Source of the DNA: Psammoneis japonica | Lineage: Eukaryota | Length of the DNA: 64,000 nt | Assembly (NCBI GenBank): GCA_008632985.1 | Contig: QPGO01000008.1 | Span: 1 to 64,000, forward strand | Direction: 5' to 3' | In this document: in pieces, positions 1 to 64,000 of the stretch | How the letters are laid out: each line of letters begins with the position of its first letter | Position numbering within the stretch: the stretch's first letter is position 1 | Position numbers and translations under genes: made by a program | The notes under the pieces: model-generated | What the model was told of the DNA's origin: nothing | The model's database searches: none | What the model saw: the letters and a program-made list of their open reading frames with translations, nothing else

Positions 1-1002
1 ACGCTTGTTTTCCTTGAAACAACATGTTTGTTTTCCTTGAAACGACATGTTTGTTTTCCCTGAAACAGCGCGTTTGTTTTTCTTGAAAACACATGTTTGT
101 TTTCCTTGAAAAGACATGTTTGTTTTCCTTGAAACCACATGTTTGTTTTCCCTGAAATGACACGTTTGTTTTCCTTGAAAAGACAAAATTGTTTTCCTTG
201 AAAAGACACGCTTGTTTTCCTTGAAACGACGTGTTTGTTCTCCTTGAAACCACGTGTTTGCTTTCCTTGAAAACACACATTTGTTTTCCTTGAAAAGACA
301 TGTTTGTTTTCCTTGAAACAACATGTTTGTTGAGATGACTTTGAAGCAACATGTTTGTTTTCTTTGAAACGACGCGTTTGTTTTCCTTCAAAAGACACGC
401 TTGTTTTCCCATGACATTTTTTTTGAAATGACGTGTTTGTTTTTCTTGAAACAACATGAGTGTGCCTTGAATTCTGTGCAAGAGCGCACTGACGGAAGCA
501 AACCAACATGATTCCATGTGCAGGAGAACAGCATCTGCGCCCCACAAGAAGCTTGCGCCTGTCCCCAAGTGCAGTTGGATCCATGAGACTGCAATGTGCA
601 GCAATTTGTGGGGTTGACCCTCTCCCAGATGAAGATGTGTGATGCCTCTGGAATGCTTGAGCAGCGCCCACAATTGAGCAACTCCTTGTTTGATGTCTGG
701 CGGTCAAAACCCACCACCGCCAAGAGTTTGTGGGGCACACAAGATGAGTTGTTTTGTGCTTCAGCTGCACCCACATTTGAACATGTTTGTTTTTCTTGAA
801 AAGACATGTTTGTTTTCTCTGAAAAGACATGTTTGTTTTCCTTGAAACGACGCGTTTGTTTTCCTTGAAACGACATGCTTGTTTTCCTTGAAAAGACATG
901 TTTGTTTTCTTTGAAATGACATGTTTGTTTTTCTTTAAACGACATGTTTGTTTTCCTTGAAACCATGTGTTTGTTTTCCTTGAAACAACACGTTTGTTTT
1001 CC
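1..1002. repeat. 23-bp tandem satellite (consensus ~ACATGTTTGTTTTCCTTGAAAAG), interrupted by ~320 bp of non-satellite DNA at ~459-780; runs off the window start
   Basis: Direct tandem units are visible. Minus-strand translations recur every 23 aa (3 x 23 nt). Confidence 0.95.
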
Positions 1003-1667
1003 TCAAATTGGTCAGGAACTTGGGAGGAATGGGCAAAAAAGGCGGCAAAAAGGCAAGTTGACAATCTCAGAAACACGGTGTGTTCGGCTGCTGGGGCGGA
1101 GGCAATGGCCCGTAAGTTGGGTGACCAATGTGTGTGACTCGAGAGTTGCACGCATCTCACAAGAAGATGACGGTGATGCTTTGTCTGTGCAGGCGTTGTC
1201 GCCAAGGAAGAGGGAAAGGAAAAAGAAAAGAAACTCAAGGCGGCAGTCAAGAGGAAAAAGCAAGGCAGGAAAAAGTCAAGCCGTGACAAGAATGAAAAGA
1301 AAGACATCCCGATTGTGCCGACATGGGATCCGCTTGGCCCAGACACTGTCGCTGGCAGCAAACAAAGGAACAAGCAGGCATGCAAGTGGTTCTGTGATCA
1401 CACCCCTGTTTGCAAAAATTGACAAACCAAGGATTGTGTGGCAGTGCAATCATGGATTGGCACATGGCAACAAGGTGGAGGCAGAAATGGCGATGTGGGC
1501 ACTGTGAAAAATGGCACACATGATTCTCAACAAGTTGTCGCGACATTGGCACAGCAAACTTGCAACCAGAGGTTGGAGCGTCATTGTGCGACAACAATTT
1601 TTTGCAACATTTTGACAAATTGTCATCATGCAAATCCACACATTTTTGGCATTTCGTGCACTCTGAT

Positions 1668-1883
1668 GCGTGTGTTGTGCACAGCATCATCACACAGCAT
1701 TTGTCCAACTCTCCCTCTCATCACAGGATGGGTTGTCGCCATGTGGCACATCTGCACAGTGGACTTGCGAATTAGACCATGCACTCCCTCTGTCAGGCAG
1801 GATGGGTTGGTGCCATGTGGCGCATCCGGCCAAGGGAGGAGTGGGTTCGAAGCCCAGCCGCCCACCCCGGATGGGGTTGGAAA
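1668..1883. repeat. Partial unit of a ~412-bp tandem repeat (left flank of Copia-1 insertion)
   Basis: Matches 8916-9130 (tgtgttgtgc.cagcatc.tcacacagcatttgtccaact...ggatggggttggaaa). Confidence 0.9.
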
Positions 1884-2065
1884 CGAACAAATGCCGATGC
1901 AGCCGCGTGGGGCAATGACAGCACCTTAAGCCCAAGAGCAGCAGTGACAAACCAAAGAGAACCCTGTGTCGATTAGATCGCATGAGATTGTGGGAAAGAA
2001 CAAACCACCAGATCGTGCGCGTCAGCCCCGGACCAGGGACTGACCGCTCCACCCAGATTTGCTCG
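1884..2065 (-). repeat. Copia-1 3' LTR (182 bp)
   Basis: Direct repeat of 8533-8714. Imperfect inverted ends cgaacaaat/atttgctcg. Confidence 0.92.
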
Positions 2066-2229
2066 GTCCCCGCGAAACGGCAGTGACAACGCCGATTCGT
2101 CTAAACCTGGAACATCCTCTCATAGAGAGGCAAACACAAAACCCAAATTCAGACCACCAGCAATGCTGGCTTGGGAGGCCGAAAACACGTGGGCGCGAGC
2201 CGCAGGTGTCTGGCCTTGGTGTCGGGGCT

Positions 2230-5200
2230 CTGCCAAAAGATGCAAGAGCAAAGTTTCCAACGCCGCTCTCCCGTCGTCACCTTCGTAAACAAATCCGCCA
2301 AATTCGTGTCGTGTCCTCCTTCCCGACGCGAGTGATGCCAGCCGCAACCGCTTCACGAACCAAATGACAGTTGATGGCATTGTGCTTCTTGTGCAACACA
2401 GATTCCGGAACACTGACGTTCTTCACCACGCCGTGGTTGTTGCAAAATACATTGGCAGGGCCTTCAATCGGCACTCCAAACATACGAAGTTTGTAACGCA
2501 AAGCAACAATCAACTCCTTGCGGGTGCGCATCACAACCAATTCGCTGCCAAACGTCGCCGACTCCACTGTGTTCTGCCGCTTGCTAAACCAAATGATCGG
2601 AGCATTGTTCACGAACATCAAAATCCCGCCATGCGATCTGCGAGTGACAACGTTTCCCGCATGGTTGGCGTCAACAAATGCAGGTGTGTTTGCCGGGTTG
2701 CCACGGGGCTTGGGCATCCGTGGCGGCAACTCCTCCTCAACGTCCCCATAAAACTCCGTCCAGTCCGCAGTGGAATTGAAAACAGATTCGTCAATCACAG
2801 GCATCTTCGGGTCAAAACCAATGCGACCGACATTCAAATGCTTCTTCACACACGCGAACACGTGGTGCAACGCTTCGAGGTGCCCTTTCCTTGGGTTGGC
2901 TTGACACTGAGAGAGAATGGAAACTTCATGCAAGACATCGACACGGCCCAACTCGATCGCCCAACGACAAATGCCAATCAACTGCAAACACCTGTCTGCC
3001 AAATCGGGTCCCAACTCGTCCGTTGCGTCTAATTCCGGCTTGCACTTAGAAGGCAGTGGGTCCCTCACATTGTTCTTCAAGACTGCTCCGTCACCGTCCT
3101 CTTCTAACAGCCCTTCCACCATCTTGATCGCCGACTTGACACACGACTTCGGTGAGCTTGCCCAAATGGTGCGCCCATCTTCGGTCTGAACCTTCTCGAC
3201 GTCGGCTCCAAGGCACAACGATGGCTCTCCTTCACTCCCAGGTTTGACAGCAAATGATTCACCTGTGCTCTCAACAATGGATTTTCCTTGATGAGAAATG
3301 ATTAGAATGTCGTCAACACAAACCAAAAGCATTTCATAACACTCGTGCCCATCGTCGCGAGTTGCCGCACGAATGTGAACGTCGGGATCCGCCTTCATTG
3401 ATTCAAAACCCATGTTCCGTAAAACCGATGCCAATGCGGACCTCCAAGAGCATCCAGAGCTCTTCAAACCGCACAGCGCTCGAGTCACAACTAGAACCTT
3501 GCCTTGGCACTCTCCACATTCCCTGCCACCTTCGAACCAGATCTTCTCGCACACGGGGCATTCAAACACGCGTTCTCCAGGTCGACAGCCGCAATGTCCA
3601 CTCCATTCAATGCTGCCAGCAGGAATCCTAACCGCACGCCATCCCTCGAAACAACACTTGAGCATGTGATCGATGATGGTGTTTCCGCAGTGTGACCTCC
3701 TGCAACAAATCTGGCCTTCCCAGTGAAATCCATCTTCACGTCAAATGCCAAATGGCACCTGATCTCCTGATGACCACGCAAAGTTGCACTCTTGCCTTCC
3801 CGGACGACTTGAGGGGTTTCAGCTTCATGTTCGCGCCACGCTGTCTTGACCTTGTTCATCTCCTTGTCAATTGCGCGAGCCCAACAGTCCGTCCCCGTTT
3901 CCTGGTCAATCTTCAAAGCATCTTCCGTAGACTTGGGTAAACGCGTGCCGAACTTGTGGGTGGTGCGCCAATGTTTCTTCTTGACCTTCGAGATGATGCG
4001 ATTCCGCTTGCGTAAAACATGCGTGACCCACCAAGCAAACACCGGTTCTTCGGTTAACCTGTTCGCTGCAGCATGCTCAGCAAGTTCAATCGGGTTAGAC
4101 TCCTTCAGATCCTTGAGTTTCACCCACGACGAGCTGCCGTCCTTCCATGCGACCAATGGGTTCCATCCTTTCGCAGTTGTCTTCTCATGTTCGTTCCCAT
4201 CAGCTGTCTGAACTGTTCCTTCCTGGATCGGCACAGCTTCGCCGGTCTTTTCGTGATCCTGTGTCTCCCGCAAAATAGAGTGCTGGTTGCCTTCGCTGTC
4301 AACTTGAGCAAACACATTCTCCGCGATCACATTGGCAGTGTGCTCATCTCTGGTGCCGTCTGTGCATTCAATCTCATGTTCGCGGGTGTCAAACAATGGA
4401 TTCTGATGCCGGGTTCCAATCGGTCGCCCATCCTGACCTCGTGCCCACTTGACTGCGACTCCTCGCCGTTCAGCGTTAGTCCCAACATCAAACATGAGTT
4501 CCATTCCGAGACATTGATCAATTGCCTGTTCGTCGTCGTCCTTGGGTCGTTCTCCTGGCAATGACATGTCCCCGCACTCCTCATCGGTTGGTGTCACACC
4601 ACCTTCATGTTCCACGCCGGGGTTGCCGTCGATCGCCAAATCATCCAATGCAAATGCTGGTGCCGCTTCGTCGCCTTGTAAAACGAAATTGGTGTCATCT
4701 AACCATGCCTCCAGTTGTTCGTTAAACTTGTCGACTTTCACACGAATGTCCGGCTGCACCATGTCGGCCTGCGTTGCATGCTTGACCGAAGTCTTCGAAA
4801 CTGTCTTCCCGGATTCCGTGATGATCCAATGACACATGTCCGATCCGACCTTGTGAGACACACCAAGCCATCGTCCAAGCCTCCTCAGGTCATCTGTTGC
4901 ATTCGGCTTGTCGTGTCTGTCCCACCACCAGACCAGATCACAGAAACCGAAGTCCAAATGCTCGCCTGTTTCGGGTGTCTGACCAGCTGCCTCTTCACAC
5001 CCAGTCCGTTTGTCGCGGCCTCTTGCCATGCGAGACACAAGTTCCGATTCACAAACTAGACCAAAATCCCACAATCGTTTCGGTGCCTTCTTCCTCGTCA
5101 TCCGCAGGCGCCAACGCTCAGCCAAGAACCCGATCTCTCTTTCTGCTGTGTGATTCTGATTCTTACGACCTTGTTCCGTTGTCCTGAGTTGGACCCTCAT

Positions 5201-6370
5201 TCGACGTGCGTGTTTCACAAACTCGGCACTTCGTCCTGTGAACTCTCCAGCACCATCCGACATGAGATGCTCCGGCACTCCCACATCGTCTGTAAAGTCA
5301 ACGAGAGACAAACCTGCCTCCGACCTTGCGGTCATTGGCACAACCTTTACGAACTTGCCCTGAGTGTGAACATTGGCACAAGTGTTGCCGAGCAAAGACT
5401 TCACCTTGGATGTTAACGTGTCCACAAACCATGTCCCTTTTAATCTTTTTCGATGCAGGTCCAAGTGATCCACCCTGACTCTCCTTGACATTGGTTGGGT
5501 CGCCGTCCNNNNNNNNNNNNNNNNNNNNNNNNNNNNNNNNNNNNNNNNNNNNNNNNNNNNNNNNNNNNNNNNNNNNNNNNNNNNNNNNNNNNNNNNNNNN
5601 NNNNNNNNNNNNNNNNNNNNNNNNNNNNNNNNNNNNNNNNNNNNNNNNNNNNNNNNNNNNNNNNNNNNNNNNNNNNNNNNNNNNNNNNNNNNNNNNNNNN
5701 NNNNNNNNNNNNNNNNNNNNNNGACTGGAGACAATCGAGTGAGTTCAGCTTCAACCTCGCCCCATTGGACTGCTTGAGACTCAGCCCTGTCGCTCTTCAT
5801 TTCTGAAATCTGTTCCTGTCTCATGCCAGATGTCATTGAACGGATGGCACGCATCTCAGATTGCTCCCTTGCATGCTGTGGCAAACCCATGTCGACTTCC
5901 ATTGGACTCCATGCGTCTCCTGTTGGCAGTGTCACTGGCAAGTTCTTCTCCTCCCAATCCGTCGGAACACGAGACTTGAAAGATGCAATTGTCCCCGTGG
6001 AATTGAAAGGTGTGAAAGCTTCATCAGCTTTGACTCCAAACCCATTTCGAGTGTCGCAAGGGTTGTCGTGTGCGGGCACATCACACGCTCGCAACTGATT
6101 GGGGTTCAACAATGAATGCTGCATGTCAGCTCCAAACCATGGCATTTGGTCTCCAACCAGCAAGCACTCGCGAGTCGTTTCCGGATCCATCCATGCTGTG
6201 CAACAACGCGCCACAGGAATCTGTTTAACCGGCTCACACGAATCTAGAAACGGGTGCACTTCACAGACTTCGTTCGTCAATTCCACAAGTTTCCAGTTGG
6301 CGCCAGCACAACAAGCATCCACATGAGTGTCACATTCGTTCCTTGCCATGAAGCCGGGTGTCGTTAAGTT
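2230..6370 (-). pseudogene. pol: Copia-1 pol (protease, integrase with chromodomain-like C-terminus, reverse transcriptase, RNase H); frameshifts near 3555 and 2310
   Basis: ORFs 3491..6550 and 2277..3665 carry Copia motifs with Tyr replaced by Cys or His. Confidence 0.92.
5509..5722. other. Assembly gap (214 N)
   Basis: Run of N. Confidence 1.
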
Positions 6371-6559
6371 CGTCATCGCGGTGGCAGTCGTTGACCTCAT
6401 CACACGTTTCGAAGTCACAGCAACGCGCCTTTTCGTCACCTTCTCTTGCAAATGAAACATTGGGTGGGGTCCAGTTAACAACATGATGAGCAACATGAGT
6501 GCAAATGACATGTGCACCAAATGCACCAACGCTCCCGTAGTTGAAACCACCCCGATCAG

Positions 6560-8084
6560 TCAAACATGACCTTGACAGGCCCCTCGACCGAAAGCGCGCC
6601 CATTCCTGCCACCATGATCACGGTCAGCTCCGCGACCGCGGCCACCGTTTTCACCTTGCGCTTGACCTTGCTGCCCTTGACCTTGACGGTCTTGAACCTG
6701 AGCTTCGGCTGCTTGCCTGTTGCCTCCGTCGCATCCGCCTCTTCCTGTGGGGTTTCCTCGACCACCGCGTCCGTGCATCCTTTCACGAGCTTGAAAAACA
6801 CAATTGAGACCTCCGTTAAAGCGCAATCTGTCCCATTCCTGGTCGGCAAATGTCCTCGTAGGATCCGATGCATCGAATCCGTCAATCACAGTTGTGTGAT
6901 CACCGCCCCTTCCTTGATGTCCTCCGCGTCCTCCACCGTGGCCAAATCTGCCGCCACGCCCACAACCGCCACGATGGAAACCTCGGCCACCACCGCCACC
7001 TTGGCTGATCTGAGAAATCTTGCGCTTCGCATGACGCCGGGCTTCCAACTGAGCACCTGCATGCAAACGAGAGACTTCGGATGAGAAATGAGCACACGCC
7101 CCCGCGAAGTCACGAGGGTGCTGGTTGCCAACAACGGCCGTAGCCGCCACAAGACGGGCATCCTCCGATTTGATGCCCTTCTGCAACATTTCAACCTTCT
7201 GCCGAGCAGACATGCTTTCATCCGGAACCTCATCCAAAGTGGCAAAGGCACTGGTGAGTTTCTCCGTGAATTTCTCAAACGCAAGTGCACCTTCCTTTTT
7301 TGTAGAATGACGTTTCGATGTTGGCCTTGGCCAAATGAACTCACTTGCTCAATTCGCCTTCGCCATTGCAATGGTTGACCCAGGCCCAGAATGCTTCACG
7401 TCCATTCTCTGTTGCGTCGCATGGTTCAATCCAAGCCCAACCAGCTGCATCAATCAAATGCTCTTTTAACATGCGATGCACGTGACGATTGTCCACATCA
7501 AACGCGTCTCCGGCAAGCGGCAACTGATGCATGCGCTCCTCCTGATTGTCCGCGAACTCCGCCGGTGCAGGCATCCTCCTCACGACACATTTCAACGGCT
7601 CCTCAAGCACACCAAGCTTCTGCGCCAACAAGTTCAAGAAAGCGTCTTCACACACGTCAAAATCTTCCGCTTTGAATTTGGTGAGGCTGTCAACCGTCGC
7701 AGTGGATTCCGTAAACTCCTTTTCAATGCGCCTGCCGTCCCCAGCCGCCGCCACAGCTGCAATGTTAAAATTCGCCGCAACCAGTGGCTGGCTCCGTTTC
7801 GTTAAATCTCTCAACCACCAAACCAACGCCTGCAAGTTCTTGATCTGCATCGTCCCCAGCGTCACGCGTCCATCGGCTGCTGCACGACGAGCCGCCCTTT
7901 GGGCTAGATCCTCAACATCATGGTCCGTTTCCACAACAGCAATGTTCTCAAGAGCAGCAAACCCTTCATAGAAAACAAGCCTCGCCCCAGCGTGTTGGTC
8001 AACAACACCACAAACTTGCAACACCGCATCTGCGTCAGCCGCCGCGGCCAAAGCCGCAAGTGCCACTGCTGGTGCCGCTGCCAT
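6560..8084 (-). pseudogene. gag: Copia-1 gag (RG/GG-rich C-terminal region); in-frame TGA at 7341 and frameshift near 7295
   Basis: ORFs 7341..8147 and 6560..7237 lie upstream of PR. GR-rich nucleocapsid-like tail; NGREAFWAWVNHCNG resembles a copia gag motif. Confidence 0.8.
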
Positions 8085-8519
8085 CCTGTGATGAGAGAAA
8101 CAGAGGCAACAACCCATGCAATGGGTCGCAATTTGGTGTGAGTGCACATGGCACAGGAGGCTGCACCGACCGGTGCCGTGATGATGGGTTCACGCAGCCA
8201 ACCGACTTCGGGGTGATCAATCCCGTGTCGTTTCCATCGTGAGCACACGCTCGGGCACACTGCCCAATGCCGCAGTCGTTCCACACCCGTTGACAACATG
8301 GAGATGGTGACTGTTTTGCGAGCATTTTCCGTTGCAAGCTGTTTCCTTTGGTCGTCATACGCGACACAGAGCACACGCTGCACGCGACAACCCCCTTTTG
8401 ATGCCACGTGTGCAAATCAGCACATTTTCTACAGCTGCTCGTTCCATGCACACAATCACAACAATCAACCGTTTGCAACGAGTTGCTTCCTCATCCGTTT
8501 CGTTCAGCTTTTCATCAAT

Positions 8520-8532
8520 GGCTCTGACAAAG
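8520..8532 (-). promoter_or_regulatory. Putative tRNA-iMet primer-binding site of Copia-1 (CTTTGTCAGAGCC; cf. canonical TGGTATCAGAGCC)
   Basis: Directly follows the 5' LTR on the minus strand. TCAGAGCC core is intact; TA appears as TG. Confidence 0.6.
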
Positions 8533-8714
8533 CGAACAAATGCCGATGCAGCCGCGTGGGGCAATGACAGTGCCTTGAGCCTGAGAGCAGCAGTGACAAA
8601 CCAAAGAGAACCCCACGTCGATTAGATCGCATGAGATTGTGGGAAAGAACAAACCACCAGATCGTGCGCATCAGCCCCGGACCAGGGACTGACCGCTCCA
8701 CCCAGATTTGCTCG
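8533..8714 (-). repeat. Copia-1 5' LTR (182 bp)
   Basis: Direct repeat of 1884-2065. Confidence 0.92.
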
Positions 8715-9368
8715 GAAAGGGGCAGGCCGAGAAAGAAAAGGAGGCTTGGATTTGAGGCCAATTCGAGCCAGCGACCTCAGAAAGTGCAAAGACTCACAAC
8801 CAGTCAGAACGCTGCACACTGTCCTGGCAAGTGCAGGAGGTTCTCAACAACCCAAGAGGCAAAGAAGTTGCCACTCGGCTGGCTGTTGAGTCCCTTCTCC
8901 GCGCACACATTTGGGCGTGTGTTGTGCGCAGCATCGTCACACAGCATTTGTCCAACTCTCCCTCTCGTCGCAGGATGGGTTGTCACCATGTGGCGCATCT
9001 GCACGGAGGACTCACGAATTTGACCATGCACTCCCCATGTTGGGCAGGATGGGCCAGCGCCATGTGGCGCATCCAGCCAAGGGAGGAGCGGGCTTGAAGC
9101 CCAGCCGCCCACCCCGGATGGGGTTGGAAAGGGGTGGGCTGAGAAAAAAAAGGAGGCTTGGATTTGAGGCCGATTCAAGCCAGCGACCTCAGGAAGCACA
9201 AAGACTCGCAACCACTCAGAACACTGCACACTGTCCTGGCGAGTGCAGGGGTTCTCAACAACCCAAGAGGCAAAGAAGTTGCCACTCAGCCAGCTGTTGA
9301 GCCCCTTCTCCGCACACACATTCAGGCATGTGTTGTGCACAGCATCGTCACACAGCATTTGTCCAACT
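8715..9368. repeat. ~412-bp tandem repeat, ~1.6 units
   Basis: gaaagggg...ggaggcttggatttgaggcc... starts at 8715 and again at 9127. Confidence 0.9.
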
Positions 9369-9369
9369 G

Positions 9370-12316
9370 AACATGTCCTTTCAAGGAAAACAAACATGTT
9401 TTCCTTGAAAAGACATGTTTGTTTTCCTTGAAACCACATGTTTGTTTTCCTTGAAACCACATGTTTGTTTTCCTTGAAATGACACGTTTGTTTTCCTTGA
9501 AAAGACATGTTTGTTTTCTTTGAAACAACATGTTTGTTTTTCTTGAAAAGACATGTTTGTTTTCCTTGAAAAGACATGTTTGTTTTCCTTGAAACCACAT
9601 GTTTGTTTTCCCTGAAACAACACTTTTGTTTTCCTTGAAACGACATGTTTGTTTTCCTTGAAAAGACATGTTTGTTTTCCTTGAAAAGACATGCTTGTTT
9701 TCCATGAAACGACATGTTTGCTTTCTTTGAAACCACGTGTTTGTTTTTCTTGAAAACACATGTTTGTTTTCCTTGAAACGACATGTTTGTTTTCCTTGAA
9801 ATGACATGTTTGCTTTCCTTGAAAAGACACCTTTGTTTTCCTTGAAAAGACATGATTGTTTTCCTTGAAACCACGTGTTTGTTTTCCTTGAAAAGACATG
9901 TTTGTTTTCCTTGAAATGACACATTTGTTTTCCATGAAACAACATGTTTGTTTTCCTTGAAACAACACGTTTGTTTTCCTTGAAAACACATGCTTGTTTT
10001 CCTTAAAATGACATGTTTGTTTTCCTTGAAAAAACATGTTTGTTTTCTTTGAAACAACACGTTTGTTTTCCATGAAACAACATGTTTGTTTTCCTTGAAA
10101 CCATGTGTTTGTTTTCCTTGAAAACACATGTTTGTTTTCCTTGAAACGACATGTTTGTTTTCCTTGAAATGACGTGTTTGTTTTCATTGAAAAGACATGT
10201 TTGTTTTCCTTGAAAAGACACGTTTGCGGCATGTTTGTTTTCCTTGAAAAGACATGTTTGTTTTCAACACATGTTTGTTTTCCTTGAAACCACATGTTTG
10301 TTTTCCTTGAAACAACACGTTTGTTTTCCTTGAAAAGACACGCTTGTTTTCCTTGAAAAGACATGTTTGTTTTCCTTAAAAAGACATGCTTGTTTTCCAT
10401 GAAACGCCATGTTTGTTTTCCTTGAAACCAAATGTTTGTTTTCCCTGAAAACACATGTTTGTTTTCCTTGAAAAGACACCTTTGTTTTCTCTGAAAAGAC
10501 ATGCTTGTTTTCCGTGAAACGACATGTTTGTTTTCCTTGAAACCACATGTTTGTTTTCCTTGAAACCACGTGTTTGTTTTCCGTGAAACGACATGTTTGT
10601 TTTCCTTGAAATCACATGTTTATTTTCCTTGAAAAAACACACTTGTTTTCCTTGAAATGACACGTTTGTTTTCTCTGAAAAGACATGTTTGTTTTCCTTG
10701 AAATGATGTGTTTGTTTTCCTTGAAAAGACATGTTTGTTTTCCTTGAAAAGACATGTTTGTTTTCCTTGAAATGACAGGTTTGTTTTCCTTGAAACTGCA
10801 TGTTTGTTTTTCTTGAAATGACACCTTGGTTTTCTCTGAAAAGATGTGTTTGTTTTCCTTGAAACGACACGTTTGTTTTTCTTGAAACGACACATTTGTT
10901 TTCCTTGAAAAGATGTGTTTGTTTTCTTTGAAACAACATGTTTGTCTTTAAACGACATGTTTGTTTTCCTTGAAAAGACATGTTTGTTTTCTTTGAAAAG
11001 ACACGCTTGTTTTTCTTGAAACGACATGTTTGTTTTCCTTGAAAAGACATGTTTGTTTTCTCTGAAACCACATGTTTGTTTTCCCTGAAAATGCACATTT
11101 GTTTTCCTTGAAAAGACATGTTTGTTTTCCTTGAAACGACACATTTGTTTTCCTTGAAAAGACACATTTGTTTTCCTTGAAAAGACATGTTTCTTTTCTT
11201 TGAAAAGACATGCTTGTTTTCCATGAAACAACATGTTTGCTTTCCTTGAAACCACATGTTTGCTTTCCTTGAAACAACATGTTTGTTTTCCTTGAAACGA
11301 CACGCTTGTTTTCCTTGAAAAGACATGATTTGTTTCCTTAAAAAAACATGTTTGTTTTCCTTGAAATGTTACATTTTTTTTCCTTGAAAAGACATGTTTG
11401 TTTTCTTTGAAACGACATGTTTGTTGAGGTGACTTTGAAACAACATGTCTGTTTTCTTTGAAACAAGGTGTTTGTTTTCTTTGAAAAGACACGCTTGTTT
11501 TCCTTGAAATGACATGTTTTTTTCCCCTGAAATGACATGTTTGTTTTCCTTGAAACCACATGTTTGTTTTCCTTGAAACCACATGTTTGTTTTCCTTGAA
11601 ATGACACGTTTGTTTTCCTTGAAAAGACATGTTTGTTTTCTTTGAAACAACATGTTTGTCATTCTTGAAAAGACATGTTTGTTTTCCTTGAAAAGACATG
11701 TTTGTTTTCCTTGAAACCACATGTTTGTTTTCCCTGAAACGACACTTTTGTTTTCCTTGAAACGACATGTTTGTTTTCCTTGAAAAGACATGTTTGTTTT
11801 CCTTGAAAAGACATGCTTGTTTTCCATGAAACGACATGTTTGCTTTCTTTGAAACCACGTGTTTGTTTTCCTTGAAAACACATGTTTGTTTTCCTTGAAA
11901 CGACATGTTTGTTTTCCTTGAAACGACATGTTTGTTTTCCTTGAAAAGACATGTTTGTTTTCCTTGAAAAGCCATTTTTTCCCTTGAAGCAACATGTTTG
12001 TTTTCCTTGAAAAGACATGTTTGTTTTCAAGACATGTTTGTTTTCCTTGAAACGACACGTTTGTTTTCCTTGAAAAGACATGTTTGTTTTCCTTGAAATG
12101 ATGTGTTTGTTTTCCTTGAAAAGACATGTTTGTTTTCTTTGAAAAGACATGCTTGTTTTCTTTGAAACCACATGTTTGTTTTCCTTGAAACCACATGTTT
12201 GTTTTCCTTGAAACAACGTGTTTGTTTTCCTTGAAAAGACATGTTTGTTTTTCTTGAAATGACACGTTTGTTTTCTCTGAAAAGACATGTTTGTTTTCCT
12301 TGAAACGACATGTTTG
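9370..12316. repeat. 23-bp tandem satellite array (~2.9 kb) with higher-order duplications and one inverted head unit
   Basis: Same unit as 1-1002. Confidence 0.97.
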
Positions 12317-13423
12317 CCAAGGTTTTTTGCAAGAATCTGAAAGAGTTGTTGTCACAATCAAACCCAACCTCTGGCTCACACAAGTGGCTGAAAACCTGGA
12401 GTTCATCAAACCTGGCATGGAGTTTGAGAGCACTTGGATGAAGACAAAGCCACAACAGGTGACACCACACATTCATGCCCAAAGCAGTGCTGGGGGCTTG
12501 TGTGTTGTTCATTCCTGCAACAACTGCCATCATTGTGGCACATCTCTTTGTCATCATTTTCATCATCAACGGTGTTGGTGCTCAGTGCTTCATCAACTTT
12601 TTCATGTTGTCATCTGCACTGGCTTCTTCTTCCTTGAGCTTGGCATGGGGTGCACCACCCTCAATCACTGAAGGTGCCCTTGCACTCCTCTGTGCTCTTG
12701 GGCATTCCTGTGGCTTGTCTTTGGGGGCATCGGCCTTGCAGAGTTGGCCAGTTTGCAGGGCAAATGAAGAGCCTTGGGGAGCTTCCATCTGTGTGTGTTG
12801 TCGGGTGTTGCGGCTCTTCTTTTCAATGCATTCATCCAAGAAACATGGCACACATGCACATTGCAATGCTTGCTTGTCAGAAGCACCAGGTGGAAGACAA
12901 CAACCACTCCAGCCCAGTGGCAAGAGTTGAGGAAGGCAAGCGAGGGGAGGCACCTCTCCCTTCGAAGTGTTTGTGCTCAGAAAGTTTGGCTTGTGTGCTG
13001 GCCAGTGGTTGCTGGCAGGCACAGCTCTTCTTTCTGCAACTCTGCTCACTGAATCAGGGAGAATGGAGGGCCAACACTTGCTCTTGCGCAGCTAATCTCA
13101 GCATGTTTCTCGATGCTTTGGACTCATCGGGGACAGCAGCAGACAGTTTCCGTTCGTTCGTCGCATCGCGGCGGCTCGCTTTTGTCCTTGCTTTGTGTCT
13201 ATTTAGTTTTTGGAACAATGTCAATTCAATTTTTATTATCAACAATTTTGTACCACAACGTCTTTATACTTCCTTTAACTTTGTATACAAATGTTGTTCA
13301 ATTTTTGTTGGAGTCTCCAGTATCAAATGTGTTGTGAAATTCCTGTAGAAAAGACAAATTGAAAACACTCACGATTCACTCCATCCAATCGCGATATCTG
13401 CAGAGAAACACAAAAATTTGCCA

Positions 13424-16289
13424 ATGATGCCCATGCCGCACCACCCCTGGTCTTTGAACGGGCTCTTGACGGTATTATTGTTGGTTCTGTTGCTGTGTCA
13501 TTATGGTAAGTATTAATGTATAAGAGTCTGATCGAAATACCTATTGATTGGTGCATTCAGATCACTTCTTTGTTTGTTTTTAACATGTCATTCTTCTTCA
13601 CATAATTCTCTTCACAACAACACGTAAAGCACACGCACAACCCCCCAACGATCTGTGCGCCAATGCTCAATCTCTAACCCCCAACGGACCTATTCAGTCG
13701 GGCACGACTATTGGAGCCACTTCTGCTGATCTTGGAGGCAACGTGGGTGTTTGGTACATCGCAACGGGAACCGGGCGGCCGTTCTCCGTGTCGACGTGTT
13801 CCTCCGCTACCGACTTTGAGACTCAGCTTCGGCTTTTTACTGCATGCGACGATGCCTTTCCGTTGCAAGAAGGTACAGACAGCACCTGCGGCGATACGAA
13901 CACCAACAACAATGTTGCTCCCGTCTTGACGTGGGAGACACAACCTGACGTGTCGTACCTCATTTTTGTGGGTGGAACGACGCCGGGCGCCGCTGGGACT
14001 GGTAATTTTGGGATTTCACTCATCGAGTATCAAACTCCGCCCAATGACGCTTGTGTAGATGCGGAACCATTAGTCTTGAATGGTCCCATACAAGCGGGAT
14101 ACACGATTAATGCGACGCAAGACACCTTTGATGGCATCAATGGAGCCGATGTGACGCACCGCGGAGTGTGGTACAGTGTAGTGGGCAATGGAAACGCGAT
14201 TGAAGTATCCACGTGTTCAGCTCAAACAGACTTTCAAACGTTTCTCTATGTACGGGAAAGTTGTGAAGTCACTTCGAATGCTCTTTTTGAATCTGTTTCC
14301 GACGATACGTGTTCCGATACAGCACGAGCCGTCAAGGCAAAGTGGGACACTAGGAATGGAAAAATCTATTATATTTACGTTACATCCTTGTATGCAGGCA
14401 TCACGGGTCAATTTGGTATTTCCGCCATGGACTTTGATGCTCCCGCCAATGATATGTGTCGTGCTTCCGAAGTGATTTCCCTCAATGGACCCGTGGTTGT
14501 GAGTGATACCATGAATGCAACGCGAGACGTTTTTGATAATGAAAATGACAAGGGTATCTTCTTTCGCGGAGTATGGTTCATCATGACGGGCCGTGTTGGA
14601 AATTTCACAGCTACTACGTGCTTTGACACGACGGATTTCATTTCACAAATTTACGTCAAGAGCGATGATAACTGTTTGCCAACCAGGGATGCAATTGCGG
14701 CCAGCACTCCAGACTCAAGCTGTAGCAATCCTCGTGCTGCAACGGTAAAGTGGGCATCCGACGCAAATTCAATATTTTATCTTGTAGTGGGCGGTGTGGA
14801 TCCAACGGCCACTGGGAATTTTGCACTTCGCATCACGGACGACACTGGTACAAGCGTTCCTTTGCCACCAGCTGTTGGGGTGCCAGCACCCACACCTCTG
14901 GTAAATCCGGATCCCCTTCCAGAAGGACCGGCGGCTCGTTTGTGCACCGATGCCACGACCTTGTCAATCAACGCTGGAACCGCCACTGGATCGACAGAAG
15001 GGGCATTAGTCAATGTCTTCTTGACCACGGGAGGTTTTCAAGTCCAACGCGCCGGTGTATGGCATTTAGTAGTGGGGAACGGACGAACCATGACGGTGTC
15101 GACTTGCTCCGACGCTACCAGTTTTGAAACACAATTGTGGCTCCGGGACGACTGCAGTCCAGCAATCAATTCTCTTGAAATCGGCGAACAAGATGCTGAC
15201 TGCAACAACCCCAATGGGGCCGTTCTCACGTGGGACTCGATACCTAACAAATTGTACTATATTTTTATTGGTGGAACTGCGACTGCCACGATTGGTAATT
15301 TCGGCGTATCCCTGGTGGATGTACAACCACCAGTAAACGACTTGTGTTTTGACGGTGCGCCGCTCCTTGTGAATGGTCCCATTACCTTTGGCACCTCCAT
15401 CCATGCAACGCCGGATTCGCTTCGGACTCAAGGAGGATCGGGTTTGACTCGACGCGGTAGTTGGTTCATTGTGGTGGGGAACGGTGAGCCACTTACTGCC
15501 TCCACCTGCTTTCCGCGAACCAACTTTGTGACACAAATGCATGTATATTCGTCTTGTGACTCGAGACGTGAGAACCCACTCGCCGTGAGCGTTTCGGATT
15601 CAGCCTGTGTTCATGGTGAAGCAGCACAAGCAGTCTGGAACTCGGTAAAGGATACACTCTATTACATCTTTGTTGGAGGCACCAGCAGTTCCGTTTCAAG
15701 TACGGGTGACTTCTCCATTAGAGTAACGGATAGCCTGGCAGAGTCCGTGACACCGCCTCCAACCATGGCTCCAACCGTCACACCAGTCGTGACAAGTTCG
15801 CCAACCCTTTCGCCGTCCAGCGCGCCAACACGTTCGCCAACCCTTTTGCCGTCCAGCGCGCCAACACGTTTGCCGTCTGTTGAGCCTTCTGCGCCCCCCA
15901 CTACCCTTTCGCCGTCATTGACGCCGACTGATTTGCCTTCTGAGTTGCCAAGCTTGTCTCCAAGCATGTCGGAACAATCCGCTGCTCCGAGTTTGACAAT
16001 GCCATCGTCTATGCCCAGTGTTGTTACGGCGACCGGTAAACCGTCTCAATCGCTATCGCCGACCGGTGAGACTACTTCTTCCCAACTCCCTGTTGCACCT
16101 TCAACGTCGCCTCCAACAGCCAGTCAGACCTCAAGTCAAACCAATGAACCAACGGGAACGGAATTCATATCATCGGTTCCAACGATCATGGACACTGCAT
16201 TGCCGACGGATGATTCTGCTGCTACTGTTGCACGCTACTTTGTTGGGGGGGTTGGAGGTGCTACACTGCTGTTCTTGATGCTAATTTAA
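13424..16289 (+). CDS. Secreted/cell-surface protein: signal peptide, five ~130-aa repeats (PPNDxC...GVWY...STC...T.F.T), Pro/Ser/Thr-rich stalk, hydrophobic C-terminus (GPI/TM-like); intron 13506-13629
   Basis: Exon 1 MMPMPHHPWSLNGLLTVLLLVLLLCHY, then GTAAG...AAG spliced in frame into ORF 13743..16289. Confidence 0.85.
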
Positions 16290-16299
16290 ATCAGCATAT

Positions 16300-19200
16300 A
16301 TTTCATCCGCGGCTGTGAGACATTGAAGCCATCCGGATACAACTTGGAGACTCCATACACGAATGCGTAATGCAGTCTTTTCCAGCATTCTACATCGTCC
16401 AACTTAATGTATAATAAAAGAAGTTTCGCCCCCACCCCTACCTGTCTACTAGCCATAGACATGATGATGTGCCACCGGCAGATCATCACTTCGGCGATAC
16501 ATTGGCAAAGGGCGTCCGATGGCATTTATGAAAAACGCATATAGTATGGCGAGTTGATTGTGCTTGGGTCCGTGAGCGAACCGACAGATCGTTGCCAAGT
16601 TGCTTGCGTGTATGTATCCAGTGCGCAAACAGTTCCTCTTGGCCTTCACGGTTGGTGCAGCTCTGTGCCTCATGAACCGAATGGCAAACGTGCTATGATC
16701 ATCCGTACTGCAATCTCGTTTGGAAAGCAATGGCACAAAACATGGAGCCGCGCTCGAAGTAAGTGGGTGAGCGTCACCAAATTAGCGAATACAGTTGTGA
16801 AGAATGCCGGAGAGTACCTCCTTCACTGTCGTGTCTGTGGAGAGAGACTCAGAGGTATACTGGCAAGAATAAGCGACTAGTCAGACAATCGAAACTCTCG
16901 CGTTCGTGCGCAAACCTGCAGGAAATTGTCTTTTGTCATTTCGGTTCCAGCGTCACGATAGCAACTGCCTCTGTCTCGAGTTTGTAGTCAGCACCACTGC
17001 GAGTGAACAAGGAATGTTATCATGAGACGAAAACATATGCCTAGTGACGAAACCTCTGGAACGCTTCTCAAATGATACTTAGAGGTATCGACTTGCGTCA
17101 AAGTATAAAGGACTCTGAAGCCAAAACGACAGAGCTTTGAAGCTGTATGTTGCTCTTGCCTTCAATGTCGAGCACGTTCCAGCACTCGTTCCGAGTAGAA
17201 TAGCACACCATGATGCGACGAGAACATTTCTATAGATTGCTTCGCGGACGACTGAGGGAAGCACAGAGAGTCTCGTAACCCTCTCCCTTGGCATGCAATC
17301 AAGCAACGGCATTGGTACAAGCATTCGAGTGTCACCTAGGCCCGCGTTTAGTGTCAGTGGATCATCCAAGGTTGCCTCACAATGGAAAATTGAAAGGGGG
17401 GTCTGGATTTGTTTTTCAGCTTCAAACGCCAACCAATTCGGATGAAGACTGACGAGCCATTCCCTGACACATTCCAGATCCGACATCATGGAAGCAGTGT
17501 CGTCAAGCTGAAGAAACCTAGCGAATTAGCCCAACTTATCCTTGAGGACACAGCAGTGCCCAATCTACAACACGAAGTCTGTACGCTATGACCTCCGATA
17601 AAGTTCAGCTCTGCACGAAATATCGTAACCGAGTGCGATCCATCAAGACTCCAACAAGATCTTCTTCCTTTGCTGACAAGTATAGAAAGCGAAACAATCT
17701 ATTTGGCGGTCTCCGAGTGCCGCCATTTGACAGGTTGTCGAGAAGGGTAGTTTCCAGATCCTCCTGCTGATTTCTCACACGAGACATCTTGTGGCTTAGA
17801 TGTGCGATATGCCGGTAGCCTTTCGGTGTCGCGTATTTCTTTTGCAGGTTCACGGCAATAGATTTTGTAACTTGTTTTCAACTCGTTGATCTTTCTCTGG
17901 TGTCGGCGACGAAGCTCAATAGATCCTTTTCAGTCTTGACAACGAATGAACGTGTGATCTTATCAAGTGTGTTGGCTGGCGAGGGCCGAGAAGCGACAAC
18001 TCTTCTTGGGCTTGAGCCTTTGAGCATACTTGTTTTGTCTGTATTCATCCAGCACCCAGGCATCCCGAACTTCTAGCTTCTCACTGTCTGCCACGTTGGC
18101 TGGCGGAGAAAGCACAAAAAATGCAGTGGATCTCGAACTCTGCCACACCCATTTACACCTTATTGTACAGGAAAGCTTACCATGCGTGTAGGGCCCTACA
18201 CCTCAAATAGTTTCTCACTTTCGTTGGTGTCGAACGGTGAATTTTCCCAAGCGCCAATCTGTGGCCAATGAAATGTTTGCAGTATAGTGCGGCCAGATGT
18301 CGTCTTCCAAGGGCATCAGTAGCTTTGAGGCTGCCTAATTTCTGTTGCTCGTCGAAGATGTGGCATCGCAATTGCGCATTCCAATTCTTGGACACTTTCA
18401 CCTTGAACTGAATCTGTACACATCCGTGAGGGATCGACTCCTCAAGGATGAGCACGCTTTCTAAACCTGGCAAGCATCCTTGAGAAACTGCTTTGTTACA
18501 GCATTGCGTCGCATCGTTCGTCTACTTAAAGTTAAGCGCAGAACGACGAAGCGAAAAACGCAGCTCCGACTCCTCCGGGTTGACTGTCAGTTGGATACTC
18601 GGTTCCATCAAAACGTGACAAGATCTTGGTGAGACCCGTTGAACCGCGAAGAGGTCTCCGGAAGCTTTCTTTACCACAAAGAATGCCAATCTCTGCTGCT
18701 TTCGTCGGCAAATCGAGGGTGTCTATCTTGAGAAGCTGCAACTTGTCCGCATGGAGAGTTCTATCGTCGTCACCATGCTGTAGCTCGAACACTAGAGCGA
18801 CTCGTCGGTTGCGTCTTGCCTACGTTCATAATAGAAGCGTCCGTCGCATGGATGCATCACACAGCAATGTCGAAACCCTTTCGAAATCACTTCAAAGTTG
18901 ATGAGAACGTGCGTTTATAGGACGAATCACCAATCACCGAGCCTGGGAGAAGCCCGGGTGGCGCGCCGTCCAAAGACGAGTACTACTTCTACAACACCAT
19001 TCAGTAGATTCAAGGAGTAGTCCGACGAAACAGCTTCAACGCAACCTGTCGGATAGCCGTCGTCGTACAGTACACCCTGCCAAGCCAAATAGGAAGGTGA
19101 GTTTTCAATCACAAGGCGGAGACACGCTGACAGGAACACGCTATTATCTCTCGATACTGAAAAGATCTCTTCTACGGGTATCCTGCTCGAAACAACTGGC

Positions 19201-20200
19201 TGACAGGATGGCTGATTCAGTTCTTCCATGCCAACATCTAAACGAGCGACACGATAATCAGCTTGTTCTTAGCAGGGAGACGCCAAAGCATACATCCTCA
19301 ACCTGAAGAATCATTGACTTGGCCGTCCATGCAGAGAGTTGCCGAGGTGACAGCATAGCAAGCCGAAAGAGGTTTTCGTGCAAGGAAGTCACTGCATCCG
19401 GTTCAAAGAATGCCAACTTATTGCTGGTTAGTGCGGCGGTTCCTGACGTATTTGCGCCTGGATGTTGGGGCCAGAAACATCGACAATGCCCAATGTTATT
19501 GGCACCAGAACCAGGTGTGTCGTTAGCCACGGTTGCCTTGTTCACCAGTGTTCTCGTCGTTTCCAATCAGCAACCCCCACCAACAGGGAAGCGTGCCGAA
19601 GAGCACCATTCTACGAAATTTGAATCGCATTCCGTGCGCGTGCCCGTCCTGTGCAATTTCATTGCTCTCGACAACTTTTTCTGCAAGATTGAATCCTTGC
19701 GGCGCAATGACAATATCTTGATTGGTTCCTTTCCTGGGATTCTCTAGCTCGCGATTTCTTCTTCTGCCATTACTTCTCGGGTTGGCTCGTACCTTCGGGA
19801 AGTCCGATGCTCCAGTGATTCAAAATGGCATTCCATGGCCAGGGCCCCGACTGTTGGCAGTTCGGGTATACGAGGCGCAATAGCTGGAAGTTGCTGTCCG
19901 CCCGGTTCATTCTTCCTGCTGAGTCTACCCCGCTCATTCAACTTTTCTCTGTCAAGAAGCGAAACGCTAAATGACAGGTTTTGTCGCCGGTACAGCACAT
20001 GCCTACCGGTACAGACTTCGGCATTCTCATTTCTCTTTCAGCAGACCCGCGAAACGCCTATCCATATTGCCGATCCAGATCGTGCGTGAATGACGTGGTG
20101 AGCCAAAGAAGCTGCTCTGACCTTGCTCTACTTGAAGCTTATTTATCTCATCTCCAACCGCAAGCTGCCAACTCCACAATTCTTTCGTGTGAAAAGGGTA
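16300..20200 (-). pseudogene. Degraded large gene, DUF3638-like (P-loop/helicase-like) protein; outer limits uncertain
   Basis: Fragment HPNWLAFEAEKQIQ...LNAGLGDTRMLVPM...RVTRLSVL resembles the DUF3638 P.WL.FE.E...QLNMGEGKT.VI.P motif. Many stops and frameshifts. Confidence 0.45.
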
Positions 20201-20462
20201 AACAAGAATGACGTGGCGACTCCCACATAATGATTGTCAGTCACGAATGAAGAATTTGGTACAGCCCTTCTGCCACCAATTCTAATGAGGAATGAGCAAT
20301 GAGCCCGACCCGCGAACCGCGTGTGTGAATGCGATAGTTATTGCGTGCTTGGTAAAATGGCGGGTACCGTTGGCTGTTCAGCTCTCTCGCATTCATCTGT
20401 TCTGTTGTAGAAAACTGCGACATTCGAGACGTACCATAATCCTTTGCAAAAGGCTCCCTGCA

Positions 20463-23400
20463 ATGGCGCTTCAATTTGACCGCCCCATTGGTGCGGCTGC
20501 TGACGTGAAAGAGCTGGAATACATCTCTGCCTTACACCAAACAGATGCAGAGGAAATGCGCAAGGATGGTTCGATCAAAGGTGATTACAAACGAAAAGCA
20601 ACGGAACTTTGCGGCTTTTTAGATGGTCATACTCACTTTCGCCTTACTCTTTTGTCTGTGCTTGTACAGATATTGATATAGTGCGCTTTTTGTCGTCAAG
20701 ATATGGGATATCTGTTACAGAAGAACAAGTTCAAACAACGATTCTTCGTGGATTGGGAGGCGGTGATGAAGACTGCATAGACTTAATGGAAATGGTTGCT
20801 GTTCTCTTTATACCCACACTGTTGAAAGCCACAGCTCAGCATGATTTGTTGAAATCGGTCGCCAAGGACGACTTGTACATCCACCCGAGGATCTGTTGCA
20901 ACAAGTCGTAAACATGATACTCCATGACATAACAGGTGACGCAGAACCAAAGCTATTGACGGAAGACTTGCTCAAACTAATTTTCACCATGTACGATGAA
21001 CGCGATTTGGCTGCCAACAAACCTTTGATAGAAGAAATGATACAAGCGGCGACGAATGGACAGAAAGATGCAACTTTTTGCGTTGAAACCTTTGTGAGAG
21101 GGCTTACACACGACGTGAAACTTTACAACTTCCATAATGAATCCAAAACGTCCACCAACTTTGACGACGTGTTTAACTCTGGGAGTGAAGGTGTCCCTTT
21201 GAAAGAGCACAAGTTGATTCATCGCGAAGATGTGACGGACGAGACTTCAGAATCGGAAGAGGTTGACGTTGAATTATCTAAAGCACCAGTGGAAAAAGAA
21301 GAGATCAATCGGTTGGTGACACTCTCTGCGATAGATTTTGTTGCTCAGACATACAAGAGTAAAGGATTGGTGATTTGTCTCTGGTCCACCTTTATTGTGA
21401 GCTATTTCACCTACTGTGAGTGATATCTTTTCGACATTGACCCTCCTTTCAACAAATGCTTCTCTTCTTACTCCGGCTCTTCCCGTCTCAACTCTCGATT
21501 GTTTATAGACTGGCAGTTTGGTTTCAACTACGAGAATTGCCCTTCATTCGAAGCCCGTACCAACTTGAGCATGAATGTGGATGCCTTTGCGTGCACCGTC
21601 ATTGCCAATGTCGTAGTATGGCTGCTTCGGTTTTTATCGCTTAGTGTCTATGGGTTGCTCTTTATGGGTATAGGAAGCCTGGGAAATGGCGTGAGAGCAA
21701 AGAAGCCTTCGGTTTCTTTGGTTGGAATGATTGCAATCGGATGCTTTACATATCTCCCACCACTCTTACTCCCAACTGATTTTGTGACAGGAGGTACTGG
21801 GTTTGGTGGTAGTTTTCTGCGAGTGACGTCAATGATATTGGGTACATTCACAATGATCATTCACCTTTTTCACTTTGTCGGACTTGCTCTGCCTCGGATT
21901 CGCGATTTGAAGTTTTTTCCGACGCCTAGCAACGTCCAGGCGGAAGCTCAACTAAAAAAGGCCACCGCCGAGAAGGTATCTGCAATGGCTGAGAATGCCT
22001 TGAATGTTGTCCAGAACTTTGACGACGAAAATGTCGTTGACTCCTTCTTTGGTCAAGCATTGATCAATTTCTCAAAAACGGAAGAGCATCATACCAGAGC
22101 CGGTGGATTCCCTTGGACGTACAAGAAATGTATTCAAAAGACCTTGCAGAAAAAGAGGGTATTAGTTTCTCGGGACGTTTTCTGGCTAGCAACTTTACTC
22201 AGTTCATTGTAAGGACTTCGTTTGCGGAGACTGGATCCTCTCTTCTGCTGTGCGACAAACTTACTAACTCTTTCTTTTCACTTCGCTTTCTTAGGTAGCT
22301 AGTGTCATCTTAATCTTTGGCGTTCTGATCACAAGACGGATCAATCAAGAGTATGACTACCAAACCTTGGTTGAAAGTGGAAATTCAACACTCTTTTTCT
22401 CGCTTTTTAACACATGGGTACGGCCTGAAGTTTCAGAGCAGTTTCTTGACGCCGTGGACCAGCGTGCCGCTGATCTCATTGCTTCTGCGATTTCGAACTC
22501 TGGTGGGACTACAAGCGCGTTGCCTTCTGATAACGTCACGTCACTTTTGGAGACCTTCAATCTGACAGCAGATGCGGCGTTTGGTCGGGACCAGCTTGAT
22601 GAGGAACTTGCCGAGGTGATAGCAAACGCGACCGCAGAATCACTCAACAGCCTCTATCCAGAAGAAACATACATGTGAGTGCCTTTCTCGTTTCTGTTGA
22701 GCTTGTAGATTATCGTTCTCAACCTGTTAGCTCGACCTTCCCCTTTCCCCTTTTCGTCCAGGTTGACGATACCATTCCTCGTTGCGACGATCATAGCCTT
22801 CATCACGGCCGTAGCTACCGCGGTTGTCTATATTCCATCGGTAGCCTCAACAATAGTCAAATTGCGAAGCGGCGTTATTCCATCTCTAAGGGACGAAAGG
22901 TTTCTTCGACACAGGTTCAAGGTACAGCAAATCACGGTCCTGTCCGGTTCTATGTTTTGGGGGGTTCTTTTCAGTTCCCTCCTCTTTGGTGGTCTGGCGG
23001 GAGTTCTCCTCTTTTTGTGCCTCTGGCAGGTAAGTTGCTGCTGATCAAAGCCTCCTTCATTTCTTGTGACATGCTAACATTGCTGAATGTCGCTAAATCG
23101 CTAATTCACGTCGTTGCGACCTCAGGTTACACGGCACCTTGCCCTGGCATTCGTCGCGATTGTAGCAGGTGAGCCTACCCCGTTGCATATTGAACATTCC
23201 TGCTTTATAGCTGGCGTTTTTTGAGCCTGCCGTTTAATCCCTGCAACGTTATACTCTCTCAGGTATCGCGGTTACGATAACCTTGCGACAAATATTCCTA
23301 TTCCTTTATCGAAGGAATTACTGGAGGGGATTCTATCGCACTCGTCCTGCCCCTTCCAATATTGCCATTGTGGTCACAGAATGCACAAACTTGGCACTGA

Positions 23401-24317
23401 CGGTTGCTTTCGTATTTGTTCGCATGTTGAGGTTGATTGGAGTCGCAGCCCTCTATGTCGGGCGTCTTGACACAAACTTCCTCGCACCGGGTGTTGGCAA
23501 GATTGGCAGCTTGGAGCTGGATGCTTATCCGTCTCTCTTTTTGACTGACGTGATTGTTCAAGAGGCCCACAGGCATCCATACATTGAACTGCTAGGCACA
23601 ATGTACTTGATGAAGCTACGCCATGGCGAGAACTTCGGAAACAGAGCAGGCTCTTGTTGGAGACTACTTTTTGTCACTGCGCTGTTCCCCTGGCTCCAGC
23701 GTTACCGTATTCTTCTGCAGACTGGTGATGACGTCGATGATGATCCCACCAACTTTGATTTGTACTCGAGGGCGGGTACTCATGATCGTGAAGACGACCT
23801 AGAATCACTCGCCGTTGTCAGGTTGAAAACGGATAGTGACGGCAACACGAAGCAAGAGACTGTATTCGTGCCGCCTCCGTCTCCATTGAGGTATCGCCAG
23901 ACCAGCCTCATTCCCCTCATGAGTTCCCGCAGTCTAAGAACTCGATCTTCACGAATGTCTAGCTTTGGGGGTCGACATTATGAGACCAAGCGAACAGCAC
24001 CGTCCAGCGATGAGAGATCATCTGATCGTGGTGGTGGTAGCGACTCTATCCTTTCCCCATATGTAGGACTCGGGCTAGATACCATCAATGAGAGTGAGGC
24101 TGAAACGAAATCGAAACATCGCAGGAGAGGATTACCGAAAATGACCGAGATGGACGATCATGATTGTCTCCCATCGCATCCGCAGGCTTCACACAAGGAA
24201 AGGACGCAGGGCGGCCAGGACTATAGCGACCTACACTTCAACAAGGCAGAAGATGCTGGATGTGAATCGTTGGCGCTTCCAGCGCTCCATAGATCTGGGA
24301 ATCGCCGAAAACCATGA
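20463..24317 (+). CDS. Multi-exon polytopic membrane protein with STRA6/RBP-receptor-like C-terminal region
   Basis: MALQFDRPIGAAADVKELEYISALHQT start, several GT-AG introns and hydrophobic helices. RLDTNFLAPGVG..ELDAYP..EAHRHPY resembles the STRA6 C-terminus. Apparent indels near 20880 and 22140. Confidence 0.7.
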
Positions 24318-24613
24318 GACATTGGACGTGACTTTTTTCGAGAGCAGACGCATTTGGGGTTGCTCGCTCTACTATTATACCGTAAATTTTTTGTAACAAT
24401 TTTTGTACACGACTATCTCACTCACCACGGGCTTGCAATCTCTTCACAATTCATCGTTCAAGAGCATCAAAACCCAAACTGCGCCTCTCTTTTGGGTGGG
24501 GCTGTTTAAAGTAGTAGAAAGCGAATCGCATGCACGGAGTAAAAGACAAAGCTGCGCAGTTCAACCCCTCTGATTGTCTCAGGTTTCATTTCAATCCGAC
24601 ACTTTTCTCTAGG

Positions 24614-26738
24614 TTATTTTGGAGTCTCTACAAATCTGGCTTTGGCCCTCTGAAGAACTTCCCCGTTAGCTTCCAGAGCAATATTCAAAACATCGGCTTG
24701 TTTTGATATTCGGATCGGCAACTCATCGTCAAGCGGAGGTGCCACCTCAATTGTCTTGTTTGTCGAGAAAAAGTAGTATTCGATTCCGCGTTCGTAATAA
24801 GCCTTGATCCTGATCACTCTCGAAACACCCATGTCTGCCGCTTGCTGAAGACTGGAATAGTCACCTTCTACGCGCTGTCGTCTGTATACACCCGGTGGCC
24901 CATACACTGGTTGGTTGAGAATTCTAGCGTCGCCTACACCACCATGCGTTAGCCCAACTTTAACCAACACGGGCGACGAAACGCTCACGTACTTGGTGAC
25001 CTTTGTAGTTTTTGATGCCACGTATATTTTCTTTGTTTTGTTCTTGTTCTTCTTTGAGAGAAATCTCAGTGAGTGAGACTTCTGAACGTACGCAGATGCA
25101 CCATACCCTTGGTAATCTTTTCTGCAGAATTCTAGCAAGGTTGGTTCGAAGACACGGCAGTACCTGGGTGTGCTATGTGTAAGCGCCAAATATGTGCAAC
25201 ACGTGTAACGGGAGTTCACAGCTCCTACTGGCTGACTCAATGCTCCCATGAAGGAAGTCCCACTTTTGTAGAACTGGTTGTTGGCACAACCGGGAACGCA
25301 CGACACAGATTCAAAACCTTGAGGCGAATTCTTCATGAGGTCTGACCATTCGGTGCACTCACTCGTAGCGGAGCAGTTTGGTTCTTCAGAAGTGCCATCT
25401 CCATAGCGATACTCATCGGTGAGTGCAAATAACGAGTGACCCAACTCATGTACTGCAACCATGTGACCTTGTGGGTGGATAGACATTGTGGCAAGATTGT
25501 CGGAGGTGTAACCGGCGCCTCCGTATATTTGACTGTTGTGTAGAACTAGTGTTTGTGTATTAGATGTATCCGGTAAACACTTGCTTGACAACGTCTTTGA
25601 AAGATCTTCATCGCAGCCTGTTGAATATTGTTTGTACAGTATGACAGAATCGTGAGAGATGCAGTAACCACACAGCGATATCCAGAGACAAAACATGAAG
25701 GAACTTACAGAGAAGCCGGTCGATATCATTGCATTTGAAGTAACAAAAAGACGAAGCAGGCTCCGATGGGCTGACGAAGAACACGCTCAGTTCATCCACT
25801 GAGGGAGAGAGCATTTTATATTTTGACAAATATCTGTAGGTTGTTTTAGCTTGAACGTGCCATTGTCGTCTGGTAGTGGAGTTGAAGGCCGATCCTACCA
25901 GAACAAGGTTCACAGTCTCATTATTAAAGGGCTTTCCATACGCATGTTTGAGTGGATAGCACTCCGACGAAGCCATACATACTCCATTTCGACAGGTATT
26001 TGATTTACAGTGTTGATGCAACTTGCATTTTCCCCCGGTTTCGGTCTGTTCAAATGGCGACCTACTTGGCTTTTGCGTTGGGTGCTTAGTTGGCTGGGTA
26101 GTTGGCTGGGTGGTTGGATGGGTAGTTGGTTGTGTCGTTGGTCGTGTCGTTGGATGTTTCGTTGGTTCTTTTGTAGGAAGCGACGTGGGTCGAGGTCTCG
26201 GTGTTGGTCTTGGCTTTGGTGTTGTGTCAGAAATTTTGTTCTTGTCGGGTATTGAATTTTCGCACCCATTCATTGTATCGCATTTGAATGTTTCGCATTT
26301 AGCATCGCGCCTGCTATCACCTTGCTTGATACAGCCAAGGCTCGAACATCTTACACAGCGTTGACAATCCGCCTTTTCGCTGTTGGAACTGTATATTTTG
26401 CAGTCTTGTTCTGTCACTTGTAATGCTGTTTGTGTGCCTGCAGGAAGTTGGCGCTTCTTCTTTGCGATTTGAGCAGTGCAACCATTCATAGTACTGCAAC
26501 GCAGGCTATCACATTTTCTTTCAACGTCGATACCACTTTGTCTTATGCATCCCCATTTATAGCAATTCACACATCGAGTGCAATAAGATCTCTTTTCCTT
26601 ACTATCATGGAGTCGACAGTTTTTCTTCATACTTCCGTACGGTTGCAGATCTGTCGATATAAGTGCCGCATTGACAGTGCTCGCAATGCAAAGAAAAGAA
26701 GCGGAAAATAATAGCCTCCATATGACAGGAGACGCCAT
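24614..26738 (-). CDS. Secreted zinc metallopeptidase, M64 (IgA peptidase)-like, with N-terminal Cys-rich repeats and PT-rich linker; one intron ~25618-25707
   Basis: Signal peptide, NLVLVGSAF, YGGAG, HELGHSLFALTDEY. GTAAGT...CAG joins the two ORFs in frame. Confidence 0.8.
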
Positions 26739-27213
26739 GCTTTTCTCTATTTTGTTGTTTTTGTGACGGTCTCAAAACTCTACTCTAGCTAGAGGACGAG
26801 GCGGTTGTTTCTTCCCGATTTCATTAGGTGATTGTTTGTGACCAGAAAATGGCAAAGTCATTTTCGAATGACCATTCCACATAAGCCCTCTAATTACGGT
26901 AATGAATTCGGTTTCAAATATATGTGTGCCTGAAGAATAAAATGTAATCACGATTACGACATTTTACAATGAACATTTATGTACGAAATGACCGATTAGT
27001 TTTTGACGGGCGACCTACGTACGCTCTCATTTTTCGGCCTCGTGCGTCTGTCTGTCCCTACTGTACGGCATCACGCGCACCACTCAATCGCGTAGTGCGT
27101 TTTCCGTTGTCATGTTGATGTTGTGTTGATGTTTTGTTCTCTTCTCACTTCTCAGTTGTTTATGTTGTCATCAGTGAACTGTCGTTGCTTTCAACGTCAC
27201 CATCGCAAGAACC

Positions 27214-28864
27214 ATGATGCGGACTGCTGCTATATTCTTATGTGCTATGACCCTTTCCATAAACTACTTGGTATCAAATGCGTTTCTACCCGCAACATAC
27301 CGTTCTCGAAGCAATGCAATAATTCTCAAGCCACTTCTTACGCCACACGCTACAACGAGACCGAGAATAGGGCCCTGTACATGGCGACAAAAGAAGAGCA
27401 AGATGTGATTGCAGCAGATGACGCCAGTACAATTCCTCAACTGTTAGCTGCTCTGTGGCATATCATTGCACAGGCCTCTTCAATGGTAAAGGGGGTGAGT
27501 GATGTGTGATGTGAGCGTCGACGTGTATGTGTTTATCTCGCCTCGTCGCTTACCCTCTACTACTTCTATCTCTCACATTTTAAAACTTAGGAATCTAAAA
27601 CGGTCACGTTTCCTCACATGCAAAAGAAGTTTACGTCTTCTTTTCTCACTCGATTGATGGGCCACTTTGATGCTTGCAAGGATGTTTGCGACATTTTTGG
27701 GAGCAAGACGGTGCTTTTGCCGTTCAAGAACAAACAGGGTAAAGTTGTAGGGTTCACCGTCAAGTCGTATAGAAACCCCAACGACAAGGAAGACGAGTAC
27801 GAATTTGCGTATGATCCAATGTGGGACGACGGAATAGATTTTGATTATACGGGAATCGATGATGAGTATGACGATTTTGTTTCCAATGAACTGGACAATA
27901 ACCTTCCGGAAATTGAAAACAAAATACCGACCAGCGATGACGAGATTATCGATATATCAAAACAGTGGGTTAACACAATCATGTCAGATATGGGAATTTG
28001 TCCCTTCACGTCGGGTCCAGACAAGGCTGGCATGCCAATGGGCAAAGTGTTTTACTGTGTTGACCGTGCATCCACAGTGGAAGCGATTTATGAAAGATAT
28101 TGGAGAGAGGTAGTCCGCGTCGAGCAAGCAAATGAAAAAGAATTATCCACGACGCTCTTGATTGTTCCGGAGTTCTGTTTTGACAATGTCGAGTTCTTTG
28201 AGAACTTCTCGAGCACCTTGACACAGCCATTGGAGACGTTGCATGTTGAAGATTTGCTTCAGTTGGTATTTTTTCATCCGCAGTGGGTTTTTCGCGATGG
28301 ATCAGCGCGGAGTGGAGTCGGTGCTGCAGCCAACTATGCCCGACGATCCCGTGGCCCATGATTAATATCCTTCGCACAAAACAAGTGCGAACTGCGCAAA
28401 AGGGAATTCCTACAGGGCTTGTTTACAAACAGAATGAAAAGACGCTCAATCAAGTTGGCACGGAGAAGCTCGAAACCATGTTGCGATTACGTAATTGGGA
28501 TGATGTCGACCTCAAGGTTAATCGTAGAGAGATGGAAGCACTCCGAATCGCCATGGATCTCAAGGAGACGGGGGAGGTTGCAGCCGAAGACCGTTCCGTC
28601 ATTCACGATGTCACCCCTGCAGCCAACAAGATTGCAGACGAACAAGTCGAGGGAAGCAATATGGTGGATGTGATTCTACAAGCCTTGGACAAACGTTTGG
28701 GGAAAGCACCAGATTCTGATACTAATGAAGCTTTGAACGGAGAAGAAACCTCTGCAGCGATTATGGCTAGTGATTTTTTGCTCAAGGTATTGGACGATGT
28801 AGCACAAGACGAGCATGTCCACGCGTCTCCGACGGAGGAAGCAACAACTGAAACCGCCAGCTGA
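27214..28864 (+). CDS. Plastid-targeted DUF1415-domain protein (intron ~27495-27590; apparent indels ~27365 and ~28350)
   Basis: Signal peptide ending SNA-FLP (ASAFAP-like). WV..I....ICPF, TTLLIVP, QLVFFHP and ANYARRSPWPMINILR motifs. Confidence 0.75.
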
Positions 28865-29076
28865 GCCGTACTCGCATGGTGCTATTGCGGCTGAAAAGTG
28901 ATGACAAACCCTCTTTAGACGTACGGAGCTTTTTCTCTAGGAGAGAGTGGAGCACAAGTAATGTCGCCGGTGGGACTTCACGAAATGACGAGGTGGGACT
29001 ACGACTGCACTGTTTGGCTCTACCTTTTTGTTTAACCAGTATTTTACAATCGACTTATAACTTTGTTCTTCTTTTC

Positions 29077-30168
29077 TCACATTAGCTCAAAGTATTTCTT
29101 CTTGCTACTCAACCAAGCGTTCTGGCGTCGATGTTTCTTTTTGGAAGGCCTGTGCGGCACCAAAGGTTTCTCCTCTTCTTCATTCGTACGCTCGTCGTCT
29201 TGAACATTATACGGCGTGGCGTACACAAACGGCATCAAACTCCCGGATGATGTTGCGTCATCTACACAGCTAGTGGATTTTCTTGAACGAAGTCGTGTCG
29301 TCAGCGTCAAAGGCGCAAAACTATGATTCTCCTTTTCACGTGCCGAATCACGTCTGTGTACCCTCTGGCTGACCGAAGCCATTGTGGATTCAAGTTTATC
29401 CGCTTTGGCGTCCGACTGCACGGCAATTGATTGCGCCTTATTGACATGCTTTGCGTCCGCAGAATACATTATTTGAAGCATGTCGCTTTCTGTTTCGATG
29501 GAACTGTGGTTTTCGTTTTCTTCGACTTGAACCGGCTTCTGAGCCTTGACAAAACTTTCGGTGACGACGAGCTTTCGATTTTCCATCTCTCGCTTTTCCA
29601 GATTCTTCAGGGATTTGTGTGTCAATGTCCAGTGCTCTTTATAAAATGTTGTGTAATCTTTGGTGCTTGCAGCAGAAGGAAGCCAATAGGAGATGGGCTT
29701 ACTAAGTAGTGCTATCAGCTCGGGGGACACTTCATTGCAGCACTTCTTGGTGTATTCGAGAGGATACAGATTTGTTCCTTGAATATTCGAGAGCAAAGCA
29801 AGCGGGCATGCTCTTATGATAGCTTCAATTACGTCCAAACAACAATTTGACCTTATGGCCATTGCGAGGGCACTACAGCCGTGCTCGGGTATCGTTGCCG
29901 AACTGGGGTTGACATCAAGCATGAAGCGAATTATGTGAAGTGGAGCGCGATGGGACAGTGCAAGCAATAGTACTTTGCTTGTCATTAGGCTTGGCTTTTC
30001 GTATAGGACTTTGGCGGCCCTTTTCCATTGCTCTTCGGCGTATCTCTTCATCACGGATGCTTCTGTCGTTGGGCTGTCATCATGGTTCCCGCTTGTTGAC
30101 AATCCTACCCACCTGGTTTGAGAGGTTCGGTGAGCCACCTCGCTGCGGCAATCGTACTCAGTGATCAT
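29077..30168 (-). CDS. Hypothetical protein with degenerate ankyrin-like N-terminal helices
   Basis: 363-aa ORF with normal composition; LLLAL...APL.II.FML / ALAMAI...LDVIEAII.A.P.AL pattern. Confidence 0.65.
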   Translation of the reverse strand: MITEYDCRSEVAHRTSQTRWVGLSTSGNHDDSPTTEASVMKRYAEEQWKRAAKVLYEKPSLMTSKVLLLALSHRAPLHIIRFMLDVNPSSATIPEHGCSALAMAIRSNCCLDVIEAIIRACPLALLSNIQGTNLYPLEYTKKCCNEVSPELIALLSKPISYWLPSAASTKDYTTFYKEHWTLTHKSLKNLEKREMENRKLVVTESFVKAQKPVQVEENENHSSIETESDMLQIMYSADAKHVNKAQSIAVQSDAKADKLESTMASVSQRVHRRDSAREKENHSFAPLTLTTRLRSRKSTSCVDDATSSGSLMPFVYATPYNVQDDERTNEEEEKPLVPHRPSKKKHRRQNAWLSSKKKYFELM

Positions 30169-30741
30169 AGCTTGTTTGTTTGTGAGAGACGCATGAATTC
30201 AAGAGTACCATACGAACTCAGAGTGGTGTATGAAACCACAAAAATCTGGCGCGACTAGAGTTGGAGTTGAGTTTCGGTTTGGACAATCAAAACTGGAAAT
30301 TGTGAGCGCGAGCAAGTCATGTGCAAACACATATGATAAAATATGGGGCGATCGAGAGAGTACCGGTAGATACCCGTGTATGCTGATAGAGCGCTAGTAG
30401 AGAGTAGCTAGCTAGTAGAGAGGGCCCTACCGTACACCGTACATGGTGAAGTTTGAAAGTCTGCAAAGATTTTGCTTCAAAACATATTTAATTAAATAGT
30501 GATGTCAATGGACGATAATGAAAAGCGACAACCCTGAGATGAATCAATCGGTGAAAACCTAGACAGAAACGTGGTTGCCAAACACAGCACCGTACAGTCG
30601 ACGTCAAGATGATACAACTTGTGTCCAAGCATTTATAGTAGAATCCACATGGTACAGTTTCCTGCGGCTTCTTCGTCGACCGGATCTTTCGCTGCCCACG
30701 TCTCACAGAACTGAACCTTTTAAAAATTTCTAGTCGTTTTG

Positions 30742-31526
30742 TCAGTTGTCACATAGCACCATTTTGCTTATCGCGCACCCTCTCCTTATACATTTTCTCT
30801 CAAGTGTCGGCTCCTGAAACTCCTCGTCTTTTACGATGCACTGCAGCCTTCGGCATTTGTTACAGTACTTACACAAAGATCGTTCCGTGGACTTCTTGGG
30901 ATATTTGAGACAAGCCTTTCTAATCTTTTTAGGCTTGCGGTACGGTTTATACTTTTCGCATTTTGATTTTTCCAAGTTCCCCTCCGTGCATTGCAACCGC
31001 CTACATCTTCGAGTCGCCGATGGGGCGCTGATGCACCCTGCTTCGCGGCACATTCGACAACGTCGGCATAACTTACGTTCCGGGATACTGTCGTAATCTT
31101 TACATAATCTCGACTCTTCCATCAGAAACTCTATATTATTTGGAGCAAAGAATCCAGTCGAAAAAGACAGAGCATTCCCTCTCCTTTCCTCGTTTCCGAA
31201 CGGCTCAACATCACTCTCTCTTGGCGTCTGTGATGTTCTTTGGGCTCTTCTTGTTTCGTTGTTGCGAAGGTAATTGCGCTGGCTCTGTAATGAATAATGT
31301 GCATCTCCTGTGACCATGTGAAACAGATTTTGCATTTGTGGAGAACAACGTGAGGACATGCAAACAGGGACTCGATTCGGTAGCATTACAGGCTGCATCA
31401 TTGGGCCCGTTTATTGACAGCAGCCAAGAGCTTGCGTCACGCACCTTGCTCATTCGGCCACGATCCCACCGTCGTGAAAACCCAGCCAAGGAAAAGAACA
31501 AGTGTCAGATTCAAAACTCGAAACAT
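30742..31526 (-). CDS. Small secreted Cys-rich basic protein (intron 31308-31444)
   Basis: Exon 1 MFRVLNLTLVLFLGWVFTTVGSWPNEQ, then GTGCGT...CAG spliced in frame to GDAHYSLQ. Two CxxCxxCxxxxCI repeats. Confidence 0.7.
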
Positions 31527-31899
31527 TCGGTGCAAAATACAATGGAAGGCAGCGTTGAATATTGGGCGAAGAAGCTGCAGTGCTTTCGTGATGGCAAAAG
31601 TACTGTAATGGGCTATGCTGGAGCGACCTCGGGCGATTGGCGATACAAAAAATGTGACATGCTGGAATTTTAAGCACATTGGTCACTGAGAAACATGTCT
31701 GAAAGGCATCACCACTAAATGTTTCAGGAACCAAAAACCCAATGTGACTTTGTTATCTGATTTCAGTGGTCACAGGTCATTAATTCGAGTCGTCAAACGA
31801 CAACAGTCTTTTCGACGCAATGACTTTCCATCGGTCAAATGAATCACGTTCCCCCACTGGCTCAGCAGCATCAGAGCAAAAAGTGAAGCACGGGGCGGG

Positions 31900-32548
31900 G
31901 GTCAAAACTGCTGGGCAGTGCATTGCCTGTGTCAGACTCATGTTGGTGTGCAAGCCACAGCCACAGCAGCAGCTTTCGTAACATTTCCAGTGCTGCGCAG
32001 TTCTCCAACAGGAAGACTTTCCATGACACCGTGGTTTTTGGGTGGGCAAAGCAACGCTCACAATTTTTCACTGCGCCAAAAGAAACAATGGCAAGCGGAG
32101 CATTGACAGTGCTTCAGGTTTGTTGCTCCACTGCAACCACTGTCCTCAAACAAACAGCGTTGTGCTGTGCTTCTGGTCTGCAGCACTGAGCTCTGACTGC
32201 CCTTGTTTTGTTGAGCCCATTGTTTTGCTTTTTGTCATCCATGATTTTAAAACATTTTTTCCTGTGGTGTTGATGACAAGCCAGAGTCTGCAACAACTCA
32301 GCCAGCAAGATTCTTGTGAGAAAAGCTCAGCCATCTTTCTGCTGCCTGAGAGCACCACACTTCAGCTGCTGCCCAACAATTTGGGCTCTTGCGCAACCCA
32401 ATTTTGCCAGAAAGCAGCACTCAAAATGTGGCCATGTGTTGTCAAAGCATTGGCTCATCAACCAGGCAGGGGCACATCTCTTTGTGCACTGTTGCAGCAG
32501 TGCCAGGTGCCACATGTTGGGCACCAAATGCTGTGGCTCTTAAGTTGA
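31900..32548 (+). pseudogene. Eroded host-like gene remnant resembling the C-terminus of diatom LRR/RNI-like proteins
   Basis: LLPNNLGS...KMWPCVVKAL...TSLCALLQQ resembles L..N..G....LWP.VL....S.LY.LL after Tyr->Cys correction. Confidence 0.35.
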
Positions 32549-35500
32549 GGTGAAAGCACCTCCTCTCTTGGCTTTTGGGGGGTTTCTTGGACAGACACTT
32601 TTTCCAGATGCTGGCGGTGGCAATCCATGTGACATTGGGTCTGCAAAATTTTGTGTGAAATCTCCAGCTGCAGCAAAGTCCCCAGGTGATGAACACATCA
32701 ACAATTGCCAACAGAAAAAGAAGCAATTTGGCAAAAGCACAAACTCGTCCATGGTTGAAGTGCATCATCTCTCACTCAGCCTGGCACATTCTTCAAACAT
32801 TGAAGAATGCACTTGGCACATTGTTGTTCCCACAAAAGCACCAAACAAAAAGTCTTGAGCTTTGCAAAACAGGGAGTGTGGGACAATTCTGTGGAAGAGC
32901 ACATGGAGAATTGTGTGCGCGAAACATGCACGTGCAAAACACACGATGGATGACAAAAAAACAAGTGTGTCTCCCGCCTGTGGCTGGACCATGTCAACAG
33001 CCAATTTGGTGCATTTCAACAATGCATGGAACAGCTCCATTCCAACAACAAAATTTGAGCACAGCCTGCATTCCAACATCTCAGAAAGCATGCTCCAAGT
33101 GCATCTTCAATGTTCTCACAACTGCTTGCCACACAAACCCTTTTGATGGTGCAGGGTAAGCTGGCAGACTGTGTGTGGTCAAGCAAAGTTTTCAAGAACT
33201 CCAAGCGCAAGTCCAGAATGTGGGGGGGGGCACTGCAATGCTCAGCTGCATGCCCTGGCCACAGAAAGCAGAGCAGAGCATGATGAAGTCACCCCGCAGT
33301 TGGCGGCATTGCCTGATGCTGCTGAACGGAGAGCACCAATGGAGCAAAACAATGTGTGCATCATGGGGCATTTTGCAGCAGTGCTGCAATGTGGTGGTGA
33401 GTGTGCCATGCATTGTGTCACAGAGAGGCATCATGATTTGAGCACAGCAGCAGGAGAAAGAAAATCCTGGGAGTTTGAGTTTGGACCTCAAGTGATGTGA
33501 AACTTGGCTGGTTTCATGAGCACTTGGAAAAACACAGATGTGGTTTCCAACAACATCTTCAAGAATCCTCAGCTGGCTTCTGTAGAACAGTGAGCTCAGA
33601 GTTGCTCTTCTTGCCATTGCACAAAGAACACAAAGCTTGGCCTTGTGAAACATGTTGGTGCCTTGAGTGCACAGTTGCTTCAGCTGCCTGCTGAGTGCAA
33701 GTCATCAACTCTTGCCCTCATTTTGTGAGCTGGGTCTGCTGCAGCAGCAGCAAAAGATGCTGAGTGCTGACTGCACATGAGAGTTGCCACATGGGCCTCA
33801 CAGGGCTTGGACACTTCAGGTTTTCCTCTGTGCACTTGACTGCACACATGTTTGAAAGCTGGTTTGTTGAGACAAGCAAACAGGACTCCCCCCCCCCCGT
33901 CAACTCCAGCTGTGGCTCCAATGGGGAAGCAACATGCAATGCCAGCAAACTTGCTGTTTGTGTGCATGTGCCAAATGCCTGCAGAGTTGTGCTGGCCACA
34001 GCTCACTTTTTGTTTGCAGCTGTGTTGCACAAATGGTGCACCTTCAGAGGGCTGGCTGTTGCATCAAAGAGTGCACGCCAAATGCCTGCTGACACCAGCT
34101 TTTTTCCTGGAGGTTGCAAAGTGGCCTGGATTGCTTGATTGAGGTGCTTGTCCTCCAGCACCACCCACCTCACATCTGAGCCCTGAGCCCTCCCACAGGC
34201 CTTGTAAGCCTGTGGGTTTTGGCCCACTTTGGCCAGCAATCACATTCTCCATGTCCCACAGCATTTGAGGTCTGCATGTTTGGCTTGTTTTGGTTGCTCT
34301 CACTGACACTTGTGCTTCACAACTTGTGCTCTTTTTCTGATTTTGAACTCCATTTTCACAGATGATGTGAGAGGAGAAATGCAACAAGAAGGAGGGCTGG
34401 AGAGAAGCTGCACACCCACCTGGCCACCCATGTCTCCTCTCGTGGTGATGGCTCTGCCCCCCATTTGAAGAGCACAACATCTCTCCTGCCAAGCCTGCTG
34501 ATCAAGCCATCCCCTGATGTCCCAGCTTCTCATCTTCATTGCACACACAAAGCTTTGAGACATTTGTCAAGTGGCAGTGCCCCCCAACATCTCTTTTCAA
34601 GCAAGACAAGGCTGGTTTGGTCAGGACCAGATCAAGTTGAAGAGTGCACCTGTCTGAAAACTGTGTCTCTGCTTCACAAAAAAGGGTTCTGCAGCCTTTG
34701 TCACTTTGTTCCTGGCACTCTCTGTCAAGCTGAAGCTCAAGGCAGTCATGCAAAAGCTTTGGCAGCTGGCTCAGAGCATGCAACTGAATTGCAAAGCTTG
34801 TTGGATTGCAGCTGGCACCAAAAGCACATCTGCCTTGATTGTGCCATGTGTCTGTCATTTTGCATGTTTTCAGGGCACATCCATTTGCTCACACACAGTG
34901 AGGCATGCAATGATGGCCCCACTGACCATCTCAAATGTGCCTGAAAAATTTTTGCACATCTTCCAGCATGCATTTCTTGAAGACCTTCCTGTTTCTCTCA
35001 TGTTGGTCTTGACATCAACAGCAAGGTTGCTTGTGTGATCACTTTTTGTCATTGTCAGCCAAGAGGCCTGTTCCAGCTCCAGGTGCTCCGCTTTTCATCA
35101 TGCTAGATTTTCTGTGCAGTTTTCAGCTCCAGACATTTTTGTCTCCACCCAGCAGAGCTCGCACTTTTTGGCTTCATGCAAACATTGATTGCTCCAATGA
35201 TGTGATGCATTCATGACATTGATGCTCATGTGCAACAACTGAGGTGCACAATGCGTCACAGGAAGAATCATGTCAGTTGGCATTCAATGTTTTTCTGGTG
35301 ATGCACAGAACAATGCTGACCCATGCGAACACGTGCGGTCCACCCAACACACACCAGCCATGATGCAGCACACCGCTGTCACAGCTCCACAACCCCCTCT
35401 TCACCCTTGCGGTTGCATGAAACCATCTGTTCCTTTCATTTCAAAGTCACGTCATTGTCGTCGCAATGCGGCTGCGGCTCTAAAGAGTTGCTGTTGTTGC

Positions 35501-35740
35501 GGACAACACCATCTCTTCGCATTCTCTCGTTTCGAATTCGGCAAGTCGCTCTGTCGTGTTTTTTTTTGTGCGTCACCGCACGCGTGCATTTTTCTGGTTG
35601 CTTGCTTCTCACATCTCGTTTTGTGGTTGTTTTGCACCAGGGCCTTCGGAATTTCTACAAAACTCAAGTGTTCGCCCGAGCATTCTCCGAGTGACAGTTT
35701 CTGCTGGAACAAACTTGTCTTGGTTTGTTTTCACTGTGAC

Positions 35741-35991
35741 GCTTGCTGTTTGCACTTTTCAGCATCTGGAACTGCCTCAGAGGCTGCCTCTGTTCATCCG
35801 CATCACTTTTGCGGTGACTGACGTTGGCCCCCTCTCTGGAGTGCATTTGTCGTGCAAGCAGGCACGCAGCTTGCTGTTTGATGCTTTTCAGCATCTGAAA
35901 CTGCCTTGGAGGCTGCCTCTGTTCATCCGCGCCACTTTCGCGGCAACTGGCGTTGGCCCCCTCTCTGGAGTGCATTTGTCGTACAAACAGG
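35741..35991. repeat. Two-copy ~128-bp tandem duplication inside the transposon
   Basis: gcttgctgtttg...cagcatctg.aactgcct..gaggctgcctctgttcatccgc... at 35741 and 35869. Confidence 0.9.
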
Positions 35992-36014
35992 AGTGCAAAA
36001 GCAGTGCATTTGCC

Positions 36015-36857
36015 ATGGACATGTTGGCCAAAGTAGCCTCCCAGCAGCGTCCCATTGGCGGCACTTCCCCTCAAGCAAGCGATGACTCTTCCAGCACGTT
36101 GAAGGTTTCCTTTTGTGTCCAGCGTTGCATCAAGGCACTCACGGAACATTGCCCACCGCAGGGTGAAGCCAAAACTTGGTGCACTGTGCCTCTCCAAGAT
36201 GCAGCTGATCCCCTTGAGTGCCCTCAAGGTCTTGTAGATTTGAGCATCTTGACCACAGAAGATTGTGGAACAAAGAAGACGAGCCCTCTCTTTCATGTTC
36301 TTCATCACAAGAATGGTTTGGATGGGTTCAACAGCGCCAAAACACGGAACATGTTCTGCAACACTGTTGTTGATTGGTTTTGTGAAAAATTTGACTCCAA
36401 GAATCAACCACAACTGAACCAACACATCAAGGACAAGAACCAGCACCTCTTGATGTTGGTTGTGGTGCCATCAGGAATGTTGATGAGGGATGCCATGAAG
36501 GACAAGCAAAACATTGCTGCTGTTTTGATGCACTGTGTCAAGACAAACATTGGCCTGCTTGTTGATTGCGTCCGTGTGACAGAGTCTCTGGTTGTGTCGG
36601 TTGGGACGGGCAATGAGAGTGAATCAATCACACCGTTGAGTTGAGGTGCATGTCCTTTTTTGATTGGACTTGCCCAAGCCATTTGCTGTGGTGTTGTCAA
36701 GAAGATGGATGCATGTCTTCATTGTCAGAAGACTTTGAAGTCTCACTGCATTGGAGTGATGGGTTTTGAGGACATCACGGACACCATGAGTGATCGTTCC
36801 GACCTGGCGGACGTCCGCAAGCACTGGGACTGGGATGATCTCATGATGAATGATTGA
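36015..36857 (+). pseudogene. Transposon cargo ORF, possibly GNAT acetyltransferase-like; one in-frame TGA at 36642
   Basis: LLVDCVRV...S*GACPFLIGLAQAI...LKSHCIGVMGFE; after Tyr restoration it resembles GNAT motifs A and B (..YY..MGF). Confidence 0.35.
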
Positions 36858-37344
36858 TGCAACACTGTTGCCCTGTGTGCAAAGGAGAGGATTGCTCCAA
36901 TGAGCTCTGCAATTGTTTTGGCATTGCCTCATTCCAGCGCTGAGTGTCAGAACGTCGCAACAGAGATCCGCAAGAATGAAGACTGTTGGGAGGAACCGCT
37001 TGTTGAAGGAGGATGCATTGCTGATCATTCGTGCAATGCCAAGCACTGATTCCACTTGGCATCTTTGGTCAACATTCACAACCTAGAAACGTGTGATGAT
37101 GAAAAGTCGACCAAAGATTTAAAGACGCGTCTTTTGGCTGCCTTTTGGCGAGGCCGTGTTTCAAAGTTGGTGGCAAATTAAGTCTCCAAAGGGAGTGAAG
37201 AACAATTTTGAAATGTTGGCTTTGAAGGGGTTGCACGTCAAGTTCTGCTGTGAAACAAGACATCCTGTTCTATCTGCAAAACAGCGCTGGGGTTCAATCT
37301 GCAACCATTGCTCTGTTCCAAACTAAATCGCTCAGAGGAAGCAG

Positions 37345-39650
37345 GTGGACGAAAAGCTGCGTCGAAAGCCACGCATCAGCCACAAGAAGTTGAAGAAAAT
37401 TGTGGATCACAGCGACGATTGTGTTTTTCATGACGAGTGTTGCAAAAGGGAGAAGCTTGAACAGCCAGATGATGACATGCAGGAAGATCCCTGCATTCCC
37501 GAACTTCCCACCAACTCACAATGCAAAGTGCTCACAAGTTGCACGAGTGGCTGCCGGAGGATTTTCTCATTTGGGCCATGCGACCCCAATGACAGACTGC
37601 CATCCGAGGCCTTGTTTGACATCATTGCAGGTTGGCGGCACAACCATGTGTTGCGGATCACCTCTGATGGTGAATGCAGAGGCACCGCTTGTCCGCTGGA
37701 CCAGCGGTGCAAGCCTTTCAAGCTGTGATGACACTCCATCACCGAAGACAAACACATGTTTGAAGTTCACTTCCCCGCCGGACCAAGCAGGAAGGACTGT
37801 TTCAAAGAGCCGCTTGCTCACCTTGCTGATTGATGCAAGGCAGCTCCTGGACTTGCATGGTGCAAGTTTTGCAGAAGGATCCGTTGCCATCGTCACATGC
37901 ATCATGCTGGTGCCTGTGATGCAAGGTTGAAGGAAGAGGTGAAGGAGGAGGAAGAGGAAGAGGGGAAGGAGGGCAAGGAAGAGACGGATGACCTGCAAAA
38001 GGCCGAGGCTGGCACTGCAAGGTTGCAACTGCGAGACAAAACCCAGGAGGAGGAAGATGGGGCCATGGATCAATCGCCTGAGGAAGAGGAGGAAGAGGAG
38101 GAAGATGACGGTGTGCAAGACGAAATCCAGGAGGAGCAAGATCCAGAGGAAACTGAGGATGAGGAGGAAGATGAATGCAAGGAAGAAGTTTCTGCAGCTG
38201 CAGAAGAGAAGAGGGAGAAAGCCAAGGCTGCAAAAGAGAAGAGAGAGAAAGCCCCGGCTGCAGAAGAGAAGCAGGAGACAGCGGGGGAGGCTTTTTGCAG
38301 ACGCTTGCATCAGCTTTTGAAAGACATCACTGGAGTGCATGAGGATGAGGATCTCATTGGCCTTTGCAGCTCTGTCCCAAAACCAAGGCCAAAAGGAGAC
38401 ACTTCATGGCATCGGTTGACCAAAGAGCAGCAACACCAACAAGAAAGGGATCGACTCAAGCGTGAGTGCGAAGACGCTCAAGTGATGTTGCAGGTTAAAA
38501 AACTCATTTGGATTGATCCAAGTAAATGGAACAGCAGGTGTCAGCATCCTGGCAATTCCGAAGGAGCCGTTCCTCACTTGTTTGGTTGCTTTGAAGGGAA
38601 AAACAAGGATGTCATGTTGTGGGAACAATGGTTTGACGTGCGATGCAATGAAATGAATGGCCATCCCATGAACATGTGTGCGGACCTCATTTTACGTGCC
38701 AAACACAAACCAAACAATCCCCAGCAACTCAATCGAAAATGCAGGGATGAGATTAAGAACAAGGTGGAATTGATTTGCAACCCACCGCAGATTGCCAAAC
38801 TGAAGAGATTGACTGAAGCAGAGATTCAAAAACTTCCACCTGTTGGGTGGGGAGCTGATTTCATTGGCCACAGCTTGGAGGGGAACCGTCCCATGTGTGC
38901 AACCCTGGATTGGGCTGAGTGCAAGTTTGAGTTTCGGTTTCCAGATGTGTGGAAAGATTTGAAAGAATTGAAGCCATTGGATGGTTGTTGCTCCTTGCCG
39001 GAAGGAAACGTGTTGATGCCATCGAACAGCAACTTGCCGATGAGCGGTCCACCTGTGAAATTCCTGCAAGGACAAAACGACACTTGCGTTTTTTCCTCCT
39101 TGGCCAGTGTTCTTGATTGTGCTGGTGACATGGAAATGAGAGACTGCACTGCTTCTCACATTCAAACATCTGCCAACTGTGCTGACACTGACAACAAGTG
39201 CATGTTGTTTGCAAAGAACATGTTGAATGGTCGTTTGAAGGGAAAATTCCCGCCTGAGAACTCAAACATGAAGTTTTGCGGCAGTGTGGATCAAACGATT
39301 TCCCTTGCAGCAGGTGGTGAATTTGACATGACGACCTGCAATGATGACTTCACAACTTTGTGCTGTCTTGTGAACAACCACACTGCATTGCCTTGCACCG
39401 TGGATGGATCTTTGATTCCAACCACCCTTTTGCATTGCCAGCAAAGGACATTGAGTGCTTGAATTGGTGTCTTGGGAACAAGGAACATGAGATGAAATGC
39501 ACGGTGAAAAAGCGTCTGCAACAAGTGTTCATGGTGCACCAGTTCAAACTTCCTGGGGAGGTGCAGCAGAAGTTGCACGCAAAAAGGAAAGCTTTTGTGT
39601 TGGACGGCATGATGCAAAATGACACAATCACAGTGTTTGTTCATTGTCCC
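37345..39650 (+). pseudogene. Transposon cargo ORF: acidic Glu-rich region plus papain-fold/C39-like cysteine protease domain
   Basis: QGQNDTCVFSSLASVL (Gln, Cys), then HCIALHRGWIFDSN (His, Asp) after a frameshift near 39375. Confidence 0.5.
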
Positions 39651-39659
39651 ATTGCCACT

Positions 39660-42566
39660 TCATTTGTGTGAATCATCACTGTCGCTGTCCCCTGCCGTGC
39701 TCTCATCATCCTCCGCAGTGTCTTCCATGTCGTCATTCTCTCCCCCCCACTCACCAGCTTTGATGTCTTGTTCCTCCACCTCATCCAAACAGTCCTCAAA
39801 ATGATCCATTGCCCCCCGCTGTTGGATGGCATCCAGAATTCCTTCATGCGTTTCATCACTCAAATGACGTGGATGAAGAAGTGAAGCCTCGTTCCTGTTG
39901 CACGTGCTTGGCAGTTCCAGATTGGCCAATGGTTCATTGAGCTCAATGTCGGCAATTGCAATTTGCTTGAGCAACACTCTTGTCTTGCATTCCTCAGCAT
40001 CACCGGGAGCGCACCATCCTCTGGCCCGTGGAACAGGGTTAAGATGCATTCCCTTGCAAACCCATTCACTGGCCTTGGCAGTTGTGGGCATGTCAAACTC
40101 TTTCCACACCTCGTCCTCCTGTGATTTGTGGAGGAGTTCATCCCATTGCAGCAGATGGAAGCCCTCCTCAGATTCACAAGGCAATGCGGCACAGCTGTTT
40201 GGAACAATTTCCTTGGCCATTTCCTCAGTCAGGAAGTCCAACACAGATTTGTGAACCAGCTGCACCTCGTCGGCGTCACTCTCATCTGTTTGAATCACCT
40301 GACACACTTGCCAATCATTTGTCCCCTCAAAGATGGGCCACAGTTTGCAAGCTCGGTTGCCACCTGCATGTCGTGGCTGCTCTGTTGGCTTGACATTTTT
40401 AACCCAAGGCCGTTTCAGCTGATCCAGGCAGGCTTCACAAGCACAAGGAATTCTTCGCATTGCAACCCAGCCAATGGGGAAAAGAGGTTCAAATCAGAAA
40501 TGGCACAAGGCTCCAATGCCACAATGGCATGTGTGCACTTGCACCAACCCAATCAACTTGACTTTGATTGAAGAGCCAAGAACTTTGTCAGCTTCCTGCA
40601 GATGACACACCCTTTGCATTGACTTTCAAAGGGATTCCCTCTTGGCATGTTTTCTGTCACCAACTGTGCCGAAAGCATTCTTGTTCTTTGTGACCATTTT
40701 TGCAACATTCCTTTGCACAACTGTGTGCGGCTGCAACACTGTTGTCATCCATGACCAAAGCTTCAGGTCTAATTTTCCCATCCCTGTCATTGACTCCTGC
40801 AACAGTTGAGTGATTTGATGTGGGCTCCAATGCCATCAACCTCTCCTTTGCCATGTCCAGGTGCTCCAATGGCACGGTCAAACACAATGTTGCATTTGTG
40901 TGCAAAGACAGACAACAAGTGCAGTGCCAAAGCACATCGGCATTGTTTGGCACAACCATCAGTGTGATCCCAAATCACAAGCCACGCCTTGTGCAGGTTG
41001 TGGTTTTTTAACCAGGTGACAAACTTTTCCAAGTGAGCATTGGTGGTGGTGGCATCTTGTTTGGAAGAGTCAGAGAGATGCGCATGATGTGTTTTCTGAA
41101 GCTCATTGTCAACCATTGCATCGCAAACTCTTCCTTTGATTGACAATGTTTGGTTGTTGCCACAATGGTCACCCTGAACTTGGTTGTTGAACTCTGCCTT
41201 CTGATGCTCGGAGCAGTCATGAGACATGAACAGGCTGTTGGGTGTTGACTCAAATGCTTTGTGGCGCATTTCCATGCAATGATTTTTCCCAAGAATGACC
41301 GCGTGGGGAAGGTGGCAGTGGAGCTTCTTTAAACTTGGAATGCAGTGCTCTTTTGTAAAGACACTGACTGGTTTTCGGAACCTTGTCAACAAGGTCCCAC
41401 GTTTCACCTTTGCATCCTTGTTCCCATCTGGATCTGCCTCACAAACAGGACATGCTTCCATGCACACACCATGCTTGGAACAACTTTTTTACAGTTGAGC
41501 AACGTTGAAACAAAACTTGGGGTGCACTGGGACTTTCATTCTGTTCCAACAATGGAGTTGGATGGGATGGGATGATCCTGACCATTGACATTGCCGCAAA
41601 TGATGGTTGCAACTGCATCTCGGGCTTTGGGATGAAGGTGATGGCCGTTGGGGCCAAACGCCTCCTCTTGATGGACACGCATTGTTTCCTCCAATTTGCC
41701 AAGGGCACTGTCACAGTTCTCCAAGTTCTCAGGATCCTCACTTGCAAGCTTCAACCGATTTTGCTCCACCTCCATCTCTTTTAAAAGCTTCCTTCAAAAC
41801 CTGTTCAATGCATCTTGTAGAAAATTGGCGTTGGTGCAATTGCTGCATTGACACATGCTGCGTTGACTTGCTTTCATTTTTCGACACTGCTTGGGAATCA
41901 AAAATCAAAACATCGTGTCGCTGATGAGGGTCTTGCCATTGGCATCACGTGCATGTTTGAATCCGCCAACAGACACAGGCTTCAACATGTCATTGTGCAG
42001 CTCACGTGTGGACACATTGCGCAACCATTTGTTCACTCGTTTCTTGTTTCCATCTTCATCTTTGCTGAGAATCATGTCTCATGTGTTGGGAGACTGCACT
42101 GTGTTGGGATGATTTGACAACCAGTGCACAAATGCCTTTCGGATCTCAGGGGAAACTTTGTGAGGATGCCGACGGGGTTGCACTGAAGACCACATGACAT
42201 CGTCAGTGTTTGAAATCAATGCCTCTCTGGCAATCTTTCCCTTCTTCATTTGGCGATGAACAGTGCTCTGTTTCAGGCCAAGTGCCTTGGCATGGTCATG
42301 GGAAGACAACTTTTCCTCTTCATCAGATTTTTCTGGTGAACCGGAGATTCCAGTTGCCAGAGCACGGACAAACGATTTTTTGTCGTCGGCGAGGTGTTGA
42401 CCATTGCTGGCATCATTGGCACGTGCCCACATTTTGCCCAACTGCTTGGCAATTTGCAAGGCTGCAGAATTTGTTTTGGCAATGTCAAATTGCAAGCCTG
42501 AAGAAATGGGGCTAACTCGGGAAAATGCAAAGCATGCACAAACGCACAGATTTGTTGTTCTTGAGT
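39660..42566 (-). pseudogene. Sola-like transposase, fragmented; the N-terminal part may continue beyond Copia-2 at ~49748-50370
   Basis: DCSE..NQVQGDH, DHTDGCAKQCR, GHGKGEVDGIG and RRIPCACEAC correspond to D(F/Y)SE / DG..QY / HGKG..DG motifs. Confidence 0.72.
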
Positions 42567-42571
42567 GGTGG

Positions 42572-42765
42572 TGTCAGCCCATCTGCACCTGTCGCATGAT
42601 GGACAGACTGGATGCGGATGATGGCTGGACCATTTGGATGGACAAGCAGATCTCTCTGAGATCTGCTTCTCACTTTCTCATCTGCTGGCACTCATGTCAT
42701 CACAGTCCTGGTGCTCCAGGGAGTCTTTCACACCTCTGTCACTGTCGACCTTCGGCATTCTGTCA
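42572..42765 (+). repeat. Copia-2 5' LTR (194 bp)
   Basis: Direct repeat of 49550-49742. Confidence 0.95.
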
Positions 42766-42777
42766 GGTTGTGGCCAC
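42766..42777 (+). promoter_or_regulatory. Putative PBS GGTTGTGGCC (cf. copia half-tRNA-iMet PBS GGTTATGGGCC)
   Basis: Directly follows the 5' LTR; TA appears as TG. Confidence 0.65.
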
Positions 42778-42943
42778 ACGCTGTGCCACAGACCTCTGCG
42801 CCAAGCTTTCTGTCTCGATCCATTTGTTTTGTGAGCCGATCAAGCGAGCCTCATCATCTGATCCGACAACTTTTTGTCTCGCTTTCCCGGCATTTTTCAC
42901 GACCGTAGAAACACGCCAGATTTCCACGCGTGCATGACCAAAA

Positions 42944-45900
42944 ATGGCTCCACCCACTAAAACCATGGCGTCTCCCGACCTTGCAAAAGCCGCTCCTGCG
43001 TCAATTGCAGAGATCTGCTGCGAATTTGAGGCACACACAATGACACCACATCTACATCAGTGCCTGAGTGCGGTTTGTGCAGACTCCATGACTGATCTCG
43101 ATCGATTTTTTGACGATCCAGAGCATGCGCAACCCAAGAACGATTTTGCGGACATGCTTCGTGATCATTTCATCCATGAAGCGTTTCCACCTTACACAGC
43201 TGATCCCACAGATGTAGAGTCAATCAAGACGATTGTGGATCAAGCCCCGTTCAGACTTCTTGACCCTCAAAGGCCTCGTCCAGTCCGCCTGACGACTCCG
43301 ATCTTGTCAAAGATGATCAAGACAAATCTTCAGAATGGTGAACAATCTCTGTTCATCATCATGTCTACCCAACACATGCATGTTGATCCGGACATGATGT
43401 GGAGCTGTCACAACTGGAACGAGTTCTCTCTTGCGCCCCACCAGAAGAAACAGCAGCCTCCGTCTTCTTCTCAGAAACCCACAGGACCTGCTACATTGAC
43501 TGTGGCTGACTTGGCAACTGCACTCAATGCATGAGCGTCGAGCCATGCTCCGCCTTCTGCAGCTTCTGCCAAGACATCTGGAAGCACTGCATCTTCCGCA
43601 ACATCGAAGTGCCTCTTCAATCCAAGCACACTTCCTGCAGACGTTCGTGCACGCTACGACCGCAAAGAAGATGGAAAAGTTGCTCTTCAGAGCTCTCTCG
43701 TCCCTTGCGACCATGGATTCCGTCACTGTGTTGATGCATCCGATCGTGTCATCCTTGATGATGGTGCCCTTTTCATCATGAGCTCGACTCCTGATCAGAA
43801 AATGCTGTTCAGAGAACCTCCTGCATGTCATGACGACTCTCCCCCTGGGATGCAAGCATGGTGCCAAAATCTCCAACGTCATGCCTTTGATTCAGGTTGC
43901 TGCGTGCATCCCCTGTGGTGTTTCACTGAGGATCACGGTGGTGAGAAGGGCTTTGAGATCGGCAACGGCAAGGATGATGACTTGCCTCAACGCATGTACG
44001 TCCACTGCAAGGAAGCTCAGAGTTCTCTCCACAAAATCCTCTCCAAGTTGGATGTGTTCCCCAAGAACAGCAAGTGTCATCGGATTGTTGCATCGTGCTG
44101 CGGCAACGGACACAAGGCTCCAAAGCAGATTGTCTGCGAGAATCACCCTGCCTTTGATCATGATGCTGCTGGACTTGTTGACTCCCATCCCATCCAAGGC
44201 AATCGATCATTGACGGACTGCCACATGATCTTCAATGATTTCCTGCAGCTACGTGCCCACATTTTTGATGCGGACTCTACGTTGAACGATCCACGGGAGA
44301 TGACTGTCTTTGTCAAGAACACTGAGTGCTCCAAGTTCTTGTCACGTGCTGCCAGAGATGAACGGAAGTCTCCAGCCATGCAGAAGAAGCACACGGATGC
44401 ACAGATTGTCGAGACTCTCTCTGATTTCCTCCGCCAACCGGATGGCCCATCCCTTCCCACTCGTACGACGCAATCCAACCCACGCCGTACATGGAATCGA
44501 GCAGATGCTTCTACGCGACGCACACCTGCCAATGTCAACTCTCTCCAGATCCCTGAGATGCCCCTCCATGAACCAGTTGATGACTCTGCCACTGAAGATC
44601 CTGGTGCAGAATCTCCACCTCCGGATGCCTTTGATGCTCTTTGCGACGAATTGCACGAACTCGAGATCCCATCTACGGACGAAGATCGAATCCTTCACCA
44701 TGTGCACTCGGCTTCAGTCTACAAACTGAAAGTCACTCCGCATGAAGCCTCCAAGAAACCATGTCTTGTCTGCTCCGGAGAGCATTTGTTTGATGACTGT
44801 CCAGTCCTGAAGAATGACCCGTGCATCAAGGGATTCCACATCCGTTTTTGTCAATTCTTAAAACGGGAAGCAGCCATGCGTGCTTCTGAGTTCCAAGGAC
44901 CCCAAGGTTTGCTCCCACCTCATCACGGATTTTCAATCGGGCCGTTGCAGCTAGTTTCGGATCTCCGGCGCTGCCCGTCATCTCCTCACTGAGACAAGAC
45001 CAATGTCAGCGGGATGACCTTGAAAGAGGGACTAACCGTCTCGTCATCTGCCGCTGCAACACCTCTTTCCTCACAGATTGACATGGATGCCACCCCTTCC
45101 ACCTCCACGAAGACATCATTTGACACTGACACGTTGCCCGATGATGACCCTGCTCCTCAAGAAGCCTCCGTCGATGCTGCTCATGTTCCGGATCCTTTGG
45201 AACAGGGGAGGGAAGACCCAGAAACACCGGTTTTTGAGGAATGTGTTGATCTCACCTGTGATGACATGGCTGCTGAAGACGGTTTTGCTGCCGTCAATTC
45301 TGTTTGTGTCACTCCAATTGATCCATGCCAGGCGAGTCACTCACCTGAGCCGGAACCACTGCGATCCACTTGTTCTGTCAATGGGGCAAACTTTGCTCCA
45401 AATGAACGTTGTGCTCAGTTGGATGCAGGTGCCGACATTGCGTGTGCAGGCGACCGTGACCTCCTCCATCACTGCCAAGACTTCACTCCGTCCCATCCCT
45501 GTCCCCTTGCCGTCAACCCGGCCCTTGGCCACCAAGCTGTCCCAGTTGGATTCGGCTATCTTCGCATCCCTGCAGAGAACTCTGATGGCCATGTTGAGGT
45601 CCGTGCACACTGCCACCCACAGATTCAATCTACGTTGGTCGATGAGCGACTCCCCCTTCGTCAAAATGGTTCTCGTCGCGCAGATTGCAATGTCGATTGC
45701 ATTCTCAAGTTCCACGATCTCGGCACCTGCAAGTTTGTTGCACGACACCGATTGCGCAAGAGTCAGGACATTGTCATTCATGGAAAATTGATCAATGGAA
45801 AATGTTTTGCTCACCCTCTCATTCTCCCGGAATCTAACGACAAACTGGATGCATCTGTCGAGCGCCTCAAGACTGCTGATCCTTCTTTTGCCGATGAGTG

Positions 45901-48900
45901 TGAAGCGGTCTCTGCACACATGATTGAGACTTGTTGCACCCACCAACATGAAGCTCTTCGTGATGAACGCAAGTTGATCCCCCGTGTCTGTCAAGACATT
46001 CCTTTCAAGAAGTGTGCTGAGAAGAACATTCCTGTCCAGTCTCTCAAGGCCGACACGGAACGTCTTTTGTGGCATCAGCGACTTGGTCATCTGAGTGATC
46101 ACTGCCTTCATCATGCCCATGAACATGTTGATGGCGTCCCCAAGTTTGCCCACGGAACTTCTCCTCTCGACACTTGTCCTGCATGTGTGCGAGCCAAGCA
46201 GACGAAGGAACCTGCCGGTCCGAACACTGCTCTTGCTGCTGCCCAACCATGCCAAGGCCTTGCGATTGATTTTTCCTTCTCTGGCCTGCACTCCAAGAAC
46301 TCGGAGCGCACCAAGGACTGTGTTGGATTGAATGGCGAGACTTGTTGGATTGCTGTTTATGATCATAAAACGAAGCGTCTCCATGGTGCAACTCATGTCT
46401 CCAAGGCAACCCCTTTGAATTGGATTCACCACTTTCTGGAAGAGCACTCGCCAAAATGTCCAGATGAACATGCACCCATGGATCAAGGAGGTGAGTTGCA
46501 TCAGAACCCAGAAGTTTGCCGACTCTTTGAGGATGACTTTCATCATGCAATTCGTCCTGCGGGAAAAGATGCTTCAAATCAGAGTGGCCCAGTGGAACGC
46601 AGTCATTTGTCTGTTGCCAATGCCATCCAGGCGATGCCAATCGGTGCCGATTTGCCCATCAAATTCTGGCCCTGTGCTTTTCATCATTTCATTTGAATCA
46701 ACAACGCTGTGCCATCCCGTGGACAACCTGCTGCTCCGATCACTCTTGCTGCTGGTTGGAAGGATGATTTCAAGAACTTTCGTACGTTTGGTTGTCGAGT
46801 GTGGGCACGTGCGTTGAATCACCGCCCAGCAAAATTTCGGTCTGTCTCTTGCAAGGGAATGTTCTCAGGCTGTCTTCCGGACACTGCCAAGAACATTCTT
46901 TGGTGTGACACTGAGACATCGCGTGTCAAGCTTGCCAAGCACATTCGCTGCGATGAGGGCATGAATGATCTTCCCCACGACTCTCTTCCGCCGAATGTGG
47001 TTCACTTGGAATGCACTCAAGATGGCAAGGCTTCACCTGCCAAGACTGACAAAACCACGATGGATGAGCTCCACTTTCATGGGAATCCTTTTGCCAAGAC
47101 CATTGAGCACACGATGAAGGGACCATTTGCTGATCCCATGTTTGGACTTTCCTTGGCTACGGACGATCTCTGTCGGCGAGCATTTGTCTCTGACATCAAG
47201 CGTGGTTCTCCTGCTGCGCGTCTTTTCTCTTCTTTGAAGGCTGCCCGCAACAAGATCAAGGGTGCGTGTGTTGCATCAATTGATGATCATCCCATGTTCA
47301 CGGCAGAGGAGGCCATCAAACGTTTTCAGCAAGTCTGTGATTCTGGCAAGACTCATTTTGAAATTGAATTCGCGCCGGAACGTCGCCTGGACTCTCAAGC
47401 CCTACAACGTGCTCTGATGGAACACAACATGCGTGCACCGAGTCCTGATCCTGATGATGAGCATGTTCCGGAAATCACCAACGCCGACATGCGTGCCATT
47501 GCTGCCATCCGCCACCCCGACATTGATTTCTCCGAAACGGATGATGACGGTGTCCCTCCGCCATTCTTTGTTGATTGTGACAATGGTGTGGTCAACATCT
47601 GTGCTGTCTCATCTCACGCTGTCACTCCAGAGGAACAAGCCTCAGGTGCTTTCACCCGCCACTGCCTCAAGAAGTTGGACACGTGGCCTGAATGGCGTGC
47701 AGGTGAATTCAAACAACTTGACCAGTTCCATGAGTTGGGGATGTTTGGTGCACCGATTAAATGACCCAAGGATGCTGTCGCACTTTGTCCACATTGGCAA
47801 CATGACCTCAAGCATGATGGCACACGGCGCTCTCGACAGTGCTGTGATGGATCTCCCCGTGCTGCGTTGATGCTACATTGACTCTACTCGACGCACTCAT
47901 CCTGTGTTGAGCAGCCCATCCAACGCATGTTTTTTGCCCTTGCTGCGACCATGAGCTATCCTGTCTTTGGTGGGGATGCTCGTGATGTCTGTGCACACTC
48001 TCCACGACCGTCACACCCCGTGTGTGTTGCCACAGACGAGGCATGCGCAACCTGGCACAAGGCTCGGTTTGGCATTGACTTGGACAGGAGCATGGTGCTC
48101 CCGATGCAACATGCACTTCAAGGACACCCAGAAGCCGGCGTGCTCTGGGAGATGCACATCAACGGCATTTTGTCTGATGTGAACCTGCTTTTTCGCAACA
48201 CCACTCATGACAAATGCATCTGCTCTGCTGCTTTTGAAGGACACAAGATCTTGCTCCTCCGTCAGGTTGATGGTTTCTCTCTCGCTTGTCCTGAAGAGTC
48301 TGTTGCGATCAAGATCTGTGACAAGATTGGCAAAGCTCTCCAATTGGAATCGGAAACCTCTCCGCCATTCAAGTGTCTTGGCATGATTGACGAATTCAAT
48401 GGTGCAGACATTCATCAATGCGATGGCTCCATTGGTGTTGCTGTTCACAGCTGTGTGGATCGGGTTTGTGCCTTGCATGGTTGGTCGACACCGACGGATG
48501 AGGAACTTGACGACGACTGCAAGGCTGCGCCACCACCTGTTGACTCTGTTTGCGAACTGTGCAATGCCATTGGCCCAGCTGAAGGAACCCCGGAGCATGC
48601 GGAACTGCAACAAGCTGCTGGTTTCAGCTGCTGAACTCTTCTTGGTGAATTGTTGCATGCGTGCGTTGTCTGTCGACTGGACATTGGGCATGCCATCACT
48701 GCCCTGTCCAAGTTCTCGACCTGTCCTGCTGTGGTTCACTGTGACGCGCTCAAAGGAACATGCAAGCACCTTCAATGCACTGGACATTGGGAGTTGAACT
48801 GCAGGATGCCCACCCAAGACTCCAAACTGCCCGCCCACCCCTTCGAACGTCTCACTCCGGACCCGACCTTGCCATCGTTCCCTCATCCTGCACATGATCA

Positions 48901-49372
48901 TCAACTCGTTGCTTTCTTGGATGCTGCTTGTGGCAATGACCTCCGCAACCGTCGTTCTACGACTGGCCATGCTTGCATGTCAGCTGGTGCTGCCACATCT
49001 TTTCGATGCAAGACCCAATCGGTGACCGCTGCGAGCTCTACGGAAGCTGAATTTTGTGCTGCTGGAACTGCTGCCAAGCATGTCCTGCACCTTCGTCACG
49101 TTCCACAGGACCTGGGCTTCCCTCAGACGGAGCCAACCCCGTCACACATTGACAACGAATCGGCGATCAAGATCATCAATCACTCGATCCTGACTGAGCG
49201 ATCCCGTCACATTGAGATTCAGTTTTTTGCGATCCAAGAATGGAAGGAAGCGGGCAAGATTGTCACGAGACATGTTCCTGGCATTGTCAACCCCAGCGAT
49301 GACCTCACCAAGGCCCTTGGCTGGGTGCCACACGCTCGCCACGCTTGACGCATGATGGGACACTGCTGTTGA
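42944..49372 (+). pseudogene. gag-pol: Copia-2 gag-pol (CLVCSGEHLFDDC zinc knuckle, PR, IN, PDZ-like domain, RT, RH); in-frame TGA at 46694, 47762, 48632 and 49346
   Basis: Collinear ORFs 42944..43534, 43778..44992, 45014..46696, 46709..47764, 47927..48634 and 48650..49348. Confidence 0.92.
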
Positions 49373-49540
49373 CATTTTTTTCCACGGTGGCCTCCCTGCT
49401 GCGCATTGCCCTCTTGTTTGATGGCGTGTTGGGCATGGACACTTCTTGCGTCCTGTGTCTGGTCTCTCTGTTTTTTCCTCACATCATCCCTGTTCTTTGG
49501 TTTGATCTGCACTGTTCTCTGTGTTGAGATGTCACAGATC

Positions 49541-49549
49541 AGGGGAGGG
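49541..49549 (+). promoter_or_regulatory. Polypurine tract AGGGGAGGG of Copia-2
   Basis: Directly precedes the 3' LTR. Confidence 0.85.
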
Positions 49550-49742
49550 TGTCAGCCCATCTACACCTGTGCATGATGGACAGACTGGATGCGGATGATG
49601 GCTGGACCATTTAGACAGACGAGCAGATCTCTCTGAGATCTGCTTCTCACTTTCTCATCTGCCAGCACTCGTGTCATCACAGTCCTGGCACTTTGGGGAG
49701 TCTTTCATGCCTCTGTCACTGTCGACCTTCGGCATTCTGTCA
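49550..49742 (+). repeat. Copia-2 3' LTR (193 bp)
   Basis: Direct repeat of 42572-42765. Confidence 0.95.
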
Positions 49743-52283
49743 GGTGGTGCAAGACAACACTCCTTCTCTCACTTTGACCGCTGCACAACAAAGTGCCTGC
49801 TGGGGATCTTTGTGGGTTGCTTTGAATGCATGAGGATTAAAAGTGGGGCAACCTTGGGAGGCGGTGAGGTTGACAGCAGTTCAGTTGGCCGAAGTGACAG
49901 GAGAGGGAGTGACGGCGGCATTGTCAGAGTTGGGGTTGGAGGGAGTGGCAGCCACTCCTGCAGTGTGCATTTGGGAGGGGCTTGGCTGTCTTGGCAAGGA
50001 CAACCCTGGACAATGAGTGGGGTGTTCCTTGGAGGTGTTTGGGTTGAAAGCCTCCAGGTCAGTGGGAGCAACGGAGGGAGTGACGGAGGCAGCAGGGCTC
50101 GGGTTGTTCGGGCTGGAGGGAGTGGCTGCAGCTCCTTCAGCTGCAGCAACGACATGGGCAGAGACCGTGGAGTGTGTTTCAAGTTCACGATGAGGCTTCT
50201 TGTTTTTGCTGTTGCCAGTCCCTGACTTGTGTTGACGGCCAACTCCATTTTGCTTCTTCCTCTTGTTGCCCACGATGCACTGGAAATTTGATTGAAAGTG
50301 TGCATCGAGAGGGCTGGTGAATGAGACGGATGGCAAGTCGAGAGAACACACATTTTTTTGGCATGCTCAATCAAATTAACTGTGTTGTGTCTGCAGAAAT
50401 GAGGTGTGTTCGGACGTCAGTTGAGTTGAAGAAGACCAAACACACGAGCTCCGAAAAATGAAAAAGTGAGTGATCACGAGCATTTTTCATGTGGAATGGG
50501 ACACCAGCCGAAAATCACATTTGGCACAATCAGCAAGTCCTTCATTTTTGATCATTTCGAAAATCGAAAGGCAAGTGCACACCCGAAAACACATGTAAAG
50601 TGTGCACTTGCCCTTCGATTTGGCAAAAAACAGATTTTGAAAAAGTCATTTGCGCTGAACCTAAAAATGGGCAAATGATGGGAATCGAACCCACGCGGAG
50701 CACCTGGAGCTGGAACAGGCCAAGAGGACAATCCTCAAGGCAAGCCACTTTAAGCTGGAAGCACATCTGCATCTTCCCCTGGCTGTGTGAGCACAGGCAC
50801 TACTCCTGCTTGCACAGCAGCACAGTTGTCAGCTTTACAAAGCTGGGTGAAATTGAGCAAGGAAGCCCCCTGCCTTGCTGGAGAAGCTTGCTGCCCACCT
50901 CTCCTCATGGCAGCTTGTGTGCATTTCAACAACTTGGCCCAACAAATTTTCAACAGAAGCCACTTTTCTCAAAGATGCCAAAAAAGTAAAGCTGCACCTT
51001 TGCCATGGTTGCCAGGAGCACAGTTGCTCTTCAATGAGCATGCCAATGCTCTCATGTTCGACACTCGTTTCCTCATTTTGCCACCCCAACAAAATTTCAG
51101 ACATTTGATTGCGCTGAATTTCTTGGCTCTCAGAAATGCCTTTGCAGTGTTCCTGGATGCAGACCCAGAAGCTGAGGTCTTGTCACCTTGTTGCATGAAG
51201 GTGATTCAGCCATCAAGAACGCCTCCAGTTCCCCACCACATCATCGGCACTTTGAAGTGTGGGTGAAGTGACAGCCATTGCCACAGCCCAAATGAGGGCG
51301 CCGCTGACATCACTGTGTCAAATTGGCAGCAACCCATTGTCATGACACATTTGCTGCTCTTCAGTCAAGAAGCACAAACAGCTCTGCACAAAGTTTCCCT
51401 GCCCTTCCAGAACACCAAACAACAGCCTTCATCACTCACTTTTCATTGACCATCCTCCTGAACCCACCCAGTTTTGTCACATGCTGGGGGCCCCACAGAG
51501 AGCATCTTTGAAAAAACCTCTGCACATGCAGAGCTCATGAGAGCCATTGTTTGGTGTTTTTGGCACTTCAGGAAGAGCTGCACAGCACACAGCATCTGTT
51601 CCACCCAAGTGGGCTTTTTTTCAAGTGCTTTGGATTTTGCAGTCTTTGCAGGGGAGAGCATCCAAGTGGCAACAATGCTGGGCTGGTGATGATGGCCAAG
51701 TTGAGAAGTTTGGTGCAAAAGATGTGCCACCAAAATGAAAAGAGGGTTGATTGCACCCACCCCATTTTTCATTGATGCCCCCCACTCCTCTCCAGATTCC
51801 AGGTGGTGCAGTGTTTGGGGGGCCCACAATGGCAAAAGCGTGCTTCTCTGTCCTGCCTCTTTGATGGGTGCTCAAGGAGTGCTTTGTGCAAACATCAAAG
51901 AAGGTGCATTTGCGCACTTTTCCAAAGGTGTTTGTCTTTGCACAACAGCACTGAGTCTCTGCTGAGTTGATGTGCAACCAAAGATTTTTGCCGTGCCTTT
52001 GCCAGGCTCATGTGACACAATGTGCCTCCCCCCAACTGCAAGAGTCTTGTTGTTGGGCCACCACATCTGTGAATTCAAGCTGTGGGAACAGCAAAAAAGA
52101 AGAGCACTTTCTTTGCTGTTGCCACTTGGCACTGCCTCTTGTCTCTCTTTGGCCATTGTCAAAATTCAACAAATCCTTGGTTTCTTTGCTGTGTTGCAGA
52201 TGGCTGATCAGATTTGGCAAAAATCACCTGTGATTTTGGTGAACTGCAATCCCAGCTTCTGGGTCATTTGGGTGGGTTGGACA

Positions 52284-53530
52284 CCAAAGTTGCAAACTCA
52301 TGACAGTTGACAAAAGTTGACAAACTCGTCAAAGTTGACAAAGCTGACAAAGTTGGCAAACTCACCAAAGTTGAAAAAGTTGCCAAAGTTGACAAACTGA
52401 CCAAAGTTGAAAAAGGTGACAAAGTTGACAAACTTGCCAATTTTGCCAAAGTTGCAAACTTGTCAAAGTTGACTGCACGGGTCTGTGGGAAATCATGTTT
52501 TTGAGCAAAAAACAGAGAATCTCTGTGAGTTTTGACTGTTTGCAATGCCAACAGCGCAGCCGCACGCACTTTTTCTGCATGATGAGCTCGTGCGTTTTTG
52601 ACACAACTTTGACACAACTTTTGACACAAATCAAAGTTGTGCTGCAGTTTTGAAAATGCACATCTGGGCATTTTTAGAATTCCTGCAAGACTTCCAGTGA
52701 AAAAATCTGCACAAAAAAACACAACCCGGGTGTGCATTTTGAAAGCTGTGCCACACATTTTGAAAAATGCACATGCAGGTTCTTTTGCATGCAGAAGTCT
52801 GGTGCATTCCCACATGACACAAAAGTTGGGACATTTTCAATTGTGCACATCCGGGTCTTTGTTTCTCACAGTTTTTTGAATCAAAAGTCGTGTCTAAAAA
52901 TGTCTTTTCTACGAGGTGGTGTCGGCAACAAATTTGTCTTGTCTGACAGATTTTGTGCTGGCAGGCACAATTCACATCAATTTTGACATGCAGGTGGCAA
53001 AAATGGCAATTTCCCACAGACCCTGCAACCAAAGTTGACAAAAGCTGCCAAAGTTGGCAAACTCACCAAAGTTTAAAACAAGTTGCCAAAGTTGACAAAC
53101 TTGCCAATTTTGCCAAAGTTGAAAAAGTTGCCAAAGTTGACAAACTCATCAAAGTTGACAAAGCTGACAAAGTTGGCAAACTCACCAAAGTTGACAAAGT
53201 TAACTCACTCACCAAAATTGACAAAGTTGCAAACTCATCAAAGTTGACAAAGTTGCCAAAAAGCTGACAAAGTCGCCAAAGTTGACAAGCTCACCAGAGT
53301 CAACAAAGTTGCGAACTCATCAAAGTTGAAAAAGTCTCCAAAGTCACCAAAGTTGACAAAGTTGGAAAACTCACCAAAGTCAGCAAAGTTGCCAAAAAGA
53401 AAAAGTTGACAAACTTTTCAAAGTTGACAAAGCTGACAAAGTTGGCAAACTCTCCAAAGTTGACAAAGTCACCAAAGCTGACAAAGTCACCCCAAAGATG
53501 CCAAAAGCTGCAAACTCATCAAAGTTGCAA
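52284..53530. repeat. Degenerate 9-bp minisatellite (CAAAGTTGA/CAAACTCAC-type), split by a MITE
   Basis: Arrays at ~52284-52473 and ~53029-53530; KVDKLTKVDK translation periodicity. Confidence 0.88.
52479..53023. mobile_element. ~545-bp non-autonomous TIR element (MITE-like)
   Basis: 15-bp perfect TIR GGGTCTGTGGGAAAT (52479-52493) / ATTTCCCACAGACCC (53009-53023) interrupts the 9-bp array. Confidence 0.75.
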
Positions 53531-56500
53531 AGACGTGCTCCAGCCCCAGGTGAAGCACAAAACGGCAATCCATTTGAGCGCAAATGTTGCGCACTTTGTG
53601 CAAGTCCTTGTGGGATGTGCATCACAAAATTCCTCAGCAGACTTGGCGCTGATTGTGCGACAGCACTCAAGGCACAGCAAAGCCTTTTGCAGGCAGAACA
53701 CATGCTGAAAACATTGCAAAAACATTTTGTGTCAATGTCCGCACATTTGATGTGAGCATCTTCAACTTTTTTGCCAAAAACATCCACTGTGTTGCAACTT
53801 GCTTGTTGCAATGAAAACATTGACAGCATGAAAAACAGTGGTGTTGCAACACTGACACGTGTCTTGTTGGTGTTGCATGACACAAATCTGCACTTTTGGC
53901 AACAAAAGATCTTTTGCAAGTCAGAGACCATGCAAAAATCACACAAATGTTGTTTTTGCACATGACTTGGTTTGCGCATGGCTGGAGCATGTTCAAAGAA
54001 GTCAGCAAAGTTCTTGACAAAGCTGGCTGCAATTTTTTAATTTGGAAATGGGTGCATTCAGCGAACATCAAGTTTGAGTTTAAAATTTCATTGCTTGGGC
54101 ATTGATGTTTGACATCAATGGCAGGATGTCAAACAAAGTTGATGATGCAATTGTCATTTCAGACAATTTGTCAATGAAACAGTGGCTGCAAAACAAAAGT
54201 CAATTTTGGCAGCATGTTGATGACACTGTGGCATTGAATGAAATGGCTTGAAATGACAAGACAATGGCAGAATGCAAAGGAAATCCCATCATCACACTTT
54301 GCAAGACACAAAAAGGTGATCATTGTCACATCAATGAAGAGAAGACCATGCCAAAGATGCCACAAGAGAAAACAAAAGAAAGGCAACATCTGGTCATGAG
54401 GTGAGCCCAAGGTTGCTGTCAGCATTGGAGCAGACAGGATCAAACGGAGGGCACAAAGCATCTGGTGGGGCCACAATCTGAGATGCACACAAGCATGACA
54501 ACATTTCTGTTGCCATGGTTGGTTGGCATGAAGACTGCCAATGTTGGTGCCCATGAATTCATGGCACAATCTTGCAAGTTGACTTGCAAGTTGAATTTTC
54601 CAAAACAATCTTGTCACCTGCTGCTGGTGGCCTCAAATGTTGCTTGGTTGCTGGGTGGTGCGGGTGACATCTGAATGGTCAACAACATTGCCTTGGAAAG
54701 TTCTTTCTGTGCACTCTCATTTTGTGCCATTTGTCTGCTCACCAAATGTGTTGTTTGTGCTTTGTCAGAGTTTGAACGGTGAACACATCATTTCATGTGG
54801 TCGATTTTTGCTTTGATGGATCCAGGCATTTTTTTTAACTTTGTCGTCATCACAAAAGCACGCCCATTTGCTGGGAGCCTTGAGCTTCACCCCGCCACTC
54901 TCTGCGTCCTTTGGCAAATCTTTTTGTGCTGTTCATTTGGACTTGTGACAAGCTTGACATGTTTTTGGAGGTCTTGGTTGGCTCATGATCACATGTTGTT
55001 TTTTGGCAACAACAATTTCTTGAAAGTGTGCGCCGTGGGAACAAAACATTGTGATGGAGCCTTGGAGACACCTGACACCTGTGATGTTGGTGTTTGTCAG
55101 ACAATCTTGTCACAGTCAAAAGACAATGCTCCTGTGAGCACATTGTGATTGGCTGAGTTTTGGACTTGTTTTGACAAAAATTGCGCGCCTCATGAGCAAT
55201 TGATTTGTGTCCAGTTCATGTGTGCAGGTGGTGTCTGGTCCATGTGACCCTTTCTTCCTGCTTTGCAACCACACTTTCTTCATTGTCTAACACATGACAT
55301 CACCTGTGCCATTTTGGAAGATCTGGGCAGTGTGCTGACAGGTTGAAGCTTTGCAATGGGCAAAATGGAAAGGTGGAGGCTTGTGCTGCGCCAGGCTCCT
55401 CACCCGATTTGTGGATGCACTGCACTGCCGGCAAAGTGCGCACCTTTGCAAATGATGACTTGCTGATCTTGCTGATCTCAGGTGGAGACAAAATGTCTCT
55501 GGCAGATTAGAAAAAAACTGGAACAGAAGGCAAGCAGTGATTGAGAAGTTGCACATTGTGTGTTCTCTTTCAGCCCAGTTCATTGTTCTTCTTGACCTGT
55601 GTGCAGGTGACTTTGCACCGGCCGGCGCTGGAGGATGATGCAAGCGAAACAGTGGTGTTTGACACCACAGTGCAACTCCATTGAATTCCAGTTGAAGTCA
55701 ATCTGAAGCAACCCGAAGCTTTCAAATCCTTTCTGTTGTGACTTGATTTGCTCTTTCATGTCTTGACTGATTTCTTTGGATGGAGTTGAGGAATGAAGAG
55801 CATTGCCAATGTGCTTGGAATCAGCAAATACTTTGCTCTGGAGCAGAGCTTGGCGCAAAAGGCAAGAGATCCATCATTTGTGATTTTTGACTTGTTTCAT
55901 CATTTTTGGCGTTGTCTGATGAAAAGTTGGACAATCCATTTAAATGACTCACAGCATTTTGCTGTTTTTCAGAGGTGTGATTGCACAGCTCTTGGCACTC
56001 CAGTTTTCTTTAGAGCAAGATTGTTGCATCACATGTCCTTTGTGCAGCTCTTTCACCATGTAAACCAAGCTGAGTGCAAACACTGCATGGCATTGTGAAC
56101 GGAAATCCAAGCAACTGTTGCACGCAGGAGATGCAGCAGACAGACAAGGAGGGAGAGGAGGGCCAAAAGCATGGGAGCCCAGATGACAAAAGGAGCGCAA
56201 CAAGTTCCTGGCCTGAGCTCCATGACTGCGCCCAATTGTTGAACAGCAAGAATCAAATTTGAAAAAATTGGCATGCAAAAAGTGGCAGTGTCATTGTTCT
56301 TTGTGCATTGCATGCAATGGGCAGTGACATTCAAGTGCAATTCTGCATTGCATTCATTGATGTCATGAAATGGGCAATTTGAAAAATTTGGCATTCAAAG
56401 AGGAGAAGTAAAAAACAAACACAATGATGTGCTGGCTGGCATGATTGGCCTCAGGCAAATGCAGAAAAATGAATCTTGGGTGTGCAACATGATGTTGCTG

Positions 56501-59480
56501 TGCTTTGTTGTCGTGCTTTGTTTGTCAGGCATTTGAAGCAAGATTCTGAAAGAGATGTGCCTCCCATTTTCAAAAACCAAATGGTGACATCATTGGCAAA
56601 GTTTCAAGAGTGGCGGCGTTGGCGTTGTTCAAGGCCAAAATGTGGAAAGCAGTTTTCATGACAATCTGGTGCATTCATGTGCTGTGCTTGCTGTTTGTGC
56701 ATTCATGTGCTTGTTGTTTTTTTGGAAGTGCAACACTTGCTGTCCATTTGTTGGATGCTTTGTCATCCAGATCGACATCATCCAGGACAGCATTTGATGT
56801 TGACGGATTTGCCCCCACTGCTCAAAACTGTGCAAATGGGAGCTTGGCATGGCACCAATCCATGCTCCATTTGGCAATGGCCCACCGTTTTTCAAGGTGT
56901 GTGTGTGAAAAGCTGCTTGCAATGCAATCCGATGCATTTGTGTGATTGCGCATTGTCATTTGTGTGCTCTCAATGGTGCCGACAGAACAGCGCTCATTCT
57001 CAGCCACTTGGTGTGGTGCTGGCAGAACAACGAGAAATTCCATGGGACCCGGTGCATTCGTGTGATGGTGCCAGTGGAACAACACCCACCCTCAATTGCC
57101 CATTGTGGTGCAGTCAGAATGACACTCACTCCAAATTTGTTTTGAATGTTTCATCATGTGCAGCATGTCGACATCACCCTGGGATGGCATTTGACGTCAA
57201 CCGATGCACCCCAAGTGGTCAACACAGTGTGAATCAGAGAGTTGAAAAGCACCCTGTTCTTTTGCAATTGCCCGATCATGTGAGTGCAGAGTGCCATCTT
57301 GATGTCCTCTCATGATTGCAATCTGGCAAGTGTGGTTCATGTGTTGTGCACTTGTTGTGTTTCTGGCAGAATGCTGCTCACTCTCATTGCCTTGACTGCT
57401 TCATCATCAAGGACAACAAGCAGCGGCCAAGGAGCTTGGTGGCACAAATGTGCAGGCAGCTGAGCGGCAATGTTCATTGGCAAACAGCACATGATGACAA
57501 CAGCAAAATTGACCAGCCAGAATGAACAGCTGTCAGATTAGAGACAGGATGTCATTTGAACATCAGAACAAGGTTGGCTTTAAAAAAGCAAAGTGGAGTT
57601 TGCATGTGATGTGAGTTAATTTGTTGCATGGTGAGAAGAGGAGTGAATGGAAAGCAACACATCACACGGTGAAAAGCGACCAAGTGTCACACTTGAAATG
57701 TCAGGAACATTGTCCGCATGGACACTGCATTTGAAATTTCTTGCACAACATGCCAAAAACATTTTTGCACATTGGAACCAAGATTTCCAGCATGGCGTGC
57801 AAGAATGTTTAAATTAAAATCAAAAATTTGTTGGCACGTCGGGCAAGGAGAATGCCGTGCGCGCGTTTGCGTGTGATGTCAGATTGTTGCCCCACTGGAC
57901 AAGCACTGAGGAAAAAAGTGGAAGAGGTTGCAAGGAAACAGCTCTGTTCAAAGGCAAAGTTCCTTGCAAAGGCAGATGTGTTGAGCAGTGGAAAAGTGTC
58001 ATGGCCAATGTGGAAGAACATGGCTGGTGGCAAATTTGGCCAGGAAGACTGGGCAGGGATGTGGGAGCAAAGGCTGGGCAAAGAGGCATGTCCTGAGCAC
58101 CATCAATGCAAAAAGGAACACAACATCACACAGATGACAATGAAAAATGAGCTGAGTGGCAAGTGTTGCAGCCTGATGCTTTTCCAAACAGGGGTTGAGA
58201 ACAATGATGCCAACACCACGTCTGTTTTTTTGTAAAAAGCTGTGATTGCAGAAGAGCCATCTCCAGGGAATTGCTTGAGGAAAACAAGGGTGGCAGAGAC
58301 ACATCCAGGACAGAGGCAAAACCCCAAAAAGGGCAGAAGGAAGAGAATGTGGGCTGTGCCCATTGAAGAAAGATTCGTGCTGACTTGGAAGGACAAGACT
58401 GTGAAGACCATTGTGGATGAAAAAAGGAGCAACAAGGAAGCACATGCCAGGTTCTAGAACAATGCAGCAAAATTCTGAAAAAGCACTGCAATGTGGAGAA
58501 AATGGCTGTGCCTCAAAAATGAATCAGATGACAAAAGCAGCCAGCTCTGTGAGTTGATGCCTGATTTTTAGCATGGTCTGCCCCCCTGATGCCCGCGTTG
58601 CCACACACAAAGTGTGTTGGCTCTGCAAAAACAACAAAGCCTGGAGCTCCAGCCAACTGTGAGGTTGAATTTTGCAAGGGGGGGGGGTGGACACTCCTGT
58701 TGCAATGGAATGAAATGAACTGGACATTCAGATTGGGTCAGCAACCTTGCCAAACCACGGCATGTGATGCTCTGCTGAAGTTGTGATGCACGGCCCACCC
58801 ATCCCAAGGGAGGGCATTTCAATGGCCCCAACAAGTGACCAAACCGCTGTTGTTCTCACTCACTTCCTCAACAACTTTCCCTCTGTTTTCCAATCTTGAG
58901 TTTTTTGGCTTGACATTTTCCCCGACTTCGTTGGCTTTTTGGCGCACTCTTCCTCATTGTCGTTGTTGTGTGGGCGCAGTTGGCTTTTCATGCACGCACG
59001 CCAGCATCTCACAGTTGGCTGATCCGGACCCCAAAAAGCTTGTGCAGGAGGGCCAATGAGCAAATTTCAATTTTGTTTTTGCAGGTTTGTCAAGGAGCAC
59101 CATCTTGCACTTTGTTGCCCATCATCATTCGTGTGTCACTCTCAGCAGACTGCATGGATGAGAACAAGGAAGTGGGGTGAAGAGATTCCAAATCACAAGA
59201 CGCTCATTCAACTTTGAACAACATCTCGAATGCCTTGCAAGACTAGGCAGGGTGACATGCGGTGCCGATCACATCCTTGGCGGGAGAAAAGCAGTGCGTA
59301 GCGAGGCTCGAGTGCATGATGGAGGTAGCTACCAGGCGATGTGATTCCGGAGGACCACCAAGGGGCCCAGCGCGCTGCAAACAGCATCACAAGCTCACGT
59401 AATATTCACATCAACAAACTATACTAGTTTCGATAAAAACAATTGCACTACTACTACTATTTCTACTACTAAATACGTCA

Positions 59481-60239
59481 TTACTTTGCATTCCTGGCAG
59501 CCCTACGGTCGGCACGAGAAGTGGCGTGATAACCCGAACGAATCGGAGCGACACTGCGGCTCGATCCACAATCACGACAGGTGCAAAAGTATAGACGGGT
59601 GGAAGAATCCCTTACCAGGTCCGTGTTGGGGGAACGACACATTTCGCACGTGACGTATTCCACAACATACTTTCGAAGCAGCGACTCGATATACTTTGGA
59701 ACAAAGCGTCCACGAATCACCAAACGCTGGTTCCCGTCAATGGATCCTTCTGTTCCCAACTCCGCCATGAAGAAGGCAAAGACGTGATCCGGAGAACGCT
59801 GCATCATGGTACAAATCTCCTGAAAGTTGACCCATAGCGTCTTTCGGGATCCCAACAGAGACAACTGCGGCGGCTTGACATTCCTCCTCTTCTTCTCAAT
59901 CAAGTCGGGATTGTTGGTATGAAGCAAGTCCACCATACGATCAAGCAACTCTTCATACGTGTATTCCGCCTTGCGGTCATACTCGTCTTCGCCTCCGTTT
60001 TCTTCTTGAGCAGCATCCTGTTCTAGCAACATGCGTTCTTGCTCGGAAGCGTTGAACGTGCTGCTGCTATTGGCTCCAGAAGCCGACATAGCATCACCAG
60101 ATTGGCTCGACTTTTTCTTGTCCTTTTTCTTCTTTTTCTTCTTCTTTTTCGAGAGATCCAACATGGCAGCCACATCGGCTTCTTCCTCATCCGAGCCTGC
60201 CGCAGCAGCAGCCTGGTTTTGCTCTTGTTCGTCCGCCAT
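59481..60239 (-). CDS. EIF2S2: Eukaryotic translation initiation factor 2 subunit beta
   Basis: Poly-Lys box, YEELL, NFQEIC..MQR.PDHV..F..AELGT.GS.DG, C2-C2 zinc ribbon (CEMC...CRDC). Confidence 0.96.
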   Translation of the reverse strand: MADEQEQNQAAAAAGSDEEEADVAAMLDLSKKKKKKKKKDKKKSSQSGDAMSASGANSSSTFNASEQERMLLEQDAAQEENGGEDEYDRKAEYTYEELLDRMVDLLHTNNPDLIEKKRRNVKPPQLSLLGSRKTLWVNFQEICTMMQRSPDHVFAFFMAELGTEGSIDGNQRLVIRGRFVPKYIESLLRKYVVEYVTCEMCRSPNTDLVRDSSTRLYFCTCRDCGSSRSVAPIRSGYHATSRADRRAARNAK

Positions 60240-60561
60240 GGTTGTTGAAGAGAGTGTTGTTGTGTGGTTGAACTTTGTTGGGACGAGCGATGCATGGTGC
60301 GCGCACACAACAATCGCACGCGCGCAGAACGAAACACGACATCCGCACGTCTGCCCACGATGACTTTACGTAGATCTCGTACTGACGTAGATTCAACGTC
60401 CAAATTCCGTACGAACTTTTATGACGTCATTGTGACACATGACGTTGCGTGCGACGCGACGAACAAAAAAAGTTGAATGAGTTCAAGTTCAGAAAGAACG
60501 CAATGAGAACCGGCGACCGCTGCAATACCTTCTAGCTTGCAGCAAACAAAGAAGCAAAATC

Positions 60562-62459
60562 ATGCCTGACACGGATGCATCTGCTATGGAGCAAGACAAA
60601 CCAGAGGCTACTGAAGATGTAAAGAAAGATACAGAAAAGCAGACAGACACGAATGAACCCGATGCCCAGCCAGAGGCAGCAATAGCAAACGCAGAACCTA
60701 CCGCTACAAAAGAAGAGGAACAAGCTGCCGCTACAAAAGAGGAACAAGCAACAGACGATGATAATGGCTTACCTCCCATCGCAGCGACCATTACGAACTT
60801 AGAAAAAGCTCGAACTCGTGTGAAAAAGGCTTTTGCTCGTTCCAAGCTGCTGAATGCCGAACAGGATCATTTGTACCCACGATTTGAATGGACCGAGATT
60901 ACAACGGGAGAAGTACTGGGCGTGGGTGGATTTGGAACAGTCAAAGAGATCGAAGCCATTGAGCTTAGCAAAACGAAAAAGAGTGGACCAGACTCATCCT
61001 TTTCTTTTCGGTCATGGGCGGAACTGACTGGAAACAATGCTTCTCCTGTGCAAGGTTCAGGAGCAGCAGCAGCTGTCCCGTCCTTGTCATTGCCTGCAAG
61101 TGTTCCAGAAGATGTTCACAAGGATGAGGAGGACGATGAAGTCATTGATGATGACGATGATGAAGATGATGTGTATTATGATGAATGCTTTCAAGACAAG
61201 AGGTTCATTTGTGAGAATACAAAGAGGCGAGGCGGTTCTGCTCGGTATGCCATCAAATTCATTTCGCCCCATGTCAAGCAAGATCCTAAACTCTTTTTGC
61301 AAGCCGCCATGGATATGGCTGTTGAAACACAATTCTTATCGGTGCTTCAACACGAACACTTGGTTCGGATGCGTGGTGTTGGACAGGGCGATATGTTTGA
61401 TGCCGAGTACTTTTTGGTTCTGGATCGGCTCTACGATACGCTAGAGGATCGCATCGACACTTGGAAGGAGTATGCTAAAGATATTGCCGGAAAGGGCTTG
61501 TTTTGCAAGCTTCGCAAGTTTCCTGAAAAGCGCAAAGCGCACTTTCAGGAACGACTCAAGGTCTGCCGAGACTTGGCGTCGGCACTGTCTTATCTTCACG
61601 ATCTCAGGTGAGTTTGGTGTGAAGGTACCCTATGCAGTGAACTTGAATGTGATATCTTCTTTCTCGGACCTTACGACTATACCTAACCCCTTTTGCTTTG
61701 ATGCTTTTCTTTGCTTTCGCAACTGCTAGCATCATTTATCGCGACTTTGTAAGTAGCAAAGCGGAATGGAACTTACGTTTTGTCGCATCCTTGAGTCTAA
61801 CATTACTACTGGCTTGGCCTTGCTATTTCTTTTTTTCTTGTGTAACATAGAAACCCGACAATATCGGCTTTGACGTGCGCGGAGTGGTGAAGTTGTTTGA
61901 CTTTGGTCTTGCCAAAGAATTGCACCCAGACGATCGAAAACCCAATGGCACTTGGCGCCTCACGGGTGAAACGGGGGCAATCCGATACATGGTACGTTGC
62001 GTTGGTTCCTCTGTGGTGCTGCATCATGTTTATCGTAAGCCTGGCTGTGCATATGTATCAGCATGCGAATGGACGGGAGCTGAGTATCGTCTGTATGCAA
62101 AAGTGCCTTTTGCTGTTTTTTCACCTTTCTGAGTGATTCTCACTCCTCCCACCTCGTTTCCTTTGTACTTAGGCCCCGGAAATTGCCACAAGGCACCCGT
62201 ACAACTTTAGTGCCGATGTCTACTCCTTTGCTATTGTCCTTTGGGAATCCATGGCGTTACAAGTTCCCTATGCGGGCTTTAACAAGTACCAAATGACAAA
62301 CATTGTTGCTTCGTACGGCGAGCGACCCAGCATTGACGACAAAAAGTGGCCCAAACCACTATTGACTTGATTCAAAAGTGCTGGGATGCGAATCATCGGA
62401 AACGACCGCAGTGTGCAACAGTTGTGAAGGAACTCGAAAAGCTAATTGACGATGAGTAA
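60562..62459 (+). CDS. Ser/Thr (TKL-like) protein kinase; three introns (~61608-61729, ~61749-61850, ~61992-62172)
   Basis: LGVGGFGTV, YAIK, IIYRD(L)KPDNIGFD, DFGLA, YM/APE and DVYSF. Apparent indel near 62360. Confidence 0.9.
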
Positions 62460-62752
62460 AGATAGCACTGCGACACTCGTGCTAAACAGGCAAGATAGAC
62501 GGATTTTGCTGTATCTTGTACTATATTCGAGCGACTCCTCCACTCTACTGCTACTACTTGATACTACCATACTCACTACTAGAAAGGCCCGGCAGCCAAA
62601 AGCAAATCTCTACGACGTCTGCCTCCGCTCTGTATCAGTAGACAGAGAAAGAGAGAGGTCCTTGTACGGTTGGGGTTTGGGGCGACAACAATTCTGTGGT
62701 CAATTTGTTATTAAATTCTCCGGCCTGAATCAATTCGCGCAATGCCATTAAT

Positions 62753-63902
62753 CTATGTACTTTTCTTGGCCATGTTTGTAAATCCAGTGCCAAGACAACT
62801 CAATATAATCGTTTGCGATTCACGTTGTGGCGACAGCTTGAACTCAACCCCAAATGCCTGCTTGTACAGCCGCAGCGATTCAATGGTAAATTGTGACAAG
62901 GTACCAATCCGAATACGAGCAACGTCTTCAGGAGTAAGACACATGAGTAACAATGCCAACGACTGCATCCCCCGTATCGATACAACCGCCTCGCTGAATT
63001 TCCTGCAAAAGCAAAGCTGCAGCTCGCTTTCCAAAGTCTTCGGGTAACTCTCTCGTGTCTGCATTCAAACATGCTTCTGTGCACAAGCCTGATCCATTCA
63101 CTGTTTCGGCAGATAGCAAGAGTCCCAAGGATGGACTCGGCCCACAATTGCCTTTGCCCTTTAGTAACGTGGAGGTGTGTATCCAGACGTCAGGTAGCAA
63201 TCGCAGCAAAACACCTTTTGCAGAATGGGAAGCACGAGCCGCCGAGGAAGGTGGTATATTGCACGAGACACACAATCCACGAATTCGTTTGATTTTATCA
63301 TTTTGGTCGTATGTCAAATCAATGGGCCGGAGCTCCTTTTTCACCATGGGGCAGTAAAATTCAACGAAACCTCCTCCGTGTGGCGCAGCGCCGTGTTTCT
63401 TTACAACAATAGCTGGAGCGGATGATTCTTCTGCATCGTCGCCAATCCCAAATTTCTGTAGCAGAGGAATAGCGGCTCGCTGTAAGTAATCAGGCGACGG
63501 ATCTAATTCACAAGTTCCGTCCGTGACTCCCTCCAACGTCATCGACAAGGACTCTTTTCCAAACGGTGCCAACGGCAAAATACCTTCCAAGAACCACCCG
63601 ACGCTTCTCGAATTGGGACACACGTGGTGAATGCGAGATCCGCCCATTAACATTCCAGGAGTAAATCTCACTTGAGTTCCAGTGGCGTTAATCTCGATGC
63701 GAGTTCCATTTGTCATGCTATCCAACAATCGCAGAAACGAAACTTCGTGATCCGCCAGACCCGGAGAAGAAATATCCATGTGTCGAATGTTTCGAATCAA
63801 AACAGACCGACGGCTCAGAATGGATACCGCAAGACGTTGTCGAAACTGAACAGCACCATCTTCATATTTCAGTGTCGTTGTTGTTCGAGTCGTCGTCGTC
63901 AT
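62753..63902 (-). CDS. RCL1: RNA 3'-terminal phosphate cyclase-like protein Rcl1 (18S rRNA processing); apparent indel near 62965
   Basis: FRQRL..S.LS, EVSFLRLLD.MTNGT.IEIN.TGT, LAPFGK, HGAAP.GGG, LPDVWI, PED.G..AA..LL.EI..GGC.D and C-terminal C.G.GF.N. Confidence 0.93.
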
Positions 63903-64000
63903 GGCGTCGAGGAGACTGCAGAGATAGCACAGAAGAAAAATGTGAGAAAAACTGATGTTGTGTGATCGAGTGGACGACACATGAGAGGAATACGGAATCG

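Follow-up and report, generated by a model that had tools for sequence, protein, structure and literature searches.

Probable post-integration hypermutation of TpA sites in two silenced blocks of repeats in a diatom-like nuclear genome

What has removed the dinucleotide TpA from parts of the window, i.e. the whole 64-kb stretch of DNA that was analysed, when the genes next to them carry it at an ordinary rate? Dinucleotide counts over the window showed that TpA is about 10-fold down in positions 1-13092 and 31980-59243, and that TpG and CpA are in excess there (observed/expected, o/e, of 1.4-2.1 for TG and CA, vs 1.15-1.22 in the genes). The initial annotation had noticed the rarity of TA in 1..13090 and its return from ~13.1 kb; the depletion was confirmed, but it reaches beyond these coordinates, with another and larger depleted block at 31980-59243.

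Extent and content of the depleted blocks

TpA occurs 61 times in 1-13090, or 4.7 times per kb, and 97 times in 31801-59000 (3.6 per kb); the two gene regions have 758 (13091-31800; 40.5 per kb) and 182 (59001-64000; 36.4 per kb). If the depleted intervals carried TpA as often as the gene regions do, they would hold 519 and 1078, so that some 90% is gone from both (Poisson P = 4e-144 for the first, 61 vs 519). Block A (1..13092) continues past the left end of the window; its final TpA is at 11370 and TpA is dense again from 13093/13200. Block B (31980..59243) holds 96 TpA (30 + 35 + 31 over three parts; TpA o/e 0.043 in 31980-42569 and 0.045 in 49750-59243; CpG o/e 0.28-0.69), and its edges are marked by the TpA at 31781/31979 on the left and at 58569 and then 59244 on the right. 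No edge of the depletion is more than a few hundred bases away from normal genes, and the ends of the blocks are chromosomal positions, not ends of elements. The intervening gene island (13093..31979, TpA o/e 0.58) includes a DUF1415 gene and a Peptidase_M64-like gene, and the gene region on the right (59244..64000, TpA o/e 0.57) contains the gene for eIF2-beta (59484-60239, minus strand), a kinase-like ORF and an RNA 3'-phosphate cyclase-like ORF.

Block A opens with two arrays of a 23-bp satellite (5-409 and 781-1003; Tandem Repeats Finder, period 23) that, with the TA-free spacers between and after them, span 5..1003; positions 1-1667 hold only 2 TpA (o/e 0.015). A further 127 copies of a 23-bp satellite fill 9397..12316 (Tandem Repeats Finder; TpA o/e 0.02), and the summed contig depth of the satellite is 1e4-9e4, vs 57-135 for unique genes. 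The 3.5 kb of satellite are not independent evidence of TpA loss, because the 23-bp unit itself has no TA. The spacer that follows (12317..13092) is single-copy at the k-mer level and has 0 TpA in 776 bp (o/e 0.0; CpG o/e 0.14). This TA-free, single-copy spacer indicates that the loss of TpA is regional and not solely based on repeat homology.

Two degraded Copia elements were recognized. Copia-1 is a gag-pol remnant (2187..8060, minus strand; frameshifts near 3550 and 2310, N gap at 5509-5722) that was identified by tblastn with 85 homologues, each of at least 1250 aa: residues 1-1418 of the homologue P0003 align to 6481..2233 with 53-71% identity, and its RVT_2 match, at 23.4 bits, stays under the cut-off of 31.6. 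It is flanked on its 3' side by an LTR-like repeat (1668..2066, minus strand; 1881-2066 vs 8530-8715, 94.6% identical; 1668-1883 vs 8915-9130, 89.4%) and on its 5' side by a tandemly duplicated one (8530..9368, minus strand; 8693-8957 vs 9105-9368, 88.3%), and the whole (1668-9368) has a TpA o/e of 0.133. Copia-2, a Ty1/copia element (42570..49749, plus strand; TpA o/e 0.085), has 203-bp LTRs at 42570-42772 and 49548-49749 that are 91.6% identical, and domains gag_pre-integrs (34.5 bits), SH3_retrovirus (30.5 bits) and RVT_2 (20.7 bits). Outside Copia-2 none of the scanned block B ORFs of at least 100 aa had a Pfam match above the curated cut-off, and the roughly 20 kb without similarity to retroelements are depleted as strongly as the elements.

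Direction, context and timing of the change

The direction was read from conserved columns of Copia-1. The 25 conserved Tyr columns now hold 3 Tyr, 14 Cys (TGY), 6 His (CAY), 1 Phe and 1 Val, whereas other conserved residues were retained in 431 of 485 columns (Fisher P 6e-17). The absence of Tyr from the Copia-1 ORF, which the annotation had pointed out, was borne out: ORF 3491-6559 (minus strand) has 0 Tyr among 950 non-X residues, vs a median of 3.46% in 120 homologues and 8 Tyr in the 252-aa eIF2-beta, and all altered motifs that had been listed (CVDD, ALCGLK, NACL, ITCSS, AINCH, GHQEI, KHW, LAEH, FGTRLP, HLAFDVK and GWNPLV) occur in the translations. Reversal of TG or CA to TA alone restores the ancestral residue in 35 of 76 changed conserved codons. 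Among 25 conserved TA dinucleotide columns 3 were kept, 15 became TG and 6 CA, while the remaining 15 dinucleotides were retained at 68-100% of their conserved columns. The substitution spectrum by context, which had been set beforehand as a test, is enriched for TA to TG/CA: A became G at 23 of 30 conserved A after T, vs 12 of 340 other A, and T became C at 34 of 52 conserved T before A, vs 5 of 293 other T. The Tyr and nucleotide columns agree and show that the change runs from TA to TG or CA, is specific for TpA and affects both strands, as had been proposed.

Related elements do not share the depletion: TpA o/e is 0.56-0.92 in all but one of 65 Copia relatives from metagenomes, vs 0.15 for Copia-1 and 0.09 for Copia-2. 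The signature of TpA loss was also recovered from two unrelated environmental assemblies, L035 and P0257. The strand outcome is not consistent between elements (15 Cys and 6 His in Copia-1; 4 Cys and 10 His in P0257).

The bases around the site matter. The residual TpA of the blocks are distributed as 9 RTAY, 68 mixed and 80 YTAR, vs 316, 487 and 138 in the genes (chi-square 126, P 4e-28), and the frequency ratio of blocks to genes is 0.10 for TpA, 1.12 for ApA, 0.82 for TTAA and 0 for ATAT; RTAY is thus nearly erased, YTAR mostly survives and TTAA is spared.

Differences between copies date the process. The two LTRs of Copia-2 differ by 5 TG/CA doubles, 2 TA/TG, 2 CG/CA, 1 other transition and 1 transversion; since the LTRs of a single element differ at TA/TG/CA sites, the mutations came after integration. 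Five pairs of repeats within the window (993 aligned bp) differ by 18 TG/CA doubles, only part of which are diagnostic because an ancestral CpG also yields such doubles, 4 TA/TG, 29 CG/TG or CG/CA, 13 other transitions and 10 transversions; the mismatches of the LTR-like repeat on the 3' side of Copia-1 are chiefly TG/CA doubles and CG/TG or CG/CA. Between the window and paralogous read-derived contigs, whose best DNA run possibly derives from the same sample as the assembly and hence is not fully independent, there are 435 transitions and 67 transversions; of 40 such differences listed, 14 make up 7 CA/TG doubles, and at 6 the paralogue has TA and the window TG or CA. The initial proposal of a regional, repeat-associated conversion of TpA to TpG/CpA therefore passed every test that was run (direction, specificity, relatives, LTRs and paralogues).

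The CpG o/e of 0.14-0.89 across the depleted blocks and the CG/TG and CG/CA differences between copies show a slower decay of CpG to TpG/CpA in the same blocks, for which deamination of 5mC in methylated repeats is the simplest explanation. This likewise ends in TpG/CpA, but it is incapable of removing TpA, and it is slower here (in Copia-1, CpG o/e 0.89 vs TpA 0.13).

Proposed mechanism and rival explanations

We are fairly confident that the two silenced repeat blocks of this diatom-like genome underwent context-dependent hypermutation of nuclear DNA, from TA to TG/CA, after integration. The elements integrated first; later, a DNA-level process in the nucleus replaced T:A by C:G at 5'-TpA-3' steps of either strand, and it stopped within a few hundred bases of neighbouring genes. 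Residues of the Copia elements changed accordingly: Tyr became Cys or His, Ile became Thr or Val, and Thr became Ala. Loss of the stops TAA and TAG explains the long spurious ORFs in every frame. The pattern apparently serves to wreck invading DNA, and we infer an enzymatic process in genome defence that would be a functional counterpart of fungal RIP and may be ongoing and targeted to heterochromatin.

As the most likely chemistry we tentatively put forward that a deaminase like TadA/ADAT2 converts adenine in DNA to hypoxanthine; the natural tRNA substrate of such an enzyme has a U directly 5' of the edited A, a point also raised in bioRxiv 10.64898/2026.01.13.699255. The annotation had named the A of TpA as the attacked base, which goes beyond the counts: as TpA is its own complement, a change of T to C at its T has an identical outcome, and all Tyr-column and nucleotide-column counts fit it equally. 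Attack on the thymine, e.g. oxidation or hypermodification by a JBP/TET-like enzyme to 5-hydroxymethyl- or 5-formyl-uracil that mispairs with G, is nonetheless the less probable of the two, and we regard it as unlikely. The flanking preference can be read in its favour as one for the base 5' of T (A>G>C>>T); 5-formyluracil does mispair with G, and dinoflagellate 5hmU favours TpA. Scanning of window ORFs (90 from the blocks and 44 from the gene regions) recovered no TET/JBP domain, nor a deaminase or Y-family polymerase. The authors of a preprint on a comparable process favour, without proof, deamination of adenine (Mettrop et al., 2026, bioRxiv 10.64898/2026.01.13.699255).

Editing before integration, by an ADAR-like enzyme on retrotransposon RNA or a deaminase on cDNA, is already largely refuted and very improbable. 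ADAR prefers a U 5' of the edited A (bioRxiv 10.64898/2026.01.13.699255), both clearly identified elements of the blocks are retrotransposons, and ADAR hyper-editing and APOBEC editing of cDNA also leave deaminase-type transitions clustered in repeats and retroelements. These enzymes, however, act on RNA or pre-integration cDNA (and APOBEC makes C-to-T/G-to-A, not A-to-G), whereas the LTRs of Copia-2, identical at integration, now differ mainly at TA/TG/CA sites, a single element was mutated on both strands (14 Cys and 6 His), depletion is just as strong in the single-copy spacer (12317-13092) and in the stretches that do not resemble retroelements, and the blocks do not end where elements end. 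Error-prone repair synthesis in heterochromatin by a polymerase of the Pol-eta type, with WA mutated to WG, was one of the candidates named initially and would produce A to G after a 5' T, but does not fit, because WA covers ApA and ApA is not depleted (ratio 1.12 vs 0.10), and A without a preceding T changed at just 12 of 340 conserved sites; the de novo spectrum of Bigelowiella natans, in which every GC-biased mutation of the viral hypermutable regions hit TpA (bioRxiv 10.64898/2026.01.13.699255), also speaks against it, and we give it equally little credence.

An artefact, either a modified base at TpA that is misread or a polishing error, is slightly less credible still. The library type of the runs that contain these sequences is not on record and they possibly come from the assembly's own sample; nevertheless, a read-derived contig (1864 bp, depth 56.9) reproduces 12288-14151 with 0 differences, the same site is TG in one paralogue and CA in another, as a systematic miscall would not produce, frameshifts and CpG decay are present in the elements, too, and the signature recurs in L035 and P0257. 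Intrinsic avoidance of or selection against TpA, or GC-biased gene conversion among repeats, is the least probable and already largely refuted: UpA and TpA avoidance is common to many genomes and TpA o/e is already 0.57-0.58 in the window's genes, but conserved Tyr, Ile and Thr were destroyed and frames broken, related elements have normal TpA, G+C is equal (48.2% in the blocks vs 47.6% in the genes), TpA alone changes rather than all A/T, and the single-copy spacer was hit too.

Relation to known systems

The process had been put forward as new, but the 2026 preprint reports for Bigelowiella natans that integrated NCLDV and virophage DNA is hypermutated from A/T to G/C solely at TpA, with de novo mutations of this kind in mutation-accumulation lines and all GC-biased mutations of the viral hypermutable regions at TpA (bioRxiv 10.64898/2026.01.13.699255). 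Literature searches found no report of TpA hypermutation in diatoms, and the TpA-erasing pattern has so far been described in just this one unrelated alga. The process in the diatom-like genome looks like the same kind: according to the preprint, A/T transitions in B. natans are limited to TpA and yield TpG and CpA on either strand, they are limited to certain foreign or selfish regions in an otherwise ordinary genome, their lasting footprint is TpA depletion with a gain of CpA+TpG, and reverse-transcriptase and DDE domains are over-represented among low-TpA coding sequences. The hosts differ (a diatom-like stramenopile vs a chlorarachniophyte, i.e. a rhizarian), as do the targets (LTR retrotransposons, a satellite-flanked region and a single-copy spacer vs giant-virus and virophage inserts), the kind of evidence (a sequence footprint vs mutation-accumulation lines) and the degree of depletion, which is near saturation here (o/e 0.0-0.13) vs a Rho of 0.45 in the B. 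natans NCLDV region. The erasure of RTAY with sparing of TTAA and the CpG decay found here are not mentioned in the passages of the preprint that were considered, and 'CpG' occurs 0 times in its text.

With RIP in Neurospora and other fungi the process shares transitions in a dinucleotide context that are aimed at repeats and transposons, wreck reading frames and leave adjacent single-copy genes largely untouched. RIP, however, is a C-to-T change (CpA to TpA) that creates TpA and reduces G+C, as the preprint also describes it, whereas the process in this window destroys TpA and leaves G+C as it was.

Extent and content of the TpA-depleted blocks

In a 1-kb scan of the window, the observed/expected ratio (o/e) of TpA was 0.00-0.18 from base 1 to ~13.1 kb and 0.00-0.16 from ~32 to 59 kb, and it was 0.40-0.77 in both gene-bearing stretches (0.57-0.58 when these were taken as whole regions); TpG and CpA were raised inside the depleted blocks (o/e 1.3-2.2). 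The corresponding TpA counts were: 61 in 1-13090 (4.7 per kb), 758 in 13091-31800 (40.5 per kb), 97 in 31801-59000 (3.6 per kb) and 182 in 59001-64000 (36.4 per kb). At the gene-region rate 519 would be expected in the first block (Poisson P 4e-144) and 1078 in the second. The scarcity of TpA up to ~13.1 kb noticed in the initial annotation was therefore confirmed and could be extended by an unreported block at ~32-59 kb. The depletion is restricted to selfish or foreign DNA (1-13092, block A, and 31980-59243, block B) with ordinary flanks. The edges are sharp: on the right of block A the final block TpA is at 11370 and TpA is dense from 13093/13200, and the edges of block B lie at 31781/31979 on the left and, on the right, at 58569 and then 59244. 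Overall, TpA is 10-fold lower in the blocks than in the gene regions, CpA and TpG are 1.36-fold higher, and G+C is 48.2% vs 47.6%. The one N run in the window (5509-5722) has no bearing on this pattern. Block B (27 kb) exceeds the originally flagged block A in size, includes ~20 kb in which the ORFs scanned match no Pfam family above its cut-off, and has a CpG o/e that goes down to 0.03-0.3.

Block A contains a 23-bp satellite (5-409, 781-1003 and, in 127 copies, 9397-12316), the minus-strand Ty1/copia element Copia-1 (gag-pol 2187-8060), to which a 1418-aa homologue aligns collinearly between 6481 and 2233 and whose frame is shifted near 3550 and 2310, its LTR-like repeats (1668-2066 and 8530-9368), and a 776-bp spacer with zero TpA (12317-13092). 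Because the satellite lies on both sides of Copia-1, the element seems to have been inserted into the array. The satellite unit is itself free of TA and its array has been homogenised, which makes its columns uninformative, and it was left out as independent evidence; its summed contig depth in the public DNA run X1 was ~100-1000 times that of unique genes. Block B contains minisatellites as well and the plus-strand Copia-2 (42570-49749), a degraded copia element flanked by 203-bp LTRs of 91.6% identity. Both elements were assigned to Ty1/copia, a class marked by the order Gag-protease-integrase-RT-RNase H, an RVT_2-type reverse transcriptase and flanking LTRs, from the collinear homologue of Copia-1 and from the domains and LTRs of Copia-2. 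Copia-2 scored 34.5 bits for gag_pre-integrs (cut-off 28.4), 30.5 bits for SH3_retrovirus and 20.7 bits for RVT_2; the RVT_2 scores in the window (23.4 and 20.7 bits) stay under the cut-off of 31.6, as expected for decayed copies. Since decayed elements miss Pfam cut-offs in this way, annotation of genomes of this kind will find too few transposons. PF07727 was found in the Copia homologues, with identity up to 71%, and the named relatives of the elements come from Fragilaria.

The near absence of TAA and TAG gives rise to long ORFs in every frame, and stop-to-stop ORFs of 150-1000 aa are present in all six frames across 1-13092 and 31980-59243. These long ORFs are not genes, and gene finders would over-call such blocks. 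A hand-picked subset of 90 out of 108 ORFs of at least 100 aa, taken from those parts of both blocks that the Copia bodies do not cover, gave zero Pfam matches at the curated cut-off.

The gene regions (13093-31979 and 59244-64000) include a single-exon eIF2-beta gene on the minus strand (59484-60239), and the named proteins closest to it are from the diatoms Nitzschia, Amphora, Entomoneis and Skeletonema (69-77% identity among the named diatom hits); the best match overall was 83%, with no exact match in the protein collection searched. The window accordingly derives from a diatom or a near relative and not from Bigelowiella, for whose own proteins a match well above 83% would be expected. 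A 901-aa ORF (13584-16286, plus strand) with several internal repeats of a ~130-aa Cys-containing module and a Pro/Ser/Thr-rich tail has no hit in Pfam and resembles proteins that are secreted or sit at the cell surface. The minus-strand ORFs 25611-26771 and 30745-31410 have small Cys-rich modules in common (C-x-R-C-x-x-C-x-x-x-G-C-I), the former with a PT-repeat linker in addition, and neither was assigned to a family. A DUF1415 match (27591-28861, plus strand) is divided between the overlapping frames 27591-28358 and 28250-28861, which suggests a short intron or a frameshift.

Direction, flanking context and timing of the change

With tblastn, we aligned 85 full-length homologues of 1250 aa or more to the window and considered a codon conserved when at least 30 homologues were aligned with at least 80% agreement, a definition for which 510 codons qualified. 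The 25 conserved Tyr columns were found in Copia-1 as Tyr (3), Cys (TGY; 14), His (CAY; 6), Phe (1) and Val (1), vs 431 of 485 non-Tyr conserved residues retained (Fisher P 6e-17). The next most damaged residues were Ile (9/15 retained, with losses to Thr and Val) and Thr (14/22 retained, 5 changed to Ala), both of which are further changes predicted by TA becoming CA or TG. Reversion of TG/CA to TA alone restored the ancestral residue in 35 of the 76 changed codons, and about a dozen of the remaining ones sit in the frameshift overlap 3544-3584. The claim that the Copia-1 ORF is free of Tyr was borne out: 3491-6559 has 0 Tyr in 950 residues, vs a homologue median of 3.46%, and Cys and His are raised.

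At the nucleotide level, codon alignments of 64 related metagenomic loci were used (columns covered by 20 or more loci, of which 85% or more agreed); the locus L035 was excluded from the majority call because it is itself mutated. The 25 conserved TA dinucleotides had become TG (15), CA (6) or GC (1), with 3 kept, and the other fifteen dinucleotides were kept for 68-100%. The 1319 conserved single-nucleotide columns covered showed 35 A>G, 39 T>C, 12 G>A, 5 C>T and 27 transversions. A-to-G changes occurred at 23/30 sites after T and at 12/340 in other contexts, and T-to-C changes at 34/52 sites before A and at 5/293 in other contexts. These context counts show that the spectrum is dominated by TpA-specific transitions, as the initial annotation had anticipated for substitutions tabulated by context. 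Both products, TpG and CpA, are present, i.e. either strand is hit. The TG and CA outcomes are interspersed, and a processivity test revealed no strand-run clustering (z -1.3 to +1.8).

The TpA that remains in the depleted blocks is far from random in its flanking bases (chi-square 126, P 4e-28; R, purine; Y, pyrimidine): RTAY accounts for 9 residual sites vs 316 in the gene regions, RTAR or YTAY for 68 vs 487, and YTAR for 80 vs 138. The block/gene frequency ratio rises from 0 for ATAT through 0.015 (ATAC/GTAT), 0.035 (GTAC), 0.13 (CTAG) and 0.25 (CTAA/TTAG) to 0.82 for TTAA, of which 43 sites are scattered across both blocks (e.g. 935, 4054, 32247 and 57814); TTAA is thus essentially immune to TpA loss. 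A hand-fitted additive model of the log ratios gave contributions of ~2.8 for A, 1.7 for G, 1.0 for C and 0.1 for T as the nucleotide on the 5' side of TA, or its complement on the 3' side. Product 4-mers, from which the 5' and 3' side of this preference might be told apart, are confounded by CpG decay and satellite composition. TA also survives better after CG (0.16) than after AG or GG (0.01-0.03).

A retrotransposon inserts with two identical LTRs. Those of Copia-2 now differ at TpA products, and the change therefore came after integration, in the chromosome: the pair shows 5 TG/CA doubles (one copy TG, the other CA), 2 TA/TG, 2 CG/CA, 1 other transition and 1 transversion. Five repeat pairs within the window (993 aligned bp) gave 18 TG/CA doubles, 4 TA/TG and 29 CG/TG or CG/CA differences, next to 13 other transitions and 10 transversions. 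A double can also derive from an ancestral CpG and is shared between the two processes, so that only the TA/TG cases are unambiguous.

Contigs from a single public run of DNA from this organism were placed on 1-16000. The stretch 12288-14151 was reproduced with 0 differences by a contig at single-copy depth (56.9), which speaks against the assembly artefact considered in the initial annotation, with the qualification that the run is possibly the assembly's own sample; the TA-free spacer adjoining the gene is single-copy at the k-mer level. Copia-1 is represented by many diverged copies, with a summed depth, which is not a copy number, of 630-1830 vs 57-135 over unique genes. Compared with the window, they show 435 transitions and 67 transversions. 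Of the places that differ, the 40 with the best support comprise 14 that form 7 CA/TG double mismatches, 6 with TA in the copy and TG or CA in the window, 8 with CG in the copy and TG or CA in the window, 2 with CG in the window that is altered elsewhere, and 10 others. The copies were hence mutated independently, and TA is still present in some. Contigs of a second run of the same sample (X2) match short LTR pieces (1884-1961 and 8836-8958), keep TA where the window has TG/CA, and run on into sequence that contains TA and does not resemble the window; possibly these are copies at other genomic sites that have mutated less.

CpG is also reduced across most of the blocks (o/e 0.14-0.69; Copia-1 0.89), and CG/TG and CG/CA differences are common between copies. 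This loss is the ordinary decay of CpG that cytosine methylation of the repeats would bring about; in Phaeodactylum, ~6% of the genome is given as methylated in PMC6604790. The loss of TpA is much faster and outruns it: in Copia-1 ~88% of the conserved TpA is gone with CpG nearly intact.

Candidate chemistry and known systems

The data establish a conversion of T:A to C:G that is specific to TpA, hits both strands after integration, stays within regional bounds and depends on the flanking context. Such a conversion would be enzymatic, aimed at silenced or foreign chromatin, and would serve defence. As the leading chemistry we tentatively put forward the deamination of adenine to hypoxanthine by a TadA/ADAT-like enzyme. 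Alternatively the thymine of TpA could be attacked, an oxidised or hypermodified T mispairing with G; because TpA is self-complementary this fits every count equally well, and we consider it unlikely. The initial proposal that the A of TpA is mutated to G is accordingly supported as a TpA-confined transition, with adenine as a candidate for the attacked base. Whichever base is concerned, the erasure of RTAY and the sparing of TTAA form a constraint that any candidate enzyme must reproduce. The ORFs scanned in the window contain no deaminase, Y-family polymerase or TET/JBP domains, in line with the earlier statement that no responsible enzyme is visible.

Mutagenesis of the Pol-eta type at WA motifs, one of the chemistries suggested initially, hits both TpA and ApA and is contradicted by ApA, which is not depleted (block/gene ratio 1.12 vs 0.10 for TpA). 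Editing of the ADAR/APOBEC type before integration is excluded by the 5 TG/CA doubles and 2 TA/TG differences between the Copia-2 LTRs, and it also fails to account for depletion in the single-copy spacer and in blocks without similarity to retroelements. Fungal RIP, which converts C to T at CpA, creates TpA and lowers G+C, is a functional analogue with the opposite chemistry: the process in the window destroys TpA (10-fold depletion) at a G+C of 48.2% vs 47.6% in genes.

The initial annotation knew of no description of such a process, a statement that is out of date by one preprint on mutation-accumulation lines of Bigelowiella natans (10.64898/2026.01.13.699255). In these lines, 231 of 302 nuclear mutations fell in integrated giant-virus and virophage regions, where almost all were A>G or T>C and all were on TpA, at a rate of ~6e-7 per site per generation and in some lines only; coding sequences low in TpA were enriched in reverse transcriptase and DDE domains, and an ADAT2-like adenine deaminase was proposed. 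The TpA-confined A/T transitions, both products and the regional limits are found here too. The window differs from what that preprint describes in that the targets are retrotransposons instead of viral inserts, that the change is near saturation, and that a flanking-base rule is added. A process of this kind is therefore present in a second lineage, far removed from the first.

A term search of the same preprint returned 0 mentions each of "diatom" and CpG. Our literature search, which did find this preprint, retrieved no description of TpA hypermutation in diatoms, as far as the retrieved texts go. Term searches gave no relevant passage in the searchable text of PMC2806351 (Maumus et al. 2009) and PMC8147415 (Filloramo et al. 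2021), and no passage on TpA hypermutation in that of PMC6604790 (Krasovec et al. 2019) and PMC4504042 (Veluchamy et al. 2015).

Nuclear DNA hypermutation of A to G (or T to C) at TpA would be a newly recognised eukaryotic means to disable invading DNA and a chemical mirror of fungal RIP, for which the evidence consisted until now of one preprint on one alga. The saturated footprint on diatom-like retrotransposons indicates that the process is not limited to one lineage or to viral inserts, and shifts the hunt for the enzyme to a group with good genetics.

Relatives and breadth of the signature

Low TpA is not a property of the Copia family, since 64 of the 65 related metagenomic Copia loci have a TpA o/e of 0.56-0.92, vs 0.15 for Copia-1 and 0.09 for Copia-2. 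The normal relatives, the direction of change at conserved columns and the LTR differences support the mechanistic reading in the initial annotation (TpA to TpG or CpA, on either strand). The exception among the loci is L035 (TpA o/e 0.26), which has only 67% DNA identity to Copia-1 and in which (1-1590) 11 conserved TA columns were found as TA (2), TG (3) and CA (6). Among 120 shorter homologues, the protein P0257 contains 0.29% Tyr, and its 17 conserved Tyr columns read His (10), Cys (4), Tyr (2) and Phe (1); another homologous protein, P0027, is partly affected (of 24 Tyr columns, 15 are still Tyr and the others read Cys (4), His (3) and Phe (2)). The process is therefore not confined to the elements of the window.

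These three cases hint at a breadth that we regard as possible, if rather doubtful: TpA-directed DNA editing could be an ancient branch of genome defence that is common among SAR protists and perhaps further lineages. In diatoms it would then be the chief means of putting retrotransposons and entire silenced domains permanently out of action while cells multiply clonally, and it would depend on a single enzyme that reads sequence, follows the RTAY rule, spares TTAA and possibly also attacks CpG. One enzyme acting on both self-complementary pyrimidine-purine steps would explain the convergence on TpG/CpA in the same blocks, and TpA editing would then be no chlorarachniophyte oddity.

The environmental Copia copies that bear the signature are just 61-67% identical to those of the window. 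The outcome ratio is unlike between elements (Copia-1, Cys 15 : His 6; P0257, Cys 4 : His 10; Fisher P 0.018), a difference that may hint at a strand bias tied to the direction of replication or transcription.

Follow-up and report, generated by a model that had tools for sequence, protein, structure and literature searches.

TpA-directed hypermutation after insertion probably separated the LTRs of a Copia-type element in a repeat compartment of a diatom genome

The closest described process is a hypermutation from TpA to CpA/TpG that arose de novo in integrated viral DNA, in mutation-accumulation lines of the chlorarachniophyte Bigelowiella natans (Mettrop et al., bioRxiv 10.64898/2026.01.13.699255, 2026). 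In the available text of that preprint the changes are A:T-to-G:C only, take place at TpA, yield TpG and CpA, and are confined to foreign or silenced DNA beside normal genes. The long-term trace is TpA depletion with CpA and TpG enrichment in clustered 1-kb windows, and reverse transcriptase and DDE domains are over-represented in the TpA-poor coding sequences of that genome. The locus described here, in a 64,000-nucleotide stretch of the diatom Psammoneis japonica (contig QPGO01000008.1; this whole stretch is called the window), shares with B. natans the direction, the context, the products, the confinement and the clustered long-term trace. It differs in its host, a stramenopile, in its targets, which are LTR retrotransposons, a satellite and other repeats instead of a giant-virus insert, in a far deeper erasure (TpA o/e 0.00-0.18 against 0.45 in the NCLDV region of B. 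natans), in the depletion of also CpG in its older parts, and in being known from its footprint only, not from de novo mutations. Same-strand tracts of kilobases are seen here, and none are reported in the available text on B. natans.

Fungal RIP is likewise DNA-level, dinucleotide-specific and transition-only, acts on repeated or foreign DNA, and ruins transposon ORFs while sparing the adjoining genes. According to the RIPCAL abstract and to general knowledge of the process, RIP changes C to T mainly at CpA, so that TpA is made and GC lowered; here, unlike in RIP, TpA is destroyed instead of enriched and GC is raised. Methyl-CpG decay of silenced transposons also turns a palindromic pyrimidine-purine step into TG or CA on either strand, and occurs in the window too. 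APOBEC3 and ADAR editing resemble the present case as deaminase-type, context-dependent, strand-coordinated transition clusters in retroelements, but their substrate is pre-integration cDNA or RNA, and they yield a single polarity (C-to-U, seen as G-to-A, or A-to-I). In the present case the two LTRs are unlike, changes of both polarities are found, and DNA other than retroelements is hit too. A literature search on TpA, RIP or hypermutation in diatoms found no such process within the terms used, and in the sources available a TpA-erasing, genome-defence-like mutation has so far been reported in one other alga only.

The window contains a minus-strand Copia-type element (Copia-1), situated in a repeat-rich compartment, and a second element (Copia-2):

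1879..1883, no strand: left copy of the target-site duplication (TSD), GGAAA; the same five bases follow LTR copy B
1884..2064, minus strand: LTR copy A, 181 nt, the 3' LTR in the element sense, 95% identical to 8533-8713
2065..8532, minus strand: internal part of Copia-1, recognised from ORFs, an RVT_2 profile match below the Pfam cutoff and homologues
7344-8189 and 6563-7348, minus strand: gag-like ORFs of Copia-1 (ORF list)
3491-6559 and 2280-3740 (RT/RNase H), minus strand: pol ORFs of Copia-1 (ORF list)
5509-5722: run of N within Copia-1 (self-comparison)
8533..8713, minus strand: LTR copy B, 181 nt, the 5' LTR in the element sense (MAFFT and gap-free comparison)
8714..8718, no strand: right copy of the TSD, GGAAA, flanking LTR copy B
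9126..9130, no strand: empty paralogous insertion site, where GGAAA occurs once, within the following copy of a local 412-bp repeat
42572..49742, plus strand: Copia-2, with LTRs at 42572-42765 and 49550-49742, TSD GGTGG and termini TG..CA

The repeat pair of the original prediction was real, but its ends, placed at 2065 and 8714, were one base too long, because that G is a TSD base in copy B. The direct terminal repeats of 181 nt and the short 5-bp TSD are those of a Ty1/copia element. The LTR termini on the plus strand are CG...TC and not TG...CA; 5'-TG...CA-3' termini are usual in Ty1/copia LTRs, not obligatory. The empty site was located through the alignments of the local repeat, 1668-1883 to 8915-9130 and 8693-8957 to 9105-9368. 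The Copia-1 pol matched Pfam RVT_2 with an E-value of 5e-5 and 23.4 bits, under the 31.6-bit cutoff, and the ORFs upstream of the RT had no Pfam matches, although tblastn to relatives does reach the upstream ORF; the weak scores are due to heavy Tyr-to-Cys/His damage. Altogether 2166 homologues were found, and PF07727 was present in most of the best 120 of these. Self-BLAST found no further LTR or body copy of Copia-1 in the window, the LTR used as a degenerate pattern had no matches in metagenome or viral contigs, and Rfam had none in the window. Copia-2 has the domain order gag_pre-integrs, SH3_retrovirus, RVT_2.

The Copia-1 LTRs differ at nine positions and by no indels over 181 nt, according to both MAFFT and a gap-free comparison:

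1922-1923 CA versus 8571-8572 TG: cluster 1
1928 A versus 8577 G: cluster 2 (TA/TG)
1933-1934 CA versus 8582-8583 TG: cluster 3
1922..1934: copy-A side of clusters 1-3, CA, TA, CA versus TG, TG, TG at 8571-8583
1965..1967 TGT versus 8614-8616 CAC: cluster 4, read as a TA-derived doublet and one TG/CG change
2021 G versus 8670 A: cluster 5 (CG/CA), a CpG-type change

All nine are transitions and, as had been predicted, all lie at pyrimidine-purine dinucleotides in both copies, forming three CA/TG doublets, one TA/TG, one TG/CG and one CG/CA. Such steps cover 88 of the 181 LTR positions; of 200,000 random draws of nine positions, 0.12% placed all nine within them, and at least four adjacencies among nine random positions arose in 0.017%. 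The Copia-2 pair behaves similarly, with 15/15 substitutions being transitions (five CA/TG doublets, two TG/TA, two CA/CG and one further C/T, besides one indel column), and the LTR divergence of the two elements is 5-8%.

Since the two repeats are the LTRs of one element, bounded by a TSD of 5 bp and matched by an empty paralogous site, the differences post-date, or at the earliest accompany, integration, which supports the prediction that the mutation acted on the chromosomal DNA of an already inserted element. Derived CA and derived TG are found in each of the LTRs, and therefore both strands were hit, again as predicted. The reading of CA/TG as opposite resolutions of a palindromic TA or CG also stands, TA being favoured over CG for the doublets by the undepleted CpG, the retained Arg codons and the site model described below. 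A TA-type origin does not extend to all differences: two changed bases (1967/8616 and 2021/8670) are CpG-type, while the rest agree with it.

The nine sites were polarised by the site model and the coding part of the element, not by an LTR family consensus, because a third LTR copy was not found in the window or in the contig collections scanned. Tyrosine makes up on average 3.9% in the relatives (best 120 of 2166 homologues), but there are only 4 in 1982 aa of the Copia-1 ORFs and 7 in 1894 aa of the Copia-2 ORFs; four host ORFs have 47 in 1296 aa. At the 26 conserved Tyr columns of Copia-1, Tyr was kept in 3, replaced by Cys (TGY) in 11 and by His (CAY) in 6, and by other residues in 6, so that 17/26 codons were altered to TGY or CAY. 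Non-Tyr conserved columns were kept in 349/550 cases (Fisher p = 1.3e-7 and 1.4e-8 for the polarised conserved-column test). The host RCL1 protein, used as a control, kept its one conserved Tyr column (1/1), which is under-powered.

The composition points the same way. All 57 metagenomic relatives have TpA o/e of 0.61-0.89, against 0.14-0.17 here. Compared with the nine closest relatives, the shift in TA is by far the largest, CA is up, CT, TT and AA shift less, and GC is higher (0.52-0.54 versus 0.46-0.49). Among the 16 dinucleotides only TA collapses (from 0.70 to 0.17 and 0.05), while CA/TG rise and AT stays at 0.96-1.05. The change thus runs from A:T to G:C, with TA as the lost state, and is restricted to the TpA context.

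The loss is confined to two compartments of the window:

1..13000: first TpA-free compartment, with a 23-bp satellite, Copia-1 and local repeats; TpA o/e 0.00-0.18
32000..59250: second TpA-free compartment, with Copia-2; TpA o/e 0.00-0.16, CpG o/e 0.03-0.75

In both, CA/TG are in excess, and the satellite, the 412-bp host repeat and the compartments as wholes are TpA-free like the retroelements. The gene regions alongside (13001-32000 and 59001-64000) have TpA o/e of 0.40-0.77 and CpG of about 1, and the Tyr content of the host ORFs is normal. The borders, at about 13000, 32000 and 59250, are sharp to about 250 bp. No Pfam families were found in 28 ORFs of the other TpA-free DNA.

The altered Tyr codons are arranged in tracts:

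3770..5368, minus strand: His tract, 6/6 altered conserved Tyr codons CAY, equal to sense-strand T-to-C
2367..3664, minus strand: Cys tract, 11 altered conserved Tyr codons TGY, equal to sense-strand A-to-G

The order of six His followed by eleven Cys along Copia-1 corresponds to 2 of 12376 possible arrangements, and the plus-strand CA/TG skew changes near 3880. A MAFFT analysis added one CAY (His) at 2865-2867, inside the Cys tract; the union of both Tyr analyses has four runs (138/31824 arrangements, p about 0.004 by hand count), and the tract pattern is impure.

The direction of TA loss, its dinucleotide specificity, its restriction to the repeat compartments, the action on both strands and the same-strand tracts of kilobases are together best explained by post-insertion, DNA-level hypermutation of TpA to TpG or CpA, on both strands and in kilobase tracts, an explanation that we regard as quite probable. 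After integration, Copia-1 would have been hit like all DNA of the compartment by a context-specific process changing TpA to TpG (A-to-G) or to CpA (A-to-G on the opposite strand). A former TA resolved oppositely in the two LTRs would now appear as CA versus TG, 1928/8577 would be a TA left unconverted in copy A, and the remaining two changed bases would be ordinary CpG-type transitions. The chemistry may most simply be adenine deamination in TpA on single-stranded DNA, or alternatively mispairing of oxidised thymine; targeting may follow chromatin state or repeat recognition, and the purpose could be the inactivation of invading DNA. A lead to 5-hydroxymethyluracil in dinoflagellates (available text of PMC11071213 and PMC11572971) was set aside as being without direct support, since the host is a diatom, and a spliced-leader motif had no matches.

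The rival that survives best, although improbable, is an assembly or base-calling artefact, in which a symmetric modification at TA (and CG) in silenced DNA would cause strand-specific misreads, and the consensus would become CA or TG at random or by the local majority of read strands. It would account for the excess of doublets over singles, for the borders of the compartments and for the tracts on one strand; the records do not state by which technology the assembly and the run X1 were sequenced. This run came from the one study found in a sequencing-run search and contained just 48% of the sampled words of 1600-5500; among the runs listed, no RNA run contained these words. Against an artefact, near-100% clean miscalls without indels would be required, there being no gap columns in the Copia-1 LTR pair, and 370 of the 1618 X1 contigs compared match the window at 99% or more, with high-depth contigs having TG or CA, not TA, at the doublets. 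Among the X1 contigs, differences are transitions at 423 places and transversions at 48, and CA/TG doublets occur in the coding DNA; these contigs give no independent support, because X1 may be the window's own sample. T at 1922, the TA state, was present in at least two X1 contigs and at least one X2 contig among the variants listed (40 of 473), and may be taken as a hint, the only direct one, of TA ancestry at the LTR sites. The same runs of Tyr to His and Cys occur in P0019, a homologue from another public source (ENA; 61% identical), with H7 C5 F1 Y2 at 15 conserved Tyr columns in the order HHHH CCC F CC YY HHH, while P0001 keeps 15/15. The same signature also arose de novo in B. natans lines that, by the available text, were sequenced with Illumina.

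Methyl-CpG decay only, by which the doublets were CG at integration and deamination of 5-methylcytosine struck one strand in one LTR and the opposite strand in the other, is slightly less probable still. In its favour, two of the nine bases that changed are of the CpG type, and CpG o/e drops to 0.03-0.3 where the compartments are older. The older 23-bp satellite visibly takes its route from CA to TG via CG: its variants are CATG (74), CACG (12), CGTG (6), CACA (5) and TGTG (5), with no TA intermediate. In the older host 412-bp repeats CG/CA singles predominate (10 and 11, against 3 and 5 intact CG), and therefore CpG decay too yields doublets in this genome. In Copia-1, however, CpG is not depleted (o/e 0.84-1.05), conserved Arg is kept in 27/41 columns and only 1/41 has become C/H/Q/W, and the loss of TpA and Tyr would be left unexplained. 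Ten CpGs of the Copia-1 LTRs are intact in both copies and two singly changed (D=3, S_CG=2, I_CG=10), giving p about 0.09 and about 0.05 doublets expected versus the three seen. In the site model, which assumes equal, independent sites, lnL was -11.3 for a TA origin and -19.0 for a CG origin with the Copia-1 pair alone (7.7 units), and -20.0 and -36.9 with both LTR pairs (16.9 units; D=8, S_TA=3, I_TA=1, S_CG=4, I_CG=13). The model implies about 8 ancestral TA, while the LTR composition predicts 5.4-7.8, and under its assumptions TA ancestry of the doublets is favoured over CG. Methyl-CpG decay is also the slower process here, Copia-1 having lost about 80% of its TpA and none of its CpG excess.

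Editing before or during integration, by ADAR-like A-to-I changes in the element RNA or deamination of minus-strand cDNA fixed by reverse transcription, is very improbable. Edits made late, on single-stranded cDNA, can in principle result in heteroduplex LTRs; edits of RNA would be copied into both LTRs and therefore cannot make these differ. Both polarities are present (6 His and 11 Cys, and CA and TG in each LTR), and the equally TpA-free satellite, 412-bp repeat and whole compartments are not retroelement DNA, so that the original argument against RNA editing holds, even though ADAR favours a 5' U (Discussion of the B. natans preprint, 10.64898/2026.01.13.699255, and otherwise general knowledge). 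Selection on an LTR RNA stem, with clusters 1 and 4 as compensatory changes, is hardly credible and was rejected on the folds: by eye the cluster-1 arm pairs with the cluster-4 arm in both copies with coordinated changes, but the LTRs fold no better than shuffles (z 0.91 and -0.59), both MFE structures lack the stem, the same doublets run throughout coding DNA and host repeats, and such selection does not act on the LTR pair of a single dead copy.

If TpA-specific hypermutation is real here, it would be the second, independent case for invading DNA, in another major algal lineage and acting on retrotransposons, and the LTR pair is its cleanest argument for chromosomal, post-insertion action on both strands. 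A broader proposal, which we put a little short of even, is that diatoms have a RIP-like defence of opposite chemistry, a DNA adenine deaminase or thymine-modifying enzyme aimed at silenced chromatin, one strand at a time over kilobases. Working at a faster pace than CpG decay, it would erase nearly every TpA of new retrotransposons, satellites and other repeats, with all Tyr codons lost and stop codons never made, and together with Bigelowiella would represent an ancient defence of the SAR supergroup. The same-strand tracts point to a single-strand-specific enzyme, to be sought in diatom genomes. LTR divergence would not be a clock in such genomes, and LTR dating and ORF prediction would be distorted. 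As stop codons are not created, ORFs stay open in all frames, and silenced DNA would retain long open stretches in each of its six frames; 'proteins' free of Tyr and rich in Cys/His would be diagnostic of mutated elements. The ESM Atlas yielded only clusters labelled 'RVT_2, mostly diatom'.

The repeat search matched positions 1881–2066 with 8530–8715 at 95%, and together with the concordant MAFFT and gap-free comparisons confirmed that the two stretches bounding Copia-1, a Copia-type element, are a genuine repeat, as originally predicted. The left junction of the element reads ...GGTT GGAAA / CGAACA... and the right one ...TTGCTC / GGAAA GGGG..., and the empty site GGTT GGAAA GGGG is found uninterrupted (9126–9130) in an adjacent copy of a 412-bp local repeat. 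Because of these junctions and the empty site, the LTRs were delimited as 1884–2064 and 8533–8713 (181 nt) with a 5-bp TSD; the predicted coordinates were correct within one base, the LTR ends actually lying at 2064 and 8713. The long ORFs of Copia-1 are on the minus strand, so that the 5' LTR is copy B and the 3' LTR is copy A. The last of these ORFs gave a weak RVT_2 match (E 5e-5, below the Pfam cutoff), but had 2166 homologues, with PF07727 present in most of the 120 listed. The second Copia-type element, Copia-2, has the domain order gag_pre-integrs, SH3_retrovirus, RVT_2.

Long terminal repeats and elements
1884–2064, minus-strand element: LTR copy A of Copia-1, 3' LTR, 181 nt
8533–8713, minus-strand element: LTR copy B of Copia-1, 5' LTR, 181 nt
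42572–49742, plus strand: Copia-2, LTRs 42572–42765 and 49550–49742, TSD GGTGG, canonical TG..CA termini

In Copia-1 the LTRs lack TG..CA termini and read CG..TC on the plus strand, the ends being set by the empty site together with the TSD. At 5509–5722 the pol ORF contains 214 consecutive N, which represent an assembly gap or else sequence that was withheld. No further copy of the Copia-1 family was found within the 64-kb window.

The gap-free comparison of the two Copia-1 LTRs showed nine differing bases and no indels (copy A/copy B: CA/TG, TA/TG, CA/TG, TGT/CAC, CG/CA). All nine are transitions. They also all fall, as the original prediction held, at pyrimidine-purine steps, and do so in both copies; such steps cover just 88 of the 181 LTR positions, and nine random positions all fell within them in 0.12% of draws. 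At least four adjacencies among nine random positions occurred in 0.017% of draws. The derived states CA and TG are both present in each LTR, which bears out the claim that both strands were affected. Two of the nine changed bases (1967/8616 and 2021/8670) are due to CpG decay.

In the whole window the observed/expected (o/e) frequencies were 0.25 for TpA, 0.71 for CpG, 1.45 for CA and 1.49 for TG, and a 1-kb profile showed the window to consist of two sharply bounded types of DNA. Positions 13001–32000 and 59001–64000, which include the host genes Peptidase_M64, DUF1415, eIF2-beta and RCL1, had TpA o/e of 0.40–0.77 and CpG of about 1. Positions 1–13000 and 32001–59000 had TpA o/e of 0.00–0.18 and CA/TG of 1.3–2.1, while their CpG o/e ranged from about 1 in the Copia-1 body down to 0.03 at 33–35 kb. 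At the borders the number of TA per 250 bp rose from 0–1 to 5–18. The LTR differences are therefore one local instance of a TpA loss that extends over the whole compartment.

The direction of change was evident from the reverse transcriptase (RT) region. TpA o/e was 0.61–0.89 in all 57 metagenomic RT relatives (42–74% amino-acid identity); in the nine closest it was 0.70, against 0.17 in Copia-1 and 0.05 in Copia-2. Relative to these nine, CA/TG was increased in the two elements and AT unchanged, and GC had risen from 0.46–0.49 to 0.52–0.54. Every Tyr codon contains TA. Tyr was found 4 times in the 1982 aa of the Copia-1 ORFs and 7 times in the 1894 aa of the Copia-2 ORFs, compared with 47 times in the 1296 aa of four host ORFs and a mean of 3.9% in 120 relatives. 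At the 26 conserved Tyr columns (Tyr in at least 70% of at least eight relatives) Copia-1 retains Tyr at three; 11 are now Cys (TGY), six are His (CAY) and six have other residues. Among other conserved columns 349 of 550 were retained, as were 27 of 41 conserved Arg, just one of which had become C, H, Q or W (Fisher p 1.3e-7 and 1.4e-8). The MAFFT alignment of the RT part with 120 proteins was concordant (15 Tyr columns: three retained, eight Cys, one His). TA is therefore the state that was lost, while TG and CA were gained. CpG in Copia-1 has barely decayed.

The ancestry of the LTR doublets (CA in one copy, TG in the other) was analyzed with a site model in which palindromic ancestral steps are hit independently in each copy and either resolution is equally likely.

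Site counts per LTR pair (D, discordant doublets; S, singly changed sites; I, intact sites)
Copia-1 LTR pair: D 3, S_TA 1, I_TA 1, S_CG 2, I_CG 10
Copia-2 LTR pair: D 5, S_TA 2, I_TA 0, S_CG 2, I_CG 3

TA ancestors gave lnL -11.3 for the Copia-1 pair and -20.0 for both pairs, compared with -19.0 and -36.9 for CG ancestors. The fitted TA hit probability was about 0.8–0.9 per copy, which implies about eight ancestral TA in the LTR, near the 5.4–7.8 expected from LTR composition. Other copies of the family were seen directly only in contigs of one public study matching the locus, which differed from it at 423 transition and 48 transversion places, with CA/TG doublets throughout the Copia-1 coding part. 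Among the 40 best-supported rows, T at 1922, the TA state at the first doublet, was carried by two contigs of run X1, possibly from the same sample as the window, and by one of run X2. Two X2 contigs (1884–1961 and 8836–8958) had as listed differences from the window C>T at three places and G>A at eight, and nothing else, these 11 being out of 20 other letters; several of the places listed restore TA where the window reads CA or TG.

The altered Tyr codons of Copia-1 were ordered along the element, with six His (5368 to 3770) followed by 11 Cys (3664 to 2367), an order as strict being found in 2 of 12376 arrangements. The plus-strand CA/TG skew changes at about 3880. The MAFFT analysis added one His at 2865–2867, inside the Cys tract; the union of both analyses has four runs, and so few occur in 138 of 31824 arrangements (hand count, p about 0.004). 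A public RT relative of 684 aa from an ENA source, P0019, contains 0.29% Tyr, 5.3% His and 2.5% Cys, and at 15 conserved Tyr columns has H7 C5 F1 Y2 in the runs HHHH CCC F CC YY HHH, while the relative P0001 has kept Tyr at 15 of 15. At the protein level, P0019 carries the same Tyr damage as Copia-1, in a separate public data set. The runs in both point to an agent acting on one strand over kilobases.

Part of the evidence runs against TA ancestry. In the older 23-bp satellite the route from CA to TG visibly passes through CG and TA intermediates are absent, and the variants of its core point to CpG decay. The older host repeats include many CG/CA singles. CpG decay thus operates in these compartments as well, more slowly than the TpA loss. 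The satellite comprises about 150 units in arrays flanking Copia-1 (5–409, 781–1003, 9397–12316) and is essentially without TA. At one position of the unit AG (38), CG (19), CC (17), TG (14) and CA (12) segregate, and the variants of the CATG core are CACG 12, CGTG 6, CACA 5 and TGTG 5. The host repeat of about 412 bp, into one copy of which Copia-1 is inserted, has two to three local copies (8693–9368, 1668–1883) and very high word depth in X1. Its copies show 22 and 23 substitutions, 21 and 20 of them transitions, with four and three CA/TG doublets and 10 and 11 CG/YR singles.

The very same signature is reported in a 2026 preprint to arise de novo in mutation-accumulation lines of Bigelowiella natans. 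According to that preprint, 230 of 231 mutations in integrated giant-virus and virophage regions were A-to-G or T-to-C, all at TpA; the long-term footprint consists of clustered windows poor in TpA and rich in CpA and TpG, TpA-poor CDS are enriched in reverse transcriptase and DDE domains, and an ADAT2-like adenine deaminase is proposed (bioRxiv 10.64898/2026.01.13.699255). The window most probably shows a process of this kind at work in a diatom, as which the host is identified by the best named relatives of the RCL1-like ORF at 62931–63902 (Cylindrotheca, Nitzschia, Seminavis and Thalassiosira, 54–62% identity). The targets differ, being LTR retrotransposons and satellites here and integrated viral DNA in B. 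natans; the TpA loss here is also much deeper, and tract structure and co-occurring CpG loss are added to what the preprint reports. The process is chemically opposite to fungal RIP. Its enzyme, targeting and purpose are inferred. A search of a limited literature collection gave no relevant report of such a process in diatoms.

Base-calling artefacts at symmetrically modified TA and CG sites would mimic doublets, borders and tracts alike, but they would require near-complete miscalls without indels, and the signature is also present in P0019 and in the Illumina-based Bigelowiella data; we regard this explanation as very improbable. Editing of RNA (in agreement with the original prediction) or of cDNA before integration was rejected, as the two LTRs are not identical, changes of both polarities are found and DNA other than retroelements is affected too.

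Within the TpA-poor compartments, 33001–35000 had CpG o/e of 0.03–0.08, TpA of 0.02–0.03, and CA and TG of 1.8–2.0, both palindromic pyrimidine-purine steps being erased; no Pfam family was found among the ORFs tested there. In TpA-free compartments TAA and TAG are almost missing, hence frames are open over long distances in all six frames (the whole window has 115 ORFs of 130 aa or more, counted from stop to stop), and ORF length is no evidence of a gene in such DNA. Host eIF2-beta (59484–60365) and RCL1 (62931–63998) are single uninterrupted ORFs, the former lying about 230 bp from the end of a TpA-free compartment. Two tandem arrays lie in TpA-free DNA, one at 53029–53487 with 18/27-bp units in about 26 and 14.5 copies, and one at 35741–35991 with two copies of a 129-bp unit that differ by 11 substitutions, all 11 transitions.

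Follow-up and report, generated by a model that had tools for sequence, protein, structure and literature searches.

Sharply bordered loss of TpA from repeat-rich diatom DNA points to a probable RIP-like A:T to G:C hypermutation

Introduction

What removes nearly every TpA dinucleotide from a block of diatom DNA more than 27 kb long, and what halts the removal a few hundred bases short of the neighbouring genes? The question is raised by the first 64,000 nucleotides of contig QPGO01000008.1 of Psammoneis japonica, which we analysed as a whole (hereafter the window). An initial annotation had described a TpA-erased domain with sharp borders at 31,790–59,240 that runs past recognisable transposable elements into gene-like DNA, and had ascribed it to a chromatin domain bounded by active genes and not to sequence duplication alone. 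RIP-type mutational silencing is, to our knowledge, regarded as fungus-specific and cytosine-based, and a full-text literature search of one collection returned nothing on hypermutation that erases TpA, whether in diatoms or in other organisms.

Results

Borders of the TpA-depleted domains

The window holds 1,098 TA dinucleotides, with 97 of them in 31,900–59,200 and 62 in 1–13,100. Calculated per kilobase, the observed/expected ratio (o/e) of TpA is 0.00–0.15 in bins 32,001–58,001 and 0.00–0.18 in bins 1–12,001, as compared to 0.40–0.77 in all remaining bins. Binary segmentation on the fraction of T followed by A placed change points at 13,200, 31,784 and 59,244 (log-likelihood gains of 265, 131 and 200, respectively), delimiting two erased domains (Table 1) and agreeing with the borders given in the initial annotation. 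Within domain 2, A follows T in only 97 of 7,202 cases (0.013), versus 0.146 (757/5,184) in 13,200–31,781 and 0.152 (182/1,199) in 59,244–63,998; in domain 1, the fraction is 0.026 over 5–8,623 and 0.004 over 8,627–13,198. Because the 2-log-likelihood support intervals are narrow (13,085–13,200, 31,754–31,831 and 59,186–59,299), the borders are sharp to approximately 100 bases or fewer. The domain edges show no visible gradient, and at all three borders TA loss reaches ~100–360 bp farther out than CpG depletion.

Each border lies close to a coding end: 224 bp from a predicted ATG at 13,424, 258 bp from a predicted ATG at 31,526, and 237 bp from the end of the eIF2-beta open reading frame at 59,481. 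The proximity to genes described earlier was thereby borne out, at distances slightly shorter than the 250–350 bp first given. TA loss was likewise found to run past the large transposon of domain 2, by 3.28 kb to the left and 8.52 kb to the right of 35,065–50,721. Borders coinciding with element termini had been named as evidence against a chromatin domain; window repeat and self-comparison searches found no transposable-element terminus at the borders. The closest relatives of the eIF2-beta protein are diatom proteins (76–83% identity), and Rfam and tRNA scans of the window gave no matches.

Table 1. Features of the window, with positions counted from its first nucleotide.
Feature	Position	Strand	Description
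TpA-erased domain 1	1–13,199		23-bp satellite broken by Ty1/copia; continues past the left end of the window
Ty1/copia of domain 1	1,678–9,130 (approximate)	-	RVT_2 match; LTR-like repeats 1,678–2,066 and 8,529–9,130
TpA-erased domain 2	31,785–59,243		Nest of TIR transposon, nested copia, tandem arrays and decayed repeats
Left flank	31,785–35,064		TA-erased; most CpG-depleted DNA of the domain; fraction of C followed by G 0.022–0.051 from 31,901 on
TIR DNA transposon (15.7 kb; "Sola-like" in the initial annotation)	35,065–50,721		Terminal inverted repeats and 4-bp target-site duplication AAGA
Nested Ty1/copia	42,572–49,742	+	LTRs 42,572–42,765 and 49,550–49,742; 5-bp duplication GGTGG
Right flank	50,722–59,243		Mosaic of multi-copy and single-copy DNA, TA-erased throughout
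Single-copy stretch between repeats	51,339–52,005		Summed depth 61.2; TpA o/e 0.00, CpG o/e 0.17
Tandem arrays, 9/18/27-bp units	52,285–53,490		In right flank; summed depth 1,030–1,366
140-codon open frame	57,813–58,232	+	Kin to a rare small-protein family; depth 2–5x single copy
Single-copy margin	58,676–59,243		Depth 59.1; TA-erased; CpG recovering from about 58,880
eIF2-beta gene	59,481–60,308	-	Pfam eIF-5_eIF-2B, E 2e-35; 3' end 237 bp beyond right border

Composition and copy number of the erased DNA

The core of domain 2 is a transposon bounded by perfect 27-bp terminal inverted repeats (35,065–35,091 and 50,695–50,721). Elements of the Sola superfamily carry such repeats together with a 4-bp target-site duplication, a trait that the candidate Sola element at 35,065–50,721 fits. 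Copy number was approximated over 42,001–62,000 as the summed depth of the sample's own contigs matching at no less than 80% likeness, a proxy by which single-copy DNA gives 59–72 and repeats diverged by more than 20% look single-copy. The transposon is high-copy, with 21 contigs that part at 50,721 and a summed depth of 2,600–6,200 versus ~60, which corresponds to 45–100 times the single-copy level over 42.0–50.7 kb. Two of its open reading frames (542 and 386 amino acids) are longer than in all 200 shuffles, and another (40,790–41,488, minus strand) has a feature-based resemblance to DUF7869 clusters with no Pfam hit. The copia element nested within it matches gag_pre-integrs, SH3_retrovirus and RVT_2 in copia order, its homologues have PF13976 and PF25597, and its polyprotein frame (43,778–49,348) contains six stops. 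Copia-free copies of the host transposon also exist, with contigs linking 42,568 directly to 49,750. In domain 1, the copia element includes a run of N at 5,509–5,722, and ancestral TA could not be recovered from unit-to-unit variation in the 23-bp satellite.

The flanks of the transposon had been read at first as gene-like DNA; the right flank proved not to be mainly unique. Summed depth in 13 successive bins over 50,672–59,342 was 2,151, 61, 1,031, 1,203, 1,366, 304, 885, 294, 144, 174, 298, 134 and 59, such that 11 of the 13 bins lie at 2- to 36-fold single-copy depth and the other two are single-copy. Both single-copy portions are erased. The first (51,339–52,005) is matched with 0 differences by one 1,664-base contig covering 50,695–52,358. 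The second adjoins the right border: 58,570–59,243 contains zero TA, the fraction of C followed by G is 0.125 in 58,881–59,243 versus 0.037 deeper inside the domain, and a 12.6-kb contig spans from 58,012 into the neighbouring genes. The right border lies in unique DNA. A window self-comparison in a purine/pyrimidine-collapsed alphabet detected no extra flank copies above the reversed-sequence control, the pair of terminal inverted repeats being its sole new result.

Long open frames in the flanks are explained by the loss of TAA and TAG stops: the longest (192 and 218 amino acids) show no excess over dinucleotide shuffles (210±45 and 237±47). Searching 97 stop-to-stop frames (31.5–43 and 49.5–59.5 kb) against Pfam gave none at the curated cut-off (best E 0.0076), and Pfam, homologue searches and ORF lengths revealed no recognisable coding remnant in the left flank. 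In particular, the frame at 32,027–32,545, which had been called an LRR-type tail, matches no Pfam family and lacks homologues among proteins of near length (E ≤ 0.001). The gene-like frame noted at ~57.9 kb fared better: the open frame with RKKVEEVARKQLCSKAKFL has three small relatives (P0139, E 6e-10; P0140, 1.6e-4; P0141, 5e-4) in a phmmer search of 1.84 billion representatives. Its top-scoring match, P0138, is a repeat protein (BTRD1, 10 stretches) and was dropped because its score adds up weak matches to repeats.

Direction and context of the change

Domain 2 lacks 958 TA and 912 CG and carries surpluses of 920 TG and 797 CA, and the combined surplus (+1,717) covers 92% of the combined deficit (-1,870). 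The corresponding o/e values are 0.05 for TpA, 1.66 for CpA and 1.73 for TpG, and 0.03–0.75 for CpG, with both strands affected about equally. TA loss reflects a genuine mutation with a direction, from TpA to TpG or CpA. Erasure is not confined to retrotransposons: it extends to satellite, DNA transposon and single-copy DNA.

Protein-coding remnants carry the same direction. Polarity in the window was read against homologues just 37–48% identical: at 10 Tyr columns conserved in nine diatom copia homologues, the nested copia has Cys six times, His twice, and Phe and Tyr once each. In a mock-query control, four homologues kept Tyr in 8–10 of 10–11 columns and showed zero Cys or His. The element is correspondingly composed of 0.3% Tyr (host genes 2.4%), 4.8% Cys and 6.1% His. 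T precedes 11 of 12 first-position A>G changes in copia and all seven Thr>Ala changes. Conversion also depends on the 3' base (C 0.35 and T 0.38, versus A 0.16 and G 0.21), and the TA that remain in the window are 8.2-fold enriched in TTAA and entirely absent from ATAT.

Within the LTR pairs of the two copia elements, 26 bases are mismatched, and 24 of these belong to TG/CA discordance, TA versus TG, or CG versus TG/CA, and three sites have TA in one LTR and TG/CA in its partner. LTR differences alone do not prove that TA was lost after insertion, since ancestral CpG also yields TG/CA discordance. The copia of domain 1 has a CpG o/e of about 1.0 and a TpA o/e of 0.13–0.18; with CpG intact and TpA low, TpA loss therefore outpaces CpG decay. 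Contigs of run X1 differ from the TA-erased DNA at 0–1 positions over 417–3,990 bases, an agreement that is not independent, because X1 may be the data set from which the window itself was assembled.

Copia relatives in environmental assemblies

Among 80 environmental loci encoding copia relatives, all on metagenome contigs that are possibly chimeric, TpA o/e is at or below 0.31 in six and 0.43–0.86 in 74. The most informative pair, L042 and L021, is 95.4% identical. Where L021 has 56 TA, L042 has TG at 22, CA at 12, TA at 21 and another dinucleotide at one; 34 of 56 (61%) are thus converted at about 1.4% background divergence, a rate far above background, with 0 changes in reverse. A>G changes between these copies follow T at 22 of 56 sites, as compared to A at 3 of 102, C at 1 of 118 and G at 1 of 105. 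Four further pairs of depleted and fuller copies with a TA-rich reference copy show the same asymmetry. Against L031 the asymmetry of L042 is slight (10 versus 5), because L031 is partly depleted too. In L027, conversion affects 59 of the first 62 TA and about three of the next ~40, such that it stops abruptly inside the copia copy. Tracts of TG or CA showed no significant strand coherence in runs tests, and the choice between the two products appears random along the copy.

Discussion

We consider it probable that the erased domains record a RIP-like, repeat- or heterochromatin-directed A:T to G:C hypermutation, near-saturating and acting in place on nested repeats. Such a process would convert TpA to TpG or CpA, a transition possible on either strand, over a slower decay of CpG to TpG/CpA of the cytosine-methylation type. 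Its targets would be repeated, presumably heterochromatic DNA of all kinds (satellite, LTR retrotransposon, TIR transposon and decayed low-copy repeats), from which it would extend for a few hundred bases into intervening or adjoining single-copy DNA and halt abruptly some 224–258 bp short of the coding ends of flanking genes. Gradient-free edges fit a fixed barrier better than leakage that decays with distance. Targeting may proceed via repeat-nucleated silent chromatin; we apply the term heterochromatin presumptively, on the basis of just two features, CpG depletion and repeat content. Chemically, an enzyme would most likely deaminate adenine where T precedes it, with a preference for 5'-TAY, and the resulting hypoxanthine would be read as G. 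Alternatively, the T of TpA may be modified to a C-like base, an option that sequence cannot separate from adenine deamination.

Chromatin might set the domains by itself, with a mutator that hits any silent block without sensing repeats and is bounded by transcription units. We regard this as unlikely. All erased blocks here centre on high-copy repeats, and the erased single-copy stretches lie within ~0.7–1.2 kb of repeats, a distance within the reach of repeat-nucleated spreading in Neurospora (10.1101/115501). Purely chromatin-based targeting would nonetheless account for full erasure of 51,339–52,005 and 58,676–59,243, for sharp (~100 bp or less), gradient-free borders 224–258 bp from three coding ends with no element terminus found at them, and for the abrupt end of conversion in L027, a locus that is possibly a chimeric assembly. 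The present data are compatible with both chromatin-domain targeting and repeat-nucleated spreading up to about 0.7–1.2 kb. The original proposal of a chromatin domain, and not duplication alone, accordingly stands in part: single-copy DNA is erased and the borders lie off element termini, but the right flank is mostly multi-copy.

In a second alternative there is no dedicated system: lesions that arise at TpA spontaneously or through light, or mutagenic base modifications at T or A, might go unrepaired in silent chromatin and be repaired in genes. Repair coupled to transcription or open chromatin would suit the sharp limits at transcription units, partly converted copies occur, and erasure rises with element age (TpA o/e 0.13–0.18 in the youngest copia versus 0.00–0.07 in the oldest flanks). 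We nevertheless judge a lesion without a dedicated system improbable, given conversion of 61% of TA at about 1.4% background divergence (L042/L021), TpA loss that is quicker than CpG decay, and TpA o/e values of 0.43 or above in 74 of 80 related elements on other contigs. A strict T-A context, followed preferentially by a pyrimidine, is moreover not a known trait of spontaneous adenine deamination. Editing of RNA before integration (ADAR/ADAT-type A-to-I) and a sequencing or assembly artefact at a modified base are largely refuted, and we assign them only a very slight chance. RNA-acting adenosine deaminases do typically produce A>G with a 5' U/T preference, and modified bases may give systematic miscalls on some sequencing platforms. 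Editing of an RNA intermediate would, however, precede integration, fall on the transcribed strand and be confined to retroelements; here, a DNA transposon, satellite and single-copy DNA are likewise erased, the strands are near equal (TG +920, CA +797) and the LTRs of one element differ at such sites. Against an artefact, X1 contigs reproduce the sequence, and metagenome assemblies of unrelated origin show the signature as well. We also rejected APOBEC-type editing, as DNA transposon, satellite and flanks are affected, and both selection to avoid TA and GC-biased gene conversion, neither of which has TpA specificity acting at the speed seen between LTRs and copy pairs.

If a dedicated TpA-directed defence in diatoms is confirmed, it would be without precedent, both as a RIP-like system in a non-fungal host and as a natural mutator directed at A:T pairs in nuclear DNA, and an irreversible mutational defence against mobile DNA would have evolved more than once, with different chemistry. 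Over a short evolutionary span, transposons would be stripped of TAA and TAG stops, of Tyr codons and of AT-rich signals; the loss of two out of three stop codons would explain why diatom repeat regions can resemble long open reading frames, which misleads gene finders. The process would also point to a new activity on chromosomal DNA, an adenine deaminase or a thymine modifier, of relevance to base-editing enzymology. TpA o/e would provide a sequence-only marker of long-term silent chromatin and its boundaries that requires no epigenomic data, and limits 224–258 bp from genes make the factor that stops the spread directly testable.

Among known systems, APOBEC-type hypermutation is likewise context-specific and disables mobile elements. 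APOBEC enzymes convert C to U on cDNA before integration, and their G>A/C>T changes are common to both LTRs because the cDNA is edited before it integrates; unlike the process described here, APOBEC spares DNA transposons, satellites and flanks. A closer chemical likeness is to ADAR/ADAT and the TadA-derived adenine base editors, which change A to G with a strong 5' T/U preference, and the 3' pyrimidine preference here resembles the UAC anticodon context of the tRNA substrate of TadA/ADAT. ADAR/ADAT-family deaminases act on RNA, and TadA-derived editors on DNA only once engineered, whereas the change seen here affects chromosomal DNA, repeats of non-transcribed type among it, on both strands and within domain borders. 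Like CpG decay of methylated transposons, domain 2 has lost CpG and gained TG and CA; unlike it, the domain has lost TpA, which deamination of 5-methylcytosine cannot remove, and that loss is faster and extends farther out at the borders. Pure CpG decay would leave TpA unaffected, and the two deficits are of equal size (CpG -912, TpA -958). According to Hoguin et al. (2023; PMC9998398), diatom transposable elements are CpG-methylated and diatom DNMT4 is RID-related.

The most extensive parallel is with fungal RIP: both consist of dinucleotide-specific transitions on both strands that inactivate repeats of any kind in place and leave compositional blocks. Across 42,001–62,000, the erased DNA is mostly multi-copy but includes two single-copy bins. 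The direction is reversed. RIP destroys CpA/TpG and makes TpA (C:G>T:A), such that its signature is TpA up and CpA/TpG down; here the opposite is found, with TpA destroyed and CpA/TpG made (A:T>G:C), and TA>TG/CA is directional in copy pairs. Further differences are that the host is a diatom and that enzymes of the RID or DIM-2 type cannot account for a change of A or T; RIP itself is premeiotic and depends on RID or DIM-2 cytosine methyltransferase homologues. Fungal RIP is more strand-coherent within one round, and per-site strand choice here looks random. The heterochromatin branch of Neurospora RIP (DIM-5/DIM-2), as set out by Gladyshev and Kleckner (10.1101/115501), spreads from repeats into single-copy DNA, and the spill-over into linker and adjoining single-copy DNA at 51,339–52,005 and 58,676–59,243 resembles it. 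We hold it an evenly balanced proposition that some diatoms have a dedicated defence that is the chemical mirror of fungal RIP, in which a chromatin- or repeat-guided enzyme would act on double-stranded chromosomal DNA, make the A of TpA G-like or its T C-like, and be kept out of genes by a sharp boundary.

Two TpA-erased blocks of diatom DNA

The erased blocks are nests of repeats in which TpA has undergone hypermutation in place. Judging by its coding sequence, the window is diatom nuclear DNA; the closest relatives of its eIF2-beta ORF are diatom proteins (76–83% identity). The observed/expected ratio (o/e) of TpA per kilobase is 0.00–0.15 at 32–59 kb and 0.00–0.18 at 1–13 kb, compared to 0.40–0.77 in the rest of the window, and 97 of the window's 1,098 TA dinucleotides lie within 31,900–59,200. 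Likelihood segmentation of P(A|T) placed change points at 13,200, 31,784 and 59,244 (raising the log-likelihood by 265, 131 and 200 units; 2-unit support intervals 13,085–13,200, 31,754–31,831 and 59,186–59,299), with P(A|T) at 0.013 in the second block (hereafter the domain) and at 0.146 and 0.152 outside it. The scan and the segmentation bear out the TpA-erased domain of the initial annotation, its coordinates and its sharp borders; the flank extents agree as well.

When expected dinucleotide counts in the domain were scaled from the o/e values of the window's non-erased parts, TA fell short by 958 and CG by 912, while TG was in excess by 920 and CA by 797. The gains match 92% of the losses, pointing to two transition processes that both end at TG/CA: one specific to TpA and the ordinary decay of CpG.

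Features of the erased blocks and their surroundings
Feature	Coordinates (strand)	Description
Domain 1 (first block)	1–13,199	23-bp satellite interrupted by a second copia
Satellite tracts	5–1,100; 9,260–12,316	More than 140 units, split by the copia insertion
N run in domain 1 copia	5,509–5,722	214 N; an assembly gap or a withheld stretch
Left flank	31,785–35,064	Erased DNA outside the TIR element
TIR DNA transposon	35,065–50,721	Perfect 27-bp terminal inverted repeats; 4-bp duplication AAGA
Frame in TIR element	37,834–39,459 (+)	542 codons; long acidic tract
Frame in TIR element	40,790–41,488 (-)	Language-model features resemble DUF7869 clusters of animals, rotifers and haptophytes (0.94–0.96)
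Nested Ty1/copia	42,572–49,742	194-bp LTRs; 5-bp duplication GGTGG
Frame of nested copia	43,778–49,348	Single long frame; 6 stops
Right flank	50,722–59,243	Erased DNA outside the TIR element
Repeat in right flank	54,832–55,059	Diverged copy in a second run
RKKVEEVARKQLCSKAKFL frame	57,813–58,232 (+)	140 codons
eIF2-beta ORF	59,481–60,308 (-)	

Contigs from the sample's own sequencing run bridge 42,568 to 49,750 without the copia, so other copies of the host element exist with an empty site, and the transposon end at 50,721 is the point where 21 contigs diverge. The degree of CpG depletion gives a relative age for each component: oldest are the flanks (P(G|C) 0.02–0.06), followed by the TIR element (0.12) and the copia (0.16), compared to 0.21–0.26 outside the domain. 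A Pfam match of the translated satellite to a grass antifreeze beta roll (E 5e-10) was rejected as a repeat artefact.

Direction and context of the change

The nested copia frame contains 0.3% Tyr, 4.8% Cys and 6.1% His, compared to 2.4, 2.4 and 1.9% across four ORFs of the host. We aligned it to nine diatom copia homologues (37–48% identity); at ten Tyr-conserved columns it carries Cys six times, His twice, and Phe and Tyr once each. As a control, four homologues used as mock queries retained 8–10 of 10–11 Tyr and had no Cys or His. T precedes all seven Thr>Ala changes and 11 of the 12 first-position A>G changes. Mismatched bases number 26 across both LTR pairs (186 and 202 aligned bases); 24 of them are TG/CA discordance, TA versus TG/CA, or CG versus TG/CA, and at three sites TA is still present in one LTR; as TG/CA discordance may also derive from CpG, the LTRs by themselves are no proof. 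Taken together, LTR and coding evidence place the TpA change after insertion.

Surviving TA in the window is 8.2-fold enriched in TTAA and absent from ATAT. At position 44,121 the window has CA, whereas 24 of 24 other mapped copia-family contigs carry T; their TAA fits TA before A as the most resistant context. The domain 1 copia has a TpA o/e of 0.13–0.18 while its CpG o/e is about 1.0.

Copia relatives in metagenomes

Scanning metagenome contigs with the copia alignment yielded 80 loci, in contigs that may be chimeric assemblies. TpA o/e is 0.15–0.31 in six loci and 0.43–0.86 in 74, and several depleted and non-depleted loci are copies of one family (82–95% identical). Across the pair L042/L021 (95.4% identity), the 56 TA of L021 appear in L042 as TG (22), CA (12), TA (21) or other (1); in the reverse direction, no TA of L042 is altered in L021. 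By preceding base, A>G occurred at 22/56 sites after T, 3/102 after A, 1/118 after C and 1/105 after G. The same asymmetry recurs in L071/L019, L071/L023, L027/L029, L036/L019 and L050/L029; it is weak in L042/L031 (10 versus 5), owing to partial depletion of L031 itself, and exchange is roughly symmetric in two pairs of normal loci.

Pooled over five pairs, conversion is 0.35 before C, 0.38 before T, 0.16 before A and 0.21 before G, and is independent of the base preceding T; the TG-or-CA outcome is random along a copy. In L042/L021, about 61% of TA is converted against roughly 1.4% other divergence, which together with the ratios of the domain 1 copia indicates a TpA rate far above both background and CpG decay. 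Locus L027 is TA-erased from 200 to 2800 (about 2.6 kb; 59 of the first 62 TA converted); conversion then stops suddenly within the copia and inside the coding region, with normal TA density from 2800 to 3711. This edge is either another sharp border away from a TE end or a product of chimeric assembly.

Genes and repeats in the flanks

The longest flank ORFs measure 192 aa (left) and 218 aa (right), compared to 210±45 and 237±47 aa in 200 dinucleotide-preserving shuffles, a fraction of 0.6 of which reach the observed length; ORFs of the TIR element, copia and genic region each exceed all their own shuffles. Long flank frames come free because TAA and TAG are erased, and none of 97 frames had a meaningful Pfam match. 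Of the gene-like frames initially proposed, the LRR-type tail lacks a homologue, and the frame with RKKVEEVARKQLCSKAKFL aligns in frame over ~90 residues with three small proteins that are unnamed and have no known function (E values 6e-10, 1.6e-4 and 5e-4). It is real coding sequence, and may belong to the host or have been carried in by some mobile element. Its family is very rare, with three credible relatives in the 1.84 billion representatives searched.

As a proxy for copy number, we summed the word depth, not a true copy number, of the sample's own contigs matched to 42,001–62,000 at 80% likeness or more. Depth is 59–72 for genes and 2,600–6,200 at 42.0–50.7 kb; successive 667-base bins of the right flank give 2,151, 61, 1,031, 1,203, 1,366, 304, 885, 294, 144, 174, 298, 134 and 59. 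Depth thus exceeds twice the single-copy level in 11 of 13 right-flank bins. The other two (51,339–52,005 and 58,676–59,342) are single-copy, are traversed by exact-match contigs at a depth of about 60, and yet are erased, the second as far as 59,243. The short right-flank repeat at 54,832–55,059 has a diverged copy at very high depth (1,940) in a second, small run, with 34 differences and 11 gaps across 228 bases. Since TA is normal in the unaligned flanks of this copy, it may represent a relative that is not erased or is extrachromosomal.

Borders and mechanism

No TA occurs from 58,570 to 59,243, and TA resumes beyond. CpG recovers sooner: at the right-hand border from about 58,880, while at the left it is normal up to about 31,900 and at domain 1 from about 13,100; TpA loss therefore reaches 100–360 bp past the CpG-poor zone. 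No repeat or TE terminus was found at any of the three borders. The claim of the initial annotation that TA returns near genes stood at all three named coding ends, at 258 bp (ATG 31,526), 237 bp (eIF2-beta stop) and 224 bp (ATG 13,424) as against the ~250–350 bp proposed. These near-equal distances, two from 5' ends and one from a 3' end, suggest a barrier linked to the transcription unit rather than the repeats.

A chromatin domain fenced by genes, as initially proposed, agrees with these data and may be right; spreading nucleated by homology explains them equally well, since no erased single-copy stretch is farther than about 0.7–1.2 kb from repeats. As for chemistry, a cytosine methyltransferase was excluded as the cause because an A:T change is outside the reach of such an enzyme. 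TA is self-complementary, so A-to-G-like and T-to-C-like change look identical in sequence. We favour adenine deamination 3' of T as the probable chemistry, by analogy: TadA/ADAT-type adenosine deaminases have a T-A-pyrimidine-like preference, which the preference seen here recalls.

Comparison with known systems

We found no description of such a TpA-erasing process in the full-text literature available without subscription. CpG methylation of diatom TEs is established, and DNMT4 genes related to RID, with no known function, occur in diatoms (PMC9998398). The chance that TpA erasure reflects a dedicated system with new enzymology is roughly even. As in repeat-induced point mutation (RIP) of fungi, repeats of any kind are affected, both strands are acted on, compositional blocks are built, and linker and adjoining single-copy DNA is also reached; in Neurospora, the heterochromatin branch is responsible for RIP spill-over into single-copy DNA (10.1101/115501). 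By contrast, the defining chemistry differs: TpA is made in RIP and destroyed here. We rate the process as mutational silencing of a RIP-like sort, but with the chemistry inverted and in a lineage new for it.

What the first reader, a model, noticed from the sequence alone, without database searches (positions are those of the whole stretch)
31790..59240. Nested age series suggests TpA is lost faster than CpG
By eye, the youngest layers (Copia-2, and Copia-1 in the other domain) keep many CpG yet have lost most TpA. The Sola-like element is intermediate, and the oldest flanks (32-35 kb, 51-59 kb) lack both and are dominated by TG/CA. Two processes seem to converge on TpG/CpA, with the adenine one acting first.
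Basis: partly seen in the sequence, partly recalled or inferred. Interest (0 to 1): 0.7.

Follow-up and report, generated by a model that had tools for sequence, protein, structure and literature searches.

The report
TpA erodes faster than CpG
In this diatom's transposons, TA steps in the DNA are rewritten to TG or CA about 10 to 20 times faster than CG steps early on, by a mutation process so far reported only in one preprint on an unrelated alga.

Summary
Confirmed, but the window's layers measure it poorly. TpA is near its floor in every layer (O/E 0.03-0.15, genes 0.58) while CpG grades 0.93, 0.68, 0.47, 0.15-0.25; equal depletion is rejected in all five layers. Comparing copies gives rates. 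TpA loss exceeds CpG loss in 46 of 46 transposon copies: Copia-1 66-77% against 6-11%; the window's Copia-2 89% against 18%; its host element 86% against 44%. Loss arose after insertion, on both strands, and CpG is not being refilled. A relic in the right flank has near-identical, unhit relatives elsewhere. Twelve of these lost 94 of 1139 TpA against 9 of 1164 CpG, unevenly (0-65%); one shows a gradient from a neighbouring erased domain. The data fit two processes acting together on the same silenced DNA, with TpA 10-20 times faster at first; 'acting first' in strict sequence is not shown. The host element was partly eroded before it spread, and the flanks sit near equilibrium. The spectrum matches TpA hypermutation reported in Bigelowiella (preprint); the enzyme is unknown. 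This scan already noted the process, the faster rate and the context bias on other contigs of this genome.

The parts
31782..59243 (.). TpA-erased domain between gene-rich DNA; last genic-density TA at 31781, first again at 59244
31790..35060 (.). Left flank: old, nearly unique DNA; CpG O/E 0.15, TpA 0.03, both close to the estimated mutation floor
   Evidence: only short 67-77% matches elsewhere in G000
35065..50721 (.). DNA transposon with 27-bp terminal inverted repeats and a 4-bp AAGA duplication (35061-35064, 50722-50725); host of Copia-2; window copy lost 86% of TpA-class and 44% of CpG-class sites
39660..42570 (-). Broken transposase of the host element (approximate limits, by eye); 40790-41488 is 36-41% identical to three unnamed proteins of 1086-1216 aa; no Pfam family
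42572..49742 (+). Copia-2 LTR retrotransposon: LTRs 42572-42765 and 49550-49742, GGTGG duplication, GAG-pre-integrase, retroviral SH3 and RVT_2 matches, several stops; lost 89% of TpA-class and 18% of CpG-class sites; 1 of 22 conserved tyrosines left
50726..59243 (.). Right flank: mosaic of repeat relics; CpG O/E 0.25, TpA 0.04
52285..53487 (.). 9-bp tandem arrays (52285-52473, 53029-53487) inside the right flank
54648..56040 (+). Relic (54648-55388, 55836-56040) of a 1.88-kb TIR family whose youngest copies elsewhere keep TpA and CpG; against copy L144, 40 of 41 TpA and 32 of 38 CpG are now TG/CA (sites with other changes set aside)
1668..9368 (-). Copia-1 (approximate limits, rearranged terminal repeats, N gap 5509-5722) in a second erased domain (1-13093); lost 75% of TpA-class and 8% of CpG-class sites in 2100-5300
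13200..31780 (.). Gene-rich baseline (peptidase M64, DUF1415); CpG O/E about 1.0, TpA about 0.58

Best explanation
Two DNA-level transition processes act together on silenced repeat domains of a diatom genome, and both end in TpG/CpA. SHOWN: each transposon copy loses TpA (to TG or CA) after insertion, independently and on both strands. The early rate per dinucleotide is 10-20 times the CpG rate and roughly 130-240 times the rate at other sites. TpA loss depends on context (fast when the A is followed by pyrimidines, slowest in TAAA and TAGA); CpG loss is nearly context-flat and tracks neutral divergence at about 10-30 times. TpA therefore reaches a plateau of resistant sites early while CpG keeps falling, which produces the layered look. 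Onset is uneven between copies of the same age, and in one copy it grades inward from a neighbouring erased domain. INFERRED: a copy becomes a target once it acquires silent, probably CG-methylated chromatin. CpG decays by 5-methylcytosine deamination. TpA is hit by an enzyme that damages the A of 5'-TA-3' in that chromatin, most simply an adenine deaminase (A to inosine, read as G). The effect is genome defence: tyrosine codons (TAY) are destroyed first.
For: 46 of 46 copies in four groups lose more TpA than CpG; median rate ratios are 12.9, 11.4, 6.5 and 4.4. TG-or-CA direction agrees between copies only about half the time (0.31-0.75, one pair 0.94). In the 12 of 21 loci with both LTRs and a matching target duplication, LTR pairs differ at 17 of 1213 other sites but show 61 TG/CA, 41 TA-involving and 16 CG-involving differences, with 55 CG/CG and 7 TA/TA kept. 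Against a real unhit copy (L144), 12 young copies lost 94 of 1139 TpA and 9 of 1164 CpG (p 3e-20; without L152, 30 of 1040 and 4 of 1061, p 2e-6). L152 lost 64 of 99 TpA (30 TG, 34 CA) and 5 of 103 CpG, with 4 of 928 other sites changed; gradient 25/28, 22/30, 17/41 from the erased side (p 5e-5). Tyrosines conserved in 25 outside homologues are kept at 12 of 457 positions in 21 copies (211 Cys, 179 His); arginines at 691 of 971. Context. Diatom repeats are CG-methylated islands (PMC9998398, passages). G000 has 27 C5-methyltransferase matches and an ADAT2-like gene (label by eye).
Against: No enzyme is identified. The deaminases found look like an ordinary housekeeping set. TACG, the natural TadA anticodon context (recalled), is not favoured in the Copia sets (0.70-0.85 relative, against 1.5-2.4 for TACC/TACT), though it is 1.85 in the TIR element. 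Methylation was not measured. A four-context constant-rate model under-predicts TpA survival in older copies (about 0.04 predicted, 0.12 seen for Copia-2 group B). Within Copia-2 group A, TpA loss does not track age (rho -0.40, n.s.) and in group B it is negative (rho -0.77), which also fits bursts. Local TpA and CpG loss within copies correlate in only 1 of 4 groups. Two young copies beside or inside erased domains are nearly untouched (L148, L149). The gradient rests on one copy. The mixture model assumes a star phylogeny, which is only approximate.
Confidence: 0.6

Rival explanations
1. Same kinetics, different chemistry: TpA carries a stable modified base (methylated A, or a modified T) laid down in silenced DNA, which mutates passively, as 5mC does at CpG.
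For: TpA is palindromic like CpG. Loss shows no strand runs within a copy (33 runs, 32.9 expected), so it is not one processive pass. G000 has many C5-methyltransferase-like genes of untested specificity.
Against: A rate 10-20 times that of CpG decay is high for passive decay (inference). The strong 3' context bias contrasts with the flat CpG decay. No TET/JBP match was found, but that search's control was silent, so it is no evidence either way.
Confidence: 0.2
2. Strict sequence: TpA is removed in one or a few RIP-like bursts, for example at sexual stages, and CpG then decays slowly as a clock.
For: Extreme overdispersion among same-age copies (0-65%, chi2 481 on 11 df). CpG loss tracks neutral distance in Copia-2 group A (rho 0.92) while TpA loss does not. 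In Bigelowiella only 11 of 15 lines were hit (preprint).
Against: Intermediate copies exist (2, 3, 8, 14 and 64 sites lost). The most-hit young copy already has raised CpG loss. Pooled over 46 copies, TpA loss also rises with neutral distance (rho 0.50). The plateau is enriched in resistant contexts.
Confidence: 0.15
3. The difference is an artefact of starting composition, or was inherited from a TpA-poor master element, or comes from reverse transcription or RNA editing.
For: TpA starts lower than CpG in this genome (0.58 against 1.00). The host TIR element's progenitor was indeed already eroded (0.29).
Against: Copia progenitors had normal TpA (0.66, 0.72). LTR pairs and sister copies went in opposite directions. 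DNA transposons are hit equally and on both strands.
Confidence: 0.03
4. CpG only seems to last because it is refilled by a second step (TG or CA to CG).
For: A few TG-to-CG and CA-to-CG differences occur (0.3-3% in the model; 2 of 110 CA in L152).
Against: CG appears at only 7 of 1059, 14 of 3092, 17 of 2648 and 7 of 1136 observations at TpA-class sites, i.e. at background level.
Confidence: 0.02

Closest known systems
TpA-restricted hypermutation of integrated NCLDV and virophage DNA in Bigelowiella natans (Mettrop et al., bioRxiv 10.64898/2026.01.13.699255; parts 1-3 of 5 read, plus a term search; supplements closed)
   Same: A:T to G:C transitions confined to TpA, both strands, in DNA, localised to silent foreign sequence, uneven in onset; TpA-poor coding sequences there include transposon domains; enzyme unknown, ADAT2 proposed.
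   Different: Here a diatom (stramenopile), with LTR and DNA transposons driven to near saturation, alongside CpG decay. The preprint's main text has 0 occurrences of 'diatom', 'CpG' or 'context', so the rate ratio, the 3' context bias and the gradient are not in that text; supplements I could not see may bear on context. It measures a per-generation rate; I could not.
Repeat-induced point mutation (RIP) of ascomycete fungi (search listing and abstracts; otherwise recalled)
   Same: Repeat-directed, dinucleotide-specific transitions on both strands that kill transposon genes.
   Different: Opposite direction: RIP makes TpA from CpA/TpG. Here CA-to-TA and TG-to-TA are at most 0.24%. Near-identical 1.88-kb repeats are mostly untouched, so duplication alone does not trigger it.
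CpG decay of methylated repeats; DNMT5-dependent CG methylation of diatom transposons (PMC9998398, 12 of 17 passages seen)
   Same: Accounts for the CG to TG/CA component: both strands, nearly context-flat, tracks age.
   Different: Does not touch TpA; here it is the slower process.

Membership tests
Bigelowiella-type TpA hypermutation | A:T to G:C transitions confined to TpA | tested here: met
   64 of 75 differences between young copy L134 (= L152) and L132 are TA to TG/CA
Bigelowiella-type TpA hypermutation | Both strands, at DNA level | tested here: met
   30 TG / 34 CA in a DNA transposon; 295 / 319 in Copia-1; LTR pairs
Bigelowiella-type TpA hypermutation | Not constitutive (only some lines are hit) | tested here: inconclusive
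   Same-age copies differ 0-65%; this is variation between loci, not between lines
Bigelowiella-type TpA hypermutation | Targets integrated viral DNA | not tested
   Targets seen here are transposons, satellites and unidentified relics
Bigelowiella-type TpA hypermutation | About 1000-fold raised rate per generation; shared enzyme | not testable with these tools
   Only relative rates (about 130-240 times other sites per dinucleotide); enzyme unknown in both organisms
Fungal RIP | C to T at CpA/TpG, producing TpA | tested here: not met
   CA-to-TA 0.0003-0.0019, TG-to-TA 0.0008-0.0024
Fungal RIP | Triggered by duplication; premeiotic; needs RID | tested here: inconclusive
   9 of 12 near-identical young copies lost 0-3 TpA; timing and RID/DNMT4 orthology not tested
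5mC-driven CpG decay | CG to TG/CA on both strands in repeats, rising with age | tested here: met
   (rho 0.61 pooled)
5mC-driven CpG decay | The CpG sites are methylated | not testable with these tools
   C5-methyltransferase genes are present; DNMT5 orthology not tested
Ty1/Copia (for Copia-2) | TG...CA LTRs, 5-bp target duplication, integrase-region domains before reverse transcriptase | tested here: met
Sola (for the host element) | Terminal inverted repeats and 4-bp, AT-rich (AWWT) target duplication | tested here: inconclusive
   27-bp TIR and 4-bp AAGA; length fits, sequence is not AWWT (PMC3627910, passages)
Sola (for the host element) | Sola-type transposase | tested here: inconclusive
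   No Pfam hit; three unnamed homologues; the TDGCAKQ / GHGKxEVDG motifs resemble Sola2 from recall only

The most novel reading that the evidence does not exclude
Some diatoms run a genome defence that mirrors RIP: a chromatin-guided enzyme that turns A:T into G:C at TpA, spreads from silenced domains into newly arrived transposons, and destroys their tyrosine codons an order of magnitude faster than methyl-CpG decay. It would be the same system as in Bigelowiella, hence old within SAR, and would imply a natural adenine deaminase acting on chromosomal double-stranded DNA.
Probability: 0.35. Interest if true: 0.9.

Novelty: new variant of a known kind. Interest (0 to 1): 0.66.

Why it matters
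A programmed A-to-G mutator of chromosomal DNA is known only from one preprint, with no enzyme. This genome gives its long-term footprint and measurable properties: a rate about 10-20 times CpG decay, a sequence preference, locus-by-locus onset, and one family holding unhit, partly hit and fully erased copies. These are criteria that a candidate enzyme must meet. It also means that identity-based or LTR-based dating of transposons in such genomes overstates ages unless TA/TG/CA/CG sites are set aside, and that hit elements are hard to annotate because they lose their tyrosines.

Tried and rejected
Fitting two rates from layer composition: rejected; the log-ratio runs 19, 5.0, 3.2, 1.6-1.9 because TpA saturates and the flanks sit near a rough equilibrium (CG 30 seen / 34 expected and 110 / 86; TA 6 / 3 and 27 / 9). 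CpG refilling, an inherited TpA-poor master and RNA-level editing: rejected (see rivals). Left-flank copies: none close enough to polarise. Reads: only assembled contigs were available, 11 differing places in 20 kb, uninformative on ongoing mutation; no RNA holder listed. TET/JBP search found nothing but its control was silent, so no conclusion. Five C5-methyltransferases were scanned and gave only the catalytic family. A review on engineered deaminases gave no TadA context statement in the passages seen. Among 117 outside Copia homologues none is tyrosine-depleted (2.4-5.0%), but only long intact proteins were searched, so this says nothing about other diatoms. Rows dropped: for the young-family count I used 12 of 30 loci, leaving out the reference L144 and 17 copies of other subfamilies (3-18% diverged at other sites); for LTR sums 12 of 21 loci; for the rate model 46 copies, leaving out the more distant or partial hits.

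Full report
SETTING. The window is G000:C7:1-64000 of a 91-Mb genome. The eIF2-beta gene at 59484-60365 has its named best relatives in diatoms. Gene-rich DNA alternates with two repeat domains, 1-13093 and 31782-59243.

OBSERVATION. O/E CpG / TpA: genes 1.00 / 0.58; Copia-1 0.93 / 0.145; Copia-2 0.68 / 0.085; host TIR element 0.47 / 0.052; left flank 0.15 / 0.028; right flank 0.25 / 0.043. Equal proportional loss is rejected in each layer (p from 0.009 to 6e-26). The nesting is confirmed by LTRs and a GGTGG duplication, 27-bp inverted repeats with AAGA on both sides, and a contig joining across the Copia. Contigs of run X1 reproduce most of the unique left flank exactly.

WHY THE LAYERS ARE A POOR CLOCK. 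TpA is near saturation everywhere, so the log-ratio of losses falls from 19 to 1.6 across layers. A rough steady-state estimate puts the flanks at or near the floor for both dinucleotides. The host element's progenitor was already eroded (site-class O/E 0.29 TpA and 0.62 CpG, against 0.72 / 0.82 for Copia-2 and 0.66 / 1.02 for Copia-1). Its window copy is about as old as Copia-2 by neutral distance (0.019 against 0.015). The right flank is a mosaic of relics.

RATES FROM COPIES. I fetched copies from the same genome. In 12 close Copia-2 copies, 5580 of 7246 pairwise differences are transitions in TA/TG/CA/CG columns. A site-class mixture gives loss of TpA / CpG per copy: Copia-1 (9 copies) 66-77% / 6-11%; Copia-2 group A (12) 71-90% / 11-24%; group B (9) 83-92% / 24-37%; host element (16) 41-92% / 21-67%. 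TpA loss is the larger in 46 of 46. Median rate ratios are 12.9, 11.4, 6.5 and 4.4. Relative to other sites, the TpA rate per dinucleotide is 214, 133, 56 and 136 times, and the CpG rate 16, 12, 10 and 32 times. The model assumes a star phylogeny. Direction (TG or CA) agrees between copies about half the time, so most loss is independent; one pair (L031/L034, 0.94) is a later duplicate or an allele.

THREE CHECKS THAT DO NOT USE THE MODEL. (1) LTR pairs: in the 12 of 21 loci with matching duplications, 17 of 1213 other sites differ, against 61 TG/CA, 41 TA-involving and 16 CG-involving differences; 55 CG/CG and 7 TA/TA pairs remain. (2) Proteins: tyrosines conserved in 25 outside homologues survive at 12 of 457 positions in 21 copies, becoming Cys (211) or His (179); arginines survive at 691 of 971. 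(3) A young family: the relic at 54648-56040 belongs to a 1.88-kb TIR family with near-identical copies that keep normal TpA and CpG. Against real copy L144, the 12 youngest lost 0, 0, 0, 0, 2, 1, 8, 14, 64, 1, 1, 3 TpA and 0, 0, 0, 0, 0, 1, 1, 0, 5, 2, 0, 0 CpG (94 of 1139 against 9 of 1164). In L152 the rate ratio is 21 with only 4 of 928 other sites changed. The window's relic lost 40 of 41 TpA and 32 of 38 CpG against that reference, which is 16% diverged at other sites.

FASTER, NOT CLEARLY FIRST. L152 has more CpG loss than its 11 sisters (5 of 103 against 4 of 1061, p 0.0005), so both processes appear to start on the same copy. A concurrent model using Copia-1's rates predicts TpA survival of 0.13 at Copia-2's CpG loss (0.11 seen) but about 0.04 for group B (0.12 seen). 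Against simple constant rates: onset is very uneven (chi2 481, 11 df), TpA loss does not track age within Copia-2 (rho -0.40 and -0.77), and local TpA and CpG loss correlate in only 1 of 4 groups. Pooled, both rise with neutral distance (rho 0.50 and 0.61). Bursts are therefore not excluded.

POSITION AND CONTEXT. In L152 loss falls from 25 of 28 to 22 of 30 to 17 of 41 moving away from an erased neighbour (p 5e-5), with no strand runs (z 0.03). This is one copy; L148 and L149 lie in or beside erased DNA and are nearly intact, presumably newer than the last episode (inference). At the window's own edges the TA-free zone reaches about 300-400 bases beyond the CG-poor core. Per-strand rates in Copia-1 are TAT 1.18, TAC 0.81, TAG 0.37 and TAA 0.19, against about 0.05 for CpG in all contexts. 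TAAA and TAGA are slowest, and TACG is not favoured in the Copia sets. Survivors in the right flank are 19 of 27 YTAR, against 111 of 755 in genes. CG appears at TpA-class sites at background level only, so CpG is not refilled.

MECHANISM. Shown: DNA-level, post-insertion, two-strand, context-biased TA-to-TG/CA change, much faster than CpG decay. Inferred: targeting by silent, CG-methylated chromatin (diatom transposons are CG-methylated islands; PMC9998398, passages), and an enzymatic lesion at the A. G000 holds 9 deaminase-family matches that read as an ordinary set, including an ADAT2-like gene (labels by eye), and 27 C5-methyltransferase matches. Neither singles out an enzyme. A modified-base route remains open.

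WHAT IS KNOWN. The spectrum equals that measured in Bigelowiella natans viral insertions (bioRxiv 10.64898/2026.01.13.699255; parts 1-3 of 5 read; found by my search). That text does not mention diatoms, CpG or context; its supplements were closed. Searches listed no report of TpA erasure in diatoms; I saw listings and abstract starts only, and the library lacks most subscription papers. It is not RIP (opposite direction). Earlier notes of this scan report the process, the faster TpA rate and the TAY bias on other contigs of the same genome; they are unchecked notes, and my numbers are my own. What this window adds is a rate fit across four copy groups and a single family spanning unhit to fully erased copies.

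VERDICT. Observation confirmed; interpretation partly supported; a new variant of a kind known from one preprint. Interest 0.66.

Noticed in passing
G000; L194-L198: 27 matches to the C5 DNA methyltransferase family, five with long open frames; two look DNMT2-like and two have acidic N-terminal extensions (labels by eye and recall); broken copies cluster on C297 and C10.
   Followed up: partly
L189 (G000:C79:88506-88676): A 491-aa open frame with a deaminase domain followed by what looks by eye like a 2OG-Fe(II) oxygenase domain; not scanned.
   Followed up: no
L185/L188 (G000:C41) and L186/L191 (C317): Tandem dCMP-deaminase-like domains, present on two contigs.
   Followed up: no
L143-L156 (e.g. 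G000:C53:120249-122126): Recently active 1.88-kb TIR element with internally repeated termini and no open frame over 108 aa; seven full-length copies are more than 99% identical.
   Followed up: partly
window 31781-32158 and 58900-59244: The TA-free zone extends about 300-400 bases beyond the CG-poor core at both edges of the domain.
   Followed up: partly
window 5-1003 and 9397-12316: 23-bp satellite (127 copies in the larger array), almost free of TA, on both sides of Copia-1.
   Followed up: no
L031 and L034: Two Copia-2 copies share 94% of their TG/CA directions: alleles, or a duplication made after mutation.
   Followed up: no
L053 (G000:C196) and L039 (C479): Copies with unusually low TpA loss for their CpG loss (41% against 37%; 71% against 21%), showing that the two processes can part.
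   Followed up: no
L165 (G000:C84:240308-241671): An unhit copy of an older subfamily sits between two fully erased flanks (TpA O/E 0.00).
   Followed up: no
window 35741-35991: A 129-bp tandem duplication inside the host element whose two units differ mostly at TA/TG/CA/CG sites.
   Followed up: partly
window 13584-16289: A 901-aa open frame with no Pfam match at the edge of the gene-rich block.
   Followed up: no

Follow-up and report, generated by a model that had tools for sequence, protein, structure and literature searches.

TA steps in a diatom Copia retrotransposon appear to be lost to TG or CA after insertion

Fungal RIP converts CpA to TpA in both members of a duplicate and thereby raises TA content. 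The process described here resembles RIP in that dinucleotide-specific transitions strike repeats after insertion, stop sharply at gene borders, kill the elements and distort LTR dating. Its chemistry is the opposite, however, since TA is removed while true CA and TG columns stay stable. RIP hits both duplicates, and most LTR pairs of the diatom family are altered at both ends too, but one copy (L032) has a 5' LTR that escaped although its partner did not. The closest known case is that of the chlorarachniophyte Bigelowiella natans as given in the main text of a preprint: TpA>TpG/CpA change was measured directly in living lines, at ~1000-fold over background and in local regions, TE-type Pfams are enriched among TA-poor genes, and an A-deaminase and a defence role were proposed (Mettrop et al., bioRxiv 10.64898/2026.01.13.699255).

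Going by that main text, the diatom element and B. natans share a near-exclusive A:T>G:C change at TpA, on either strand, in local mobile or foreign DNA. The diatom (stramenopile) case differs in that multicopy LTR retrotransposons are hit, alongside CpG decay, and that depletion is near saturation, with a TA obs/exp of ~0.1 in the element vs 0.45 in the B. natans giant-virus region. The rates also differ in basis, being measured in living lines there and inferred from copies here, where a per-A hazard of ~1.1 vs ~0.001 for background transitions gives a time-averaged ratio of ~1000. The 3'-pyrimidine rule and the off-target A>G changes seen in the diatom element are absent from the preprint's main text, which makes no mention of flanking or trinucleotide context, LTRs, retrotransposons or diatoms (bioRxiv 10.64898/2026.01.13.699255). 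A literature search, with most subscription papers outside its scope, brought up no paper reporting TpA hypermutation in a diatom. A process known from one chlorarachniophyte preprint now extends to diatoms and to ordinary retrotransposons, in which natural replicates set its direction, timing and sequence rule.

A dead Copia element and its LTR pair

The window (the whole 64,000-nucleotide stretch analysed) carries at 42572-49742, on the plus strand, a full-length Copia retrotransposon, now dead, in a pennate-diatom-like genome (Table 1). Its direct LTRs with TG..CA ends, 5-bp duplication, polypurine tract and domain order (PF13976, PF25597, PF07727, which places the integrase region upstream of RVT_2) are those of Ty1/Copia elements. 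The identical GGTGG duplications bounding the LTRs show the element's coordinates in the first-pass annotation to be exact, and an element-free version of the host stretch exists as a contig joint that skips 42568-49750. The family comprises 157 candidate copies in the genome, and of 15 elements, 14 have perfect target duplications. The RVT_2 region is 52-56% identical to its best protein matches, diatom Copia RT proteins among them, and the nearest named proteins are from Nitzschia inconspicua and Cylindrotheca fusiformis. The motif abutting the 5' LTR is one that we take, from general Copia anatomy, to be the primer-binding site; the window contains no tRNA gene for comparison with it. The majority of the premature stops in gag-pol lie at CpG-class columns. 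A Pfam search of the host repeat flanking the element and of the remainder of the domain gave nothing convincing. Among the data sets listed, no RNA set contains the element. As published for diatom CoDi elements, LTR pairs are 94-100% identical; our element is similar in its length (7.2 kb), 194-nt LTR, TG/CA ends, 5-bp duplication and integrase before RT, and differs in that its LTR pair is 92% identical, with a gap that is almost wholly YpR (PMC2806351).

Table 1. Coordinates of the features within the window
Feature	Position	Strand	Remarks
Unrelated Copia, control	1881..8715	-	LTRs 1881-2066 and 8530-8715; inserted in host repeat
TA-depleted domain enclosing the element	31800..59240	.	TA obs/exp 0.00-0.16 per kb; edges sharp
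Left target-site duplication GGTGG	42567..42571	+	Identical to 49743-49747
5' LTR	42572..42765	+	194 nt, TG..CA ends; bears LTR-pair differences
Primer-binding-site-like motif (presumed)	42766..42773	+	Abuts 5' LTR; conserved, with YpR steps varying between copies like the remaining element
gag-pol, single reading frame	42938..49372	+	Seven premature TGA stops; Tyr codons nearly absent
GAG-pre-integrase domain PF13976	46022..46201	+	E=1.8e-8, over cut-off
Retroviral SH3-like domain PF25597	46754..46960	+	E=3.5e-7, over cut-off
Copia-type reverse transcriptase RVT_2 (PF07727), degraded	48068..48469	+	E=3.5e-4, below cut-off
Polypurine tract	49541..49549	+	12 bases preceding the 3' LTR identical in 13/14 other copies
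3' LTR	49550..49742	+	193 nt, TG..CA ends; TA retained at both TA/TG sites
Right target-site duplication GGTGG	49743..49747	+	5 bp, matches the left one

Formal alignment of the two LTRs recovers all nine YpR differences and the 1-bp indel (at 42593) noticed at first pass, together with one non-YpR transition at 42716 that is visible in the pair tcCAg/ttTGg given there and went unmarked; there are no transversions. The nine sites consist of two TA/TG sites (42584, 42635), five TG/CA swaps (42639, 42686, 42712, 42717, 42731) and two CA/CG sites (42643, 42693). YpR steps make up 49% of positions and hold 14 of the 15 differing bases (binomial p=4e-4) or, counted as events, 9 of the 10 differences (p=0.009). 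When 15 LTR pairs are pooled, 227/1404 YpR positions differ vs 20/1519 others (p=3e-53). The substantial non-YpR divergence that would speak against the pattern is not found, amounting to one base in this pair and 1.3% over the 15 pairs. The single YpR signature suggested earlier therefore stands as a pattern, but it comprises two processes: the alignments support a dominant TA>TG/CA mutator, which would account for seven of the nine sites, and ordinary CpG decay for the other two.

The minus-strand Copia occupies a TA-depleted domain of its own (1 to ~13100). It yields no blastn match to the first element and 23% identity over 219 aa of the RT region, which bears out the claim of an unrelated lineage on the opposite strand in another domain. 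The same spectrum is seen in its LTR pair (3 CA/TG, 1 TA/TG, 1 CG/TG, 1 CA/CG and one edge difference). The interval 1668-2066 was rejected as an LTR of this control: 1668-1883 belongs to a host repeat that recurs at 96-99% on numerous contigs, and the LTR spans ~1881-2066.

Direction, timing and context of TA loss

Across 30 LTRs of the family, the columns of the seven dominant-class sites are TA-derived, holding TA, TG and CA with CG absent, and those of the remaining two reflect CpG decay, while columns that are truly TG or CA vary hardly or not at all. The swapping columns read TA in the least-mutated LTR, the comparison proposed at first pass, and outside relatives carry Tyr where the copies encode Cys or His, so that a TG/CA-rich ancestral consensus is not what the family shows. 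With this LTR as query, a search for an unmutated LTR brought up none, the best other match being 92% among 40 scored of 152 candidates. At ten columns where outside proteins have a conserved Tyr, the 140 codons of 15 copies encode Cys 75, His 59, Tyr 4 and Arg 2 times (Cys or His in 134/140); conserved Trp is intact in 160/160, Cys in 73/74 and His in 195/204. Because conserved Tyr codons became Cys or His, the direction of change is TA to TG/CA. The L091 LTR pair by itself gives no direction, since its termini differ as TA vs TG/CA.

Six sister copies serve as replicates. Only 2-3 transversions per 1000 separate them from the window copy, yet YpR transitions reach 53-58 per 1000. At 302 TA-class sites they retain TA at 11-24%, i.e. 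76-89% is lost, with CG in 1 of 1812 copy-sites, and at 376 CG-class sites they retain CG at 83-90%. Both strands are altered, the window copy having 151 TG and 117 CA outcomes, and the sisters share the same TG or CA outcome at just 47-60% of sites. Comparison of these copies thus shows TA loss to be independent in each of the six and to fall on both strands. Among the six, copies that have lost more TA have also lost more CpG (r=0.97, in effect from two groups).

The changes extend beyond the element, with flanking DNA and tandem arrays TA-depleted as well. Gene regions have a TA obs/exp of 0.40-0.77 per kb, and one such TA-normal region (~13200-31780) separates the two TA-depleted domains. 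LTR pairs are mostly altered at both ends; the one clear exception is copy L032, whose 5' LTR lies beside TA-normal gene-type DNA and keeps 17 TA while its 3' LTR keeps 3. Further LTRs that lie at a domain edge are mutated in full; the case for positional targeting depends mainly on this one clear escape. From this pattern we infer that targeting looks positional, rather than set by the pairing of homologous copies, and that the TA-depleted domains probably correspond to silenced, CG-methylated chromatin. DNMT5a is responsible for CG methylation of TEs in P. tricornutum (PMC9998398), and the present genome (G000) encodes several C5-methyltransferase domains.

Sequence context adds further detail. 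At sites where one A alone has a 3' pyrimidine, that A is the altered one in 431/636 cases; 3' T equals 3' C, and 3' G is disfavoured. At position -2, A is preferred (2.22 vs 1.0-1.25 for the others), and TACG is the slowest TAC context, with a hazard of 0.55 vs 1.44-1.65 for TACT/TACC. The per-A hazard is ~1.1 at TA vs 0.004 at other A, a ~250-fold difference. Off-target A>G obeys the same 3' rule (44/5765 with 3' C or T vs 10/6815 with 3' A or G) and thus points to one A:T-directed agent; in subfamily B the off-target excess is non-significant (40/8136 vs 26/7212, p=0.27). Private C>T at CpA occurs in 0/4580. Same-strand runs of changes are not found: same-strand neighbours are slightly too frequent at 1-5 nt (z=2.6) and too rare at 11-20 nt (z=-2.4), and the clusters typical of a processive single-strand (APOBEC-like) deaminase do not appear. 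We regard it as nearly certain that the change runs in the stated direction, takes place after insertion, affects both strands and each copy independently, prefers a 3' pyrimidine and is confined to sharply bounded repeat domains.

A proposed host mutator and its rivals

The best overall explanation, to which we assign a probability of about 60%, is a deaminase-type host mutator that acts on TpA after insertion, within silenced repeat domains. Once a Copia copy had inserted, the host would mutate chromosomal DNA at TpA steps, each TA being converted separately, on one strand or the other, by the change of one A:T pair to G:C; the resulting TG or CA would then be inert to further hits, and initially identical LTRs would therefore end as TA/TG, TA/CA or TG/CA. 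Chemically, the most likely route is deamination of adenine in DNA to hypoxanthine, which replication reads as G. In parallel, methylated CpG would decay to TG/CA at ~1/20 of the rate and supply most stop codons. Mobile DNA is permanently inactivated as a result, which is probably also the purpose.

Whether this chemistry, by a recruited enzyme of the TadA/ADAT fold or a similar candidate, is the one at work we consider evenly balanced. Native TadA requires TACG/YTACGAA (PMC12255301). As published, TadA/ADAT2 and the base editors resemble the diatom process in their A>G chemistry, in the pyrimidine (T) 5' of the A and in accepting a 3' C; they differ from it in that here TACG is disfavoured, the -2 pyrimidine rule does not hold, 5' C makes no target, 3' T equals C and runs are absent (PMC12255301; bioRxiv 10.64898/2026.07.20.739671). 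TadA/ADAT-like deaminases are encoded in the genome, and a PF00383 search gave 9 matches, which look like routine housekeeping genes, with no expanded or TE-linked deaminase family among them; their family labels are presumptive, being assigned from motifs.

The same data would fit, with appreciably lower probability, a lesion on thymine, in which the T of R-T-A is oxidised to 5-hydroxymethyl- or 5-formyluracil, or an error-prone polymerase working in silenced chromatin inserts G across from T; either would yield T>C. Oxidised thymines miscode, the strand-symmetric data leave T>C and A>G inseparable from sequence, and both the lack of strand runs and the TACG mismatch fit a mark on double-stranded DNA. 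Against the polymerase-eta version, whose WA motif predicts AA>AG above CA and GA, the A>G rates show no AA bias, being equal at AA, CA and GA (16/3410, 19/4620 and 19/4550).

It is improbable that TpA adenines in silenced DNA are first methylated (6mA or similar) and then deaminate or miscode, as 5mC does at CpG. Such a mark would suit the palindromic target, the single hit per site on both strands, the absence of runs and a TA loss that parallels CpG loss between copies. Known eukaryotic 6mA lies mainly at ApT in active genes, however, and A>G at non-TA ApT is merely ~0.75% (24/3180), the same as at ApC (20/2585).

Two further readings are very improbable and, in our analysis, refuted. The first dispenses with a special mutator, deriving the pattern from a TG/CA-rich founder through CpG decay and RIP-like CA>TA and TG>TA. 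Two of the nine sites are indeed CpG decay, and an isolated TA/TG or TA/CA pair lacks direction, but the LTR column classes (TA in the swap columns, near-invariant TG and CA elsewhere) and the Tyr codons, changed while Cys and His stayed, contradict it, and TA is depleted rather than enriched. The second places the error in the retrotransposon cycle, with RNA edited by an ADAR-type enzyme or reverse transcription itself biased. ADAR2 has its hot spot at 5'UAG, with the same 5' U (PMC10661471), whereas the element disfavours 3' G; moreover, reverse transcription yields identical LTRs, yet this pair differs by two-strand TG/CA swaps, and flanks and tandem arrays are likewise TA-depleted. The least credible reading, an assembly or polishing artefact of collapsed repeats, might be invited by so large a family, but it conflicts with the near-universal perfect duplications, with a context-specific and directional spectrum, with contigs of run X1 (possibly the source run and so non-independent) that span all 30 bins at >=97% identity and carry three listed differences, 0 of them in LTRs, and with the same change in metagenome contigs of another organism.

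Those contigs contain a related Copia family with the same TA change and the same 3' rule as the diatom element, which suggests that the process is not peculiar to a single genome. The first metagenome scan, with query P0215, gave no match, and the kinase flanking the metagenome copies has no match in the diatom genome at E<=1e-30 when used as query. Returning to the host mutator, we put forward only tentatively that diatoms and chlorarachniophytes, with the metagenome organism included, share a genome-defence mutator of polarity opposite to RIP, namely an editor of A:T pairs in double-stranded DNA at TpA (~A-T-A-Y), in silenced chromatin, chosen by position and of host-dependent strength. If so, it would amount to an adenine editor of double-strand DNA that occurs in nature. 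The context rule serves as a fingerprint for tracing the enzyme.

Consequences for dating

The apparent age of hypermutated elements is several times their true age, and identity-based TE ages are undermined in affected genomes. The overestimate anticipated at first pass is borne out, raw LTR dating being too old by ~4-20-fold. LTR elements of diatoms were dated in a 2025 study from their identity, using the rate of P. tricornutum; dinucleotide effects and RIP go unmentioned in the main text of that study (bioRxiv 10.1101/2025.10.24.684338). Dating from non-YpR sites only, as had been advised, is still inflated because A>G leaks beyond TA: in this subfamily it is ~4 times as frequent at non-TA sites as C>T outside CpG (non-significant in the second). 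Transversions together with non-CpG C>T provide a safer clock.

The element, its copies and the two classes of YpR column

The Copia at 42572-49742 is an ordinary diatom Copia, with PF13976, PF25597 and a degraded RVT_2 within one frame in Copia order. Aligning its LTRs returns all nine differences and the 1-bp indel listed in the first-pass annotation, together with an additional transition adjoining a YpR site (TA, TG, CA or CG step) and zero transversions; YpR steps hold 14 of the 15 differing bases (p=4e-4). The element carries seven premature stops, all TGA and mostly in CpG-class columns; a stop cannot arise from a sense codon by TA loss.

An LTR search of the host genome assembly, with the best 40 of 157 candidates scored, led to 20 fetched stretches, of which the 14 with both LTRs were used and six partial or rearranged ones left out. 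A perfect target duplication flanks 13 of the 14. Their LTR pairs record 72 CA/TG, 29 TA/TG, 19 CA/TA, 13 CG/TG and 8 CA/CG events, compared with 13 transitions of other kinds and 6 transversions. When 30 LTRs are compared, their YpR columns form three groups: stable TG/CA; mixed TA/TG/CA, in which CG is nearly absent; and CG accompanied by some TG/CA. The LTR signature is therefore the product of two processes, one in the TA group and one in the CG group. Seven of the nine YpR sites of the window pair belong to the TA group and two to the CG group; six of the seven have TA in some copy, while 42731 shows only TG and CA.

Five close sisters differ from the window element by 2-3 transversions and 53-58 YpR transitions per 1000 bases. 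Across these six copies, with 50 ambiguous columns set aside, TA is retained in 11-24% at 302 TA-class sites and CG in 83-90% at 376 CG-class sites. CG occupies just 1 of 1812 copy-sites of the TA class, so a TA site takes one hit and is inert afterwards. Sites changed identically in all six copies are invisible to this count, and the hottest contexts are thus under-counted.

The second Copia, described in the first pass as an unrelated opposite-strand lineage with the same spectrum, fits that description: it shares no DNA similarity with the window element and 23% identity in the RT region, and its LTR pair differs by six YpR events and one edge difference in 186 nt. The 23-bp arrays and the 216-nt unit look subtelomeric and recently homogenised, though nearly TA-free. 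The eIF2-beta gene points to a host resembling a pennate diatom: apart from one centric, Skeletonema, almost all of its named relatives are pennates (Nitzschia, Amphora, Entomoneis, Craspedostauros), and none of these relatives exceeds 78% identity over near-full length.

Features of the window, and candidate loci elsewhere in the host assembly (G000; C numbers are its contigs)
Feature	Position	Strand	Remarks
Full-length LTR element (Copia)	42572-49742	+	LTRs 194 and 193 nt; TG..CA ends; GGTGG duplication on both sides; purine tract before 3' LTR
Contig joint	skips 42568-49750		copy of the host stretch without the Copia; host stretch itself a high-depth repeat
Second Copia	LTRs ~1881-2066 and 8530-8715	-	separate TA-poor domain
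214-N run	5508-5721		inside second Copia
23-bp tandem arrays	1-1200, 9370-12600		at contig start
216-nt unit	1668-1883		on many contigs at 96-99% identity
CpG-poor stretches	32000-35000, 51000-59000		CpG obs/exp 0.03-0.37, against 0.5-0.7 in Copia
eIF2-beta gene	59484-60365		
Deaminase-oxygenase frame	L055:313-1785 (C79)	-	single open frame; zinc deaminase domain with DIOX_N/2OG-Fe(II) oxygenase
dCMP-deaminase-like locus	C41:505477-506590, C317:55748-56795		in two parts, same motifs, found twice

Direction, timing and consequences for dating

Comparison of 15 copies with 120 outside Copia proteins gives the direction. At ten conserved-Tyr columns the copies hold Cys 75 times, His 59, Tyr 4 and Arg 2, while conserved Trp is retained in 160/160 and Cys in 73/74 cases. 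TA is the starting state, and TG or CA the product. The ancestral TG/CA richness weighed in the first pass was not seen: stable TG/CA columns are distinct, and conserved Tyr became Cys or His. The TA process is not RIP and runs the reverse way; private C>T at CpA amounts to 0/4580. LTRs are identical at the start, so their differences arose in the chromosome. Just 47-60% of sites have the same outcome in sisters, and the outcomes form no same-strand runs; both findings speak against editing of the RNA or a single-strand intermediate.

The raw 7.8% divergence of the window LTR pair equals 8.1e7 generations at 4.77e-10, the mutation rate given for P. tricornutum (PMC6604790). As anticipated in the first-pass annotation, formal alignment of 15 LTR pairs finds low non-YpR divergence (1.3%, against 8.5% overall), and LTR-divergence dating indeed greatly overestimates age. 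This 6-fold gap compares with ~4-fold from whole-element comparisons restricted to sites of neither the TA nor the CG class. Counting just transversions and non-CpG C>T yields ~0.0019 per site per copy, or 4e6 generations, a 20-fold gap based on 34 events (95% range ~0.7-1.4 times), to which the borrowed rate and the assumption of like age for sisters add error. With TA sites near saturation, LTR identity no longer tracks age. The CpG-poor stretches are probably older parts of the domain, and CpG loss could therefore act as a further clock once TA is saturated.

Targeting, sequence context and candidate agents

The two repeat domains have a TA obs/exp of 0.00-0.18, versus 0.40-0.77 in gene regions, with edges sharp to within a few hundred bases. 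In one family copy, L032, the 5' LTR (L015, C59:205188-205381) adjoins TA-normal DNA and keeps 17 TA, against 3 in its own 3' LTR; the remainder of the element is mutated. This escape favours targeting by position, as a single clear case; other edge LTRs are fully hit. Copies L042 and L046 also contain TA-richer patches inside.

A 3' pyrimidine is favoured at the hit A (431/636 mixed sites), with a TA hazard of 1.49, 1.13, 0.55 and 0.50 for T, C, G and A, respectively, and A is favoured at -2. Outside TA, five copies (sister L035 left out) show a weak A>G excess, 54/12580 versus 11/11025 for non-CpG C>T (p=6e-7), which follows the same 3' rule and is free of any AA bias; four copies of a second subfamily show no significant excess (p=0.27). 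The native TadA motif is reported as TACG (PMC12255301). TACG is the slowest of the TAC contexts here, so the process resembles TadA only in part; as a guess, methylation of the C at +1 might protect TACG.

The TA pattern is observed, and from it we infer chromatin state, enzyme and purpose as our best reading. Silenced, CG-methylated repeat chromatin would recruit an agent that converts A:T to G:C at TpA, most likely by adenine deamination, the chemistry proposed for TpA hypermutation in B. natans (bioRxiv 10.64898/2026.01.13.699255). A lesion on the thymine side instead of the adenine, or an adenine mark at TA, are less probable alternatives. The assembly carries TadA/ADAT-like and dCMP-deaminase-like genes, among which no expansion is visible. 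The deaminase-oxygenase frame unites both chemistries considered, and its product probably serves nucleobase salvage; the two dCMP-deaminase-like loci are possibly haplotype copies. The C5 DNA methyltransferase family is represented by 27 matches in the assembly, and several of those on C10, C28 and C297 are interrupted by internal stops.

Related systems and copies beyond P. japonica

The observation is real and related to the kind recently reported from B. natans: the mutator works alike and has those of its features that were compared, a likeness in pattern rather than a demonstrated common origin. No diatom report of TpA hypermutation was found in the literature searched.

Low Tyr also marks 6 of the 120 outside proteins. 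Over 19 conserved-Tyr columns the six have Cys/His in 9/13, 8/13, 12/19, 9/13, 4/9 and 7/12 cases, against 22/1786 in the other 114. Outside proteins with conserved Tyr replaced in this way include P0195, P0198, P0215, P0234, P0146 and P0154. For P0234, the one compared with the P. japonica assembly, the best match is 46%. Tyr content of TE proteins may offer a quick screen for the TA mutator in protein databases.

Of 447 loci confirmed in a metagenome scan, the best 80 lie almost exclusively on contigs labelled as microbial mat or close to such contigs; their DNA matches to the window element are short and below 77%, and TA obs/exp spans 0.10 to 0.81. Once two duplicates are removed from nine TA-poor copies, the remaining seven, two of them near-identical, retain TA at 94 of 348 sites and show TG at 142, CA at 99 and CG at 3. 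In 47 TA-rich copies TA survives at 1913 of 2131 sites. The comparison excludes three divergent loci and the copies of intermediate TA content. Selection by low TA is circular for loss, and non-circular for products and context. The 3' rule appears here as well (184/402 vs 56/292), its p-value weakened by shared descent among the copies. One locus, L091:2698-11014, is full-length and has a target duplication, and its LTRs differ almost only at YpR. These loci form a Copia family related to the window element from another organism, in which TA loss is partial and varies by copy (especially L091, L108, L122, L125, L136 and L159).
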